The notes beneath the pieces are model-generated. The model made no database searches. It was not told the DNA's origin and worked only from the letters and a program-made list of their open reading frames with translations. From an uncultured Pseudomonadales bacterium (lineage in GTDB: Bacteria > Patescibacteriota > Microgenomatia > UBA1400 > MFAQ01): a DNA stretch of 57,483 nt. Of the stretch, positions 1 to 57,483 are shown in pieces. Positions within the stretch are counted from its first letter, which is position 1. Every line of letters begins with the position of its first letter. Both the position numbers and the translations under genes were made by a program. The stretch is from the NCBI GenBank assembly GCA_964513845.1, contig CAZENT010000006.1, positions 1 to 57,483 on the forward strand. Direction: 5' to 3'.

Positions 1-50
1 ATTCATCCCCGGGTTCGTGGTTCCTCACCCGGGGTTTCCTGTTAGGTACA

Positions 51-81
51 AAAAAACCCCCTGCCATTTCTGACAGGGGGT
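51..81 (-). terminator. Rho-independent terminator of the 93-800 gene
   Basis: ACCCCCTG...CAGGGGGT stem with an A-tract on the + strand (U-tract on -), just past the stop at 93. Confidence 0.65.
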
Positions 82-92
82 CATTGTGCAGG

Positions 93-800
93 CTAGGCCT
101 GCGGTTTAATTGTTTTTTTTGCGGTAGGCTGTCGCACTTCCACCTTTTTTGAATCAACCCGGACAATGTTCACTCCAATCGCCTTCGATTCTCTTGGCGT
201 AACATCGGTTCCGGGAATTTTGACGTTGGAGCGGCGCTCAATGTATGCCTGATGGCATTCGCGGCAGTAACGCCACTGAAAATCTTCCGGAAGCGGAGCG
301 CCACAATTGCGGCACCACGTCCCTTTAAAAAGGAAGTTATTGATCTCAAAGATCATATCTTCGAGCTCTTTTTCCAGATCTTCAGCCTTCTCCTGGCTGG
401 TGATGAATTCATCGATCCGAAAATCGATTTCATTCATCCAATCACCAAAAACGGTCGCAAACAAGGCCCTTCCTTGATGACCATCGCGGGACTCATCCCG
501 GATAAATGTGACCGAAGCATCCACGGCTTCCTGCCACAGTTTCAGAATTTTTGACCCGGTAAGCACATCCTGCCGACGAGCACAGTACTTCGCATCCCGC
601 AAAGCAGCCAATAAATATTGACTGTTCTGAAAGCGCATGCCTTTTTGCATCCGCTCCCAGAGATCATCCTTCAAGCGATCATGATCAGCGATCGAGTTGA
701 TTGCTTCCACGATACAGTTCGAAATGAATTCAAGGGGTGAATAAATATGCTGCACAGGGGCAGCCGTACGGACAACAGCAGAGGTATTGATCTGAGCCAT
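93..800 (-). CDS. Hypothetical protein with C-terminal zinc ribbon (CxxC...CxxC)
   Basis: ORF track gives 93-947; start moved to ATG 800 (or 803) behind SD AGGAG; motif WCRNCGAPLPEDFQWRYCRECH. Confidence 0.7.
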   Translation of the reverse strand: MAQINTSAVVRTAAPVQHIYSPLEFISNCIVEAINSIADHDRLKDDLWERMQKGMRFQNSQYLLAALRDAKYCARRQDVLTGSKILKLWQEAVDASVTFIRDESRDGHQGRALFATVFGDWMNEIDFRIDEFITSQEKAEDLEKELEDMIFEINNFLFKGTWCRNCGAPLPEDFQWRYCRECHQAYIERRSNVKIPGTDVTPRESKAIGVNIVRVDSKKVEVRQPTAKKTIKPQA

Positions 801-1025
801 CATATCTCCTCGCCTCCTTTTGGGAGGCAGAAAACAATAAGTAAAGGGACTTTTCAGCCAAACTCTCAGTTTGGCCATAGCGAACATCAGTTCACGATAC
901 CCGATAATATACACCGTCCACTCACGTTTGTCAAATATATAGGGCAAAATCCCCTTTCCCTCTTTCTCCCCAATTCGAACTCTAAAACCAACACAATCCC
1001 TCCTGTTCGTGTTAAAATATCCCGT

Positions 1026-1211
1026 ATGCTTCGTCCACTTGAATATATACGCTCAGTCAGACTAGAATTAAAGCAGGTAAAATGGCCGTCACATCAGACA
1101 GCCTTAAAGATGACTATCTTAGTCATTATTACCAGTCTAGCCGTTGCGTTTTACTCAGGAGGCCTAGACTACCTATTTACGACCATGCTTCAACAAGCAC
1201 TAAATCGCTAA
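1026..1211 (+). CDS. secE: Preprotein translocase subunit SecE
   Basis: ELKQVKWPS motif plus one TM helix; directly upstream of nusG; TGnTAAAAT 7 nt before ATG 1026. Confidence 0.95.
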   Translation: MLRPLEYIRSVRLELKQVKWPSHQTALKMTILVIITSLAVAFYSGGLDYLFTTMLQQALNR

Positions 1212-1215
1212 TAAA

Positions 1216-1833
1216 ATGAAACTAAAAGAAGACAAGACCAAACAAATTGATGAACTTGTACCCAAAGTACAGGATCCTAATCACGTCGTCATCACCGACA
1301 ACGCCCCCGCTTCAGCCAAGTGGTACGTCGTTCACACTCAGTCTGGCCACGAAAACCGTGTTCTCGTTACCTTAAAAACCAGAGTCATCTCCATGGGCCT
1401 CGAAAACTACGTCTACGAAATCCTCATCCCTACCCAAGAAAAAATCAAAATCAACAAAGGCAAGAAAACCACCATCAAGGAAAAGCTTTTCCCTGGTTAC
1501 ATGCTTGTCCGCATGATCGTTTCCGACGACTCCTGGCTCGCAGTTCGCACCACTCAGGGCGTCACTGGCTTCGTTGGCACTGCCGACCAGCCCACCCCTC
1601 TCCCTGAAAACGAAGTTAAGGCCATCACCGCTTTCGGTGAGCAGGCTGCTCCCAAATTCCAGGCCGCTTTCACCATGGGTGAGGCCGTCAGAATCATCGA
1701 AGGACCATTTACCGATCTATTGGGAACTGTTTCCGCTATAGACGATGCCAAGGGCAAAGTCACCGTCTTGGTTAGTATCTTTGGTCGCGAAACACCGGTC
1801 GAGCTCGACTTCCTCCAGATTTCCAAGATATAA
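1216..1833 (+). CDS. nusG: Transcription termination/antitermination factor NusG
   Basis: KWYVVHTQSGHE, LFPGYMLV, KOW motif and C-terminal SIFGRETPVELDF. Confidence 0.98.
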   Translation: MKLKEDKTKQIDELVPKVQDPNHVVITDNAPASAKWYVVHTQSGHENRVLVTLKTRVISMGLENYVYEILIPTQEKIKINKGKKTTIKEKLFPGYMLVRMIVSDDSWLAVRTTQGVTGFVGTADQPTPLPENEVKAITAFGEQAAPKFQAAFTMGEAVRIIEGPFTDLLGTVSAIDDAKGKVTVLVSIFGRETPVELDFLQISKI

Positions 1834-1886
1834 CTCCCTTTTAAGCCACGAAAAAGGAGGGTGATTAGCCCTCCTTGTTTTTATGT

Positions 1887-2348
1887 TTACTTCAAATACA
1901 CCACCCCTTGCGGGACGTGAATGACAATAGAGTCATATGGGTAATGCGAAATTCCAAAGAACCACTTCCACTCTTGCCCTTTTGGAAAATCGTGCTCTAC
2001 CTTTATGTACTCCACATATGGAGTAACTCCCGTCTCAAACTTTATCTCAGCATCTGCTGAGCTGACAATCGTATCAACATTGTTGATTCGATAAGTAAAC
2101 TTGTGTTTACTTTCGTCACTCAAAAGATAAAACGAACCATCATCACCAGAATAAAAAACCATTTCCTCAATCGGCTGGCTAGCAATCACAGTCGTTTTTG
2201 TCGGAAAGCTGGCTCCAATTACTACAGCCAAAACAACTCCAAGAATCAAGCCAAGAATCAAGCCGATAAAAAACCCATCGACCTTATCCTTCACAATCGC
2301 CTTCGCCAAAAAAATCATCCCCACCCAAACCAAAACAATCGTTATCAT
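1887..2348 (-). CDS. Hypothetical membrane protein, paralog of 2361-2840
   Basis: Two N-terminal TM segments; shares SFPTKT, PKGQxWKxxFG and IVIHxPQG with its neighbour; SD AGGAG. Confidence 0.75.
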   Translation of the reverse strand: MITIVLVWVGMIFLAKAIVKDKVDGFFIGLILGLILGVVLAVVIGASFPTKTTVIASQPIEEMVFYSGDDGSFYLLSDESKHKFTYRINNVDTIVSSADAEIKFETGVTPYVEYIKVEHDFPKGQEWKWFFGISHYPYDSIVIHVPQGVVYLK

Positions 2349-2360
2349 ATTTTCTCCTCC

Positions 2361-2840
2361 TTAGTTCGATTTCTTGTTTGATTGGATTAAATACATTGAT
2401 CCCTGCGGAAGATGTATCACAATATCTTCACGAGGAAGATTTGTGGTTCCAAACCAACGCTTCCACCCTTGCCCTTTTGGCAGAGCCAGTTCGGTACGCG
2501 AATACTCAATGAAGGGCACACCGGACTCATAGACGGGATCTGCTTCATTAAAGTTTAACGTTCGAATCTCGCCTTTCACCATATATGAATACAGATTTTT
2601 ACCCTCATCTTTTTGTAGATAAAAGGCGTATCCTTCTGCTGAAACTACAGGCAGCTGCTCGATTGGCTCACTTACAATATTGATCGTCTTGGTCGGAAAA
2701 CTATTTCCAATCAAAGCGGCCACAACCAACCCCAATAGCAGTCCTGCGAAAAATCCCGGTAAACCGGCCGATGCATCATCGAAAACCAAAATAAACAAGA
2801 CGCAAAAAGTTATCGCGAGCAAAAACACTGTAACCATCAA
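2361..2840 (-). CDS. Hypothetical membrane protein, paralog of 1887-2348
   Basis: Same motifs as its neighbour; SD AGGAGG; upstream promoter. Confidence 0.75.
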   Translation of the reverse strand: MMVTVFLLAITFCVLFILVFDDASAGLPGFFAGLLLGLVVAALIGNSFPTKTINIVSEPIEQLPVVSAEGYAFYLQKDEGKNLYSYMVKGEIRTLNFNEADPVYESGVPFIEYSRTELALPKGQGWKRWFGTTNLPREDIVIHLPQGSMYLIQSNKKSN

Positions 2841-2877
2841 ATCCTCCTAAGTATTTTTAAGGTTCAATATGCCCTAT

Positions 2878-2906
2878 ATTATACTCCTTACTTGACTAGA
2901 TCTCAA
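2878..2906 (-). promoter_or_regulatory. Sigma70-type promoter for the paralog pair
   Basis: TTGAGA-17-TATAAT on the minus strand. Confidence 0.6.
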
Positions 2907-2935
2907 TTTTCTGCCATATTTATCTTAGTTCTGCC

Positions 2936-3280
2936 ATGAAAAACTTAAACAGTGAAGAAACTCTTTGGGTAATCCTCCCCATACTCCTTGTGGTAGGTCT
3001 TCTTATTGCCAGTATCATTATTCTCCCCCAAACCCAAACAGAGGTTCGCAGTAAGGCTTCCGAGCCCACCACCACCCCCACCAAAGTCGTTTTGCCAACC
3101 CCTTCCGTTTCAGAACGTCCTGAAATCATCTGTACCACCCTTTACTCTCCCGTTTGTAGTCAAGCAGGTGTTACCTATTCCAGTGAGTGTGAAGCCAACA
3201 AGGCCGGTGTCACTTCTTTCACCCAAGGTGCCTGCTCTGCGGTTCAAACCAAACCCCAACCCCTCCCCCTCGCCAACTAA
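2936..3280 (+). CDS. Membrane-anchored Kazal-type domain protein
   Basis: N-terminal TM, P/T linker, CTTLYSPVC...TYSSECEA...C Kazal pattern. Confidence 0.8.
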   Translation: MKNLNSEETLWVILPILLVVGLLIASIIILPQTQTEVRSKASEPTTTPTKVVLPTPSVSERPEIICTTLYSPVCSQAGVTYSSECEANKAGVTSFTQGACSAVQTKPQPLPLAN

Positions 3281-3286
3281 CCGAAG

Positions 3287-3625
3287 ATGCGAGTTCAGTA
3301 CTTCATTTCTTCAACAAATGAAAATCCAGTCAGAAATTTTCTTGAATCGCTCGATAAAAAGCAAAAGGCAAAAATATTTCGAATTCTTCAGAACATCGAA
3401 ACATATGGATTAAATTCCGTAATTCCACACATAAAAAAACTATCTGAAACGCCTTTTTGGGAAATCAGAATTCTCGGTAATGACAATCTAAGAATCGTCT
3501 AAATTGTGCCTACAAAAACATCGATACTGTTACTTCATGGTTTTAATAAAAAAACTCAAAAAACTCCATCAAGAGAAATTAGAACCGCATTTCAAAGGTA
3601 CAATCTCTTTTTGCTTGAAAAGTGA
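3287..3625 (+). pseudogene. RelE/HigB (Gp49-like) type II toxin with one in-frame TAA at 3500-3502
   Basis: LWEIR-like FWEIRILGNDNLRIV, then after the stop the same frame continues IVPTKTSILLLHGFNKKTQKTPSREIRTA to TGA 3625 (LLHGFxKKTQKTP hallmark). Confidence 0.8.
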
Positions 3626-3648
3626 TATCATATATAGTATCATTACTT

Positions 3649-3960
3649 ATGAACAAAAATAGAATATATACCTTTCAAGATCATCTAAAAGAAAGCCTCA
3701 AAGACCCCGAGTTTCGCAAAGAATGGGAGGCCACCGAACCAGAGCATAATCTTGCCAGCCAAATCATCGAGGCTAGGCTCAAACAAAATCTTTCTCAGAG
3801 AGATCTCGCCAAACGCATCAACACCTCTCAAGCCATCATCTCTCGCATTGAGTCCGGCTCAGCCAACACATCTATTTCTCTTATGAAACGCTTTGCCAAG
3901 GCTCTAGACATCGAACTCACCATTCACATTCCCAAAAACTCCCTCCCCGTCGCTAACTAA
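3649..3960 (+). CDS. XRE-family HTH antitoxin (HigA-like)
   Basis: ARLKQNLSQRDLAKRINTSQAIISRIESG HTH; follows the toxin; ATG 3649 (alternative GTG 3622). Confidence 0.85.
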   Translation: MNKNRIYTFQDHLKESLKDPEFRKEWEATEPEHNLASQIIEARLKQNLSQRDLAKRINTSQAIISRIESGSANTSISLMKRFAKALDIELTIHIPKNSLPVAN

Positions 3961-3981
3961 CCCACACCTCTTGATTTTTAG

Positions 3982-4003
3982 ATCCCCGCCCTGCGGGGGA
4001 TTT
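3982..4003. terminator. Hairpin between convergent TA modules
   Basis: ATCCCCGC-CCT-GCGGGGGAT followed by a T-run. Confidence 0.55.
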
Positions 4004-4261
4004 TTAATACACCTCTTCGTGGTTACCAATTCGAAGCAAATATATCAACTGCCCATCTATATACAAAATAATTCTGAGTTTCATATCTACTGAAATAGAA
4101 TACTTATTTCCACCAGACAATTTATGTAATCTCAGCGACGGATGTTTGATATCGACCATCAATAACTTCAAACACTTTTTAAGTTTTTCTTCATTGTCTG
4201 GTTTACCCCTGACCAGCTTCTTTAAATCAGCCTCAAATCTCTTCCCAAATATCAATTTCAC
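4004..4261 (-). CDS. RelE/ParE/YafQ-superfamily toxin
   Basis: FEADLKKL...HPSLRLHKLSG...YSISVDMKLRII...LLRIGNHEEVY. Confidence 0.85.
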   Translation of the reverse strand: MKLIFGKRFEADLKKLVRGKPDNEEKLKKCLKLLMVDIKHPSLRLHKLSGGNKYSISVDMKLRIILYIDGQLIYLLRIGNHEEVY

Positions 4262-4262
4262 A

Positions 4263-4499
4263 TTATTTTAGATTTTTAAAATAATTATCAATATCTGTTT
4301 CGTTTGACATCACTGCTAGCTTCTGTTTTGCATGGTCTGCTTTTGCCTCTTCTATTAAATAGTCGTATTTCGATTCCACCAATTTTCGAATGGCCGTGCG
4401 TGTCAAATCACTAAAAGATACAAAGTAACCACCTTCAATTAGTTTTTCCGCCTCCGACTTCAATTGGGTTGGTAAAGAAATATTTATTGTATTAATCAT
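4263..4499 (-). CDS. Ribbon-helix-helix antitoxin (ParD/CopG-like)
   Basis: INISLPTQL...GGYFVSFSDLTRTAIRKL; immediately upstream of the toxin. Confidence 0.8.
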   Translation of the reverse strand: MINTINISLPTQLKSEAEKLIEGGYFVSFSDLTRTAIRKLVESKYDYLIEEAKADHAKQKLAVMSNETDIDNYFKNLK

Positions 4500-4663
4500 G
4501 TATGAATATTACCATTAATCATACAAACGTGCAATTATGAACAACCCAATCCACCAAATCACATTATTTATACGACACTAAGCACGCCTGAATTACTTAG
4601 TGGGTTTCAATTGAACAAAAAATCTCCTTTCTATGCTAAAATATCCCTACCTCGCCAAGTGTG

Positions 4664-4691
4664 AGGGAGCTTACCAATAGTAAAGCGACCT
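4664..4691 (+). promoter_or_regulatory. Possible L1-binding autoregulatory hairpin in the rplK leader
   Basis: AGG-GA-GCTTAC-CAATA-GTAAAGC-GA-CCT stem with opposed GA steps, between an extended -10 (TGCTAAAAT 4634-4642) and rplK. Confidence 0.4.
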
Positions 4692-4771
4692 GTATCATTC
4701 TGCTAACTAATACATCAAATACAGTCAACTTTCTCTTTTTGTGTAGCTAATTAATAACCATATATAAAAAC

Positions 4772-5197
4772 ATGGCAAAAAAAGTCAAAGCCATCCTGAA
4801 GCTCAACCTTCCGGCTGGCGCAGCGAACCCTGCTCCTCCAGTAGGTCCTGCTCTTGGTCAACATGGTGTCAACATCATGGAATTCATTACTCAGTACAAT
4901 GCTAAGACCGCCGAGATGCGTGGTCAGATCATTCCTGCTTTAGTCACTATTTTTGAAGACAGATCTTTCAAGTTTGAGCTCAAAACCCCTCCAGTTACCG
5001 CTCTCGTCAAACAAGCTCTTAACCTCAAACTAGGTTCCGGTACCCCCAACAAAGTCAAAGTTGGTGAAATTACCATGGACCAAATTAAAACCATTGCCGA
5101 GAAAAAACTTGCCGACATGAATACCAACGACCTTACCGCCGCAATCCAGATGGTCAAAGGTACCTGTAAATCAATGGGAATTACTATTAAAGAATAA
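4772..5197 (+). CDS. rplK: 50S ribosomal protein L11
   Basis: [24 protein letters not shown] signature. Confidence 0.99.
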
Positions 5198-5199
5198 CT

Positions 5200-6066
5200 A
5201 TGGCTAAAAAAACAATCTGGGACTCCCTATACAACGACCTGCCTACTCACGTAGCAGTCGCCCTTCGCGCAGCCCGTATCAAACCTGAACAAATCATCGC
5301 CAAAGAAGACGGTGAGCTCATGGCCATTGAAGGCATCAAAGAAGAAGACGTCAACTCCATAAGAGCCATCTACAACGCCGACTCCGTCGCCACCCCCTCC
5401 GAAATCATCGAAGAAGAAGCTAAAGAGGTTGCTGAAGAAGCTAAGAAAATTGCCAAAAAAATTGTGGCTCGCAAACGCTCCAACAAATACAAGGCCATGG
5501 CCAAACAGGTCAAAAAAGATGATCTTTACTCTGTCAAAGAAGCTATCGCTATGCTTTCCAAACTAGCCAAAACCACCAAACTCAAAACCTGCGAACTTCA
5601 CCTAAATACTCGTGAAACAGGCCTCAGAGGCGAGCTCAAACTCCCTCACTCCACAGGTAAAGATGTCAAGATTGCTATCTTTAGTGATGATGTCGCCGCC
5701 AAGATCACAGCTGGCCAAATCGACTTCGACATGCTTCTCTGCACCCCCGCAGACATGCCCAAAGTCGCTCGTTTTGCCAAAGTCTTAGGCCCCAAAGGTT
5801 TGATGCCAAATCCCAAGTCCGGCACCGTTACCGAGCATCCTGAAGACAGAGCCAAACAGCTCGCCTCAGGTGGCACTCTTCCTTACAAGACAGAAGCCAA
5901 GTTCCCCATCATCCATCTCAATCTTGGTTCTATCGCACAGAAAGACGAAGACCTGGTTGACAACATCAACGAAGCTATCAAAAGCATCAACGTTACCAAG
6001 ATCAAGTCAGCTTATATCTCCTGCACCCACACTCCCTCAGTTAAGCTTGCCATAAGCAACATCTAA
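5200..6066 (+). CDS. rplA: 50S ribosomal protein L1 with ~90-aa N-terminal extension
   Basis: LPHSTGK and LGPKGLMPNPKSGTV signatures; canonical L1 start (KRSNKYKA) appears only near residue 91. Confidence 0.95.
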   Translation: MAKKTIWDSLYNDLPTHVAVALRAARIKPEQIIAKEDGELMAIEGIKEEDVNSIRAIYNADSVATPSEIIEEEAKEVAEEAKKIAKKIVARKRSNKYKAMAKQVKKDDLYSVKEAIAMLSKLAKTTKLKTCELHLNTRETGLRGELKLPHSTGKDVKIAIFSDDVAAKITAGQIDFDMLLCTPADMPKVARFAKVLGPKGLMPNPKSGTVTEHPEDRAKQLASGGTLPYKTEAKFPIIHLNLGSIAQKDEDLVDNINEAIKSINVTKIKSAYISCTHTPSVKLAISNI

Positions 6067-6070
6067 TCTC

Positions 6071-6096
6071 GTCATCCCCGACCCAATCGGGGATCC
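6071..6096. repeat. GTCAT-type REP-like palindrome (related copies 13548-13582, 14018-14043, 17084-17109, 18018-18097)
   Basis: GTCATCCCCGACCCAATCGGGGATCC; similar hairpins follow the rplJ, rplL and HTH gene stops. Confidence 0.7.
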
Positions 6097-6111
6097 ACAA
6101 AGATTCCACAT

Positions 6112-6135
6112 ACCCCGCCTTACAGGCGGGGTTTT
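6112..6135 (+). terminator. rplKA terminator
   Basis: ACCCCGCCT-TACA-GGCGGGGT plus T-tract. Confidence 0.75.
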
Positions 6136-6227
6136 GGTATCAACCCCATAATTTGATTTCGGCACGCCTATGAGATAAAATACGGCCAGTACTTTGACAA
6201 ATTCAAAATAAAAAAAGGAGGGATATC

Positions 6228-7697
6228 ATGTCCCAAAACAAACTTCGTTTTTGGAGCATGGTACTTTTCCTGCTCCTTTGTTGTCTTTTTTCATTCACTT
6301 CAACGGTTTTAGCTGATGACGGCACTAACCCCACACAATGTCAGTTTCAGCCTTCCCCTAGTGATCGCAGTTCCACCATGGACTCCATTTTTTTGATTGG
6401 AGCAGGTGGCGAAAATCTAACTTGGGACAATAGCTATCTTGGCCTGCATCGCTGGACGTTCCAACAATGGCCAGGTGTCGACTATACTGTTCCAACCACG
6501 ATTGCGTTCACCTCAGGTGGTACGATTTCTTGGCTTGGAATCGATGGTGCGGGTGGAGGCTACTCCATCATCATCGACGGAGCAAATGAGTGCCAAGGCT
6601 GGCGACAGTTCATTGGCCATCTCGCTTATGATCCCAGTTCTCGCTATGTCATTGGCCAAGAAATTGGACCCAGTGAAATAGTCGGTGAGCCTGGTTGTTC
6701 CGGCTTTGAAGCATACTGCACTCCCAACGGAGGCTCGATTCCTCCACACAATCACACCACCCTAGGTTACCAAAGTAATGTTTTTAGTTTTTCCGATGGT
6801 ACCCAAGCCGTAGGTGTTCGTGGATACTGGTGGATTCATCCGGCCAGAGTCGAAGGGACAGCCGTCAGTTCTCCTGGCACAGAGAAGCAAATTAGCTTCG
6901 ATGCATCCCTGGAGTACTCGGCAGAGTTCACAATTCCCGAAGTCAGTCAAAGCATAAATCCTGATTTTCTGGATAATCTCTTGATTGGCCTCACCCCTTA
7001 CAAAACTCACCTCAAAGTCGCGGCTTCCTTGTTGGGGCTTGCCTTCATTGGCTTGTTCTTCATCTCCAAAGACTTTCGAGGGCTGACCATCGCCGGACTT
7101 GTAATCGCGGTGATCTTGGCTGGAGGTATTTTCTATCTCCGCCAATCTATCGCCAAGTCCCCCGTGTTTTCTCCTCCTCGTGAGGCTATTTTTGTGGCTG
7201 AGGTTCCGGAAAAAACCGTCACTTTTGACATCAGTGAAACCACTTCACTTTCCTCCTCGGCCAACACCGTAGACGCAGACTGTCAGCTTCCAGTTTCGTA
7301 CCCCGATACAGTTTTGCGTTACTGTGATTTGATTGAGAAGTATGCCGCCGAGCAAGGTGTTGATCCTCAATTAATTGCGGCCGTTATGGTTCAGGAGTCC
7401 CATGGTAACCCCGATGCTTACAGCAGCGCGGGTGCCGTTGGTCTTCTGCAAGTAATGCCGCACGATGGTCTTGCTGCCAATTTTATGTGCGCCAATGGCC
7501 CCTGCTTCGCCAATCGCCCCTCTATGGACGAGCTTTACGAAGAGGAGTTTAACGTCAGCTACGGTACTCGTATGCTGGCTGGTTTGATCAACAAGTACGA
7601 CGGCTCGGAACGTGAAGCTTTGTTTCACTATGGTCCGGCCGGGGTTGGCTATTACTATGCCGACATCGTATTGGCCATCAAGGCCAAGAATCAATAA
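6228..7697 (+). CDS. Secreted/membrane protein: M23-like peptidase domain, two TMs, lytic transglycosylase (SLT) domain
   Basis: Signal peptide; H..GVD, GHL and PHNH (HxH) M23-like motifs; C-terminal LIAAVMVQESHGNPDAYSSAGAVGLLQVMP SLT motif; SD AAGGAGG. Confidence 0.75.
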   Translation: MSQNKLRFWSMVLFLLLCCLFSFTSTVLADDGTNPTQCQFQPSPSDRSSTMDSIFLIGAGGENLTWDNSYLGLHRWTFQQWPGVDYTVPTTIAFTSGGTISWLGIDGAGGGYSIIIDGANECQGWRQFIGHLAYDPSSRYVIGQEIGPSEIVGEPGCSGFEAYCTPNGGSIPPHNHTTLGYQSNVFSFSDGTQAVGVRGYWWIHPARVEGTAVSSPGTEKQISFDASLEYSAEFTIPEVSQSINPDFLDNLLIGLTPYKTHLKVAASLLGLAFIGLFFISKDFRGLTIAGLVIAVILAGGIFYLRQSIAKSPVFSPPREAIFVAEVPEKTVTFDISETTSLSSSANTVDADCQLPVSYPDTVLRYCDLIEKYAAEQGVDPQLIAAVMVQESHGNPDAYSSAGAVGLLQVMPHDGLAANFMCANGPCFANRPSMDELYEEEFNVSYGTRMLAGLINKYDGSEREALFHYGPAGVGYYYADIVLAIKAKNQ

Positions 7698-7706
7698 AAA
7701 GGAGTT

Positions 7707-8567
7707 ATGATGAGTAAAATTACCCCTCTACCTCCGGGTATTAGCCCGGAGCTGCAAGCGCAGTACGCCGAGGCCAATGAATTATTAGCCAAATGCAAAG
7801 CCATAAAACGTCGCATGAATACAAAAAAGCTTGTTAAGACTCTTTTAATTCTCTGTGCGTTTGCCGGCCTCTTTATTGGTGCCTATGTAATTTATGGTCA
7901 AAGAACGAGCATCATTGCCCAGGGCAAAGGCTATCTCCAGTCCATCCTCCCCACGCCCAAGCCCACGGCTACTCAGCCCGCCCCTCAAGCCGTCAATACA
8001 GATTGTCAAGATCTAAAGATGACTCTAGACGGCACCAAGCTCAACATCAGCGTTCCCAAGATTGGACAGTGCTACAAGATTGCCCCAGAGTTTCAGAGTG
8101 CCTGGTCGCAGACTTTTGCCAATGCTGACAATCGATCTGCCTTCGCCAAACAAATTGGCGGAGACCAGACCTTCGTAGAAACAGCCATCGCCAACAGTCT
8201 TTCTGCTTGGCAGCTAAATCTACGTGAACCTGAAGCTGCTGAAGTGCCTGTGCCAACGGCCGTTCCAACCGCAACCATGACTCCAGAACCAACCTCAGTT
8301 CCAGTCTACGATAAAAGGGAAATTCCCTTGAGTTTCCCCGATTTGATCAAGGTCATGCGTGAGCTGGGCATTGCGAAAGTGGTTGGCAACGACAACACTC
8401 GTTACAACCAAAACTCTTGGGCACTTTACTACACGGCTGAGGATTATCTAATTCTCAACACGTACAATCTGCCCAAAGAATGTGCTAGTGCTACCTCTCT
8501 CAAAGTCGCTCTTGAACCCGATGAGGGTTACATGAGCCTCGAAGATGGCTGGCTTTACTGCAAATAA
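7707..8567 (+). CDS. Hypothetical single-TM protein with P/T-rich linkers
   Basis: 286-aa ORF, SD AAGGAG, TM near residues 45-63. Confidence 0.75.
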   Translation: MMSKITPLPPGISPELQAQYAEANELLAKCKAIKRRMNTKKLVKTLLILCAFAGLFIGAYVIYGQRTSIIAQGKGYLQSILPTPKPTATQPAPQAVNTDCQDLKMTLDGTKLNISVPKIGQCYKIAPEFQSAWSQTFANADNRSAFAKQIGGDQTFVETAIANSLSAWQLNLREPEAAEVPVPTAVPTATMTPEPTSVPVYDKREIPLSFPDLIKVMRELGIAKVVGNDNTRYNQNSWALYYTAEDYLILNTYNLPKECASATSLKVALEPDEGYMSLEDGWLYCK

Positions 8568-8573
8568 CCAAAG

Positions 8574-8603
8574 AGGGCGGGACTCAAATCCCGCCCTATT
8601 TTC
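8574..8603 (+). terminator. Hairpin/weak terminator
   Basis: AGGGCGGGA-CTCAAA-TCCCGCCCT followed by ATTTT. Confidence 0.5.
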
Positions 8604-8617
8604 AATAAGGAGAGAAA

Positions 8618-9688
8618 ATGAAACAGTTCAAGAATTTGCTGGCAATTATTGTTCTTTTACTGGTCATCGTGGTGATAGTTGGTGGTTTCTTGTATCTCAA
8701 GAACAACCCCAACCTCTTTAGCACTCCCAGCCTCCCCAGCCTCGGCTCTCAGCCGACTCTGGATATTACCAAGGTGTATCAGTTCACCCCAACCTTCGGA
8801 CCCCAAGACGTCGACCATCTGGTTGCTACAGTCATGCCCACGCCTCGCGCTGTGCTGACTGAGCCGGAAGTGGCCGCCATGAACGAAGCCCTAAAAGACA
8901 AAAATCGTCTTCTAGGCACCGATTACGTTGTTGGTTCTCAGTACTCAGCCATGGGTGTGTCCTGGTACTGCACCGACATCAAACTCGGTGAATGGAGCCT
9001 ACCTGGCTCCAACATTGGCGTCGCCAAGCTCATCGAAGGAACCTGGGGTATGGAAGCGAGCCTCAGTGAAGTTAGCTTCACTATGGAAAAAGGCAGCACC
9101 ACAACTCCGGTATACCACAAGGCTGATGCCAACGGTAATCCGTACATCGAAACCAAGTACAATGGCGTCCTTGTTGTCACTATCGAAAGCTTTGGCATCG
9201 ATGGCCCTACGTATCTTGAAGGTAATGAGTGGGTTTTCTCGGTCGGTAAGCCTATCCCCGGCTACGAGCTCTGGCTCATTCCCCGTCAAATCATCACAGG
9301 ACAAAGTCTTCTCGAAGAAAAACGGGTTGAAGTTGTGAACATGGCCGAACGCCGTGTCAAACTGGAAACCATTGCTCCAAATGGATCGAATGATATCCTC
9401 TTGGGGCTGTACGACCAGTTCAAATCAAGCTTCACCAAAGAAGGTGACAAATACATCTACAACACACTAGTCACCCTTCTGGAGCCTCTGGCTCGTGAGA
9501 ATGGCTATGCAGGCATCGAAGCAGTTCGCTTAATCATCCCTGATGCCCCAAAAACCATCTATGGTTGGATGGACATGAACGGCATGCCTTTGATCCCAAG
9601 CGACTATCCTTCTGTGTTTGCAGACAGCACTTGCCCGCAAGCACAGCCATCTCCAGCTGATATTGAAAGGTTTACCAATGAAGACTAA
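8618..9688 (+). CDS. Hypothetical N-anchored membrane protein (possibly DUF4230-like)
   Basis: 356-aa ORF, SD AAGGAG, N-terminal TM; DUF4230 likeness is by eye only. Confidence 0.7.
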   Translation: MKQFKNLLAIIVLLLVIVVIVGGFLYLKNNPNLFSTPSLPSLGSQPTLDITKVYQFTPTFGPQDVDHLVATVMPTPRAVLTEPEVAAMNEALKDKNRLLGTDYVVGSQYSAMGVSWYCTDIKLGEWSLPGSNIGVAKLIEGTWGMEASLSEVSFTMEKGSTTTPVYHKADANGNPYIETKYNGVLVVTIESFGIDGPTYLEGNEWVFSVGKPIPGYELWLIPRQIITGQSLLEEKRVEVVNMAERRVKLETIAPNGSNDILLGLYDQFKSSFTKEGDKYIYNTLVTLLEPLARENGYAGIEAVRLIIPDAPKTIYGWMDMNGMPLIPSDYPSVFADSTCPQAQPSPADIERFTNED

Positions 9689-9830
9689 ATTCCCTCAGAT
9701 TAAGCCCCGCATGGCAGTCCCAGGCAAAATCGGCAATGGCCGAGGATGTTTAAAGATAGCTATTATCTTTTTCATCACCATAACTGCGATTTTCATTCTA
9801 CTAACTTTGTTCAGCTTCCTGTTTAGTTAG
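9678..9830 (+). CDS. Small C-terminally anchored membrane protein (50 aa)
   Basis: ATG 9678 after GAAAGG, overlapping the previous stop region; hydrophobic C-terminus; terminator follows. Confidence 0.45.
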   Translation: MKTKFPQIKPRMAVPGKIGNGRGCLKIAIIFFITITAIFILLTLFSFLFS

Positions 9831-9846
9831 TTGAAACTTTCCCCAC

Positions 9847-9873
9847 GCCCCGACTTCGGTCGGGGCTTTTTTT
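9847..9873 (+). terminator. Terminator of the 6228-9830 cluster
   Basis: GCCCCGAC-TTCG-GTCGGGGC plus T7. Confidence 0.85.
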
Positions 9874-9915
9874 GGCATAAAAAACCGGCTGTATTTCTAC
9901 AACCGGTCCTTAACA

Positions 9916-11163
9916 CTAAACTGTAACATTAAGTTCATCGGGGATGTATTTTGTAACATCCACCTTTTTTGGTGTTCCTGTGTTCGACACACCTTCAACC
10001 TTTTCAGGAAGATACTGCTCGATATCAGCTTTTGTCAACGCATTGACTTCACCCATTAACTCTTCGTAAGAGTTCAGTCCAGCATTTAAAATCTTTTCCA
10101 GTGCTTTTCTGTTGCTGTTGTCAATTACACGCTGAATTGTGGTCACCAACGCTGTAGATGCGTTCTGAATTGTTAGGTGAACAAACGTCATAATTGTTTC
10201 AAAGGCAAATTGTGCCCTTTCAATTAGGGCAAGTAACTCAACAGCCTTTTTGATATGAGCGGTTCTGGTTGCACTCGTCTGGATAAGACGATACTGCAGT
10301 AACGTTTCCTCGGCTTGTTTTTGCTGAGCTTCCAATGTCGAAATACCATTTTCTTCTAATTTCTTGCTCAAAACGGTTGCCGTTTCAACACGCAACGCCA
10401 TTGCCAGGGAACGATCATCGGTGCTCGCAACCAATTCCGTTAAGCTGATGAGTTCTCGTAGTTTTGGAACCAAACTACTTAGCTCTTGCACACTTGAAAC
10501 ACGCATCTGTTCAAAGATCGTGAACTCATCACGGATTTGAACCAATCTAGCAACAATACGGCTGTTATCTACAGCTGAAACATTGTTCAACCAGTCTTTT
10601 TCCTTACTGAACAGTCTTTCCGCCTCAACCGCTACTTGAGCATAGACAGATGCCAACTGCAAAACCTGTTGCAAATATGGTAAATGCTGCAACATAAACT
10701 TCAATTCAGTCAAACCCAGTTTTGCCACGGCACGTTCTTGCGAAGTGCGATGAAAAAACCCAAACACATTTTCTAGACCATTAATTGAATCCTTTTTGTC
10801 AGAGCTGACAATTGCATTCCAATCAATTTTGACAAACTTTTTAAGAGTTACAACCTGTTCGTTCAATGGAAGCAGGGCTAACTCTGTCTGGAACTTGTCG
10901 ATTGCCACTTGCAGCTCTTCATCCAACATCATCCGCAAGATTTCATTGGTTGAGTATTTCTCATCAACGAAAGGCAAGATCACTTCAGTCCCCAAAAGAG
11001 CAGGTGCCTTGTTGGTCATGTAAGAACCCACCGCACCTCCAGGACCATACCAGTTGAACACATCTTTTAAATTCTTAACCATCGCATCAATAATTACTTT
11101 CGCGACGATTTGTTCGTTCTTCCCCAATGTTGGGGCTTTTTTCACAATGGAATTCTTCATCAC
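9916..11163 (-). CDS. Hypothetical alpha-helical/coiled-coil protein
   Basis: 415-aa ORF, SD AAGGAGG, own promoter at 11207-11236. Confidence 0.8.
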   Translation of the reverse strand: MMKNSIVKKAPTLGKNEQIVAKVIIDAMVKNLKDVFNWYGPGGAVGSYMTNKAPALLGTEVILPFVDEKYSTNEILRMMLDEELQVAIDKFQTELALLPLNEQVVTLKKFVKIDWNAIVSSDKKDSINGLENVFGFFHRTSQERAVAKLGLTELKFMLQHLPYLQQVLQLASVYAQVAVEAERLFSKEKDWLNNVSAVDNSRIVARLVQIRDEFTIFEQMRVSSVQELSSLVPKLRELISLTELVASTDDRSLAMALRVETATVLSKKLEENGISTLEAQQKQAEETLLQYRLIQTSATRTAHIKKAVELLALIERAQFAFETIMTFVHLTIQNASTALVTTIQRVIDNSNRKALEKILNAGLNSYEELMGEVNALTKADIEQYLPEKVEGVSNTGTPKKVDVTKYIPDELNVTV

Positions 11164-11206
11164 TTAATCCTCCTTCTATAATTTAAAGTACGATTCCGAT
11201 ACGCGT

Positions 11207-11236
11207 ATTTTAACCCATAGGTTATACCTATGTCAA
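11207..11236 (-). promoter_or_regulatory. Sigma70 promoter with an operator-like palindrome in its spacer
   Basis: TTGACA-18-TAAAAT (minus); CATAGGT-TAT-ACCTATG at 11216-11232. Confidence 0.6.
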
Positions 11237-11291
11237 ATAAACTACAAGATACAGAAAGGGGCGCCCTAAGGCGCCCCATAAAACCAAAAAA

Positions 11292-12776
11292 CTAAAAGTG
11301 TCCCACAATTAACCAAAACGAAACTACCCCCATCAAGAATGCCACGATGGCATCAGTCCGAGGAGTATCTTCGGTGGGAACAAGATTCCCAACCAGCTGT
11401 CCACTTTGAGGCAACATTTTGGCAATTGGAGGAAAAATCGCAGAGGCAACGACATTAGCCAAAGCAAAGCCAATCAGTAATGCCAAAATCGTTGACCACA
11501 GAACTCGACTTCCATATGCCGTTAAAGCGAGCCATCGAACAATTTCCGCTCCAATGTCGCCTGCAATAGGTAATGTTGCGGTTCCAATCAATCCAAACAG
11601 AGCCGCAAACCCAAATCGCAGACCCACAAACAAGGGCAGTCCAACCAATACCATACCCAAGGCACCAGCTGTGCCCTGTTGGGTTCCCAGTTCGAATATA
11701 TGAACTGCAATACCCGCAATAACCATTGCGGTTCCAATGGTTTGTCCTGCTCCAGCTGGATTAAACGCATACAACAACCCACCCATCACGAACAATCCTA
11801 CTGAAACAGGAGTCCAATCGGTCTTACCAGTGATTGAAGCAGCAATAAACGCCACCAAACCAAATCCCAAGAGGACAATTTGAATCCATAAGGGGTCAAA
11901 CACAAAATGAACCCCGATTAAGAAAAAGATTACCTGGTTCAAAAACATCGTTACCAGGCTGGTCAAAACCATCCCCACCAGAACAAAGATGTATCCAATT
12001 CGGATAATACGCCAGTCAGTTTGCTGTTGTTCAGCGAATCGCTCTTGCTTGGTCAGCACAACCAAAACAAACAAGACCAGCATGAAGATAATGAAGTTCC
12101 AATCAGGATTGGAAATCAAATCCGGAATCGAGACTGGCAACCTCACTTGGAAGGAAGACTTTTCTTTTTCTTCTTTGATATTTTTTACGGCCACCGCTTC
12201 TTCCGAAACAGTTTGCTGGCTATCAACATACGAGTCCACTGTGTTTACAATTACAATCGGTGTTTGAGTCGGCACAATCACACCAAATTGGTTTTGCGGT
12301 ACCCCAGGCGCCACATCAAAAGATACTTCTGATGGGGTTTTGAATGCACTCGAGAGCACAAACACCCCGAGCAAAATCGCCAGAAGTACAACCACTCCAG
12401 CGATGATCATCACCTTTTTTGAAGGCTTTTTGAAGATCTGTCCCAAAACCGCTTTAGGTTTGAGGTTGGTCTGTTTCTTGCTGTTCAGCCGATTTTTTAA
12501 CTCATCCAGCAGAGCAGCGTTCTTCACCTTTGCAACGGGAACATCGGGAGTTGCTTCCGGTTCAATCACTTTTTCAGGTGTTGCCACGGATTTTAATCTA
12601 CCCGAGTCAACCAAATTTTTATAACTGTAGTAGTTGCTAATCGCTTCTCTTAAAAGAGAGTCAGGATCGGCAGTATTTTCAATTTCCCGTTTAACGCGTT
12701 CGAATTCAGCATCACTTAAACCAGAGAATCTGTTAAACCAAATCTTAAACCACAACTCATTCATATATTCCTCCAT
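11292..12776 (-). CDS. Hypothetical polytopic membrane protein
   Basis: 494-aa ORF with one N-proximal TM and about 8-9 C-terminal TMs; promoter TTGACC-18-TAAAAT at 12827-12856. Confidence 0.8.
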   Translation of the reverse strand: MEEYMNELWFKIWFNRFSGLSDAEFERVKREIENTADPDSLLREAISNYYSYKNLVDSGRLKSVATPEKVIEPEATPDVPVAKVKNAALLDELKNRLNSKKQTNLKPKAVLGQIFKKPSKKVMIIAGVVVLLAILLGVFVLSSAFKTPSEVSFDVAPGVPQNQFGVIVPTQTPIVIVNTVDSYVDSQQTVSEEAVAVKNIKEEKEKSSFQVRLPVSIPDLISNPDWNFIIFMLVLFVLVVLTKQERFAEQQQTDWRIIRIGYIFVLVGMVLTSLVTMFLNQVIFFLIGVHFVFDPLWIQIVLLGFGLVAFIAASITGKTDWTPVSVGLFVMGGLLYAFNPAGAGQTIGTAMVIAGIAVHIFELGTQQGTAGALGMVLVGLPLFVGLRFGFAALFGLIGTATLPIAGDIGAEIVRWLALTAYGSRVLWSTILALLIGFALANVVASAIFPPIAKMLPQSGQLVGNLVPTEDTPRTDAIVAFLMGVVSFWLIVGHF

Positions 12777-12923
12777 TTGAACTCAACATATTTAAGAACT
12801 TTTTAAAGAACTTGTCGATATCCTGTATTTTATCACCATTTATGTCTATGGGTCAAACAAACCATATCACTCCCCATCACACAATCACTTGCACAAAAAC
12901 AAACCGAGTGTTAAACTACATAA

Positions 12924-12996
12924 GTTCCAAGACCAAGGGCGATCACTAAGCCCCTTGCAGAACCAATAATATGGCTCACTTGGAATGGAGCCATTT
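12924..12996 (+). promoter_or_regulatory. Possible L10-leader-like structured 5' UTR
   Basis: AAGAC followed by the AAGGGC...GCCCCTT hairpin and a second ATGGCTC...GAGCCAT hairpin upstream of rplJ. Confidence 0.35.
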
Positions 12997-13018
12997 CTGT
13001 ACCAAAATATAAAAACAA

Positions 13019-13543
13019 ATGCCAAACCAAAAAAACGTTCATCAGCTAGCCGCGATTACCAAAGCTCTCGCCAGCTCTAAGGCTGTCATTCTTACCGAGT
13101 ACGCCGGTCTTACTGTTGCCGAGCAAAACATTCTTCGTGAAGAAGCCGAGAAGACCAACTCCTCTTTCCTCGTCACCAAAAACAATCTTCTTCGTATCGC
13201 TTTTAAAGAAAAATCCAAAGAACTCGCCGACACCCTCGACTCCTTCCTCAATGGTCCAACCGCCGTTCTCTTTGGTGCCGACGCTGTTTCCGCCGCCAAG
13301 ATCCTCTCCAAGTTCGCCGAAGATCACGAAAAGCTCAAGATCAAAACCGGTATCATGGACGACAAAGTCATCACCATTGCCGACATCTCTGCTCTTTCCA
13401 AGCTTCCCTCCTACGAAGAACTACTTGGCAAGCTCATGGCCCAGCTTCAAGCTCCTGCGCAAGCTCTAGTGAGACAGCTTTCCGCCCCTATGCAAAATCT
13501 TGTTTATGGCTTAAACGCAATCAAAGCCAAAATCTCTGCCTAA
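13019..13543 (+). CDS. rplJ: 50S ribosomal protein L10
   Basis: EYAGLTV, VTKNNLL, GPTAVLF and ALSKLPSYEELLGKL motifs; upstream of rplL. Confidence 0.97.
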   Translation: MPNQKNVHQLAAITKALASSKAVILTEYAGLTVAEQNILREEAEKTNSSFLVTKNNLLRIAFKEKSKELADTLDSFLNGPTAVLFGADAVSAAKILSKFAEDHEKLKIKTGIMDDKVITIADISALSKLPSYEELLGKLMAQLQAPAQALVRQLSAPMQNLVYGLNAIKAKISA

Positions 13544-13635
13544 ACCTGTCATTGCGAGGAGCACTCGACGAAGCAATCCCCGCTAACCAAATACCGACCA
13601 ACCTATTATTAAAAATTATAAAAATATAAAAAAAC

Positions 13636-14013
13636 ATGTCCGAGAAAGTAACCAAACTCGTCGACCAAGTCAGTGAACTTTCCGTTTTGGAAGTCGCTGA
13701 ACTAGTCAAAGCATTAGAAGAAAAATTCGGTGTCACCGCCGCTCCAGTCGCCGTTGCCGGTGCTGCCGCTGCTGTCGCAGCCGCTCCTGAAGAGGAAAAG
13801 ACCGAGTTCAACGTCGTTATCGCCGATGCCGGTGCTAACAAAATTGGTGTTATCAAAGCCGTTCGCGAGATCAAATCCGATTTAGGATTGGTGGAAGCCA
13901 AAAACCTAGTCGAAAAGACCCCCGCCCTCGTCCTTGAAGGTGCCAAGAAAGAAGACGCTGAAGCTGCTAAGAAAAAGCTTGAAGAAGCTGGAGCAAAAGT
14001 TGAATTGAAATAA
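13636..14013 (+). CDS. rplL: 50S ribosomal protein L7/L12
   Basis: [41 protein letters not shown]. Confidence 0.99.
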
Positions 14014-14067
14014 TATTGTCATTCTCGATCTAATCGAGAATCTATAAAAATAAAATTCTATTTTTCA

Positions 14068-14096
14068 AAAAACCCGTCGCAAGGCGGGTTTTTTTG
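14068..14096 (+). terminator. rplJL terminator
   Basis: AAAACCCGTC-GCAA-GGCGGGTTTT plus T-tract. Confidence 0.8.
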
Positions 14097-14109
14097 TACC
14101 CCAACCCAA

Positions 14110-14139
14110 TTGACATATCTTATAACCAAGTCTTATAAT
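14110..14139 (+). promoter_or_regulatory. Consensus sigma70 promoter for the 14198 ORF
   Basis: TTGACA-18-TATAAT. Confidence 0.7.
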
Positions 14140-14197
14140 ACCACCCAACGCCCGCAAGGCGAATCCATCCATCTAGAACGTTAAAAAGGAGTTTAAG

Positions 14198-15046
14198 TTG
14201 AGTGATTTTAAACCGAGTGTTATATCAAATGGAGATCGCGATTGGAAAGGCATTATGCCTCACCGCATTCGAAGCAAGGCCTGGGATGTGTTGTATGGTA
14301 TTCAAGACTACATAGTTGACTTCGAAGCTAATCCCACCGAACTTTTTGTCAGTGTCAATCGTGGTTATGAACCCAGAGAAGGCTTTGTTTTGTTGGCCGT
14401 TTCAATCTATCTGGCCATGAACGATCTTGAAGCATTGCTATCATGCACCAGTATTGAAGAGCATCTTGCCAATATCAACAAACAAATTCAGTTTGAAAGT
14501 GCTCTTAAACCGGGTGAAGACGTATACAAACCGGTTGAAGACACTCTCAAGCCAGGAGAAGTGTCTCCATACATCAAGTCGTATCTGTATAAAACCATTA
14601 AGGTTATGCTTGAAAAGAAAAACTCTTCATACAGCTCAATCATCGAAGACAATATCAAGATTCTTTTGAAGCAAGCCAAAAAGGCAAAAAACCGCCTTAC
14701 ATACTACCCCGCCTCACCTGAAACAATTTCAGTAGCAGAAAAGTCGAGTCGTTTAGCCTACTGCGATTACGCAATTGGACTAATTGAAAATGCCCTGACA
14801 ATAGCCGAAGAAATTAACGATGGAATCAATGCTGAAAAAGAAAAAATAAGCGATGAAATCAAAGATTTTCTCGCAAAAAACAACTCCAAAATCCTTTCGT
14901 GTGGTCAAGGGTTAGAACAAATCCTGAATCACATCGAAAAACTTACAAAAAAAGCAAATACCCAGGTCGACAACTATATCAAAAGTAACAATATCCAGAA
15001 ACTTGTTGAATCTGTTCAAGACATTTGCCCGCCGGAAAAAAAATAA
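14198..15046 (+). CDS. Hypothetical helical protein (ORFan)
   Basis: 282-aa ORF, TTG start after SD AAAGGAG, own terminator 15065-15088. Confidence 0.75.
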   Translation: MSDFKPSVISNGDRDWKGIMPHRIRSKAWDVLYGIQDYIVDFEANPTELFVSVNRGYEPREGFVLLAVSIYLAMNDLEALLSCTSIEEHLANINKQIQFESALKPGEDVYKPVEDTLKPGEVSPYIKSYLYKTIKVMLEKKNSSYSSIIEDNIKILLKQAKKAKNRLTYYPASPETISVAEKSSRLAYCDYAIGLIENALTIAEEINDGINAEKEKISDEIKDFLAKNNSKILSCGQGLEQILNHIEKLTKKANTQVDNYIKSNNIQKLVESVQDICPPEKK

Positions 15047-15179
15047 AACCCCCATACTTCCCAGCCCGCTCGAAAGAGCGGGTTTTTTATACTTATATTT
15101 TATTGCTATATACAGGGTATAATATACGCGACAACCAAAAGACAATCTGTCTTGCACATTAATCTAAAAAGGAGCAACC

Positions 15180-15995
15180 ATGTCCCGTATTTTTTACGTA
15201 AGTCCTCAGTTCGAAACCATACGTCACAACAATGGTGTGGTTACCACCGATCTCATTTCTTCGCTTGCGTTTAATCGAGAATTCGTTCATTGTTTCGAGA
15301 AAATTAACAAACAATTCCACATTTGTACGACAAACAGGATTAGCGACACTCAGGTTAGCTTCATTATGAATCGAGGCATTGAAGAAGAATATTTCTTCTG
15401 CGTTCTTTCTCTCGTCTTCACCATCATCTCAAGTCAAAAGAGCATCGACGAAATCTGGAAAGACGGCCTGGAAAAATTCTTTTCAACCGCAGATCAGTAT
15501 CCAGCACCCGGCGGTGTCAGACTTTTGTACAAGAACGATCAAGAAGTAGTCGATAAGGCTCTTAAGGTTCTTGTAAACGATTTCGTCGAACCATGGAATC
15601 TAACAGAAACACCAAGACTATATACCTGCATCTTTAATCTAGACCAACTCAAAAGCGGTTTGCAGGAATTAGCATCACAGAACAACCTTGTATTTAAGAT
15701 ATTCGGCAAATCAGATGCAAATACAGCCACCTCATTTATATATGAAGTGGCCAAAGTGAAGCAAGAAATAGCCGAACAGCTGAATGCTTTAACCGAACAA
15801 AAAAAGAAAATTTATGATTTCCTTGATTTTGAAACCCTTTCGGGTTGTCCGGCTAGACAAGAAATTCTTGACACCAAAAAAGCGTTTGAGGATGATCGCG
15901 TTAGCAAAGAAATATTTAGAAAAGCTATTGACCTCTTCTTCTCCGGTTCCAAACTTCTCAGAAAATACGACATATATTCCAACTGGTTTAATTAA
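15180..15995 (+). CDS. Hypothetical helical protein (ORFan)
   Basis: 271-aa ORF, SD AAAGGAG, own terminator 16008-16032. Confidence 0.75.
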   Translation: MSRIFYVSPQFETIRHNNGVVTTDLISSLAFNREFVHCFEKINKQFHICTTNRISDTQVSFIMNRGIEEEYFFCVLSLVFTIISSQKSIDEIWKDGLEKFFSTADQYPAPGGVRLLYKNDQEVVDKALKVLVNDFVEPWNLTETPRLYTCIFNLDQLKSGLQELASQNNLVFKIFGKSDANTATSFIYEVAKVKQEIAEQLNALTEQKKKIYDFLDFETLSGCPARQEILDTKKAFEDDRVSKEIFRKAIDLFFSGSKLLRKYDIYSNWFN

Positions 15996-16351
15996 CCCCA
16001 AACCCCAAGCCCGCTCGAAAAAGCGGGTTTTTCATATATACTCGGCATTTTTTCCAAAAAAAATGCCCCCAATTAAGGGGGCTCTGGAATGTGGGGTTTT
16101 ACCCACATCATCAATTCGGGCGAAGAGACGCCCGAAGCAAAAGCAAAAGAAAACTTCGGTCCCAATTCATTGGGCAAATCCTTTCATATTTTCAAGCCGG
16201 TAGGGCTGCATCCTACCCAACTTTCATACATTTTGCTTTTTTTATCTTCTCTCTTGCGCGCCACGCGCATGTGGGACAAAGGAGAAGGACGCTAACGTTC
16301 TACCTTTCTGAACGGTATAGGTAGTATATCAATTCATTATAGGTTTGTCAA

Positions 16352-16669
16352 CTACTGCCAGACCACCCATGTTTTACCGATAAAAATTTTCTTGAATGGC
16401 TGACAGCTATAAAATGTCACTACCATCACCGTTCTCGGTTTCAGTTTCACGATTGTCTGACCAGAAAATATTTGACCCACAACCTCTGGTTCGTGGCCCA
16501 AATATTCCACCCTAGTCTTTCCAAACATAGAATTCGGCACAACAAACAGGCCTTTTTTGGGTCGAAAAAATTTGTTAACAGGTACCGAGTCAACCAAGGC
16601 CATCAAATATTTTTCCAGCGGCATATCACTATCAATTTTGACAATCTCAAAATTTAAGGGTTCTGACAT
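16352..16669 (-). CDS. Small hypothetical protein
   Basis: Start placed at ATG 16669 behind SD GGAGG (track ORF 16352-16720). Confidence 0.6.
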   Translation of the reverse strand: MSEPLNFEIVKIDSDMPLEKYLMALVDSVPVNKFFRPKKGLFVVPNSMFGKTRVEYLGHEPEVVGQIFSGQTIVKLKPRTVMVVTFYSCQPFKKIFIGKTWVVWQ

Positions 16670-16795
16670 CAATCCTCCACCGTCTAAAGATGTCTTACAG
16701 TGCCTGCTATTATCTCCCAACCCCCTCTCAAAGTCAACCTATAACAACCATCCCCTTGACGTTAGTAAAACTTTCTGTTAATTTCTATATCAGAC

Positions 16796-17044
16796 ATGGA
16801 CAACCAAGACCAAACCCCAATTGTAAAATCAACCAAGAAAGATCTTGATCTAAACAATCTCCCTGACCTTTTGACCGTTTCCGAAGTAGCCACGATTCTC
16901 CGTGTTTCCACCCTTACCATCAAGCGTTGGGGCAAACGCGGCAAACTTCCGGCTATTCGTATCAACTCTCGAGGTGATCGCAGATACAAAAAAGAGTCAG
17001 TCCTCTGGATGCTCGGCATCAATCCCACTCAATCCAACTCCTAA
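16796..17044 (+). CDS. Excisionase-like/MerR-like HTH (HTH_17) DNA-binding protein
   Basis: LLTVSEVATILRVSTLTIKRWGKRGKLPAIRINSRGDRRY. Confidence 0.85.
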   Translation: MDNQDQTPIVKSTKKDLDLNNLPDLLTVSEVATILRVSTLTIKRWGKRGKLPAIRINSRGDRRYKKESVLWMLGINPTQSNS

Positions 17045-17177
17045 GGGTACAAAAAAGACCCCGATTCCTCGAAGCCTTTCCTTGTCATCCCCGACCTGAT
17101 CGGGGATCTATATCAATAATACAAATTCGTCATTTCGAGTTTCGTACTCGAACCGTGGCAATCTCACATTTATTTCC

Positions 17178-17241
17178 TTTGATCTGCCCACGCATAGATC
17201 TTACCCTGTCCAAGTAATAAGTTCTATATGGGCAGGTCAAA
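17178..17241. repeat. 64-bp terminal hairpin B (second copy 19593-19656)
   Basis: TTTGATCTGCCCA...TGGGCAGGTCAAA long imperfect hairpin; the two copies are nearly identical and each sits at the distal end of a cassette array. Confidence 0.85.
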
Positions 17242-17329
17242 AGAAATGACCTGTATTCTTTGGATACCCAAAACGGAATGATAAAAGAAATCTTTGGGAG
17301 GGTGTAGACACACCCTCCCAAAACAAGAA

Positions 17330-17890
17330 CTACCGCATCCGACAACTCACTACGGCATCTTCGAAAGATACGAAAGGCTCTTCGTAGTGAGAAGCATGGC
17401 GGCGAAGTGCCGTCTGCGCTTCTTCCCACGATGGTGCTGATCCCTTGCGGACAAAAACATAGGTTTCCCAATCGGGATTTCCATTTGTCCACAGCGCCAT
17501 TACCACAACATTCTCACCTTCGGGGAGATGGTACACTCCATCATCCCCCTGGCAACGGGGTGGATAGGTGAAACTTTCTTCACCTTCCAAATACTTGATT
17601 TTCGTTAATGGCCAGCCCAGCGTTCGGGCAAGCCGCCGAACGGGATTTGTGTCGTTTTCAATTAACGGCATCCGCAACACCTTATTCGGAGTGATGCGAT
17701 AAGCGCGCCCGGCCACAATTGGCCATACCCCCATGACCATTCCCGTGGAGTTGTACTCCACAATGGTGCCCTTGGTTGAAAATTCAGGATCAGGATACAC
17801 TATCATCCTTGTCCCTGATAAGCCCCGACGAATTACTTTTGATCCGTCAGACACCAATTCATCAAAGGTTTTGTCCAAGAAAATAGCCAT
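17330..17890 (-). CDS. Cassette 1 hypothetical protein (186 aa)
   Basis: ORF with SD AAGGAGG inside the leader hairpin; stop abuts the trailer. Confidence 0.75.
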   Translation of the reverse strand: MAIFLDKTFDELVSDGSKVIRRGLSGTRMIVYPDPEFSTKGTIVEYNSTGMVMGVWPIVAGRAYRITPNKVLRMPLIENDTNPVRRLARTLGWPLTKIKYLEGEESFTYPPRCQGDDGVYHLPEGENVVVMALWTNGNPDWETYVFVRKGSAPSWEEAQTALRRHASHYEEPFVSFEDAVVSCRMR

Positions 17891-18190
17891 TTTTGTCCTC
17901 CTTATGGACAGCTCCGCCGTTAAACGACGGAGAAGAAGAAAATAAGATTCTGCTCAAGCTTGCGCCAAAGCAGTTTTGGGCATACCAGCCCGTTTTGAGT
18001 ATCCAAACTCATATATTGTCATTGCGATCCGCCTTTGGTGGAGAAGCAATCCCCGACATGCGGAGGTTACCTCGACCTTTCGGCTTCACAATGGACAAAT
18101 ATATATTTTAAATCTGGATACCCAAAACAGAATGATAAAGAAATGATGTGGGGGGGGGGTAAAAAAACGCCCCCCCCCAAAAAAAATCTC

Positions 18191-18343
18191 TCACAAGTTC
18201 TTTTTTCTCTTGATAACAATCAAGAGAAATGCAAAAAAGAAACCTGCAACGATCAATCCGAGCTTTACGAGCTCGGATTCAACGATAAACGTGCCCAACA
18301 AACAGGCACATCCTACCACAAATACAATTTTAAACCAGATCAT
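18191..18343 (-). CDS. Cassette 2 small two-TM protein (50 aa)
   Basis: MIWFKIVFVVGCACLLGTFIVESELVKLGLIVAGFFFAFLLIVIKRKKNL; ATG 18343 at the same distance from the leader SD as other cassettes. Confidence 0.65.
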   Translation of the reverse strand: MIWFKIVFVVGCACLLGTFIVESELVKLGLIVAGFFFAFLLIVIKRKKNL

Positions 18344-18569
18344 TATTGCCCTCCTTTGGGGCCACTCCGCCGTGAATGCGACGGAGATTAAATCAACACT
18401 CTGCTCCAGCAATTGCCTTTGGCAGTTTGGGGCATATCAGCCCGTTTTGAGTATCCAAATTATTAAATTTCAAAGTTCAAACTTTCTTCGAATCGCACCA
18501 CCGCCAACAAATTTCACCTCACCAAAAAAATCGCCAAACTAGCGACAAAAAATATAGGGAAATGGAAAT

Positions 18570-18699
18570 GAATTACTGTTTGGACAGGTAATTCGGTAAC
18601 ACCTCTTGGAAGTGGTGCGACTCGAATTTGAAAGTTCTTGGCAATCGATTGATTGTCAACTATAGCCGATAGTATATCACAATATTATAGGTTTGTCAA
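18570..18699 (-). promoter_or_regulatory. Array header A: promoter TTGACA-17-TATACT, 53-bp conserved leader and GAATTAC hairpin (second copy 22807-22976)
   Basis: 18607-18659 versus 22884-22936 differ at 4 of 53 positions; hairpin GAATTAC...TTGGACAG-GTAATTC present in both. Confidence 0.75.
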
Positions 18700-18710
18700 C
18701 TTGAGGGATT

Positions 18711-19331
18711 TTATCCAATCTCAACCAACTTGACGTTTTGGACAATGACGCTTTTTACAGTCAACCAGCTTACGTTTTTGTGCATTTTTGGGCTAGGCTG
18801 ATCCTCCGCGTCATCAAAATACACCAACGATTTTAAAACATGAAGCAAATTGTATTCCTGATCACTGTATTTTTTCTTCATAAATCCAAAAATATCAGGC
18901 AAAGAAAACTCCTCCATAATGAAAAAAAGGTCAATGAAGTCTTTCTTAGATCCTCTTGCTGAAATAGTAATTAATTTTGTACAAGCAACATCCTGAATCG
19001 AAGATATTTTTATCCCATCCAGTATCTGTGGTTCTTCAAGCAATCTATACGGGTAATAGAGAAACTGTAATTTCACATTGTCCACAAAACAATTGAGAGT
19101 TCCAGAGTCCATTGACGCTTCTGTCAGATGAAGTTCTTTTTTCAATATTTGTAGTAAGTTTTCCGGTTCAAACTCTTCCTGGGTAAAAAAATCTAAATCT
19201 ACTGATTCACGATGACCCAAATGAAGCGCCAAGGCCGTTCCTCCAGACAAGTAAAAATTTCCAGGCAAACCAATCTTTGTCAGTTTGTCAAATAGAGCTT
19301 TTGTTCCCGGTGCAAGTGTTTCTGTGTGCAT
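18711..19331 (-). CDS. AbiEii/AbiGii-family nucleotidyltransferase toxin
   Basis: FYLSGGTALALHLGHRESVDLDFF and KKDFIDLFFI motifs. Confidence 0.9.
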   Translation of the reverse strand: MHTETLAPGTKALFDKLTKIGLPGNFYLSGGTALALHLGHRESVDLDFFTQEEFEPENLLQILKKELHLTEASMDSGTLNCFVDNVKLQFLYYPYRLLEEPQILDGIKISSIQDVACTKLITISARGSKKDFIDLFFIMEEFSLPDIFGFMKKKYSDQEYNLLHVLKSLVYFDDAEDQPSPKMHKNVSWLTVKSVIVQNVKLVEIG

Positions 19332-19332
19332 A

Positions 19333-19554
19333 TTAAAAGTATAACCGCCAAAAATTACGCGATTTCGGACTCATTTTTTTTGATAAATTTTTTTTCAGTT
19401 CCTGTTTAGATACTTTTCCGGTAAGCCACTTCACAGCCCTTGCATTTCCCTTTTCCAAAATAGTATTGGAAATATAATTTTTATGTTTTGCCATACTCAA
19501 ATCTCTCAAATCATCGCCCCAAAAATACTTAGAGATAAACCTAGGTATTATCAT
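19333..19554 (-). CDS. Small cognate antitoxin (DUF6922-like)
   Basis: YFWGDD...YISNTILEKG...VKWL...SRNFWRLYF; 1 bp upstream of the AbiEii gene. Confidence 0.75.
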   Translation of the reverse strand: MIIPRFISKYFWGDDLRDLSMAKHKNYISNTILEKGNARAVKWLTGKVSKQELKKNLSKKMSPKSRNFWRLYF

Positions 19555-19773
19555 TACCTCTATTTTACCTCAAAACAAGACTAACAGCTTCCTTTGATCT
19601 GCCCACGCATAGACCTTACCCTGTCCAAGTAATAAGTTCTATATGGGCAGGTCAAAAGAAACGACCTGTTTTTTATGGATACCCAAAACGGAATGATAAA
19701 TATGTAGGGAGAGAGGAAGCTAGACAGGCAACCTCTCTCCCACAAGACAATCAGGGGGGGGTGATGGAAAAAT

Positions 19774-20085
19774 CTACCACGAGCCTCTTGATGTGCCGTG
19801 TGCCGGCACCGGCTCGGTGTGAGCCAGCACCGCACAACACTTTTTGCTGGGGACCTCAATGGTCGTCCAGCTCTGACTCTCAATCATTCCTTCCGGAACG
19901 ACCGAGTCCCACGAGTATCGGACGATAACTTGCCCGTCCGATACGGAAACACAGTGGAAATCTCGGGAAACTTCCCATTTCCCGAATTTTCTGGCGAGAT
20001 CAATCTCGCCCATCGCCACCATCTCCGCCATTTTGACGGCGGTGGCACCAAATACGAACTCGATCATTTCAACAAATTCATTCAT
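19774..20085 (-). CDS. Cassette 3 hypothetical protein (103 aa)
   Basis: ATG directly after the leader SD hairpin. Confidence 0.65.
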   Translation of the reverse strand: MNEFVEMIEFVFGATAVKMAEMVAMGEIDLARKFGKWEVSRDFHCVSVSDGQVIVRYSWDSVVPEGMIESQSWTTIEVPSKKCCAVLAHTEPVPAHGTSRGSW

Positions 20086-20308
20086 CTTTGCCCTCCTTTA
20101 GGGCCACTCCGCCGTGAATGCGACGGAGAAATAAATCAAACTTCTGCCTCAGGCAATTGCCTTAGCAGGTAATTAACACGGGTGATAAGTATCAACCCGT
20201 TTTGAGTATCCAAACTCATATATATTGTTAATCTGGATACCCAAAACGGAATGATAAAAAAATGTAGGGAGAGAGGAAGCCAGACAGGCAACCTCTCTCC
20301 CACAAGAC

Positions 20309-20542
20309 TTACTTCCAGGTCCACCCGGGCTCAATGGCCCTGATGGCCTGGATGGCCTCATCTTCAATTTCCTTCTTGGTTTCCCAAGAAGGAGACGCAC
20401 CACGCATTCTCACTATGGTGTGAGTTGTGTCTGGACCATCGTGGATAATTGTGTGAAAATACGATAAGCCCAATTCTTGGGCCTTGTTGACTATTTGTTC
20501 GATGGGGTGATTTTCCCCACACCTTGCTGTAAAAATAATCAC
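20309..20542 (-). CDS. Cassette 4 hypothetical protein (77 aa)
   Basis: GTG 20542 after AAAGGAGG; stop abuts the trailer GTCTTGTG. Confidence 0.65.
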   Translation of the reverse strand: MIIFTARCGENHPIEQIVNKAQELGLSYFHTIIHDGPDTTHTIVRMRGASPSWETKKEIEDEAIQAIRAIEPGWTWK

Positions 20543-20750
20543 TGTGTCCTCCTTTGGACAGCTCCGCCGTGGAACGACGGAGAAAAAAGAAAAAGATTCT
20601 GCCTCGGCAATTGCCAAAGCAGTTTTGGGCATACCAGCCCGTTTTGAGTATCCAAACTCATATATATTTTTAATCTGGATACCCAAAACGGAATGATAAA
20701 AAATGTGAGGAGGGGGAAATGTCAAGACAGCCAATCCCCCTCCCACAAGA

Positions 20751-21227
20751 CTAAGAGTACTTTATTTTTGCCTCTTCCATCCTTCGGAAGAGTTCCCTAA
20801 CCGCATCAGCCTGGTTCGGGTTTAACCCAATAAATACCTGCTCTTTTAATATTTCAAAAAAGAACAAGCTTTCTTTTTTTGTTGGCCATCCATTCTCGCC
20901 GATATCGACGAGTAGTTCCAACACTGAGACAACGGGGATCGTTGTCATGAATGGATTAATTAGGCATCCACGCTCTAGATCAAAGCCGTTGAGCCCTAGA
21001 TATTTCCACCCATCTGCAACTTTCCAAAGTTTTTCGCCCAGAATTTTCTCTGGGTTGTCCCTATGCCAATAAAAAGTTGGCAACTCAGGATCCATTGGGT
21101 CTGTGAAGACCCCAAGAGCATACTCGCCCTTATATTGGGCGATGCGGAACCTAGGAAAAACACTTTCCCTCAGTTCTGGGGGCAAACAATCAAATACACC
21201 CCTTTTCAAAAATTTTATTTTCATCAT
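20751..21227 (-). CDS. Cassette 5 hypothetical protein (158 aa)
   Basis: ATG after the leader SD; stop abuts the trailer. Confidence 0.75.
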   Translation of the reverse strand: MMKIKFLKRGVFDCLPPELRESVFPRFRIAQYKGEYALGVFTDPMDPELPTFYWHRDNPEKILGEKLWKVADGWKYLGLNGFDLERGCLINPFMTTIPVVSVLELLVDIGENGWPTKKESLFFFEILKEQVFIGLNPNQADAVRELFRRMEEAKIKYS

Positions 21228-21553
21228 TGCCCTCCTTTAGGGCCACTCCGCCGTGAAATCGGACGGAGAAAAAGATAAAACTTCTGCCTCAGGCAATTGC
21301 CTTTGGCAGTTTTGGGCATACCAGCCCGTTTTGAGTATCCAAACTCATATATATTTTTAATCTGGATACCCAAAACGGAATGATAAAAAATGTTGGAAGG
21401 GGGAAATGACAAGACTGCCAATCCCCCTTCCACAAGACTGATTGTTATTTTCCACTCATTTGAATGAAAAAATTACAGGTTATCAACCTAACTTTTTTAA
21501 AGAGAAGTCACCTCTCTAGCGCCAATCCTCTTTTTACCCGCCTTGCGGCGAGT

Positions 21554-22294
21554 TTAATCGAAAAGATTGGCTTCCTCCTCAAGCCGTGCTTTCACGGACT
21601 TGAGGTTGGACAAATCATACCGGCATTCACTTTCAGCCGGTAAAGACGACTGGTCAACAATCGACCCGTCCATAATACTCACCTCGGGGGCTTCCGCCTC
21701 CGGGATGACGAACATGTCCTGCCGGTGTTCATCCGGCATGTCGGACGAGTAAACCTCCTCGTCCAAATAGGCCGCCGCTTCCCAGTAGGACAAGCCTACT
21801 TGGAAAGCGCTCAGCCGATCGCTTTGTCCCTCGAGGACATAAGCGAAGTGATTTTTGAACTCCACGAGGAGCTTGTGCCCCTCGCGTGCTGCACTTACGG
21901 CCCCCCAATTCGACCGGCAGCCAACTCGCTGCTTTTCGATGGTCGCTCCCGCCCTGAAGATCAGGACGGACCAGGGGGTCTTGACAGGGCGCAGTGCCCC
22001 GGTTCCTTGCATCCAGGGGAAACCCTGAATGCCGATTATCCAGGTGCGCTCAGCCAAGGACGGGTGCACGCGTTCGTACACCTCGACAAACCCTTCGGAG
22101 GACTGGGCCCGGTAGCCCTTCAGGGGGATGATGATGTCATACCCTCTATTGAACAGCCTTTCACCAAAATGGGCCAGAGGGCCCAGGTCTGCGCCGAAGC
22201 GCAGAACGACACCCTGTCCAGCGACTCTCGTCGCCGAAACAGAGTATACCCGCAGTTCGCGGGTGAATGTGTCGATCAAAAGATGCTTTGCCAT
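21554..22294 (-). CDS. Cassette 6 hypothetical protein (246 aa, visibly GC-rich)
   Basis: ATG after the leader SD; acidic C-terminus; own small terminator hairpin near 21535-21553. Confidence 0.75.
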   Translation of the reverse strand: MAKHLLIDTFTRELRVYSVSATRVAGQGVVLRFGADLGPLAHFGERLFNRGYDIIIPLKGYRAQSSEGFVEVYERVHPSLAERTWIIGIQGFPWMQGTGALRPVKTPWSVLIFRAGATIEKQRVGCRSNWGAVSAAREGHKLLVEFKNHFAYVLEGQSDRLSAFQVGLSYWEAAAYLDEEVYSSDMPDEHRQDMFVIPEAEAPEVSIMDGSIVDQSSLPAESECRYDLSNLKSVKARLEEEANLFD

Positions 22295-22429
22295 TTTAAT
22301 TGCCCTCCTTTAGGGCCACTCCGCCGTGAATGCGACGGAGAGATAGAAATCAAACTCCTGCCTCGAGCAAACGCCTTTGGCAGGGAAACTAACACGGGTG
22401 ATACATATCAACCCGTTTTGAGTATCCAG

Positions 22430-22790
22430 AATAACCTCTTCCTCATAAGCATTCCCGAGTAATCTCGGTCTCCGTTAACAGCAGTAAACCATGTTTACCT
22501 TGCGGATTTTACGAGGAAGATTATTAATGTTAAGGTCCCAGCATTCTTCGGGTCGCGCCACTACCTTCCTCGGAAAACCGAGAAAGCTAGTGTGTCTTGT
22601 AGCTTTTATCCCCGATTTACTCGTCGTATCCCCGTCAACCGAGGGCGATCTATAAAGAAGTAGATAAAAGTACTGGTTCTGCTCATCCTCACTACCGAAG
22701 CTATCTCGGCTAGAAGACTCACAGAGTTAATTAAACGTCTTATGCCGAAGCAGCGTTTAACTCCAGACTGCACACAGGAAACATATGAAA
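22430..22790 (-). ncRNA. Putative large structured non-coding RNA between header A and cassette 6
   Basis: No ORF in the track; many nested hairpins including UUCG- and GCAA-capped stems; lies downstream of the 22948-22976 promoter. Confidence 0.4.
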
Positions 22791-23142
22791 ATTGGACAAG
22801 TTTTGTGAATTACTTTTTGGACAGGTAATTCAAGTACACCTATGGAAATTTTTAACGCATTCGCGTTTGGACAGTTTCCTTATTGGCAGTGGTGCGACTC
22901 GAATTTGAATGTTCTTGGCAATCGTCTGATTGTCAATGATAAGCAACAGTATAACACAATGTTATGGGTTTGTCAAGTAGTGTTTACAACTTGGCTCTGG
23001 GTTCGTGTTACCTAAATGTGCTTATTACAGGTATATATTACCACATCTTATAGTATTTGTCAATCCCTATTAACATCCACAAACACATCGCTATCCGTCA
23101 ACATCCCTTGACACTCCTCTAGTTTCCCTATACCATCTATAT

Positions 23143-23949
23143 ATGCCCACTCCAAACAATTTACAAAACCTCGGTCTTTCCACAGATCAAACCGCCATCT
23201 ACCTCACCCTTCTCAACTCAGGACCACAGTCCGCCATCTCCCTAGCCAAGCTTTCCGGCATCAAACGCACCTACATCTACCATCTCTGTAAAGAGCTCGA
23301 AAAAGAAGGACACATCAAGCTCACCCAGAAAGGTCGCACTACCTACTTCTCCGCTCAATCACCAGATCTTCTCCTTGCCAAAGCCCAAGAGAAAAAAGCT
23401 CAAGCCGAAACCGCTCTGCTCACACTCCAGTCAATTCTCCCAGAGCTCCAGTCCAAGTACCGCCTCACCGACATCAAGCCTGTTGTGAGTTACTTCGAAG
23501 GTCTTGAGGGTATCAAAAAGATGTACCAAGACATCATCAAAACTGGCCAAGATGATCTTCTTTTTCGCTCAATTCACGATGAAAGCAATCCTCTGGCAGC
23601 CACGGTCCTCTACAAACACATGGAGGAGCGCACCAAAGCCGGTATCCGCACCAAGGCCATAACCCCTTTTGTCGAGGTAGGTATTCAAAACTACCTCCAT
23701 CACGATAAAGAGCACCTCTTTGAACGCCATTTCACCCAAAACCCTAAATATTTGTTCCCCTGTCAGATCATTGTTTACGGTACCAAAGTGGCTATTACCG
23801 ATTTCCAAACACTCATTACCACCACACTCGACAACCTACTCATTAGCCAAACATTTAGCCAGCTCTTTGACATTCTCTGGGAAGCCACTCAAAACGAACA
23901 CGACGACCTCATCAGAAAAATTAGCTCAAACCCTCCAAAGACTAATTAA
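23143..23949 (+). CDS. TrmB-family transcriptional regulator
   Basis: N-terminal wHTH (LGLSTDQTAIYLTLL...LAKLSGIKRTYIY), VSYFEGLEGIK, C-terminal PLD-like domain; promoter TTGACA-17-TACCAT 6 nt before ATG. Confidence 0.9.
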   Translation: MPTPNNLQNLGLSTDQTAIYLTLLNSGPQSAISLAKLSGIKRTYIYHLCKELEKEGHIKLTQKGRTTYFSAQSPDLLLAKAQEKKAQAETALLTLQSILPELQSKYRLTDIKPVVSYFEGLEGIKKMYQDIIKTGQDDLLFRSIHDESNPLAATVLYKHMEERTKAGIRTKAITPFVEVGIQNYLHHDKEHLFERHFTQNPKYLFPCQIIVYGTKVAITDFQTLITTTLDNLLISQTFSQLFDILWEATQNEHDDLIRKISSNPPKTN

Positions 23950-26510
23950 AAATAGCCCTCGTATTTTGGATCTTTTGCTTGTCGCTTATGCTTTTTCGTG
24001 CTCATTTTAAACTTCATTAAATACTCTCCAAACTTTTCGGCAATCTGCTCGAAGTTCTCCATTGTTGCTTCACTAAACGAACCCTCATTGTGACCTCCCT
24101 CCGACTTTTCTGCCAAACTTAAGACTCTACCCACCCGAAGGGTTTGATACTCACCAGATACAAAAAACGACTCTCCGGTGCCCAGATCGAGTGATACCTT
24201 AGGTTTTTCCGCCAAACCACGTTCCTTACTGTACGCACTCCTATCAAAAGCCACCCTCACCTCCTGACCACCCCCCAACGGAGGAACAACTTTAAAATTA
24301 ATTCTCGCTTCCGCCGCACTTCCATCTCCGTTTACACAAGCCTTTGGTCGAATAGAAACTACCACTTTTGATTCAGTTTTTTTGTCTTTAAAAATTCTAA
24401 TTACCATCGCCTTTTCGTCTTTGATATTTTCATCTTCAATCATTCCGGCTTGAAAACCGACATCCATTAGCTCAAACTGATCCTCTTCTCGCAAGCCTTC
24501 CAAAACCCCCAAAGCGTATGTTACGGCATCCATAGATTCCAACAACTCATCCAGCTTCACTTCTCCACCAGACCCCTCATCAATCACTATAGCCGCTTTA
24601 AAGTACTCACAACATTTTCTGATTAGCGCCTCATGTGCCTCCGCAAAAAAAGTGTCTCCAGTTCCCAAATCAACACCATCAAACGACTTTCTCCATTCAT
24701 AAGCCTTGTTTGTTATCTGAAAGAAATGTTTTAGCACTTTCTCTTTCTGTTCGCGGGAGGAGTTTGCAGACTCAAAATATTTTAGTATATCTTCTCCTGT
24801 TCCTCCATAATCAGCCGCCAAAAATACTTTCAACCCCAGTTCGCCAAAATTTCTAGCTATCTCTTTCAGTTGTGTTTTTTTGACGTCGTCTCCTTGCTCA
24901 TAACTCAAAACAAACCACCCTTGTTCATATAGTTCCAATGAATTCAGGCTAATATCTGTTTCGGTATAGATCTGATCAAATAGTTTTCCATAGCTCGATA
25001 AAAACACCTCAGTCATTAGCTCTCTCGACTGTCTTTCTTGAGCAGTTTCGTCAGCCTTAGGCAAGAAAATATCTTTCGAAGAAATACTGCGCACTACTGC
25101 CTTAACCCGTTCTTGATCTGTCTCTAAATTCAAATTAAAAGCACCCAACAACTTTCCTCCGTCTCCAAAAACTCCTATTCGTCCATGATTATCAATACGC
25201 TTCACGTATGAGTTACCTGCTCTAAATAGCTTGACCAAAAACTCAGGATCATCCTCTTTTATTAGTTCGTAGATCTTATCAAAATAGCTAACTCCATCTT
25301 CACTTGTGATAGCAATTTTTTCCATCTCCAAATCATATAATATTCCGGCCGACATTCGTCTGGATAGAATGTCTTCACTTTTTAAGTTATTCAGCAATAT
25401 CGGCAAAGAGTTCGCTAGTCCAAGATAGTCAAATAGCTTAACGTATTCCCCCAGTGATCCTTCTGGCCAGGTTTTTAGCTGATCTCCTGCAATGGCCGCG
25501 AGTTCAATTTTCTCACCATCGGTCCAGTCATTTACATGCATGACGGCACCAATCAAAGCATAGTGGACAAATCTAAATGGATTATCATCCCATCTCAAAC
25601 TATTTTCGTCAAAATAGTAATAACTATTTACCTCATCTTCACTTTCCTGTATCTCTTCGTGTGGTTCTTTGTCAATAACTGAATCGTCATCAGTATCAGG
25701 ATCAGCAATCGAACCATCGGGGTTGTATTGAAGATCAAAAAACTTATCATCTTCTTTTCTATAGCGACATACTTCATTCACTTCTTTAATTCGTTCAATT
25801 CTTTCCCGACAAAACCCCTCCATCAGTTCCTTTGCTTTCTTCGCACCCTCGACTCTACCGATACTTATGAGAGAAATTAATATCTCATTGGTGAACGGAT
25901 TTTCTTCAAAATATGAATTATATGTTTCTTCTGCGTATTCAGAAAGGATTTCTATCACCGCGCCTCTTTCCTCCTTTTTGTCCCTGTAATATTTCTCCAT
26001 TCTATTTAGAGTAGGCAATAGCGCTTCGTTTACCATATATTTAAACGAAATATCACCATCATCATCATGATAATAACTATTACTCTTTTCCCTTCTAAGT
26101 TCTTCCTCATCACAAACATGAGTAGCTTCTTTAAGCATATCTATCCATTCACCAGGACTTATGTTGTCACTTGCTTCCAGTGTTTCTGTTTTTTTCAAGA
26201 ATTTATCTACCGCACCACGAGAAGCTTTGTCCCATTTAATATAATCTTCTCTTTGATGGGTTTTATATCCCCCATAAGGATAATCCTCAAAGTCAAACGA
26301 TCTCCATCCATTATCCGCCCTATACAAACTTCTCCATTCAGTATTGACCTGTTCACGCCATTCTTCAGATTTTCTATGCCGCTCATCAATTTCTCTCTGT
26401 ACCTCCACAGAAAGGGCATCTTGTTCTTCATTAGCTTCACCGAAGATATCATCGCCTTTAAAATCAACTGGCATGTATTCATCATAAACTATCCAGGAAT
26501 TTCTAGCCAC
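23946..26510 (-). CDS. Large acidic hypothetical protein (854 aa)
   Basis: Long uninterrupted ORF; no recognisable domain. Confidence 0.8.
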   Translation of the reverse strand: MARNSWIVYDEYMPVDFKGDDIFGEANEEQDALSVEVQREIDERHRKSEEWREQVNTEWRSLYRADNGWRSFDFEDYPYGGYKTHQREDYIKWDKASRGAVDKFLKKTETLEASDNISPGEWIDMLKEATHVCDEEELRREKSNSYYHDDDGDISFKYMVNEALLPTLNRMEKYYRDKKEERGAVIEILSEYAEETYNSYFEENPFTNEILISLISIGRVEGAKKAKELMEGFCRERIERIKEVNEVCRYRKEDDKFFDLQYNPDGSIADPDTDDDSVIDKEPHEEIQESEDEVNSYYYFDENSLRWDDNPFRFVHYALIGAVMHVNDWTDGEKIELAAIAGDQLKTWPEGSLGEYVKLFDYLGLANSLPILLNNLKSEDILSRRMSAGILYDLEMEKIAITSEDGVSYFDKIYELIKEDDPEFLVKLFRAGNSYVKRIDNHGRIGVFGDGGKLLGAFNLNLETDQERVKAVVRSISSKDIFLPKADETAQERQSRELMTEVFLSSYGKLFDQIYTETDISLNSLELYEQGWFVLSYEQGDDVKKTQLKEIARNFGELGLKVFLAADYGGTGEDILKYFESANSSREQKEKVLKHFFQITNKAYEWRKSFDGVDLGTGDTFFAEAHEALIRKCCEYFKAAIVIDEGSGGEVKLDELLESMDAVTYALGVLEGLREEDQFELMDVGFQAGMIEDENIKDEKAMVIRIFKDKKTESKVVVSIRPKACVNGDGSAAEARINFKVVPPLGGGQEVRVAFDRSAYSKERGLAEKPKVSLDLGTGESFFVSGEYQTLRVGRVLSLAEKSEGGHNEGSFSEATMENFEQIAEKFGEYLMKFKMSTKKHKRQAKDPKYEGYF

Positions 26511-26533
26511 AAAAAAGGAGGCATTTCTGCCTC

Positions 26534-27424
26534 CTAAGGATCGAGCGTAAAACCAAGCACCGCTCGGTTAAATAAATAAGATGGAGATCCATCGGCCGCT
26601 TGGTCGCCGAACTCCCCTACACAAAATTTTAGCAACCAGCCATTCTCTGCCATCACCTTTTCAAAGCCAGCTTCAGGAATATTATTTATCAACCACGACT
26701 TAGTTGTCATAGTTGCATTGTCATAATCCTCAACCAGCTCATGTGGCACAATCACGGCCGCCGATATTCGAAGAGTTAACTTCTGTCCCAAACAGCCCTC
26801 AGTTACCTCAAAATCGCTTAACGGCTGCACACTTCCTTCAGGCATCTGGCACAAATACGCTTCACTTCCTACGAGAGTCTGTATCAGTTCTTTCCCCTCT
26901 TCCAAACTCCTTACTCCACCTTGAGGTTTCACTCTCAGATACAGTTCCAAGTTCGTGGCAAAGATTTTTTTACCTCGATAGATACCTGAATGTGCCCAAG
27001 TAGAAGTGATATCTCCCAAGTACGAGTAAACCGTACCATTTCCAGGAAGAAAAACCTCGTCGGGATCAGTTCCCTTGTAGCCTATCGGCTGTGCCCAGTT
27101 ACTGGTAATCACAGATCCGTCAGACAATCGAACAACCAAAGCGATTGGTCCGCCATTTTCCAAATCAATCTTTTCTCCCAGCACATAGTTTTGTACCGGA
27201 AAAGGCGTTGGCGTTGGTGGAACACTGGTTGGTGTTGGTGCTATAGCTGTCGGAGCAACGGGCATAAAGGGGGTTCTCGTTGCTTGAATACTTTGCACCA
27301 CATCAGCAGAAACAATTTCTGGTTGGCTGTATTTAGCCAATAAATCCCAGTAAGCATTAACCCCCAGAAAAATAATCATACTTAAACCGATAATCAACGC
27401 CAAAAACTTACCAACTAGTTTCAT
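26534..27424 (-). CDS. Putative divergent sortase
   Basis: N-terminal TM anchor, PT linker, candidate His-Cys-Arg triad (WAHSG, LLKFC, NRAVL); adjacent to a protein with a sorting-signal-like tail. Confidence 0.55.
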   Translation of the reverse strand: MKLVGKFLALIIGLSMIIFLGVNAYWDLLAKYSQPEIVSADVVQSIQATRTPFMPVAPTAIAPTPTSVPPTPTPFPVQNYVLGEKIDLENGGPIALVVRLSDGSVITSNWAQPIGYKGTDPDEVFLPGNGTVYSYLGDITSTWAHSGIYRGKKIFATNLELYLRVKPQGGVRSLEEGKELIQTLVGSEAYLCQMPEGSVQPLSDFEVTEGCLGQKLTLRISAAVIVPHELVEDYDNATMTTKSWLINNIPEAGFEKVMAENGWLLKFCVGEFGDQAADGSPSYLFNRAVLGFTLDP

Positions 27425-27490
27425 TCTTCCTCCTCTCGATACAAAATTGGGTCGGGGCAGTTGCCCCGACCCAGAAAAGGATAATACTTA

Positions 27491-28336
27491 TCAAGCCTTA
27501 AAAATCAGGCCCAATAAGCCAATAACGGCCATTAAACCACCAATATAGAATCCCAACGGCATCCCTAACCCGCCTCCCGCTCCAGTTTCCTGAGGTTTGG
27601 GCGTGTTGGTCGCTGTTGGCGGCACGACCGTATCGGTCGTAATCGGCGTTCCCGTTGGCGGAACCACTGTATCGGTTGGTGTATTCGTAACCAACGTCGG
27701 CGTTCCCGTCGGTGGCACAACAGTATCAGTCAACGTGGGTGTATTGGTAGGTTGATCGGTAATCGTAAGTGTACCGGTCGGAGTGTTTGTAACCAATGTC
27801 GGTGTCCCGGTTGGCGGGACCACCGTGTCGGTCGCAGTCGGATTTTCCGTCGTAGTTGGTGTATTTGTTGGCGGAACGACAGTGTCGGTCAACGTCGGTG
27901 TCCCGGTTGGCGGGACCACCGTGTCGGTCGCAGTCGGCGGTACATCTGTATCAGTCGCAGTTGGTGTTGGTGTATCGCATGGACCATGGGACAGATTAAA
28001 CTGTCCATCCCACTCTTCGTAAATCATGGCCGTTGCGCCCTGTACAACCAAATCAAGATTTTGAACTGACTTGTAGTGCGCTGTACCTCCCGTAAATTTT
28101 TCCAAGTCAATTACTTCTTGAGTACCATTGGTAAAAGTAACGGTTACATTTGGCGGAACATGATCCAATGTATCGATCTGGGTGATTACAAACACTCTTT
28201 CGGTGTCATCACAACCATGATCATTAATAGCCTTGGCAGAAATTTCTTTCAAGCCTTCCGCTTGAACAGATATGGCGCTGGCAAACATAACTACCAGCCC
28301 AACAATAATTAAAAAGACACTAAAAACTCTGCGCAT
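27491..28336 (-). CDS. Secreted T/P-rich repeat protein with LPxTG-like C-terminal sorting signal
   Basis: Signal peptide, TDTVVPPT repeats, C-terminal PQETG followed by a hydrophobic helix and Lys. Confidence 0.75.
   Translation of the reverse strand: MRRVFSVFLIIVGLVVMFASAISVQAEGLKEISAKAINDHGCDDTERVFVITQIDTLDHVPPNVTVTFTNGTQEVIDLEKFTGGTAHYKSVQNLDLVVQGATAMIYEEWDGQFNLSHGPCDTPTPTATDTDVPPTATDTVVPPTGTPTLTDTVVPPTNTPTTTENPTATDTVVPPTGTPTLVTNTPTGTLTITDQPTNTPTLTDTVVPPTGTPTLVTNTPTDTVVPPTGTPITTDTVVPPTATNTPKPQETGAGGGLGMPLGFYIGGLMAVIGLLGLIFKA
27600..27975. repeat. Intragenic tandem repeats encoding TDTVVPPT(G/N/A)TP units
   Basis: Includes an exact 44-bp direct repeat at 27798-27841 and 27894-27937. Confidence 0.85.
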
Positions 28337-28409
28337 TTAACCCTCCATTTCAAAGAACAAAGATATCTTACTAATGCGCAATATATCAAATCACGTCGTT
28401 AAAGTCAAT

Positions 28410-29222
28410 CTATATCCTCTTTCGGGCATCTCGAAAAACCAGCCAAGGAAACACAAATACCGCTTTCAAAATTCTTCCAATTCGCTTAGGCTCTGTGACC
28501 ACTCTCCACAACCACTTCAACCCCATTCTCTCCATCCATTTAGGTGCTTTCTTCACTTTACCCACATACTCATCAAAGGTTCCTCCCACGCCAATACCAA
28601 CTTTTGCTTTCAAAACATCTTGATGCTTGGCCAACCATTTTTCTTGTTTTATTGGGTTATATGCCACAAACAATATATCTGGGGCAAATTTATTTATTTT
28701 CTCAATCACCCTTTTATTGGTGACCTCATCCGTCCCCACCCTTGTTTCGCCTGAATCGTAGTCCACTTTTAGCTTTGGAAACCGTTTTAAGAGCATTCTG
28801 ACAGTTTTCTCGCTCACATTATCCCATCCACCCAGAAGAAATACCCTCCAACCCTTGTCTGCAGCCATTTCTGTCAGCTTTTCAAAAAGCCAAACTCCTG
28901 TCACCGGTTTGCCGACTTTTCCAGACAGTATCTCTCCCCCAACTTTTAGACCCTCTCCGAATTTTCCAATCACAGACTTCCCTGCAATCTTATCTCTGTA
29001 TTTTGCCGCCGCCAAAACCGATACCCCATCTGGAGTAACCAGATCAGCCGAACGCATTATGTTCATAAAATCCGAGTCACTCTGGGCACGAACAAAAAAC
29101 TCACTGTAAGCCGTCACTACCAGTTTCATCTTCCCCGGTTTGTTTATCCAGCCATCCATTAAGTTCAAAGTTTCTGATCCGGTCAGTATATCTACGGGGG
29201 CTCCCAAAACAATCTTTCGCAT
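28410..29222 (-). CDS. WecB/TagA/CpsF-family glycosyltransferase
   Basis: ADLVTPDGVSV, VFLLGG, PDILFVA, GIGVGGTFD, APKWMERMGLKWLWR. Confidence 0.93.
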   Translation of the reverse strand: MRKIVLGAPVDILTGSETLNLMDGWINKPGKMKLVVTAYSEFFVRAQSDSDFMNIMRSADLVTPDGVSVLAAAKYRDKIAGKSVIGKFGEGLKVGGEILSGKVGKPVTGVWLFEKLTEMAADKGWRVFLLGGWDNVSEKTVRMLLKRFPKLKVDYDSGETRVGTDEVTNKRVIEKINKFAPDILFVAYNPIKQEKWLAKHQDVLKAKVGIGVGGTFDEYVGKVKKAPKWMERMGLKWLWRVVTEPKRIGRILKAVFVFPWLVFRDARKRI

Positions 29223-30859
29223 ATAATGCTATTATATTCGTGCAGCACGATTAAGCAATCCAGACCTCCAATCTTCTCAATCTCGATCAGCATAAAACTA
29301 TCTTCCAAAATCGTGCCTAGACTCCCAAGCCATTATCACTCATCTTTCATCTCTGCCAAGTAGGTATTTTAATGTGTTTGGTGCTTAAGATCAAGCAATT
29401 TTGCCTGTATCAAAGCATAAAAATATCAAAATTTGGCCCAAAAAACCCTCAGTGAAAACTTCAAAGCTAAATTTTTAAGACATTTTTTAAGGTTTTGTTA
29501 AAAAACATCATTTATATAAGATATATATACGTATCCTATATCATCAATCGTCCAATATTTTCGATAAAATAGTTATTTAGACATTCATATCTCATACATA
29601 GTCGAATCAAAAGATAAATTTATGAATACATTATTTAATCAATAATTGTACCCAAATACGGAAATTAGATAAATAGTAAGGAAATAATTGATATGACTTA
29701 TATGTATAGCTATCACTCCTCTTATAACTAATAAATAGACCGTCACATTTATAGCAAAAATATCAATATTTAACCCCATATTACAATTTTGCTTGATCTA
29801 GTTTGTTCAACCGAAAAAATAAAAATACCTGACATTTTTGCATTATCTCTTTAATGTGAATATTTCATAAAATATGCTTCAAATATATTTTTAGGAATAT
29901 TAATATGTTGTCTACACCAAACATGTCAGAAATAGACAATAAACAAAATCAACACACATCAAACAACCAGATAAAAATACTTCGATGCCCTATTGTGACA
30001 ACACCATCTCTATATATAAGAAATCATAATGATGAAAATACTAAAAAAAGCAGTACAAATACAGATATTCAAAAATCGAAGATATATAAGAAACCGGAGT
30101 CAAATATATAGAATATATCTTGTAATATTTCACACACATATATGCCTAAAGAATATATATTTCAACACGGTATATGTCAAACGATCAAAAATTGATAGGC
30201 AAAAATATTTAGAATAATCATAAAATGCTATGTGTACAAGCACCTACTTGTAATATATGTTACATAACAGAAAACAATTACATACAAATTAATGAGTGGG
30301 GCAAAAAATATATCGAGAAATACATAATATTTACATACCCATATAGGTAACTTAAGAATAGACACATACCCCACCCCCGGTATTATCAAAAAAATCTTAA
30401 CAAGAAAATACAGTCTGGGTACCCATACCCCCAGACAAAAAATATAGCGCCGAAAATCGAAATGCAAAATAGTTAGGGGGTATGGGGTGTGTTCGTGAAA
30501 ACTAGAGCTAGCTTTGCATCTCGATAAATATCATATATTGATCTCAACACATATCTTATTCCCCATTCAGCTATCTCATACCAATAATTCACAAACGAGC
30601 AACTCCAATTCTTTTCTTAGAATCCGGAAATTATATTGATCTACGACACCCCAATGAATATATATGAACCAAATATTTCAAATTTATTTTTACAAATTTC
30701 ATCCCCATACTCAATTACTATGTACAACTGTCGATATAACTATCTAACCCATATATCTTTTTGATGTATATGAAATTTATGCCTAATTGCCATTTTAGCA
30801 ATTAAATCATCACACTGACAGGGTAAATAAAAAAGACCGATTCACTAGCTAATTATTAT

Positions 30860-31873
30860 CTAGTGCTTCAGACTACCTCGGTAAACATCCAAGTTCTCAA
30901 TTGCTATCCCTATACCTTTTATTACACACCTCTGTGGATCTTCCGCAACAAACGCTGGAACACCTGTTTCCTGGGTTATCAATCTATCAAATCCTCTCAG
31001 CAAAGACGTTCCCCCACTCATCACGATTCCCTTATCAATAATGTCGCTAGAGAGCTCTGGAGGGACTTCTTCCATTACCGTCTTCAACATGGCAATGATT
31101 TTTCCCAGAGGTTCTCTAAGGGCTTCAAACACATCGTTTGATGAAACAGTCACCTGTCGCGGTAACCCTGCAATACTGTCTCGACCTGTTACTTCCATTG
31201 TTTCTTCACGGCTTACCGGCATAGCCGATCCGATTTTTATCTTTATCTGTTCAGCTGTTTGTTCGCCAATTACCAAGTTGTGTTTTCTTCTGGCCCAACG
31301 AGTAATGGCTTCATCCAGCTTGTTTCCTGCCACCCTGACACTTTTAAAGGTCACCACACCACCCAGAGAGATTACGGCAGCTTCGGCCGCTCCTCCACCC
31401 ATATCCAGTACCATGTTTCCCGATGGCTCAGCAATGGGCACTCCTGCTCCAATGGCTGCGGCCAAAGGCTCTTCAATCAGATATGCGTTTCTGGCACCGG
31501 CTTCAATTGCTGCTCCCAGAACAGCTCTACGCTCAACTTGAGTTACGCCTGCCGGCACACAAATCATCACTTCCGGCTTAAACAAGCCATATGCGCCAAC
31601 TTTTCGCAGAAAATACTTGAGCATCGCCTCTGTTACCGCATAGTCGGCTATCACTCCATCACGCATCGGCTTACTTGCCTTGATGTTTCCGGGAGTTCTG
31701 CCTAGCATGCTTTGAGCGTCTTTCCCGACAGCCAAGACTTTTCCATCTGTGACGGACACGGCCACCACAGTTGGCTCTTCCAAAACCAACCCTTCACCTA
31801 CCACATACACCAAGCTATTGGCAGTTCCAAGGTCGATGGCTACTTTTTTTGAAAACGAGAAAGGCATTTGCAC
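30860..31873 (-). CDS. mreB: Rod shape-determining protein MreB
   Basis: AIDLGTAN, PMRDGVIAD, EEPLAAAIG, DMGGG, GIVMSGG. Confidence 0.97.
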   Translation of the reverse strand: MQMPFSFSKKVAIDLGTANSLVYVVGEGLVLEEPTVVAVSVTDGKVLAVGKDAQSMLGRTPGNIKASKPMRDGVIADYAVTEAMLKYFLRKVGAYGLFKPEVMICVPAGVTQVERRAVLGAAIEAGARNAYLIEEPLAAAIGAGVPIAEPSGNMVLDMGGGAAEAAVISLGGVVTFKSVRVAGNKLDEAITRWARRKHNLVIGEQTAEQIKIKIGSAMPVSREETMEVTGRDSIAGLPRQVTVSSNDVFEALREPLGKIIAMLKTVMEEVPPELSSDIIDKGIVMSGGTSLLRGFDRLITQETGVPAFVAEDPQRCVIKGIGIAIENLDVYRGSLKH

Positions 31874-31960
31874 ACATTCTACCAGGAGTTACATATAAAT
31901 AGTATCCAACCAATTTTTTGTTTCATGAAACAATACTGACCGAAGCCTTACTACTTTTTC

Positions 31961-32069
31961 AAAAATATTGCGCAAAGCCCAAAAGCCTTGTTTCTTGGGT
32001 AATCCCAAGAATTTTGGGCTGCGAGTAATGGATGGCTTTCGTGCAGGGCGAAAGAGCATCCGGTTTTTG
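31961..32069 (+). repeat. Structured dispersed repeat E1 (family: 35045-35360, 39335-39591, 55504-55630, 55646-55904, 57068-57267)
   Basis: Shared modules CCGCAGTACTTCGTCCTTATGAGGAAGTTACGCAAAGCC and AATATTGCGCAAAGCC...GGCTG; compensatory changes between copies. Confidence 0.85.
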
Positions 32070-32189
32070 AAAAGGTATAAGGCGGTAGGTCGGGTGATGA
32101 GGGAAATAAAATTTAGGAAGAGAAAATGGGAAAAATGATCAAAGCACCAGGTCAGGTTGAGGTAAACCATATACTTGATATAATGATAG

Positions 32190-33509
32190 TTGATGACAAA
32201 AAATCCTAAAGGCAAACGCATTATCATCAACATCCTGATTCTCATGTTCCTCATTGGAGGCACAGCTATGGCTATCCTGTACGCCAAAGGCTATCGCCCA
32301 AATATCAAAGAGGGCTCGCTTCAGGGCTCAGGGCTTCTCAATGTTACGTCTTACCCCAAATCAGCCAGAGTTATCATCAACGACAAGCTCACCACAGTCA
32401 CCGACGACAAGCTCTATCTTTACCCAGGAACATACAACATCAAGATCGAAAAGGATGGCTTTCACCCTTGGACCAAGTCTGTTCCTCTCAAGTCCGAGTT
32501 GGTTTCCAACGCCGACGCTCGCCTCTTCCCAATAATCAACGCCACTTCACCCCTCACTTTCTACCAAGCCAGCAACGCTTCTTTAAACCCAGACGGCACC
32601 AAAATCGCCTACGTTCTCACCAAATCCCCGGTTGAAACCGCCAATGGCCTCTATATTCACTCTCTTTCCGGCAACTTCCTAGGCTCACAGTATGTCCAAA
32701 TCACCGACAACACCACCAAAGACTTTACCAAAGCTCTTCTCATCTGGTCACCGGACAGCACTCAAATACTTGCTGTTTTCTCGGAAAAAACCAAAACCGC
32801 CGAAAGGATTACTTCTGCCGTACTTCTTTCCACCAAAGGCATGAATAACATCAAAACCATCTCCGATGCCACCCTTCGTCTTCCTCTAATCATTTCTCAA
32901 TGGCAAGGCGAGTACGCCAAAATCAATCTCCCCAACATCGCGCTCTATCCAAAATATCTAGCTGACATTCTTTCCAACAAGGCTGTCAACGTCTTTTTCT
33001 CTCCCGACAAAGAAAAGGTTTTCTACACTGCCACTTCAGATACGAATCTTCCGGAAAATGAAATCGGCAAATCCCTCCCCAACATCAACGCCACTCCGGA
33101 AACCAGAAATCTTCTCAAGGACAAATCCTATGTTTTTGACCTCAAAGAAGGCACCAACTACGCCCTTCCCGCCGCCTCAGCCTCAGCCACAACCAAGAAA
33201 ATCATCATTACAGCCGCCGATGCCACTCCTTCTGCTAGTATTGCCACACTCAAACAGCTCAAAGCTCAAACAGAAAGCTACACCGTTGGCAATCTCTCTT
33301 GGTACTCCAACTCTCGCCAGCTAGTTGTTACCGGTTCCGAAGGTGTAAACATCGTTGACTACGATGGCCTAAACATGACCAACATTACTTCTGTTCAACC
33401 CTTGAATGGCTTTGCAGTCAGCAACTCGGACAGCAGTCGCTTAATTCTTCTGACGAACATCAATCAAAAAGCCGACACTTACAATCTCATCTCTTTTGAT
33501 TTAAAGTAG
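32190..33509 (+). CDS. PEGA-domain membrane-anchored protein with TolB-like repeats
   Basis: N-terminal TM, GLLNVTSYPKSARVIIN...LYPGTYNIKIEKDGF PEGA pattern; WSPDS and FSPDK repeats. Confidence 0.85.
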   Translation: MMTKNPKGKRIIINILILMFLIGGTAMAILYAKGYRPNIKEGSLQGSGLLNVTSYPKSARVIINDKLTTVTDDKLYLYPGTYNIKIEKDGFHPWTKSVPLKSELVSNADARLFPIINATSPLTFYQASNASLNPDGTKIAYVLTKSPVETANGLYIHSLSGNFLGSQYVQITDNTTKDFTKALLIWSPDSTQILAVFSEKTKTAERITSAVLLSTKGMNNIKTISDATLRLPLIISQWQGEYAKINLPNIALYPKYLADILSNKAVNVFFSPDKEKVFYTATSDTNLPENEIGKSLPNINATPETRNLLKDKSYVFDLKEGTNYALPAASASATTKKIIITAADATPSASIATLKQLKAQTESYTVGNLSWYSNSRQLVVTGSEGVNIVDYDGLNMTNITSVQPLNGFAVSNSDSSRLILLTNINQKADTYNLISFDLK

Positions 33510-34149
33510 CCTTCATTTTTGTCCAAACGGTAATCGCTTGCGCATAGTCATCGATATAGTAGATGGTGATCTGTCCTCGCTTCCAGCCACACTCATGATC
33601 GAAGTCGGATTTATGGCAAATCAGCCGATGGTCATTAGTATAATAGTCGGCTACAGCCATCCTTTGTTTACCCATCAATTTTGAATCCTCCACCATCGAT
33701 AGTTCAGAAAATGTCGGCTCTTCATAGCTGTCAACAATCTCCTTTTCCGCCTTTGATTTTCCATTGTCCGGCGGTTTGGATCCATAATACTCTGGCATCA
33801 ACATCATTATTTGATATCTCCCCTTGCACAGCACCAGGTTATACTCCCATTTATTTAACGACTTGTATTTGCCATCATACTCACAAATTTCATCCAAAAA
33901 AAATGCCGAAGAATATACCTCTTTCTTTTGTTTAATAATCTCCACCAAATCACTAGCCTGTGCTTCGATTCTATAAAAGGAATCACTGTCAAAAGGCACC
34001 TTCAGCATACTCTCAGCCAACATTGTTCCCATCATGGTTAACTCTGCATCGCGAAAAAACCAGCCCAAAATCACCGCCTCTCCGGCAGTCATATCCATCC
34101 AGTTTTTTGGACCAAGATCGTCGACCAAATCATAACTCTCTTTACTCAT
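33487..34149 (-). CDS. Hypothetical protein (220 aa)
   Basis: Long ORF; no recognised domain. Confidence 0.65.
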   Translation of the reverse strand: MSKESYDLVDDLGPKNWMDMTAGEAVILGWFFRDAELTMMGTMLAESMLKVPFDSDSFYRIEAQASDLVEIIKQKKEVYSSAFFLDEICEYDGKYKSLNKWEYNLVLCKGRYQIMMLMPEYYGSKPPDNGKSKAEKEIVDSYEEPTFSELSMVEDSKLMGKQRMAVADYYTNDHRLICHKSDFDHECGWKRGQITIYYIDDYAQAITVWTKMKATLNQKR

Positions 34150-34192
34150 TGAACAGATATTATCATGGGCCAGGATGTAAAATATATTGATT

Positions 34193-34266
34193 GCTGATGT
34201 AGCTCAGTTGGATAGAGCATCTCACTCCTAACGAGAAGGTCCCCAGTTCGACTCTGGGCATCAGCA
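34193..34266 (+). tRNA. tRNA-Arg(CCT)
   Basis: Full cloverleaf GCTGATG...CATCAGCA, anticodon loop CT-CCT-AA, TTCGACT T-loop. Confidence 0.92.
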
Positions 34267-34283
34267 CAAAACACTAAAACCAT

Positions 34284-34358
34284 TGGTCGGGGTGCGGAGA
34301 ATTGAACTCCGTGTCTCTTCGTCCCGAACGAAGCGTGATACCGATTCACTACACCCCG
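34284..34358 (-). tRNA. tRNA-Pro(CGG)
   Basis: CGGGGTG...CACCCCGACCA cloverleaf, loop TT-CGG-GA. Confidence 0.95.
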
Positions 34359-34397
34359 GATTGCTTACAAATGTATTTTACAGTGAAGAGTAGTTTT

Positions 34398-35003
34398 TTA
34401 CTTCTTACCCTGCCACTCCATGGAATACAAGATTTTGTCGATTGCCATGTCGTAGTCCACGATTTCCTCTTTTTTAAACCAGATTTCTATCTCAGTTTCC
34501 GCTTCTTCAACTGAACCGGAGGCGTGAACTAAGTTTCTGATTGCTCTTTCATCTGCGTCTGCCACAAAATACGAGTCGATAGTATAGTCACCCGTAATGG
34601 TGCCTATATCAGCCCCCAAAGGATTTGTTGCTCCACGAATTTTTCTGACATGAGCAATTGCATGAGCACCTTCGATCACCATTGCGATAACTGGGCCTAC
34701 CACCAAATACTCAAAAAGTCGAGTTTGAATGTCACGAGCAATATCCATTGGATCAGAAAATTTGTGTTTCAAACCCTTTTCAGCATAACTAGCCAAGGTT
34801 CTATTTCCCAAAAGCAACATGGCATCTTTTGGCTGATCGTAGTGTTTCTTTGCCATTTCTCTGGTTGGCCAGATCATCTTCATTGCGGTAATCTTTAGAC
34901 CTTTTTTCTCAAATCGGGAAATTATTTCTCCCACTAAACCTCTCTGAACACCATCAGGCTTAATAAGCACAAGAGATCTTTCGTGAACAGTTGTTTTAAT
35001 CAT
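34398..35003 (-). CDS. ndk: Nucleoside diphosphate kinase
   Basis: ERSLVLIKPDGVQRGL and RNLVHASGS (catalytic His). Confidence 0.97.
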   Translation of the reverse strand: MIKTTVHERSLVLIKPDGVQRGLVGEIISRFEKKGLKITAMKMIWPTREMAKKHYDQPKDAMLLLGNRTLASYAEKGLKHKFSDPMDIARDIQTRLFEYLVVGPVIAMVIEGAHAIAHVRKIRGATNPLGADIGTITGDYTIDSYFVADADERAIRNLVHASGSVEEAETEIEIWFKKEEIVDYDMAIDKILYSMEWQGKK

Positions 35004-35044
35004 ATGCCTCCCATTTTACCCCACTCCAGTCAAAATTGGTCATC

Positions 35045-35360
35045 AATTTTCCCTTAATTTCCGCAGTACTTTGTCCTTATGAGGAAGTTACGCAAAGCCA
35101 TAAACTCAAATCTTGAATTTATTTTGTTTCTCGAAACATAAAGTCCGTAGTCTATTCCCTTTTTGGCAGGATTACGTAAAGTGCGTATGGCATGGTGTCA
35201 CTACTGTGACCATACGCACTGCGTATCAAGAAATTTCTACGCAGGAGAAATATTCTGGCTGCCCTGAAAAGGCGTGTAGACGGCAGGACTTCATAAAGAG
35301 AAACAAAACATGTGAGAAAAGAATTGGAATAATGGATGGCGGGTCTTAATTGGGGAAATT
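35045..35360 (+). repeat. Structured repeat E2
   Basis: Module CCGCAG...ACGCAAAGCC plus nested stems TTTGTTTCTC/GAGAAACAAA, AAGTCC/GGACTT, GTCTA/TAGAC. Confidence 0.75.
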
Positions 35361-35371
35361 AAATTTTTTGT

Positions 35372-35731
35372 TTAATAAACCGCCTGATAATGTTCCATCC
35401 TCTCAACCTCCCCTTTAGTATTTAACACAATCGCCACCACATCCACTCGACAACCAACAACAATCCCCTTGTCCTGCAAATACACCTCCCCCATTCTTTT
35501 TATTTTCCCAATTTTACTTTTATTTACCATTTCTTCCGGTTCCCCAAAATCATGACCTATTTTTGTTTTCACTTCCACAAAAACCAAAATTGGCCCGTCA
35601 TAACAAATAATATCAATTTCACCAAAACGAGTACGAAAATTACGCTCAACAATCAAAAATCTTTTGTTTACCAGATACTCCGCCGCCAACTCTTCCCCCT
35701 TGTTTCCGGTAATTTTATTATTACTTTTCAT
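35372..35731 (-). CDS. yraN: YraN (UPF0102) PD-(D/E)xK nuclease
   Basis: GNKGEELAAEYL, RNFRTRFGEIDII, LVFVEVK, CRVDVVAI. Confidence 0.93.
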   Translation of the reverse strand: MKSNNKITGNKGEELAAEYLVNKRFLIVERNFRTRFGEIDIICYDGPILVFVEVKTKIGHDFGEPEEMVNKSKIGKIKRMGEVYLQDKGIVVGCRVDVVAIVLNTKGEVERMEHYQAVY

Positions 35732-35795
35732 TATTTTTATATCCTGCTCATCAATTTAACCATAAAAACGGCGCCCCTTTCGGGGCGCCAAAAAC

Positions 35796-36137
35796 CTATC
35801 TCTTTGCCCATCCGAGCAATGTGTTGATCATAAATATCGCCAACTGCATTCGCTCGGAATCACGCAGATTGTCGATATTGCACATCAGAAACCCATCGTA
35901 ATGAAAAACATGAGTTTCTTCACCTTTTTCATTCAAATAAATGTCAAGTTCGCTATGGGGATTTGGTCCCCCAAAATCTGCAATACCCTTTGCCCCAACC
36001 AAATTACCGGTTGTTACGATCCGGAACTTATCATACTTTAGTTCACCCGCATCGCAACTAGCTATGAAGAGCAAAACGATTTTGTGAAACGGAACTTCAA
36101 CACTCTTCTTTCCACTATCATTTGATATTTTCACCAT
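35796..36137 (-). CDS. ORFan hypothetical protein (113 aa)
   Basis: SD GAGGAGG, promoter TTGACT-17-TATAAT, GGCGCCCC hairpin terminator. Confidence 0.7.
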   Translation of the reverse strand: MVKISNDSGKKSVEVPFHKIVLLFIASCDAGELKYDKFRIVTTGNLVGAKGIADFGGPNPHSELDIYLNEKGEETHVFHYDGFLMCNIDNLRDSERMQLAIFMINTLLGWAKR

Positions 36138-36222
36138 GCCTCCTCAAATTGAAAAAATTTTTAGCGTACTGTTATCGTCCACTATTATATATCTATATAG
36201 GATAAAAGTCAAACCTAGAAAC

Positions 36223-37743
36223 TCAAAACACTCTCTCGCGATACTGCAGTGCCTCCGCCAAATGTACCGACAGAATATCAGCACTCCCCTCCAAATCAGC
36301 GATTGTTCTAGCTACTTTTAACACTCGAAAATACGCCCTGGCCGACAAATCGAACTTCTCCATCGACAGTCGCAGAATCCTTACCCCGCCCAAATCCAGA
36401 CGACAAAACTCTTTCACCTGTTTGTTTTTCATTTGAGCATTACAAAAAATCCCAGTTTTTACAAATCTTTCACTTTGGATATTTCTCGCCTTCATTACTC
36501 TTTCACGGATAGAAAATGAGCTTTCTCCTTTTTCTACAGACCCAATTATTTTTTCCGCATCAACCGACGGAACATTTATATGTAAATCAATCCTATCCAA
36601 AATTGGCCCACTTATTCTTCTTTTATACCTCTCAACATCTCTTACTGTGCATTTACACTCATGAGTTGGATGATCCAAATAGCCACAAGGGCAAGGGTTC
36701 ACCGCCGCAACCAGCTGAAACGATGCCGGATAGGTTACTCTTCCTGCCGCCCTACTTATCTCCACTTTTCCATCCTCCATTGGCTGCCTCATAGCCTCCA
36801 AAACCAGTCTAGGAAACTCTGCCATCTCGTCCAAAAACAAAACTCCCAGATGTGAAAGGCTTACCTCTCCCGGTAATGGATGACTCCCTCCGCCCACAAG
36901 GCCAGCCAAACTTGTCGAATGATGAGGAGATCGAAATGGTCTGCGACGAATTACTGCCTCCCCTGGTTGCATCAGTCCTGCCGCCGAGTAAATTCTGGTA
37001 ACTTCCATCGTTTCTTCCTCGGTTAGCATTGGCATTATGCCGGGCAAAGCTCTTGAGAGCATTGTTTTACCTGAACCTGGAGGGCCGGACATTAGAATAT
37101 TGTGTCCTCCTGCCGCCGCAATCGATAGCGCTCTCTTGGCAGTTTCTTGTCCCACAATTTCAGCCATATCAAAATCCGGGGGCGCAGCCTCAATCAAGCT
37201 CTTTATCGCAATTGTTTTCAAAGATTTGATTAGCTTTATTCCTCGTAAATGTTCCACCAAGTCTTTTAAGCCTCTCACCGGAAACACTTCCACCCCAGAA
37301 ACCACCGCCGCTTCATTAGCCGACATAATCGGCACAAATATTCGGCTCACGCCCACTCTTTTGGCAAAAATGGCCAAAAGCAAAGCGCCTTTTGTGTGAC
37401 GCAAGCTACCATCCAGGGATAGCTCACCAAAAAATATTCCCGATTCTTTCAGTTCGATATCTCCATTGGCCACCAAAATTCCAATAGCAATCGGCAAATC
37501 ATAAGCCGAGCCTTCCTTTGGCAAATCTGCTGGAGCTAAATTTACCGTAATTTTCTTTTGAGGAAAAGCAAAACCGCAATTTACCAGAGCCGTTCTCACT
37601 CGTTCTCTCGCCTCACCCACAGCTTTGTCCGGCAAACCAACGATATTGAAACCGGGGAATCCTTTTTCGGCCACATCAACCTCAACATCAACCGGAAAAC
37701 TTTCCAAACCAACACAAGCTACGCTCTTTATGCAGGCAAGCAT
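36223..37743 (-). CDS. comM: ComM/YifB Mg-chelatase-like AAA+ ATPase
   Basis: VGLPDKAVGEARERV, NLAPADLPKEG, GPPGSGKT, RPFRSPHH, LFLDE; start at ATG 37743 six nt after TGnCATACT. Confidence 0.95.
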   Translation of the reverse strand: MLACIKSVACVGLESFPVDVEVDVAEKGFPGFNIVGLPDKAVGEARERVRTALVNCGFAFPQKKITVNLAPADLPKEGSAYDLPIAIGILVANGDIELKESGIFFGELSLDGSLRHTKGALLLAIFAKRVGVSRIFVPIMSANEAAVVSGVEVFPVRGLKDLVEHLRGIKLIKSLKTIAIKSLIEAAPPDFDMAEIVGQETAKRALSIAAAGGHNILMSGPPGSGKTMLSRALPGIMPMLTEEETMEVTRIYSAAGLMQPGEAVIRRRPFRSPHHSTSLAGLVGGGSHPLPGEVSLSHLGVLFLDEMAEFPRLVLEAMRQPMEDGKVEISRAAGRVTYPASFQLVAAVNPCPCGYLDHPTHECKCTVRDVERYKRRISGPILDRIDLHINVPSVDAEKIIGSVEKGESSFSIRERVMKARNIQSERFVKTGIFCNAQMKNKQVKEFCRLDLGGVRILRLSMEKFDLSARAYFRVLKVARTIADLEGSADILSVHLAEALQYRERVF

Positions 37744-37815
37744 ACTCTCAGTATGCCACAAATCTTGCCACAAAAAACCCGCCTTATTTCTAAGACGGGT
37801 GATTTCAAAACAAAA

Positions 37816-38355
37816 TTATTTTTTAATATTATCCTTTGAAGAGCCCCCCATTTGACTCAACAGTTCATTAATTGCCCCCAAATCTACCTGCGTGAAATTT
37901 TTATCCCAAAAGCCAGGATAGGCTTTTTTCACCGTAGTCAGAATTTCGGTTCCAACCGCCAGCCAATTGACTTTGTCAAACAAAAAGGTCATCAGCTTGC
38001 CGATCTCGCCGCCATCGGGTAACGCAACCAGAACTCGATTGATCTCAGCTTTTGCTTTTTCCGTCAGTTTTTGGACATCGGGATCCGCGAGAATTGCCTG
38101 CTGGAGACCCGGTTCATTTTTTTCGAGCGGACGAACAAGAACATAACCTTCGTTGCGCTCAATGCAAATTCGAACACTATTTGAAATCATGAGCTGTCGC
38201 CCTTCACGAGCAACACCAAGCTTCTTCAGTATCGGAATCATAACCACCGGTTCATTTCCAGCGGGTAACTCCAGAACATATGGGCCGCCAAAAAAAGCAG
38301 CTACAATATATTTTCCAAACTCCAAAACCATCTTCCCTTCATACTGAGCTTTCAC
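37816..38355 (-). CDS. ORFan hypothetical protein (179 aa)
   Basis: GTG 38355 after GAGGAGG; extended -10 upstream; terminator near 37774-37800. Confidence 0.7.
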   Translation of the reverse strand: MKAQYEGKMVLEFGKYIVAAFFGGPYVLELPAGNEPVVMIPILKKLGVAREGRQLMISNSVRICIERNEGYVLVRPLEKNEPGLQQAILADPDVQKLTEKAKAEINRVLVALPDGGEIGKLMTFLFDKVNWLAVGTEILTTVKKAYPGFWDKNFTQVDLGAINELLSQMGGSSKDNIKK

Positions 38356-38432
38356 TTGAGCCTCCTCAAAAAGAATTTTATTGTACGGGCATATAATACC
38401 ACATTTTGAGCCAAAAATCACTAAATATAGGC

Positions 38433-39278
38433 CTAAGATACTTTATAAAACTTTCCCGATTTTTCCTCAACCAAACCATCCAGCTCCATCGCCAATATCT
38501 GCTCCATTAGCTTCGAAACAGGCATTTTCAAAACTCTTGTCAGCTCATCAACACTCTTTTCTCCGCTCACTAGAGCCTCAAGAATCGGATTGGAGGAAAA
38601 ATCATTTTTAAAGCTAATTCTCATCTGCCCAGCTTTCAATCCCATTTCAAACAAGATATCCTCCGCCGAAGTCACCATCACAGCCTTTCCTTTCTTAATC
38701 AAATTATTTGTTCCCTCAGCCACTCTGTTTGTCACCAAACCGGGAACCGCAAACAATAGTTTCCCAAACTGGTTTGCCAGCCGTGCCGTGATCAAACTTC
38801 CGGACCTCTCCGCGGCTTCAATTACCAATACAGCATCGGCAATTCCAGCTACCACTCGATTCCTTTGCGGAAAAGTCCACTTGTCTGCCGGGTACTCACC
38901 CTCATACTCAGACACTATCAAACTATCAAGTTCTGGTATTTGCTGGTACAGTTTTTCATCATCAGCACTTACTTTTCGATCAATTCCCCACCCCAAAACC
39001 GCAATTGTCTTTCCCCCGTTATCCAAACAAGCCTTGTGTGCCGCTTGGTCTACTCCATACATAAATCCGGACACAATAGTAACCCCCTTTTGCACTAAGC
39101 TTGGCATCCACTTCTCGATTATTTTCTTTCCATAATCCGTCATTCGCCTACTTCCCACAATCGCGAGCTTCGGCGCATCATCCAGAAGCAAATCAACATT
39201 CCCCTTGTACAAAACTCTCTCCACACTTGGCTTTATCCTTTTCAAATTCTCACTCCACCTTTTCTTTGGCAGGTTCAT
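38433..39278 (-). CDS. dprA: DNA-processing protein DprA
   Basis: LAIVGSRRMT, IVSGFMYGVDQAAH, FPQRNRVVAG, EAAERSGSLITA, C-terminal wHTH. Confidence 0.96.
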   Translation of the reverse strand: MNLPKKRWSENLKRIKPSVERVLYKGNVDLLLDDAPKLAIVGSRRMTDYGKKIIEKWMPSLVQKGVTIVSGFMYGVDQAAHKACLDNGGKTIAVLGWGIDRKVSADDEKLYQQIPELDSLIVSEYEGEYPADKWTFPQRNRVVAGIADAVLVIEAAERSGSLITARLANQFGKLLFAVPGLVTNRVAEGTNNLIKKGKAVMVTSAEDILFEMGLKAGQMRISFKNDFSSNPILEALVSGEKSVDELTRVLKMPVSKLMEQILAMELDGLVEEKSGKFYKVS

Positions 39279-39334
39279 AATTCATTTTACTGTTGTTTCT
39301 ATAAACAAAAAAGCCCGCATTCCACTCAAACACC

Positions 39335-39591
39335 ATGTCGAAGTTAAATATTTCTCTTTCCGTTTGGCATTTAGTTCTTTTGACAATGAGTTGCATGTCC
39401 TAAATATAAAAACAATATTTTCCTTAAATTCCCCGCAGTACTTCGTCCTTATGAGGAAGTTACGCAAAGCCAAAAAAGCCTGGTCTTTTTGTAATCAAAA
39501 AGTTTTTGGCTGTGTAATAGGCTGCGATTTGCGCAGGCAAATCGACATGGCCGGTCCTCAGAAGGATAAGTACGAGAGGAATTAGGAAAAT
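39335..39591 (+). repeat. Structured repeat E3 (near-duplicate of E5, 55646-55904)
   Basis: Long imperfect terminal stem TTTCCT/AGGAAA, AATTCC/GGAATT, GTACTT/AAGTAC, TGAGGA/TCCTCA. Confidence 0.85.
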
Positions 39592-39695
39592 CACCCAAGC
39601 GGCAGGTCTAGTAATGGGGGAAATGAAAAATCAAGCACTAAGAAATATATAGAAAAATACGGAAAAAATAATTAAAATGGAATATACTATAAATA

Positions 39696-40202
39696 GTGAT
39701 TATCGAGTTCCAAAACACCATCGAACCCAAAAACCATTCCGCCATGGCGATGGCTATTGTGATCACCGCTTGTGCCCTCTTTTTTATCCCTACAACTCTT
39801 ATTGTCCTAGGCTATTACTCTTCCCAGCCGACAGGCACTCTCATTTCTCCACTTCCCCAAGGAGTGCTTAGTGAAACTCCAGCCGTAACTCCCGCAATAG
39901 TTCCCGAAAACCAGCCCATTATCGCCGCCGACAACACTGCCACGACAGCCGCCGACACCGAGGTTGCTCCTGTTTCCGGCAGTAACATCGTCGACAAAGT
40001 CGCCACAATTGATCCAGAAAAAACCGAGGTTGTTGTAAAAGACAAGGAAGTATCCGAATCCTCTCAGATTTATCTCTCACCTCGTCCCGGAGACAAAGCT
40101 GTTTATTCCTTAAAATCCAAAGCTGCTGGCGAGTTTACTATCGCGGTTGCCGAAGCAAGTGATACCCTTCGTTATATTGACTACTCCATCGTAAATCCCT
40201 AG
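39696..40202 (+). CDS. Single-TM hypothetical protein with small beta-rich C-terminal domain
   Basis: 168-aa ORF, TM near residues 19-39, P/A/T linker. Confidence 0.7.
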   Translation: MIIEFQNTIEPKNHSAMAMAIVITACALFFIPTTLIVLGYYSSQPTGTLISPLPQGVLSETPAVTPAIVPENQPIIAADNTATTAADTEVAPVSGSNIVDKVATIDPEKTEVVVKDKEVSESSQIYLSPRPGDKAVYSLKSKAAGEFTIAVAEASDTLRYIDYSIVNP

Positions 40203-40211
40203 AATGTCCAT

Positions 40212-42176
40212 ATGCAACAAGCGCTAGACAAAATCTCCACCAAAATTTTGAGAGTGATTCCTTTTGTTTTGAGCTTTTTTGTTCCACTTTTATTTCTTCC
40301 CATTACCGCCGATTACTTCGCTTTTAACAAATATTATTTTATTGCCGTCATCGGTTCAATTTCCCTAATTGCCTGGTGTGTCCGAAACATCACTCGTGGC
40401 AAGCTTCACTTCACCACCTCGCCCGCCCTTTTACCCCTCATTCTTCTTGTGCTTGCCAATATCATCTCTTCTGTCTTCATCAGTCCAACTCAACATGTTA
40501 GTCTTTTTGGCCAAACTTCTCTCTTTTTCTTCCTCGCTATCATTTTCATTACCGTTACTTCTTCACAAAAAAATCGCTTTACCATCAACTCCAGTATTTA
40601 CGGACTGATTTCAGCTGCATCCATCCTGAGTATTTTTACTGTTCTTCATCATTTTGGGATGATCACCAAGCTTACTTCTTCCGAAATTTTTACCAATCGC
40701 TATTTTAATCCTACCGGCAGTATTCTCCCGGCTATTACTTTCACCATTCCCGTCCTAATCGCCACCACAGTCTTTACCACAGGCATCAAAAACTGGACGT
40801 TAAAATCAGTTCTTTTTGCTTCAGTCTTACTCATGATTGTTGGCACTATTATCAACATTAGCCTCATTCTTCCTCAAAATGGTCAGCCTTTGGTTTCCAT
40901 TCTCCCTCTAAATGCTGGCTGGTACATCGCCATTGATACCCTCAAAACCTGGCAAACAGCCCTTTTTGGCACCGGACCGGAAACATTTTTTACCGCTTTT
41001 ACCCGCCTTCGCCCTGCATTCCTAAATTTAAACAAATATCTTTGGAACATCCGTTTCTCGGAGTCCAGCAACTACATTTTTTCTCTCCTCACCACCACGG
41101 GCATTATTGGATCACTAACTTTTTTACTCGCTTTTCTCAGACCACTAACCGTCTCTCTTAAAAACAGACACAGTGTCGAAGAAAAAAATGCTTTCAACTT
41201 TCTCGTTTTCGCTCTTATCTCGGTCATTATCACTTTCTTCGTCGTTCCGACCGGTATCGTCTCATTAACCTTGGGTTTCGTGCTTCTAATTGGCTTGACC
41301 ATCGAACAAAAACTCCAAAGCCAAAAATCCGTCAAGGATATTACTTATAGTCTTTCGGCTGATACTCTTGCTTCTCCAGCCTACCATGATCTTCCGGAAA
41401 CCCTTAAATCGTCTGCCGTTTCCTCTTTTCTTCCCTGGTTAACAGCTTTCATCGCCGTAGCAATTCTTTCGTCATACTGGTTCTTCGCCGGTAAGATGTA
41501 TCTTGCTTCTGTTTCCTTCAAACAAGCAGTCGAAACCATTCAAGCAGATCCGTATAGCTCTTACCTCAAGTTCCAGAAATCGGCACAGCAGGATATCTAC
41601 AATCCTTATTATCCCCAAAAGCTTTCTCAGATCTACCTCTCAATCTCCAGTGCCTATCTTTCCAAAGAAAATGCCACCGAGGAAGAGAAAAAGAGTGGTG
41701 CTGAGTTTGCCCAACGCGCCATCGATGCCGGCAAAATTTCCGCCAAGCTCGATCCTTTCAATGTCACCGTTTGGGAAAACCTCTTCAACGTCTATCGCAC
41801 TCTTATCCCTTACTCTCAAGGATCAGCCGATATGGCTATCTCACACGCCCTTCAGGCTGCCTCGGTCGACCCCACCAATCCCGCCATTTATCTTCAGCTG
41901 GGCACCTTAATCTACAATCTCGGCGACGCGGATCAAGCTATCAAATTTATCGATCGTTCCAGTGAGCTTAAACAAGACTGGGATCTTCCTTACTTCAATC
42001 TTTCCAGTATCTACAAGGCCAAAAAAGACTACGCCAAGGCTCTACAGTATGCCAAAGCCGGTCTTCAATACACTGACCCCAAAGGAGACAATATCTCTGT
42101 AGTTCAAGAGGAAATAAAAGAGCTAGAAAAGCTCGTTCCCGCTCCTTCCGCCACTCCATCAGCCACGACAAAATAG
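40212..42176 (+). CDS. Polytopic membrane protein, O-antigen-ligase-like, with C-terminal TPR repeats
   Basis: About 12 TMs, ALFGTGPETF motif, TPR-like C-terminus. Confidence 0.8.
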   Translation: MQQALDKISTKILRVIPFVLSFFVPLLFLPITADYFAFNKYYFIAVIGSISLIAWCVRNITRGKLHFTTSPALLPLILLVLANIISSVFISPTQHVSLFGQTSLFFFLAIIFITVTSSQKNRFTINSSIYGLISAASILSIFTVLHHFGMITKLTSSEIFTNRYFNPTGSILPAITFTIPVLIATTVFTTGIKNWTLKSVLFASVLLMIVGTIINISLILPQNGQPLVSILPLNAGWYIAIDTLKTWQTALFGTGPETFFTAFTRLRPAFLNLNKYLWNIRFSESSNYIFSLLTTTGIIGSLTFLLAFLRPLTVSLKNRHSVEEKNAFNFLVFALISVIITFFVVPTGIVSLTLGFVLLIGLTIEQKLQSQKSVKDITYSLSADTLASPAYHDLPETLKSSAVSSFLPWLTAFIAVAILSSYWFFAGKMYLASVSFKQAVETIQADPYSSYLKFQKSAQQDIYNPYYPQKLSQIYLSISSAYLSKENATEEEKKSGAEFAQRAIDAGKISAKLDPFNVTVWENLFNVYRTLIPYSQGSADMAISHALQAASVDPTNPAIYLQLGTLIYNLGDADQAIKFIDRSSELKQDWDLPYFNLSSIYKAKKDYAKALQYAKAGLQYTDPKGDNISVVQEEIKELEKLVPAPSATPSATTK

Positions 42177-42194
42177 AAACTAAAATTAGCTATA

Positions 42195-42225
42195 AAAATA
42201 CCCCGCACAGGCGGGGTATTTTTTT
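42195..42225. terminator. Bidirectional terminator between the TPR gene and tRNA-Ala
   Basis: AAAAATACCCCGC-ACAG-GCGGGGTATTTTTTT. Confidence 0.8.
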
Positions 42226-42230
42226 ATTTG

Positions 42231-42301
42231 TGGACCTGGAGGGAATTGAACCCTCTTCTCGCCCATGCCATGGGCACATTCTACCGGTGAACTACAGGCC
42301 C
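42231..42301 (-). tRNA. tRNA-Ala(GGC)
   Basis: GGGCCTG/CAGGTCC acceptor with G3:U70; loop AT-GGC-AT. Confidence 0.92.
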
Positions 42302-42399
42302 TCGAAGTTATAAAAAATCTTCAACAAAGCTGATTATAAATCATACTAGCCAGAGATTCCAGCTCCGAATGATCATATTATTGCTAAAATATATCTACT

Positions 42400-42470
42400 G
42401 GGCTTATAGGTAAGTGGTATACCGCTTCATTCGCATTGAAGAGTCGCCGGTTCGATTCCGGCTAAGTCCA
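42400..42470 (+). tRNA. tRNA-Ala(CGC)
   Basis: GGGCTTA/TAAGTCC acceptor with G3:U70; loop TT-CGC-AT; TTCGATT T-loop. Confidence 0.92.
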
Positions 42471-42556
42471 CATTTCTTGTGATATACTATAGGCAAACTT
42501 AACCGGCTACTCAAAGTGCCGAGCACATTCCCAAAAAAAAAGGAAGGAATCGATCA

Positions 42557-43153
42557 ATGATTGTTTACGAACCTCCGATTGGTATCCACATATCTTCTGC
42601 TGCGATTGAAATGGTTCAACTTGCAAACAAACATCAGACCAAAGTCACGGCCGTGTTTAACGGAATTGAGTTAAGCACAGACCCCGATTTCGACGTATTA
42701 AGAGCTGCGCAAGAAATTGTTGAGGATTATAAGCTCAAAAACAAGCTTCGAATTGAAGAATACGACAACTCTCCAGAGGGAAAAGCGAAAATTATCGAAT
42801 TAGAGATTCAAAAACAACAAAACCAAAAAACAGTCAATGCAGCGGTCGCAGAACTGGAGACTCTCGACTTTTCCGATATTGCTGCCGTAGTCGACTGGTT
42901 CGACAAAGTCACCGATCCGATGGATTTTCGTGGGGTGAAAGTCCCCTCCGCAAAAATTGTCCGCATCTTTAAAATAAATGGCTATCTTCCGTGTGTAAAT
43001 ACCGGAAATAATTATAACGACGAAGATAAAGAAAACTTCGCCCGTTACATCATTGGGCAAGCACTTCTCGGCCTGAAATCCCCCATTGGGCGAATTCATC
43101 CAGTTTTCAAAAGTTTCGCCAAGAAATGGCGGGAAAAATTTATTCCCAACTAA
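42557..43153 (+). CDS. ORFan hypothetical protein (198 aa)
   Basis: SD AAGGAAGGA, extended -10 upstream, terminator 43160-43187. Confidence 0.75.
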   Translation: MIVYEPPIGIHISSAAIEMVQLANKHQTKVTAVFNGIELSTDPDFDVLRAAQEIVEDYKLKNKLRIEEYDNSPEGKAKIIELEIQKQQNQKTVNAAVAELETLDFSDIAAVVDWFDKVTDPMDFRGVKVPSAKIVRIFKINGYLPCVNTGNNYNDEDKENFARYIIGQALLGLKSPIGRIHPVFKSFAKKWREKFIPN

Positions 43154-43203
43154 CCTACAAAGCCCTCCACCAGGAGGGCTTTTTTTGTATAATAATCGCT
43201 ATC

Positions 43204-43383
43204 ATGCCCGACAAAATTCAAATCTGCCAAAACTGTAAAAATCCTTTCGTCTATTCCGAATACGAACAGGTTCAAAATGCCAAACAAAACAAACCGGAAC
43301 CTCTCTACTGTCCCATCTGTAGCAGCCTCAAATCTCAAGAACAGAAACGGCCAAAGAAACCAAGTACCCCGACAATGGTATAA
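43204..43383 (+). CDS. Small zinc-ribbon protein (zf-trcl-like)
   Basis: MPDKIQICQNCKNPFVYSEYEQ...PEPLYCPIC. Confidence 0.75.
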   Translation: MPDKIQICQNCKNPFVYSEYEQVQNAKQNKPEPLYCPICSSLKSQEQKRPKKPSTPTMV

Positions 43384-43415
43384 TTTCTAAAAATATACGC
43401 ACCGAGGAGGGTTCT

Positions 43416-43706
43416 TTGAAAGATAACGATTTGGTTTCCATTTGCTTTACATACAATAAAGCGAAATACATTGCCATGGTGTTCAAACACTCGCCAACTG
43501 CAATTGTTCTTCCAGACGGAACAATACTAAAAACAACCTGTATTGTTCTTACAAACACCAAGGGCCGAAATGCCGACAAGAAACACACACGAAGCATCTT
43601 CGACGGTGAAGGCAATCTACTAGAACTCCAGCTATATCACCGACCCGGAAACTCAACCTTACCTACTTACTGCAGATTTCCACTCGTCTTTGCAAATTAC
43701 GCTTAG
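43416..43706 (+). CDS. ORFan hypothetical protein (96 aa)
   Basis: TTG start after GAGGAGG. Confidence 0.5.
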   Translation: MKDNDLVSICFTYNKAKYIAMVFKHSPTAIVLPDGTILKTTCIVLTNTKGRNADKKHTRSIFDGEGNLLELQLYHRPGNSTLPTYCRFPLVFANYA

Positions 43707-43750
43707 TGTCCCAAACATAAATCCTCGCCTTACCGCGAGGATTTTTTTCA

Positions 43751-45952
43751 CTACTCGTAACGCAAGGCGTCCAATGCAGAAATCTTTGTCGCTCTTCTGG
43801 CCGGATATATTCCCGTAGAAACTCCAACGACAAATGACAATACTAAGATAAAGACTACAAAAGGAACCGGAATATAGCTCACACTTACCCACCCGATTCC
43901 GTTTGCCAATGAAAACACTGATAGAGTCAATCCAATGATCTGTCCAACCAAGTATCCAATAGTCACCCCAAGAACTCCACCCAGAATACCCATTACCATT
44001 GCTTCGGCAATAAATAACTCTTTTACTTCTGAGGACAACATTCCCATGGCCTTCATCACACCCACCTCGTGAGTTCTTTCCATCAAAGAAACTGTCATTG
44101 TATTAAACATGCCCAAACTAGCAACAGCCAAGGCCACAAAACCAAAGGACGCCAAGATCAATCTAACAGTGACAAACATTTTATCAATCTGGGCCACTGT
44201 ATCGGCCACAGATGACGTCTGATATCCATATCCGTCCACTTGCAAGCGCACCTTTGATAAGTCGTCATTTTTCTTCACTACAAGTTTTGCTTGAGAAAAA
44301 TTATCAACCCCCATGCCAATGACATCACCCAAGGGAATATACATCATTGGACTATTTCCACCCTCAAACACTCCACCAATTTTATACTCAGCCGACTCCG
44401 ACCGAACTGATTTTTCCAGATCACTCTTAATTGCCTTAGAAATCAATAAACTAACCTTAAATACTTCGCCAATCGCCTTGCTCGAATCAATTCCCGTAGC
44501 TTCTAAAAAAGCTTTATTCACAATCGCCACTTTCTGTGCTGTCGAAGCAAAAGGGATTGCCACATCAACTGCCGTTTCCGCGTTATCTCCCTCAATTTCT
44601 ACCCATTCCAGTCCGGCATTATCTACCCCAACCACCTTGGCACTAATCGAAGCAATCAAATCTTCCGCAGTTGCCGCCAATACCTCCTCGTCTTTTACCT
44701 CCGCGATTGTTCCACTTTCAGTTGAGTTTCCCAAAACACTTCCACTCACTCGAAATTTTTCCTCACCAGAAAGAGATACATAATCAGTTAATTCGGCTAC
44801 ATATCCTTCTCTCCAGTCCGGAAGATTGTCGTCAACCATCGCCACATAATCATCCCCCTTCTTTTCATATAGCAAGAAAGGAGCCTTCACCCATTTGCCC
44901 ATATACTCTCCCGCCTTATTTCTCGCCGCCTTACCTTCTGGACCCTTACTGGCAAAAGTACCGCCCCAGTACTCCTCTCCATCATAGCCCCCCTCATATC
45001 TTTTGATATACCCAAGAATTTTTCCTTCAATACTCGGCTCTTCACGAACTTTAAGCCACTCCCCTTCCAAAATATTAATATTAACCTTACGAATCATGGT
45101 TCCTTTTTCTGTTTCCACAAACTTCCAGTCGGTTGATGCTCCGGCTACTTTGGGTTTTACAGTCGAAGCATCCCCAACTTTATAATCCGCATTTGCGAAT
45201 ATTTCACCCTTTTCTATACTCAGATTGGCTGCTTTTAGGTAGTCGCTGGTTACGGCATAAGAAACCACCTCGCTTGTTGAACCTTTGTAATCCACACTAC
45301 CCACAAGAGATACAACAGGAAGAACCTTATCAACATTCTCGATCTTACTGATTGTGTTGATTGCTTCATCGTTTAATCTTAAAAGGCTTGACTTGCCCAA
45401 AAGAATATCGGCCATTTTCAAATCATTTAGCTTGGCCACTCTTCCGACCACCAATCTTTGAACTCCATATCCCAAAGAAACTAAAAACACGATTGCCCCA
45501 ATTCCCAGAGCCACTCCTCCAACCGTCACCACAGATCTCATTTTTTTTACTCTCATGTTTCGAAAAGCCAAACCAATAAGAAATGTTCTTTTTACCCCAT
45601 CTTTTGACTCAAGCACTTCAACTATTTTTTCGGTTATCTCTCCCCATTTTGTCTCCCAAAATTTTGTTTTTCCGGATAGAATGTGTCGAAAATTTATAAT
45701 CGAAAACACAAATCGAAACAAAGACTCTAATAAAAATATTAGAACCAAACCTAAAAAACTAAGCAGCGACATGAGTACCTTCCCGTCCTTTTGTAGGGAA
45801 ACAACCGTGTTCTTTGAAAAAAATCTTTTTATTCCAGTTTTCCAGTCATATTTCAGCAGGCGTTTGTACCAAGGCTCTTTCTTTTTTTCCAAGCTTGCAT
45901 TTACAACTTGAGTACTTCTTCTTGCTTCTGGTTCGATTAGTGTCTGAATCAT
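43751..45952 (-). CDS. MacB/FtsX-family ABC transporter permease with large extracytoplasmic insert
   Basis: RSVVTVGGVALGIGAIV; C-terminal ERTHEVGVMKAMG and YPARRATKISALDALRYE. Confidence 0.92.
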   Translation of the reverse strand: MIQTLIEPEARRSTQVVNASLEKKKEPWYKRLLKYDWKTGIKRFFSKNTVVSLQKDGKVLMSLLSFLGLVLIFLLESLFRFVFSIINFRHILSGKTKFWETKWGEITEKIVEVLESKDGVKRTFLIGLAFRNMRVKKMRSVVTVGGVALGIGAIVFLVSLGYGVQRLVVGRVAKLNDLKMADILLGKSSLLRLNDEAINTISKIENVDKVLPVVSLVGSVDYKGSTSEVVSYAVTSDYLKAANLSIEKGEIFANADYKVGDASTVKPKVAGASTDWKFVETEKGTMIRKVNINILEGEWLKVREEPSIEGKILGYIKRYEGGYDGEEYWGGTFASKGPEGKAARNKAGEYMGKWVKAPFLLYEKKGDDYVAMVDDNLPDWREGYVAELTDYVSLSGEEKFRVSGSVLGNSTESGTIAEVKDEEVLAATAEDLIASISAKVVGVDNAGLEWVEIEGDNAETAVDVAIPFASTAQKVAIVNKAFLEATGIDSSKAIGEVFKVSLLISKAIKSDLEKSVRSESAEYKIGGVFEGGNSPMMYIPLGDVIGMGVDNFSQAKLVVKKNDDLSKVRLQVDGYGYQTSSVADTVAQIDKMFVTVRLILASFGFVALAVASLGMFNTMTVSLMERTHEVGVMKAMGMLSSEVKELFIAEAMVMGILGGVLGVTIGYLVGQIIGLTLSVFSLANGIGWVSVSYIPVPFVVFILVLSFVVGVSTGIYPARRATKISALDALRYE

Positions 45953-46764
45953 TTTTCTACTTTATTTGTTTTTTTCAAATAATCAGCGTCTTCTTCGTGA
46001 ACACCCTTAGCAGCCGCCCCTCTCTTACTAACCATATACTTCGACAGCTTGCGTTTGCTGGTGGCATCAAACTCTTCCACTATCTTTCCATCGATGATAT
46101 GGATCACTCGATTGGCATATTTCATGTACTCCAAATCATGCGTCACCATAATAATCGTCTTACCGTTTTCTTCATTCAATTTCTTTAATAAGTTCATCAG
46201 CTCTTCTCCCGAAGTTGAGTCCAGATTTCCCGTTGGTTCATCAGCAATAATCACCTCCGGGTCAACCACCAAAGATCGAGCCAAACCCACCTTTTGCTGC
46301 TGTCCTGAAGACAGCTCACTTGGGGAGTAATCAGCCCAATCAGCCATGCCCATCAAGCTCAACTTTTCTTTGGCAATAACAGCAGCAGACGCCGGCATCA
46401 TGCCTTTAAGAAACAGGGGAAAAGCCACATTTTCAATTACCGAAAGAGATTTAACCCAGTATGAAGCTTGGAAAACAAGACCCACTTTGTTTTTTCTGAA
46501 AGTAGATATTTCATCATCGTTCATTTTGTTAAAATCATTCCCCAAAAAAGTCACCCTTCCAATCGATGGCTTTTCTAATCCCAGCACTGCATGTAACAGA
46601 GTACTCTTTCCACAGCCAGAAGGTCCAAAAATGATAAAGAAGTCACCTCTATTGATGGTTATGGAAATCCCCTTAAGAATCTTCACCATTTGTCCACCAA
46701 CCATGTAGTCTTTGTTGACATCTTCAACGACAACCAATGGTCCTTTTTCTGTATTGTTTTTCAT
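45949..46764 (-). CDS. ABC transporter ATP-binding protein (LolD/MacB type)
   Basis: GPSGCGKST, LSSGQQQKV, IIADEPTGNLD, VTHD; ATGA overlap with the permease. Confidence 0.96.
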   Translation of the reverse strand: MKNNTEKGPLVVVEDVNKDYMVGGQMVKILKGISITINRGDFFIIFGPSGCGKSTLLHAVLGLEKPSIGRVTFLGNDFNKMNDDEISTFRKNKVGLVFQASYWVKSLSVIENVAFPLFLKGMMPASAAVIAKEKLSLMGMADWADYSPSELSSGQQQKVGLARSLVVDPEVIIADEPTGNLDSTSGEELMNLLKKLNEENGKTIIMVTHDLEYMKYANRVIHIIDGKIVEEFDATSKRKLSKYMVSKRGAAAKGVHEEDADYLKKTNKVEK

Positions 46765-46786
46765 GACGCTTTTATTATCATACCCG

Positions 46787-49700
46787 TTACTGACCTCCAG
46801 CTAAACCCCCTAAAAATCCGAAGGCTTGAGAAAGATTGCCCACAACCAGGTTCAAAGCGCTTTGTGTTGCTTTTGGTGTGATTACAACCGTATCGATCGA
46901 CTCGGCCACATTTGCGCCAAGATCGGCCGAAACAGCTTTCAAGCGATACACTTTTGAGGGAACTAAATTCTGGATAACCACAAGATGGGTATATACCGGC
47001 GCAGAATCAACCTGAGTTTTGTTGGCTAACGCTCCAGTTGAGCCCTCTCCGTATACCACCTGAGAGCTTGCCAACTCATCTGTTTCCCAAGACACAATTA
47101 GCTGTGCCCTTGCCTCCTCACCAGTGCCCTGAATTGACATCTCAGTGTTCATATTACTAATCTGAGGAGGTCTGGTATCAGAAGCCGTTGTGAAAATTTG
47201 CGACTCAGAAATAGCCTCGTTTCCGCCCTTATCTCTACCCTTAACGATCAAAGTGTAAGGAGCGTTGGCGATCAAACCTTTGATGATCATCTTGTGAGCC
47301 TTGGTCATCTTGATATCCACACTATCCTTAACCATCGAAGGGCTAGCGGAAGGATAATAAGTTACGATAGAAGATACTTCTGTGTTTGAAGACCAGGTAA
47401 TGAGCATGGTACTGGTCGCGGCACCCTTTACTTGTTGCAACTTTACGTTTGTCACTTTTGGTCTAGGTAAAGTTTCAAAAGAATAAATATCACCCGGATA
47501 CACTGCTCCATCAACATCAAACAAATCAACACGATAGTAGTATTTAGTTCCATCTTCAAGTCCTTCAAGATACACACCATAAGTGGCTTCTGTGGGTGAT
47601 ATTGCCAGCTCAGCAGTGCCACCAAAAGATGTCGATTTCCCATACAATACCGAAACCTTTTCAGCACCAGATGAAGTGAAGTTGATTGTTGCTTTATCTA
47701 GGCCCACGCTTGTTGCTTTGACCTCTTTTGCAGAAGGTGCAGGACTGGTACTAAAACTATTCTCATCACTAATGCCCAGATTACCATCCTCATCAGTCCA
47801 TTTTGCCACATAATAATACGTAGTTCCTGGAGCCAAGTTGGTAATCGTCAACACATGGCTAATCGCTTGGTCAGAGTTTCCCACTTCAGTGTCGATGTAT
47901 TTTCCGGGCTCTGTGCCGTAAGCAATCTTAGAATCGGAGGTTCTATTGGTTGTCCAGCTAATGGTTGCTTTTTTTGTTGTTACATTTGAAGCCATAGGTT
48001 CATCCACAAGGTCGGCCGGCAAAATAAATTTGCCGTCCGGGTACTGCTCCACAATCGAGCCAAAAGCTCCGCAGTTGTTGGCGCTGTCGCAAGCCTTCAC
48101 CTTGTACTGATATGTAAGCTGTGACAAGCCTGTGTCTACATACGATATACCAGCCGTTGAAGCCACTTTGGTAAATGTCGCTCCAGCATCACTGGATCTC
48201 CAAATCTGATAACTCGCCACGTTATCCCCGCCCTCACTTGGCTGTTGCCAGGTAATGGCAATCTTCCAAGCCTTGGTGGCTTTAACCGACACATCTGCAA
48301 TATCCATGTTCTCTGGCATACCTGGGGCTGGTGTATTGGCATAAAAAGTTGCTGTCGCATACTGTTTGAAATCAATATTACCCGCTTCATCTTTGGCCAC
48401 AACATAGAAAGTATTTTCACCCGGTAAAGTTGCATAAGGTCCTGGTATTAAGTGAGTTAGCGCAGTTTCTTGAACATTTGCAATCGAAGGAAGAGCGTTC
48501 ACGCTATAGAAATATCGAAGATTGCTGATATTGCCATAGTAAACCTCAGGCGCAGACCAAGAAAATTCGAAGGAGTTGGTTGCTGAAGTTTCCGGAGACA
48601 CAGACAAGCTCTTCGGAGGCGACGGTGAATCATCATTGAAATAATATGACACTGTTGAGGTCGGACTAAAATTACCCGCATTGTCTTTGGCGCGAAGATA
48701 GAATGTGTTAGCGCCTTTTTTGTATGAAGGCACATCTGTAATTGTTAACTCTGTTGTACATCTTTCTGTCGCGAAATCTCCAGTTGACGCGCCTGTCTTG
48801 TAACAATAACCCGCGATGCCTGAAGCACTGTCTGTCGCAATACCCCATGAGAAAGAAAATCGATCAACAGCAGAGTAGCCAGAAGGGTCTGCCGAAAGAT
48901 CATCGGGCTGTGTTGGCGCTCTGTTATCAAATTTATAGACAAATGGTCTCCAAATATTTTCATTGACATTCCCTGCTTCATCTTTTGTGGTCAGGGCAAA
49001 ATAGTATGTCTCTCCGGAAACAAGACCGGATGTCACCATATTATTTTCTTCTTGGAAATAACTTTCAACTACAGGATTACCGCTATCTGTTGCAAACATG
49101 GCTGCGTAATACCCTAAAACACCTGAGCCGGTTGCTGTGTCTGTAGCTCCACTCTCAGATCCTTCCTCCGGCCATGTAATATCTATAGCGGGATATGGAT
49201 ACCAATTATTTGACTGGATTTGAGCCGAGTTTGTGGCTGTACTATATACTTTCAAACCCTCGTCGGATGGGTTTTCTGGCGCGGTTGTGTCTTGAATATA
49301 GTTAATTGTGTAGTCAGAAACAACTCCCGATCCAATACCTCTCAACGAAGTTAAACCTATCTTAATCTGAATATAAGGATTTACTGGTGATGATATCTTG
49401 TACTCATATGTCGTGTTGTTCAATATTTTGAGAGAATTTGCACTTACCCAAGAAGACCATGTTTCCGCATCAGCAGACGAACGGGTATAAACCGAAATAC
49501 TTGAGTCGTTAGCACTAGAATACGTTAATCTCAAATTACTCCATTTATAAACGTCACCAACAAAATGTGCCCCTGAAATGAACTCTCCGCTTTCTTCAAA
49601 ACTAGCCGTTGTGGATGGTATTACATAGGTATAAACACCGTCTCCAAAAGTAGCCGTTCCGTTCCCGGCTAACAAATACAGTCTTCCATCTCCACCGTTA

Positions 49701-52700
49701 ACCATTCCACCACCTGATGTCACGTTAGCCGGTAATCGTGGCATAACCTCCCAAGTATTATTTGCAATTGAGTATCTTAAGAAATGATATGAGTTTTCAC
49801 CTTTTACAAAATATAAATATCCATCGCGACCGTCTGCCAAAGCAGCACCGTAATACGCTCGATATGTTGTTGAAGGTAAATCGGCCACAAGAGGGTCTGA
49901 CCAAGTATTAGCAGCCACATCATATCGATAAAAACTCAAAGTGGCATCTCCTCTGGTCGCGTAGATATATCCATCTTTATAGACCAATGACGCACTATTC
50001 CCCGCATAGGGGATGTTTGCCATTGTGCTCCAACGTGATCCTGAATTCGCTAAGTAGTCGTAACGATAAAAAGATGATCCACCTCCTCTCGTCCAATAAA
50101 GGTACCTACTTCCGTCAAAAGTCAAGGTTGATCCGTACTGGTTAGGTAAAGCCGGTGGATTATCATCCTCAGACCACGTATTGGTTGCGATATCGTATAC
50201 AAATAATTTTTGCCAATAACTTGATACAAAATATATTTTATTGTTTACACTGTTGTACTCAATATTTTGACCAAACATCGAACCGCTTGGAAGTGGAGAT
50301 AAATTGATAATCTCTCCTGTTACCTTGTTGTAACGAACAAAATTATTTGAATAATTACCTTTTGTCAGATATAAATAATCTCCGTCACCTCTTATGATTG
50401 AACCACCATAACTTGGCATATCATAAGAAGAACCATAAAAGTTCTTTCCAAACAAACCACTCGTTGGAATCTGCCAATAATCTGTGGCAATATCATATTT
50501 CCAAACCAGCTGTGAATTGCCACCCGCGGTTACCATTAAACTTCCACCAATATTTCTAATATCTGAACCGTAACTAATTCCTGCTGGAGCATCGCTTAGA
50601 GCAATCCATGTTTGCGTGTTTATATCAAACTTAAAAAAGTCAGGCGTACCAACCCCAGAAGTGTAATAAACAGCGTTGCTATCTTGATCAAAGTAGATTG
50701 AACTACCAGATCCTGCAATTGTGGGAAGGTCAGTTAATACTGTCCATTGATCGTTTGTTATTGAGTATGAAGAGAAACTTGGCTGTGAGTATCCTTGAAT
50801 TGAGTAGATTGTGTCATTCCCATCATAAGTTAAATCACCACCATCATAGACTAAGTTATTTGATGCTTGATCAGGAGCTCCGTAATCTGTGTTATCTAGT
50901 GTCGCCCAAGTATCTGTTGTGGTGTCGTAAGACCAAAAAGTATCATCAGCGTTACCTCGAGTCACATAAATATATCGACTGCCGTCATATATCATACTAC
51001 TTCCGTAATGTATTGTATTTGGAGCGTCAGCCATATCTTCCCAAGTATTATTGACAATTGAATAGCGCATAAAACCAGCCGTATTATTTCCTCTTAAGGC
51101 GAAAAGAAATCCTTCTGGTCCTTCAATTACTCCTCCGCCCATGTAAACACTACCTCCAGAACCAGCCAGTTGAGTCCAAGTATCACTTCCAAAATCATAT
51201 TCGTAAAAGTTTGTACTATTGTTCCCTTGGAAAGTATAAAGTTTATTTGTGCTGGCGATATATGCCATAGTTCGAGCACCGTAAGAAATTCCGACGGGTG
51301 AAATCGAAAGTCTATCTTGAAGCCATATTCCATTTGATTTACCCGCCAGCTTAATTTCATCACCATCAACATTAATATTTGTTGCACTTCCCGTAGCAAA
51401 TTCTGTCGTCAAACTTGCCGTAGAAGTTTTCTCGGCCGGAATTCCACTGTAAATATAGTTAAAGGCATTTAAACTACTAGATACATTTCCAGAAGTGTCT
51501 TTTGTCTTAATTAACAAATAGTAACTTCCAGCACTAAGAGGCTCGGTCACTGTGTAGTTTGAAGTCGTCTGCCAAGTACCTGAATCAACCGGGTTGGCGC
51601 TACTCGAGTTACCAAAATACACATAATACCCCGCTACTTCAGTATCTGAATCAGAAGCTCCAGTCCAAGAAAAATACGGACTTGTAAACGAATATGTTTG
51701 GCCACTAACTAAATTCACGCCAGCCACTTCTGTCGACTTTGCCGTAAGATTCGTAGGATTTGAAGGGGCTATTGTATCCCCAGCATAATTAATTGCTATA
51801 GATTCAACAATTGGAGTATCTGTGTTGTCAGTGGTTGAGTTTATACCTACTTTTACCTGAATATATCTTGCGACCGGTGACTGAATACTATCTCCTGACG
51901 TTAATTGCCAACTGGACCAAACCAACTTGTCAGAACTTGTTCTTGTCGAGTATGTGACCATACTATCTCCTGGTGTAGACTCAACGGTATCAAGGCTACT
52001 CCAAGCTGTAACATATCCAAGATCAATTACCCCACTTGTCCATATTCCGGCATCAACATAATTGTCTGAACTTTGTGAATATTTTAAAACGTACTGAGTA
52101 CTTCCTCCTCTGATGATATATATTCCTCCATTACCATCAGATTTTACCGAACCACCCTCATGGGTTCCCCATCCAGCTGAACCCATTGTTGGCATATCTG
52201 TCAACCTTCTCCAGGAATCCGAGGTAATTGTGTATTCGAACAGTTCTTTATCGTAATTTCCAGGAATAGCGATAAATTTTCCATGACCATCATAAACCAT
52301 ATCCGACCCTGACATTGGTGCAAATGGCAACCTAGAAAGAGTACTCCAAGTGTTTGTTGCTATAGTATATTTTTGAAAATTTGATACACCCAGTCCTGGA
52401 ACTAAATATAGATCCGTTCCGTCAGAGACAAAAGCAGTTCCACTGCCAGCATATACTTCAGACTGTAAATCTGCGACGGCAGCGTCATCCCAAGAATTAC
52501 CACTAATACTATATCTCCAAGTTGTTGCTGTTCCACTTCCACGAACAGAGTAAATAAAATCACCACTTCCTGGATATGCTAATGCACCATCACTGACAGT
52601 TGCGGGAGTAACTGTCAAAGTAGTCCAGGTATTCGAACTAATCGTGTATTTTTGAAACTGAGTCGTCGCTGCCGAACCGCCCATCATATAAATCTCGCCA

Positions 52701-54064
52701 TTGGCAAGTACACCGTGAGTATATTGATTAAAAGTCTGATTTCCCGAAGGTGAATCTGCTAGCTGTGACCAAACACCAGAAGCAATATCATAGACATACA
52801 AGTTCCTCGTATTTACACCTCGAATTGTATATATTTTCCCTTGATAATAAAAACTATCTCCTCCTCTGCCCACCGTCACCGTTGAACCGTTGACAACTAA
52901 ATCTGAAGCTCCCAAGAAACTGTTTGAATCAATATCATATCTCCAAATATCTGTCGTACCACTTCCTCGGAAAACATAAATTAAATCATCACTAGCGTTG
53001 TACACCACACCTCCGTTCGACACCCGTATCGGCGTATCCTCTAAAGTTGTCCAAGTATTACCTTCAAGGTCATATCGATAAAAATTTCTTGTACTGCCGT
53101 TTCGAGTGAGATATAAATAATTTCCTTTTATCGTCCAGTTTGGATTGTATTCCGTCATTGTTCCTGGAACATTAGCCATTCTCGTCATCACCCCGTCACT
53201 TATTCGATAACGATACCAAGTAGTTATTGATCCTGACGTGTTGTACAAGTGGAATAAATAACCATTATGGTAAATCAAACCACCATAGTTATTTGCATAA
53301 GTAAATGGCTTCATGGCAGACCAAATGTTCGTCGCAATAGAATATTTGTAAAGCTCAGTATTTCCACGGGTTGCATATATGTACTCCCCATCGGTCGCCA
53401 TATGTGCTGAACTGACTAACTCTGGAAGATTATTCAGCCGGGTCCAAGAGTCTGTTGAAATTGTGTATTTATAAAAAACATCTTGATTGGCTCCAAAAAG
53501 AACATAAATATTCCCGTTGACATAAATCATGTTTCCTCCAGAAACTGAATATGGAGCAGGAGTTAAGTTTCTCCATTCATCGTTTTGAGGTAGATATCGA
53601 TAAAATTCATTATCTCCAGAACCCCTAAGTACATAAACATATTGACCATCAGATACATATGTGCCAGGCGAACCCAAACCCCATTCAGGCGCCTCAATCA
53701 CTCGAGGTTCCCAAGTACCATCTGCAGTCAATCGAAGGTTGTCGAAGCTTGAATTAGACTCGACAAGGTTATACTCACCTGCCTGCCAATCAACTGAGGT
53801 GCTTAGCGTCCTACTGCTAGCCTTTGCTTGAAAAAACTCACCCCACAAATCTTCAGTAAAACCATAGGGTACTAGTAAATTTAGAACGATTCCAAAGATA
53901 AATATTTTCTTGACAGCGACCCTGCAACCACGCCCAAAAACACTCTTCCTGAAATTCTTTCTGTCCGCTAGTGTTTTCAATTTATGTGCAGGCATAAACG
54001 CAATCATTAAGCTGGCAAAAACCAACCGTGATTTCAGTTTATACTTATATAATAAGGAAAACAA
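46787..54064 (-). CDS. Giant surface protein with Kelch propellers and Fn3/Ig-like domains
   Basis: 2425-aa ORF; many YxxxGG...YDxxxxxW Kelch repeats in two blocks; PSNPT, PTQP and PSPP-initiated Fn3 modules; exact start uncertain. Confidence 0.88.
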   Translation of the reverse strand: MFSLLYKYKLKSRLVFASLMIAFMPAHKLKTLADRKNFRKSVFGRGCRVAVKKIFIFGIVLNLLVPYGFTEDLWGEFFQAKASSRTLSTSVDWQAGEYNLVESNSSFDNLRLTADGTWEPRVIEAPEWGLGSPGTYVSDGQYVYVLRGSGDNEFYRYLPQNDEWRNLTPAPYSVSGGNMIYVNGNIYVLFGANQDVFYKYTISTDSWTRLNNLPELVSSAHMATDGEYIYATRGNTELYKYSIATNIWSAMKPFTYANNYGGLIYHNGYLFHLYNTSGSITTWYRYRISDGVMTRMANVPGTMTEYNPNWTIKGNYLYLTRNGSTRNFYRYDLEGNTWTTLEDTPIRVSNGGVVYNASDDLIYVFRGSGTTDIWRYDIDSNSFLGASDLVVNGSTVTVGRGGDSFYYQGKIYTIRGVNTRNLYVYDIASGVWSQLADSPSGNQTFNQYTHGVLANGEIYMMGGSAATTQFQKYTISSNTWTTLTVTPATVSDGALAYPGSGDFIYSVRGSGTATTWRYSISGNSWDDAAVADLQSEVYAGSGTAFVSDGTDLYLVPGLGVSNFQKYTIATNTWSTLSRLPFAPMSGSDMVYDGHGKFIAIPGNYDKELFEYTITSDSWRRLTDMPTMGSAGWGTHEGGSVKSDGNGGIYIIRGGSTQYVLKYSQSSDNYVDAGIWTSGVIDLGYVTAWSSLDTVESTPGDSMVTYSTRTSSDKLVWSSWQLTSGDSIQSPVARYIQVKVGINSTTDNTDTPIVESIAINYAGDTIAPSNPTNLTAKSTEVAGVNLVSGQTYSFTSPYFSWTGASDSDTEVAGYYVYFGNSSSANPVDSGTWQTTSNYTVTEPLSAGSYYLLIKTKDTSGNVSSSLNAFNYIYSGIPAEKTSTASLTTEFATGSATNINVDGDEIKLAGKSNGIWLQDRLSISPVGISYGARTMAYIASTNKLYTFQGNNSTNFYEYDFGSDTWTQLAGSGGSVYMGGGVIEGPEGFLFALRGNNTAGFMRYSIVNNTWEDMADAPNTIHYGSSMIYDGSRYIYVTRGNADDTFWSYDTTTDTWATLDNTDYGAPDQASNNLVYDGGDLTYDGNDTIYSIQGYSQPSFSSYSITNDQWTVLTDLPTIAGSGSSIYFDQDSNAVYYTSGVGTPDFFKFDINTQTWIALSDAPAGISYGSDIRNIGGSLMVTAGGNSQLVWKYDIATDYWQIPTSGLFGKNFYGSSYDMPSYGGSIIRGDGDYLYLTKGNYSNNFVRYNKVTGEIINLSPLPSGSMFGQNIEYNSVNNKIYFVSSYWQKLFVYDIATNTWSEDDNPPALPNQYGSTLTFDGSRYLYWTRGGGSSFYRYDYLANSGSRWSTMANIPYAGNSASLVYKDGYIYATRGDATLSFYRYDVAANTWSDPLVADLPSTTYRAYYGAALADGRDGYLYFVKGENSYHFLRYSIANNTWEVMPRLPANVTSGGGMVNGGDGRLYLLAGNGTATFGDGVYTYVIPSTTASFEESGEFISGAHFVGDVYKWSNLRLTYSSANDSSISVYTRSSADAETWSSWVSANSLKILNNTTYEYKISSPVNPYIQIKIGLTSLRGIGSGVVSDYTINYIQDTTAPENPSDEGLKVYSTATNSAQIQSNNWYPYPAIDITWPEEGSESGATDTATGSGVLGYYAAMFATDSGNPVVESYFQEENNMVTSGLVSGETYYFALTTKDEAGNVNENIWRPFVYKFDNRAPTQPDDLSADPSGYSAVDRFSFSWGIATDSASGIAGYCYKTGASTGDFATERCTTELTITDVPSYKKGANTFYLRAKDNAGNFSPTSTVSYYFNDDSPSPPKSLSVSPETSATNSFEFSWSAPEVYYGNISNLRYFYSVNALPSIANVQETALTHLIPGPYATLPGENTFYVVAKDEAGNIDFKQYATATFYANTPAPGMPENMDIADVSVKATKAWKIAITWQQPSEGGDNVASYQIWRSSDAGATFTKVASTAGISYVDTGLSQLTYQYKVKACDSANNCGAFGSIVEQYPDGKFILPADLVDEPMASNVTTKKATISWTTNRTSDSKIAYGTEPGKYIDTEVGNSDQAISHVLTITNLAPGTTYYYVAKWTDEDGNLGISDENSFSTSPAPSAKEVKATSVGLDKATINFTSSGAEKVSVLYGKSTSFGGTAELAISPTEATYGVYLEGLEDGTKYYYRVDLFDVDGAVYPGDIYSFETLPRPKVTNVKLQQVKGAATSTMLITWSSNTEVSSIVTYYPSASPSMVKDSVDIKMTKAHKMIIKGLIANAPYTLIVKGRDKGGNEAISESQIFTTASDTRPPQISNMNTEMSIQGTGEEARAQLIVSWETDELASSQVVYGEGSTGALANKTQVDSAPVYTHLVVIQNLVPSKVYRLKAVSADLGANVAESIDTVVITPKATQSALNLVVGNLSQAFGFLGGLAGGQ

Positions 54065-54118
54065 TACTCAGTTCGTGCCCAAATCTGTAACTTTTTTGAT
54101 AATAAAATACTGGGTAAC

Positions 54119-55393
54119 TTATAAGGAAAAATTCAGCTTCTTATAGTCCCCAACTACCGCTATTGAAAGATTTCCCTTTTTGAATATCTCTGAAGCTAAC
54201 GACCTTATATCATCCATTGTCACCTTTTCGATTCTATCCATAATTTCCTCAGGACTAAATATTTTTTTTCGAAAAAGTGTATCTTCCAGAGCATTTCCAA
54301 GCACTTCCTCTGGCTTGTCAAAAGCTAAAGCCAGTCTGCCTCGAAAACAGTCTTTTGCCACTTTTAGCTCTTCATCTTTAATTGCCCAAACGTTGCCACC
54401 TGCCAATCCAAGACTAATTTCTGTGATTAGTTCCACCGCTTCATTTAGTTTATTTTTTGGCAGACCAGCTCCAACCATCACGCTTCCGGCATCTGTAAAT
54501 TGATCAATTCCCGAACCAATGGCATATGCCCAACCTCTTTCCTCACGGACTTCTCTCATCAAACGAGACATCCAACCATCTCCATAAATTATATTTAACA
54601 ATTCCAAAGTAAACCTACGTTCATCTGTCATCTTAATGCCTCTAAATGCCATGTAAACAGCTGCCTGCTCCACTTTACGGCTCACTAACTTAACTTTTGG
54701 CTTCTCTTGTTTGTCCCAAGAAAATCTATCTTTCTTTGGTAAGGCTCTCTTGTCATCAATAAGAGGAGTAAATTCTTTTTTTATCAAATCCAACATTTCG
54801 GCGTCAGTTCCGTATTTCCCCACGACACCCACGACAATATTTTCTCCTGTAAACCATTTTTCAAAATACTTGCGTAAGCTTTCTACTGTCATCGCCTTCA
54901 AACTTTTCACTGTGCCGATAATTGGTCTGCCCATGTTTGTATTTCCGTATAACAGCTTCTCACACTCCTCGGCTGCTTTACTATTTGGTCGGTCCTCATA
55001 CATGTAGAGCTCTTCTAAAATTGTGCCTCTTTCCTTACCAAAATGCTCTTTGGGAAGAACAGGCTCTGTTACCACCTGGCCCACAATCTCAGTCGCCAAA
55101 GCCACATGCCCCTTGTCCATCTTTACCCAAAAACCCATCTCGTTCTGACCAGTATAGGCATTAAAGGCCCCGCCAACCTTTTCTACAGCCTCATTGATAT
55201 CAAACACCTTGGGAAATTTTCTGGTTCCTTTAAACACGAAATGTTCCAAAAAATGAGCCGAACCGGCCTCTTTATCAGTTTCCTCTCGCGAACCCGTGCC
55301 TATCATCACCCGTACTGTGACCGACTCTCTTTCTTCAGGAACCAGTACCACTCTTAATTTACCCAACTTATATGTTTTTGGTGAAAATCTCAT
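54119..55393 (-). CDS. M16 (pitrilysin/insulinase) family peptidase
   Basis: GSAHFLEH (HxxEH), NAYT, SRLMREVREERGWAY. Confidence 0.94.
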   Translation of the reverse strand: MRFSPKTYKLGKLRVVLVPEERESVTVRVMIGTGSREETDKEAGSAHFLEHFVFKGTRKFPKVFDINEAVEKVGGAFNAYTGQNEMGFWVKMDKGHVALATEIVGQVVTEPVLPKEHFGKERGTILEELYMYEDRPNSKAAEECEKLLYGNTNMGRPIIGTVKSLKAMTVESLRKYFEKWFTGENIVVGVVGKYGTDAEMLDLIKKEFTPLIDDKRALPKKDRFSWDKQEKPKVKLVSRKVEQAAVYMAFRGIKMTDERRFTLELLNIIYGDGWMSRLMREVREERGWAYAIGSGIDQFTDAGSVMVGAGLPKNKLNEAVELITEISLGLAGGNVWAIKDEELKVAKDCFRGRLALAFDKPEEVLGNALEDTLFRKKIFSPEEIMDRIEKVTMDDIRSLASEIFKKGNLSIAVVGDYKKLNFSL

Positions 55394-55503
55394 GCCTCAA
55401 TTGTACTGCCTACCATATCCCTTTGCGAAGTTAAATTTTTCTACAGTCTATTCCCTTTTCGAAATTCATCTCGTTCATTTTTCCCAAAATTCCATAGTGC
55501 TTG

Positions 55504-55904
55504 TCCAATTTAAAAAATATTGCGCAATATACAAAATTCCGCAGTACTTCGTCCTTACGAGGAAGTTACGCAAAGCCAAAAAGCTCAAATAAAAAAATTT
55601 TGTTTCTCAATAACACAAGTCCGTAGTCTAAATTCAAGCATTGTTATGTTGAAGTAAAGCAAATCTCCTTCCATTTGGCATTTAGTATTTTTGACAATGA
55701 GCCGCATGTCCGTAATTTTCTCCATTATTCATTTTCCCTTAAATTCCGCAGGACTTCGTCCTTATGAGGAAGTTACGCAAAGCCAAAAAAGCCTGGTCTT
55801 TTTGTAATCAAAAAGTTTTTGGCTGTGTAATAGGCTGCAGTTCGCGCTGGCGAACTGACATGGCCGGTCCTCAGAAGGACAAGTACGAGAGGAATCAGGA
55901 AAAT
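55504..55904 (+). repeat. Tandem structured repeats E4 and E5
   Basis: Two consecutive copies of the CCGCAG...ACGCAAAGCC module; E4 tail matches E2 and E5 matches E3. Confidence 0.85.
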
Positions 55905-55991
55905 GATCACAGGCAACAAATCTAATAAGAGAAAAACTTTTTGAGAACAAAGAAAAGGGGCTTGGTTCATCACCTCGCCCCTTGTCTCTTT

Positions 55992-56040
55992 ACGAAACGA
56001 ACACGAACAACTAACACGAACGGACCACGAACACGAACAC
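55992..56040. repeat. Degenerate (ACGAAC)n short-unit tract
   Basis: ACGAAACGAACACGAACAACTAACACGAACGGACCACGAACACGAACAC. Confidence 0.7.
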
Positions 56041-56208
56041 TTGCAATGTGCAAACAAACTTATTTAGTCGTTGCAACCTGATCAGGGCTATTGAGAGTAA
56101 ACTCTTGAACGTCTTCAAGTCACTTTTCAATCAAGGCAACCAACTAACAAGGATGTTCTTAGCATCCTCATCCATAGTAATAGATATTTTTCTAAACTTC
56201 AAGCCCCC

Positions 56209-56985
56209 TCACTTCTCTGTAAAAACTTTGATCTCACCGGCATCAAAAAACACCTCAACACTTCCAGAGTAATCAGTTCTCAACACTTTCGCTTTAACTC
56301 TATCTAACCGTATCAAAGTATCACTGTTAGGGTGGCCAAAGGTGTTTTTTGCTCCAACAGATACAATGGCTATTTTTGGGCTCAGCTTCTCCAAAAACGG
56401 ATTAGTCGAACTGTATTTAGACCCGTGATGAGGCACTTTTAAAACAGTCGTCTTTTTTAGCACTCCCTCATTAAATAGTGCCAACTCCGTCTTCTCGCCT
56501 ATGTCTGCCGTAAATAAAGCCGAAAAATCAAAATACTTCACCAGCAATACCATCGAGTCTTCATTTTCCTCTTTTGAGCTACTTGAGGCCAATTGTTCTT
56601 TCTGTTCGTTTCCCATTAATATATCAAAATACAAATCTTTATATCGATACGCATCATTCTTTCTCGCAAACTCCACTACCTTATCGATTTTGTACCGAAA
56701 GGCCAGCCCTTTCAAGGCTCCGTTGTGATCCGCCTGTGGATGGCTGATAAATACCAGATTAATGCGTCGATCCCAAAAGGGCATCTCCTTGCTCAAACAG
56801 GTAAACAGTTTCGACTCACTCGGGCCAGTGTCGATCAGGGCTTGAAATGAACCCAAGACAACCAACGCTGCATCCCCCTGCCCCACATCGCAAAATACTA
56901 CTCGAAGCTTCCCGTCCGGCCACTGTTGCCACACCCAAACCAGGCTCAGTAAAACAATAACTACCATCCATCTTTTCCAGTTCAC
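56209..56985 (-). CDS. ComEC/Rec2 metallo-beta-lactamase domain protein
   Basis: FCDVGQGDA, LIDTG, SHPQADH, LFTADIG, LKVPHHGS, FGHP. Confidence 0.92.
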   Translation of the reverse strand: MNWKRWMVVIVLLSLVWVWQQWPDGKLRVVFCDVGQGDAALVVLGSFQALIDTGPSESKLFTCLSKEMPFWDRRINLVFISHPQADHNGALKGLAFRYKIDKVVEFARKNDAYRYKDLYFDILMGNEQKEQLASSSSKEENEDSMVLLVKYFDFSALFTADIGEKTELALFNEGVLKKTTVLKVPHHGSKYSSTNPFLEKLSPKIAIVSVGAKNTFGHPNSDTLIRLDRVKAKVLRTDYSGSVEVFFDAGEIKVFTEK

Positions 56986-57067
56986 AATCCATCTTACAGC
57001 TCTCCACCAATAGGTTCTTTTTGTATTTCTAAAAAGGCAAATCCGAAAGCTATTATCTTCTCAAATA

Positions 57068-57267
57068 TTTTCCATTACATTCCGCAACGCTTTGTCCTTA
57101 TGAGGAAGTTATGAAATATGTAAATATATTTATAGTTTCGAAGTGCGTATCCAATTTAAAAAATATTGCGCAAAGCCAAAAAGCCCGGTTTCTTGAGTAG
57201 TCTCAAGAATTTTTGGCTGCAAGTAATGGATGGCTTTTGCGCAGGGCAAAAGAGCATCCGGTTTTTT
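57068..57267 (+). repeat. Structured repeat E6
   Basis: 57159-57267 aligns with E1 without gaps; 5' part carries the GTCCTTATGAGGAAGTT module. Confidence 0.85.
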
Positions 57268-57310
57268 AAATGGATATGCACAGCAGAAACTTAGAAATAT
57301 TTATCCTTTC

Positions 57311-57481
57311 TCAACTCCCAAAGAACCTAATCACCCCCACCATCCAATGCGCAATAACATACGTTGGCCAAGAAAATACTTGTGGCAGCACTTGCATCAG
57401 CACTCCAGTAATCATTAAAATCGGTACCAATGGCAATATCAAAATATTACTTAATACACCAATCCAGCTCATTCTTCCAAA
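57311..57481 (-). CDS. comEC: 3' end of ComEC membrane (Competence) domain gene, truncated by the window edge
   Basis: My translation: FGRMSWIGVLSNILILPLVPILMITG...RFFGS*, typical ComEC C-terminal FG..S...N...P pattern; upstream of the MBL gene. Confidence 0.7.
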   Translation of the reverse strand, partial: FGRMSWIGVLSNILILPLVPILMITGVLMQVLPQVFSWPTYVIAHWMVGVIRFFGS

Positions 57482-57483
57482 AT

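Follow-up and report, generated by a model that had tools for sequence, protein, structure and literature searches.

A family of covarying, strand-polarised structured repeats that turns over between strains of Candidatus Collierbacteria

The window, by which we mean the whole stretch of 57,483 nucleotides analysed here, comes from a member of Ca. Collierbacteria (CPR) and carries five full elements of a dispersed repeat family, all on the plus strand. Two belong to type I (E1 and E6), two to type II (E3 and E5), and one, a newly recognised and very divergent core within E2, to type III, while 3'-truncated copies (E4, E6a and the left part of E2) are stacked upstream of full ones. The features are as follows.

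31906–32147, plus strand: E1, full type I element; rod at about 31938–32091, three-way-junction core at 31955–32075
35046–35104, plus strand: 3'-truncated type II copy upstream of the E2 core (D3 repeat; BLAST)
35122–35308, plus strand: E2, full type III element; core at 35159–35272
39335–39405, plus strand: upstream module common to E3 and E5, first copy (D18 repeat, 80%)
39417–39591, plus strand: E3, full type II element (rod); core at 39447–39566
39592–39632, plus strand: remnant resembling the outer right arm of type I (alignment columns 201–240)
55474–55630, plus strand: E4, stack of three 3'-truncated copies (D19 and D3 repeats; BLAST)
55646–55716, plus strand: upstream TTGACA module, second copy, before E5 (D18 repeat; BLAST)
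55729–55906, plus strand: E5, full type II element (rod); core at 55760–55879
55957–55990, no strand assigned: GC hairpin, GGGGC...GCCCC, with T-rich tails on both strands, found by reading the sequence
57064–57111, plus strand: E6a, 3'-truncated type II copy upstream of E6 (D3 repeat; BLAST)
57120–57303, plus strand: E6, full type I element (rod); core at 57153–57273

The original prediction described six dispersed, modular copies, and both the repeat search and self-BLAST bear out the repeats and their coordinates; the case is now stronger than originally put. All copies are in plus orientation and intergenic, and five of the six have full cores. The repeat search pairs 31957–32075 with 57155–57273 (D9, 88% identity) and 39433–39591 with 55746–55904 (D7, 94%), a match that self-BLAST stretches to 39335–39591 versus 55646–55904 at 86%, and it finds the left arm (D3) five times in the window. 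The truncated copy at 35046–35104 runs from the left arm to the 5' strand of helix P2, ending in ...ACGCAAAGCCATAAAC, and matches 39417–39476 at 90% and 55731–55789 at 93%. E4 consists of a type I part (55474–55527, ending in TTGCGCAA), a type II part (55534–55582, ending in ACGCAAAGCCAAAAAGC) and a type III left arm (55583–55630); its type I part (55527–55474) is matched by positions 1025–1078 of metagenome contig L025, and 35056–35154 matches 55534–55630 at 84%. E6a corresponds to 39414–39462 at 84%, and the remnant at 39592–39632, a locus at which strain L042 carries a type I element, reads CAAGCGGCAGGTCTAGTAATGGGGGAAATGAAAA where E1 has AAGGCGGTAGGTCGGGTGATGAGGGAAATAAAA.

Each cluster adjoins the start of a minus-strand gene or sits between two minus-strand genes. 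Minus-strand genes that begin next to an element are mreB, ndk, dprA and the genes for an M16 peptidase and an MBL-fold protein; on the plus strand, E1 and E3 are followed by PEGA-domain and hypothetical genes. A link to DNA-uptake and recombination genes, with some copies lying within them, had been proposed; it does not hold for this set of neighbours, and no copy was found inside any gene of the window. Read from the sequence, mreB, ndk, dprA and the M16 and MBL-fold genes each have a hexamer resembling a -10 box 5–11 nt ahead of the start codon, so the elements probably lie upstream of the promoters of these minus-strand genes.

A full copy is a rod of 155–200 nt capped by a three-way junction. 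The rod is a long imperfect stem with a conserved 3x4 internal loop (5'-GNA / 5'-RRNA), and the tip comprises P1/P1b, P2–P2b with a GCNUGGU bulge, and P3 with a CGCAGG loop. Across the three subtypes nearly all stem pairs differ, yet the architecture and the loop sequences are retained; the hairpin loops read UAAU/UAGU/UACU and (C)GCAGG(G) in each of the seven aligned sequences. Both sides have changed in 31 of the 46 core pairs, and 96.8% of paired cells can pair as against 40–53% when the partners are slid, these being figures from seven sequences, with about eight independent sequences behind the covariation and an alignment that was itself fitted to the model. None of 500 shuffles did as well as the real alignment, and RNAalifold recovers the same fold independently. 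The compensatory pairs quoted for E1 versus E6 and for E3 versus E5 are all present, and contigs from metagenomes add further compensatory variants in type II (39471C>G/39508G>C, 39485C>T/39502G>A and 39487T>C/39500A>G), E6 (57195G>A/57204C>T) and E2 (35238T>C/35246A>G). Loops are better conserved than stems, with 41% of unpaired columns invariant versus 22% of paired ones.

The covariance-model check suggested with the original prediction came out in its favour and takes the resemblance beyond chance: a model trained on type I only, which scores E1 at 140.9 bits and E6 at 139.8 bits, recovers E3 (59.3 bits) and E5 (59.5 bits) with E values of about 3e-14, and finds the E2 core at 35159–35272, outside the training set, with 27.9 bits and E = 2e-5. 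The architecture of E2 matches that of types I and II, with hardly a stem pair left unchanged. Predicted folding energies are -72.4 kcal/mol for E1 (z = -6.0 for 31900–32160), -79.4 kcal/mol for E2 (z = -5.6) and -72.7 kcal/mol for E6 (z = -7.7); those for E3 (-72.3 kcal/mol, z = -7.2) and E5 (-74.2 kcal/mol, z = -6.9) agree with the long closing stem that had been described for them. A pseudoknot between AGCC and GGCT, also proposed, is unsupported because its sequences are absent from type III. An additional bulge–loop pairing that we tried reached 69% paired, with no covariation.

There are 16 G-U cells and no A-C cells on the plus strand, which identifies it as the folding strand, and the plus-strand fold is the more stable by 3–14 kcal/mol in all seven full copies. 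On our best reading, the fold of the plus strand is the feature under selection. As the folding strand runs antisense to its flanking genes, the elements probably do not share transcripts with them.

Copies differ between closely related strains. Strain L036 (97–98% identical) and run X21 lack E1, and in both 20 nt (TCTCATTCATATCCGCGCGT) replace 31906–32147, so that the whole 242-nt E1 segment behaves as an indel; at this site, which allows the empty-site analysis suggested with the original prediction, the 20 nt are unrelated and show no duplication. No direct repeat was found in the flanks of E1, E3, E5 or the L029 copy either. Strain L042 carries, upstream of dprA, a type I fragment and a full type I copy in place of the type II element of the window (E3); at the ndk–yraN locus L029 has type I instead of the window's type III; and contig joints show a type II right arm sitting at the E6 locus. 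In relatives whose MreB is 88–95% identical, the mreB–PEGA spacer is 34–130 nt, and in lineages at 88–92% with dprA on a contig the dprA spacer is 38–39 nt; neither spacer contains a covariance-model match. E6 is kept at the orthologous locus of contig L025, with 90% identity over 152 nt aligned, as against 79% for a longer match of 353 nt that takes in the element and the flanking gene, a difference that favours selection on the element.

The family is also abundant. Summed element depth in metagenomes is about 8–20 times that of single-copy flanks: in run X1 it is 56–91 over type I and II parts versus 7.4–7.8 for single-copy sequence, and in run X4 type III reaches 78–161 versus about 3–8. 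Many metagenome contigs of the elements run into unlike flanks, and we arrive at about 10 or more copies per genome-equivalent, many of them 3'-truncated. The breakpoints of the fragments are concentrated at the conserved CGCAAAGCC, which could plausibly serve as a crossover point for short-homology recombination.

Several observations bear on transcription. The module upstream of E3 and E5, which is multi-copy in metagenomes (depth 20–26 versus 3–10 in flanks), has TTGACA followed after 15–17 nt by an A/T-rich hexamer, and might be a plus-strand promoter of the type II element; we put this forward tentatively, since the promoter scan gave the module no score and its -10 is poor. The hairpin at 55957–55990, seen after E5 only among the full elements and unscored by the terminator scan, could form the 3' end of an E5 transcript, terminate the minus-strand MBL-fold gene, or both; a contig of run X19 ends at 55995, just past it. 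Four wastewater runs labelled RNA-Seq yield contigs on E3/E5 only, unstranded and with depth up to 36, which cover 55729–55995 (one spans 55742–55995) and leave the flanking genes uncovered, but this signal is confounded by copy number because X18, a DNA run of the same study, likewise assembled the element only. In metatranscriptome X22, also unstranded and subject to the same confounding by copy number, a type I variant has a depth of 6.6, and mreB and PEGA contigs have 8 and 8.6.

The repeats themselves, their covarying fold, the asymmetry between strands, the high copy number, the polymorphism and the absence of a match to any known family are established. They are best explained as an uncatalogued family of small, non-autonomous, mobile or recombining structured repeats of Ca. 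Collierbacteria. A new mobile repeat of non-coding-RNA type is most likely because the fold is conserved, copies turn over between strains and no catalogued family matches, and we hold the whole explanation with roughly even confidence. Copies are gained, lost or swapped for other subtypes between close strains, and full and 3'-truncated copies pile up in the gaps beside gene starts. We infer that a full copy most likely yields a small structured RNA, transcribed on the plus strand and directed away from the minus-strand gene next to it, that a protein recognises this RNA through the conserved loops, and that the turnover reflects mobility rather than recombination alone; the RNA or RNP would then serve the maintenance or spread of the element, or a trans function, rather than control of neighbouring genes. 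Some observations count against this explanation. A young selfish repeat would not usually show covariation this deep along with conserved loops, which would also fit a host-useful RNA gene family; and the elements have no target-site duplication, no conserved flanking tetranucleotide, weak terminal inverted repeats and no transposase in the window.

That host-useful family is the alternative that survives best, as a possible though unlikely one. The copies would be paralogous, trans-acting small RNA genes with their own promoters, encoding an RNP component or a protein sponge, and their turnover, type swaps and fragments would be produced not by transposition but by copies recombining, or undergoing gene conversion, with one another and with imported DNA. 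Consistent with this are the covariation with conserved loops, the better conservation of the orthologous L025 copy than of the longer match, the G-U asymmetry on a strand antisense to the neighbours, the TTGACA module common to E3 and E5, the hairpin after E5 where the X19 contig ends, the breakpoints at CGCAAAGCC, and the lack of both target-site duplication and transposase. However, the many copies, often truncated, their presence or absence among strains at 97–98% identity, and sister lineages without the element at the same loci suit selfish repeats better than they do regulated small RNA genes.

It is rather improbable that the plus strand folds instead as single-stranded DNA, handled by a single-strand transposase or rolling-circle enzyme (as in IS200/IS605 PATE, REP/RAYT or IS91/Helitron-like elements). 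Such an enzyme would explain the lack of terminal inverted repeats and target-site duplication, the strand polarity (all copies point one way, and GC skew is uniformly negative across the window) and the 3'-truncated, head-to-tail copies, as products of premature termination. Since DNA hairpins tolerate G-T pairs, the 16:0 asymmetry fits as well. However, a fold of about 60–80 pairs with a three-way junction and conserved loops goes far beyond the known needs of these enzymes, the left flanks vary (CAAT, ATTC, ATCA, AACA, TATT, AATC) where a conserved target tetranucleotide would be expected, and the window has no Y1 transposase or other HUH enzyme. IS200/IS605 elements use the lagging-strand template, which the folding strand here would not be, taking GC skew and gene direction as markers of the leading strand.

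A REP/ERIC-like palindrome acting on the minus strand, as an mRNA stabiliser or terminator co-transcribed with the flanking genes, is very improbable: every cluster lies beside or between minus-strand genes and that strand still folds well (-52 to -71 kcal/mol), but the 16 G-U cells of the plus strand become 16 mismatches on it, the plus strand is more stable in every copy, the -10-like hexamers place the elements upstream of the minus-strand promoters, and orientation and asymmetry together argue against transcription within minus-strand mRNAs. A cis-regulatory leader or riboswitch (for example c-di-GMP-I-like) controlling a downstream plus-strand gene, the regulatory RNA of the original prediction, is unlikely to the point of being hardly credible, in spite of a three-helix junction with conserved bases and the plus-strand genes after E1 and E3, because E2, E5 and E6 (three of the five full copies) are followed by a convergent gene with no plus-strand gene downstream and a promoter-like TTGAGG-16-TATAAT with TG (32157–32184) lies downstream of E1, 8 nt before the PEGA ATG, while relatives lack the element in the orthologous leaders and one locus can hold different subtypes.

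Compared with catalogued RNAs, the elements had no match to any Rfam family, Y_RNA, YrlA and 6S included, either at the gathering threshold or at E<=10 with queries of 261–321 nt; c-di-GMP-I (RF01051), which the original prediction had named as a possible known family, gave none at the gathering threshold, at E<=10 on 26 kb or with those queries. The likeness to c-di-GMP-I lies in two hairpins closed by a stem and the 10-mer ACGCAAAGCC, which GEMM-I has as well; the elements differ in failing the RF01051 covariance model and in having UAAU and GCAGG loops, with a GNRA hairpin loop, as needed for the tetraloop/receptor contact, in none of seven sequences. As in the multi-copy structured small RNAs that partner proteins, such as bacterial Y RNA/YrlA (which acts with Rsr) and 6S RNA, the ends pair in a long stem with a conserved internal loop below a multi-helix tip, and paralogues differ in their stems while keeping their loops, but truncation, stacking and strain variability would be unusual for those RNAs, and the window has no rsr/TROVE gene. 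Integron attC sites likewise keep structure as sequence diverges, fold on one strand and share a single orientation; they are, however, simple bulged hairpins rather than three-way junctions, the neighbours here are housekeeping genes with their own promoter-like sites rather than cassettes, and neither the R''/L''-L'/R' boxes of attC (RYYYAAC...GTTRRRY) at the element ends nor intI or another integrase was found.

Among mobile repeats, the mobile ncRNA or MITE of the original prediction stands as far as multiple copies and presence/absence differences between strains go, together with covariation and the lack of an Rfam match. It falls short in target-site duplication at the flanks examined and in a linked enzyme (no transposase, integrase, reverse transcriptase or IS in the 57-kb window); the terminal inverted repeats are weak, with the ATTTTCC...GGAAAAT of type II being complementary but no more than the foot of the rod. 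It would be a distinctly unlikely outcome for the elements to represent a new class of selfish gene in CPR, encoding a structured RNA whose fold is its only cargo and moved by machinery as yet undescribed; if true, a small RNA with the rod and three-way junction, recognised by a protein, would enter promoter-proximal gaps by copying or recombination, without duplicating the target and with 3'-truncated head-to-tail copies as a product. In general form rather than by a sequence test, the elements most resemble the ERIC/IRU repeats of enterobacteria, BOX and RUP of Streptococcus pneumoniae, Correia/NEMIS of Neisseria and REP/BIME: non-coding, multi-copy, intergenic, imperfect palindromes or long hairpins of about 100–200 nt, built of modules or as mosaics, partial copies included (as in BOX A/B/C), strain-variable and with no enzyme of their own. 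They differ in lacking target-site duplications, in their weak terminal inverted repeats and CPR host, and in having a three-way-junction tip with conserved loops and three subtypes related only through covarying structure.

Our repeat search recovered copies of the element at the places where the original prediction had put them, namely a pair that is 88% identical (repeat group D9), a pair that is 94% identical (D7), and a left-arm module in five copies (D3), and the compensatory pairs that it quoted can be read directly in the window sequence. A self-BLAST of the window found no related sequence outside 31.9-57.3 kb. A covariance model, R1, trained on only four type I sequences (E1, E6, and the metagenome homologues L025 and L029) and run over the window with filters off, matched both type II elements (59.3 bits for E3 and 59.5 bits for E5, with E about 3e-14), as well as a core inside E2 (27.9 bits, E = 2e-5) that had been missed before. 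The window holds five cores, every one on the plus strand, and a further model, R2, added no copy in it, the first 31 kb included.

Copies of the element and truncated fragments in the window
31957-32075, plus strand: E1, type I (D9)
35046-35104: truncated type II copy, the left part of E2
35159-35272, plus strand: core of E2, type III
39433-39591, plus strand: E3, type II (D7)
55746-55904, plus strand: E5, type II (D7)
57064-57111: E6a, truncated type II copy
57155-57273, plus strand: E6, type I (D9)

E4 is no full copy; three 3'-truncated copies are stacked there head to tail, namely a type I that ends at TTGCGCAA, a type II that ends at ACGCAAAGCCAAAAAGC, and the left arm of a type III. A remnant resembling the type I outer right arm lies downstream of E3, and a 70-nt TTGACA-containing module (D18) precedes both type II copies. 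The breakpoints of the fragments are clustered on the conserved CGCAAAGCC or right behind it, where the P2 hairpin has its base, from which we infer only a compatibility with short-homology recombination or with template switching at a stable hairpin.

When folded, a full copy forms a rod of about 155-200 nt in which the 5' and 3' arms pair as a long imperfect stem, and the stem of each full copy has a recurrent 3x4 internal loop.

The 3x4 internal loop (5' side / 3' side)
E1: GAA / GGUA
E6: GAA / AGCA
L025: GAA / GGCA
L029 and E2: GUA / GGCA
E3 and E5: GCA / GAGA

The tip of the element is a three-way junction.

Parts of the junction
P1, running on into P1b
a small internal loop with a conserved CGCAAAG
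P2, of 9 pairs, then the conserved bulge GC(C/A)U(G/U)GU
P2b, of 7-8 pairs, with a 4-nt loop
P3, of about 12 pairs, with the loop (C)GCAGG(G)

Folding z-scores against shuffles range from -5.0 to -7.7. Type I (E1, E6, L025, L029, and a partial copy in the contig L042), type II (E3 and E5), and type III (E2) have this architecture and the loop sequences in common, and almost every stem position differs among them. In the right arm of E3 and E5 (39572-39583 and 55885-55896), AGUACGAGAGGA is identical over 12 nt to the 23S/28S sarcin-ricin loop, a likeness that we regard as coincidental because types I and III differ at the equivalent place, reading UGCACGGCAGGA, UGCACAGCAGAA, and similar.

In an alignment of seven sequences (A10), a small set that was also fitted to the model, 31 of the 46 pairs are changed on both sides and standard pairs occupy 96.8% of cells, compared with 40.6-52.6% when partners are slid by 1-3 columns, and none of 500 shuffles attains the observed pairing values. 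RNAalifold alone gives the same fold, with 49 pairs (31 compensatory). Metagenome contigs give independent support, in that their variant tables show joint changes of paired bases in E3 (39471 C>G with 39508 G>C, 39485 C>T with 39502 G>A, and 39487 T>C with 39500 A>G), in E6 (57195 G>A with 57204 C>T, and 57178 A>G with 57214 T>C), and in E2 (35238 T>C with 35246 A>G). The paired cells contain 16 G-U/U-G combinations and no A-C/C-A, and the plus strand folds better than the minus strand by 3-14 kcal/mol in all seven full copies; the plus strand is therefore the one selected for folding. Invariant columns make up 41% of unpaired positions versus 22% of paired ones, as is typical of a molecule that is recognized when folded. 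Neither pseudoknot that was considered is supported: a pairing of the bulge with the P3 loop is paired in 69% of cases, does not covary, and is disrupted by all variation, and the originally proposed AGCC/GGCT pairing lacks its partners in type III.

Searches for known families returned nothing that explains the element. With Rfam 15 at the gathering threshold, the window gives four tRNAs only, none on the elements; at E<=10 (26 kb, and queries of 261-321 nt), no family matches them, and the models that score highest over the elements, those of miRNAs and sRNAs, reach 10-15 bits. The c-di-GMP-I class, raised earlier as a candidate, fails each defining feature tested and is likewise unmatched at E<=10. 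A pattern scan of 185,579 species genomes (one per species, in a collection without the lineage of the window) gave 10 matches, all in unrelated phyla and without further similarity, where by our own estimate about 6 would be expected by chance. The same kind of scan in metagenomes found only two true homologues, L025 and L029. BLAST of the elements against phages and plasmids found no matches, and a viral-contig match of 20 nt inside a phage ORF was set aside as chance; no core matched in viral contigs. The six translated frames of the elements, joined as one query, had no matches among ORFs called on other contigs, which also argues against a conserved small protein. In the literature searched, no ncRNA or repeat family is described for Collierbacteria, and we found nothing relevant on CPR repeats or ncRNAs.

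The window contains other repeats and variable segments. A second, unrelated family lies at 16300-23000. Five or six small minus-strand ORFs there are each preceded by a copy of a roughly 200-nt cassette, which in minus-strand order consists of a GC hairpin with a T-run, the inverted repeat CCGTTTTGGGTATCC/GGATACTCAAAACGG, a CTCCGTCG...CGGCGGAG hairpin, and the ribosome-binding site AAAGGAGGG; an AbiEii toxin ORF (18711-19331) lies in this region. The segment 23519-26500, which includes an 854-aa ORF (23946-26510), is strain-variable, at about 3 kb in the window versus about 1.8 kb in the related contig L036 (8449-10270). A minus-strand ORF at 27491-28336 holds seven copies of a 48-nt repeat (D2) spaced by 27-102 nt, and a 2425-aa minus-strand ORF at 46787-54064 has dispersed internal repeats (D10, D12, D16). 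At 55990-56040, bounded by the hairpin that follows E5 and by the MBL-fold stop codon, there is a run of about seven ACGAAC-like units (cgaaacgaacacgaacaactaacacgaacggaccacgaacacgaac).

The window encodes an MreB (30860-31867, minus strand) that shares 87-95% identity with the nearest homologues in databases; several of these carry the name Candidatus Collierbacteria, and the window is thus a CPR/Patescibacteria chromosome. Members of this group have tiny genomes with little non-coding DNA. GC skew is negative across the entire window, and the majority of genes in 30-57 kb are on the minus strand. The elements adjoin the starts of the minus-strand mreB, ndk, dprA, M16 peptidase, and MBL-fold hydrolase genes; a plus-strand PEGA-domain gene lies downstream of E1, and YraN and ComM are encoded in the stretch from the ndk locus to the dprA locus. 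The proposed link to DNA-uptake genes is coincidental. Sequences resembling a -10 hexamer occur 5-11 nt before the start codons of mreB, PEGA, ndk, dprA, M16, and MBL (approximately 31880-31885, 32179-32184, 35013-35018, 39284-39289, 55400-55405, and 56991-56996). Read from the sequence, this suggests that the mRNAs are leaderless or nearly so, with the promoters of the minus-strand genes between gene and element. The gaps just outside these promoters, where the elements sit, would be among the few insertion-tolerant places in a compact genome.

Comparison with relatives points to turnover, within the limits set by contigs that were retrieved via window proteins and mostly break inside repeats, which restricts end-to-end comparison of alleles. 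L025 is the ortholog of the E6 locus, where the element is 90% identical versus 79% over the longer match that includes the flanking gene. L029 comes from a relative whose genes are 73-82% identical; it covers the ndk-yraN locus and carries a type I copy where the window has a type II fragment and a type III. In relatives with MreB 88-95% identical, the mreB-PEGA spacers are 34-130 nt, and the spacer upstream of dprA is 38-39 nt in the 88-92% lineages whose contig includes dprA; neither locus matched the covariance models, R2 included. L036, 97-98% identical to the window, is without E1, with 20 unrelated bases in place of 31906-32147 and no duplication; one further sequencing run, X21, has the same E1-free allele. 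L042, of the same strain background, loses all similarity to the window exactly at the start codon of dprA, upstream of which it has a truncated and a full type I copy instead of the TTGACA module and type II. In other samples, contig joints show the E6 locus with the right arm of a type II. Summed depth also exceeds that of the flanks, at 56-91 for type I/II parts against 7.4-7.8 in X1, the sample matching the window, and at 78-161 for type III against about 3-8 in the groundwater run X4. Many high-depth element contigs continue into flanks unlike the window, and the family occurs in wastewater, groundwater, and sediment samples. Depth, unlike flanks, and spread among samples together indicate a family that is multi-copy, taxonomically narrow, widespread, and very dynamic.

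Copy number, stacked truncations, presence/absence and replacement of types between near-identical strains, and absence from sister lineages fit an element that is non-autonomous and mobile or recombining. A Pfam scan of ORFs in the window found no transposase, integrase, or reverse transcriptase. The deep covariation, the conserved loops, and the strictness of the strand asymmetry show that what is maintained is a folded single strand, most simply RNA from the plus strand, with single-stranded DNA possible. We thus favour, at roughly even confidence, a mobile structured repeat of ncRNA type, which retains the mobile ncRNA part of the original prediction and drops its regulatory part as far as that meant a cis-acting leader or riboswitch.

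Some data hint at transcription. Four wastewater runs labelled RNA-Seq/cDNA give contigs over E3/E5 only within 54.0-57.5 kb, one of them spanning 55742-55995 and stopping just beyond the GC hairpin (run depth up to 36); 30-45 kb added only partial matches to tRNA-like sequence of other organisms. In the metatranscriptome X22, a type I variant has a depth of 6.6, and the mreB and PEGA contigs have depths of 8 and 8.6. The TTGACA module upstream of type II is a plausible promoter, to which the promoter scan gave no score. The contigs from these RNA runs are unstranded, and X18, a DNA run of the same study, likewise assembled the element alone, so the signal could be due to copy number by itself. 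Among the rival readings, a paralogous sRNA family useful to the host and turned over by recombination is possible but distinctly weaker. The relic of a single-strand-DNA transposon, in which the folded strand would be DNA, is improbable, and a REP-like role of the minus strand, set against the folding preference of the plus strand, is very improbable. Least credible of all is a leader or riboswitch acting in cis: a plus-strand gene follows only E1 and E3 (E2, E5, and E6 face convergent genes), and the best promoter-like site for PEGA (TTGAGG-16-TATAAT with TG, 32157-32184) comes after E1 and before the ATG at 32193. This site is not part of the inserted segment and is conserved in the strain without E1, so E1 is not a PEGA leader.

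The element is multi-copy, and its complex fold is kept through complete turnover of the stems, yet it is swapped between strains that are 97-98% identical; it thereby marks an unstudied source of strain-level genome change. The DNA that it rewrites lies immediately in front of housekeeping genes, dprA and mreB among them. As an RNA motif it is new and well supported, by 31 covarying pairs, and can serve structural work and studies of protein partners. Should its mobility mechanism prove new, bacterial mobile DNA would gain a further kind. The family has no Rfam match and is not described in the literature searched. In kind, the element is similar to structured repeats of the ERIC/BOX/Correia type. 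It differs from these in its three-way-junction tip, its lack of target-site duplications, its orientation antisense to neighbouring genes, and its subtypes, which are related only via covarying structure.
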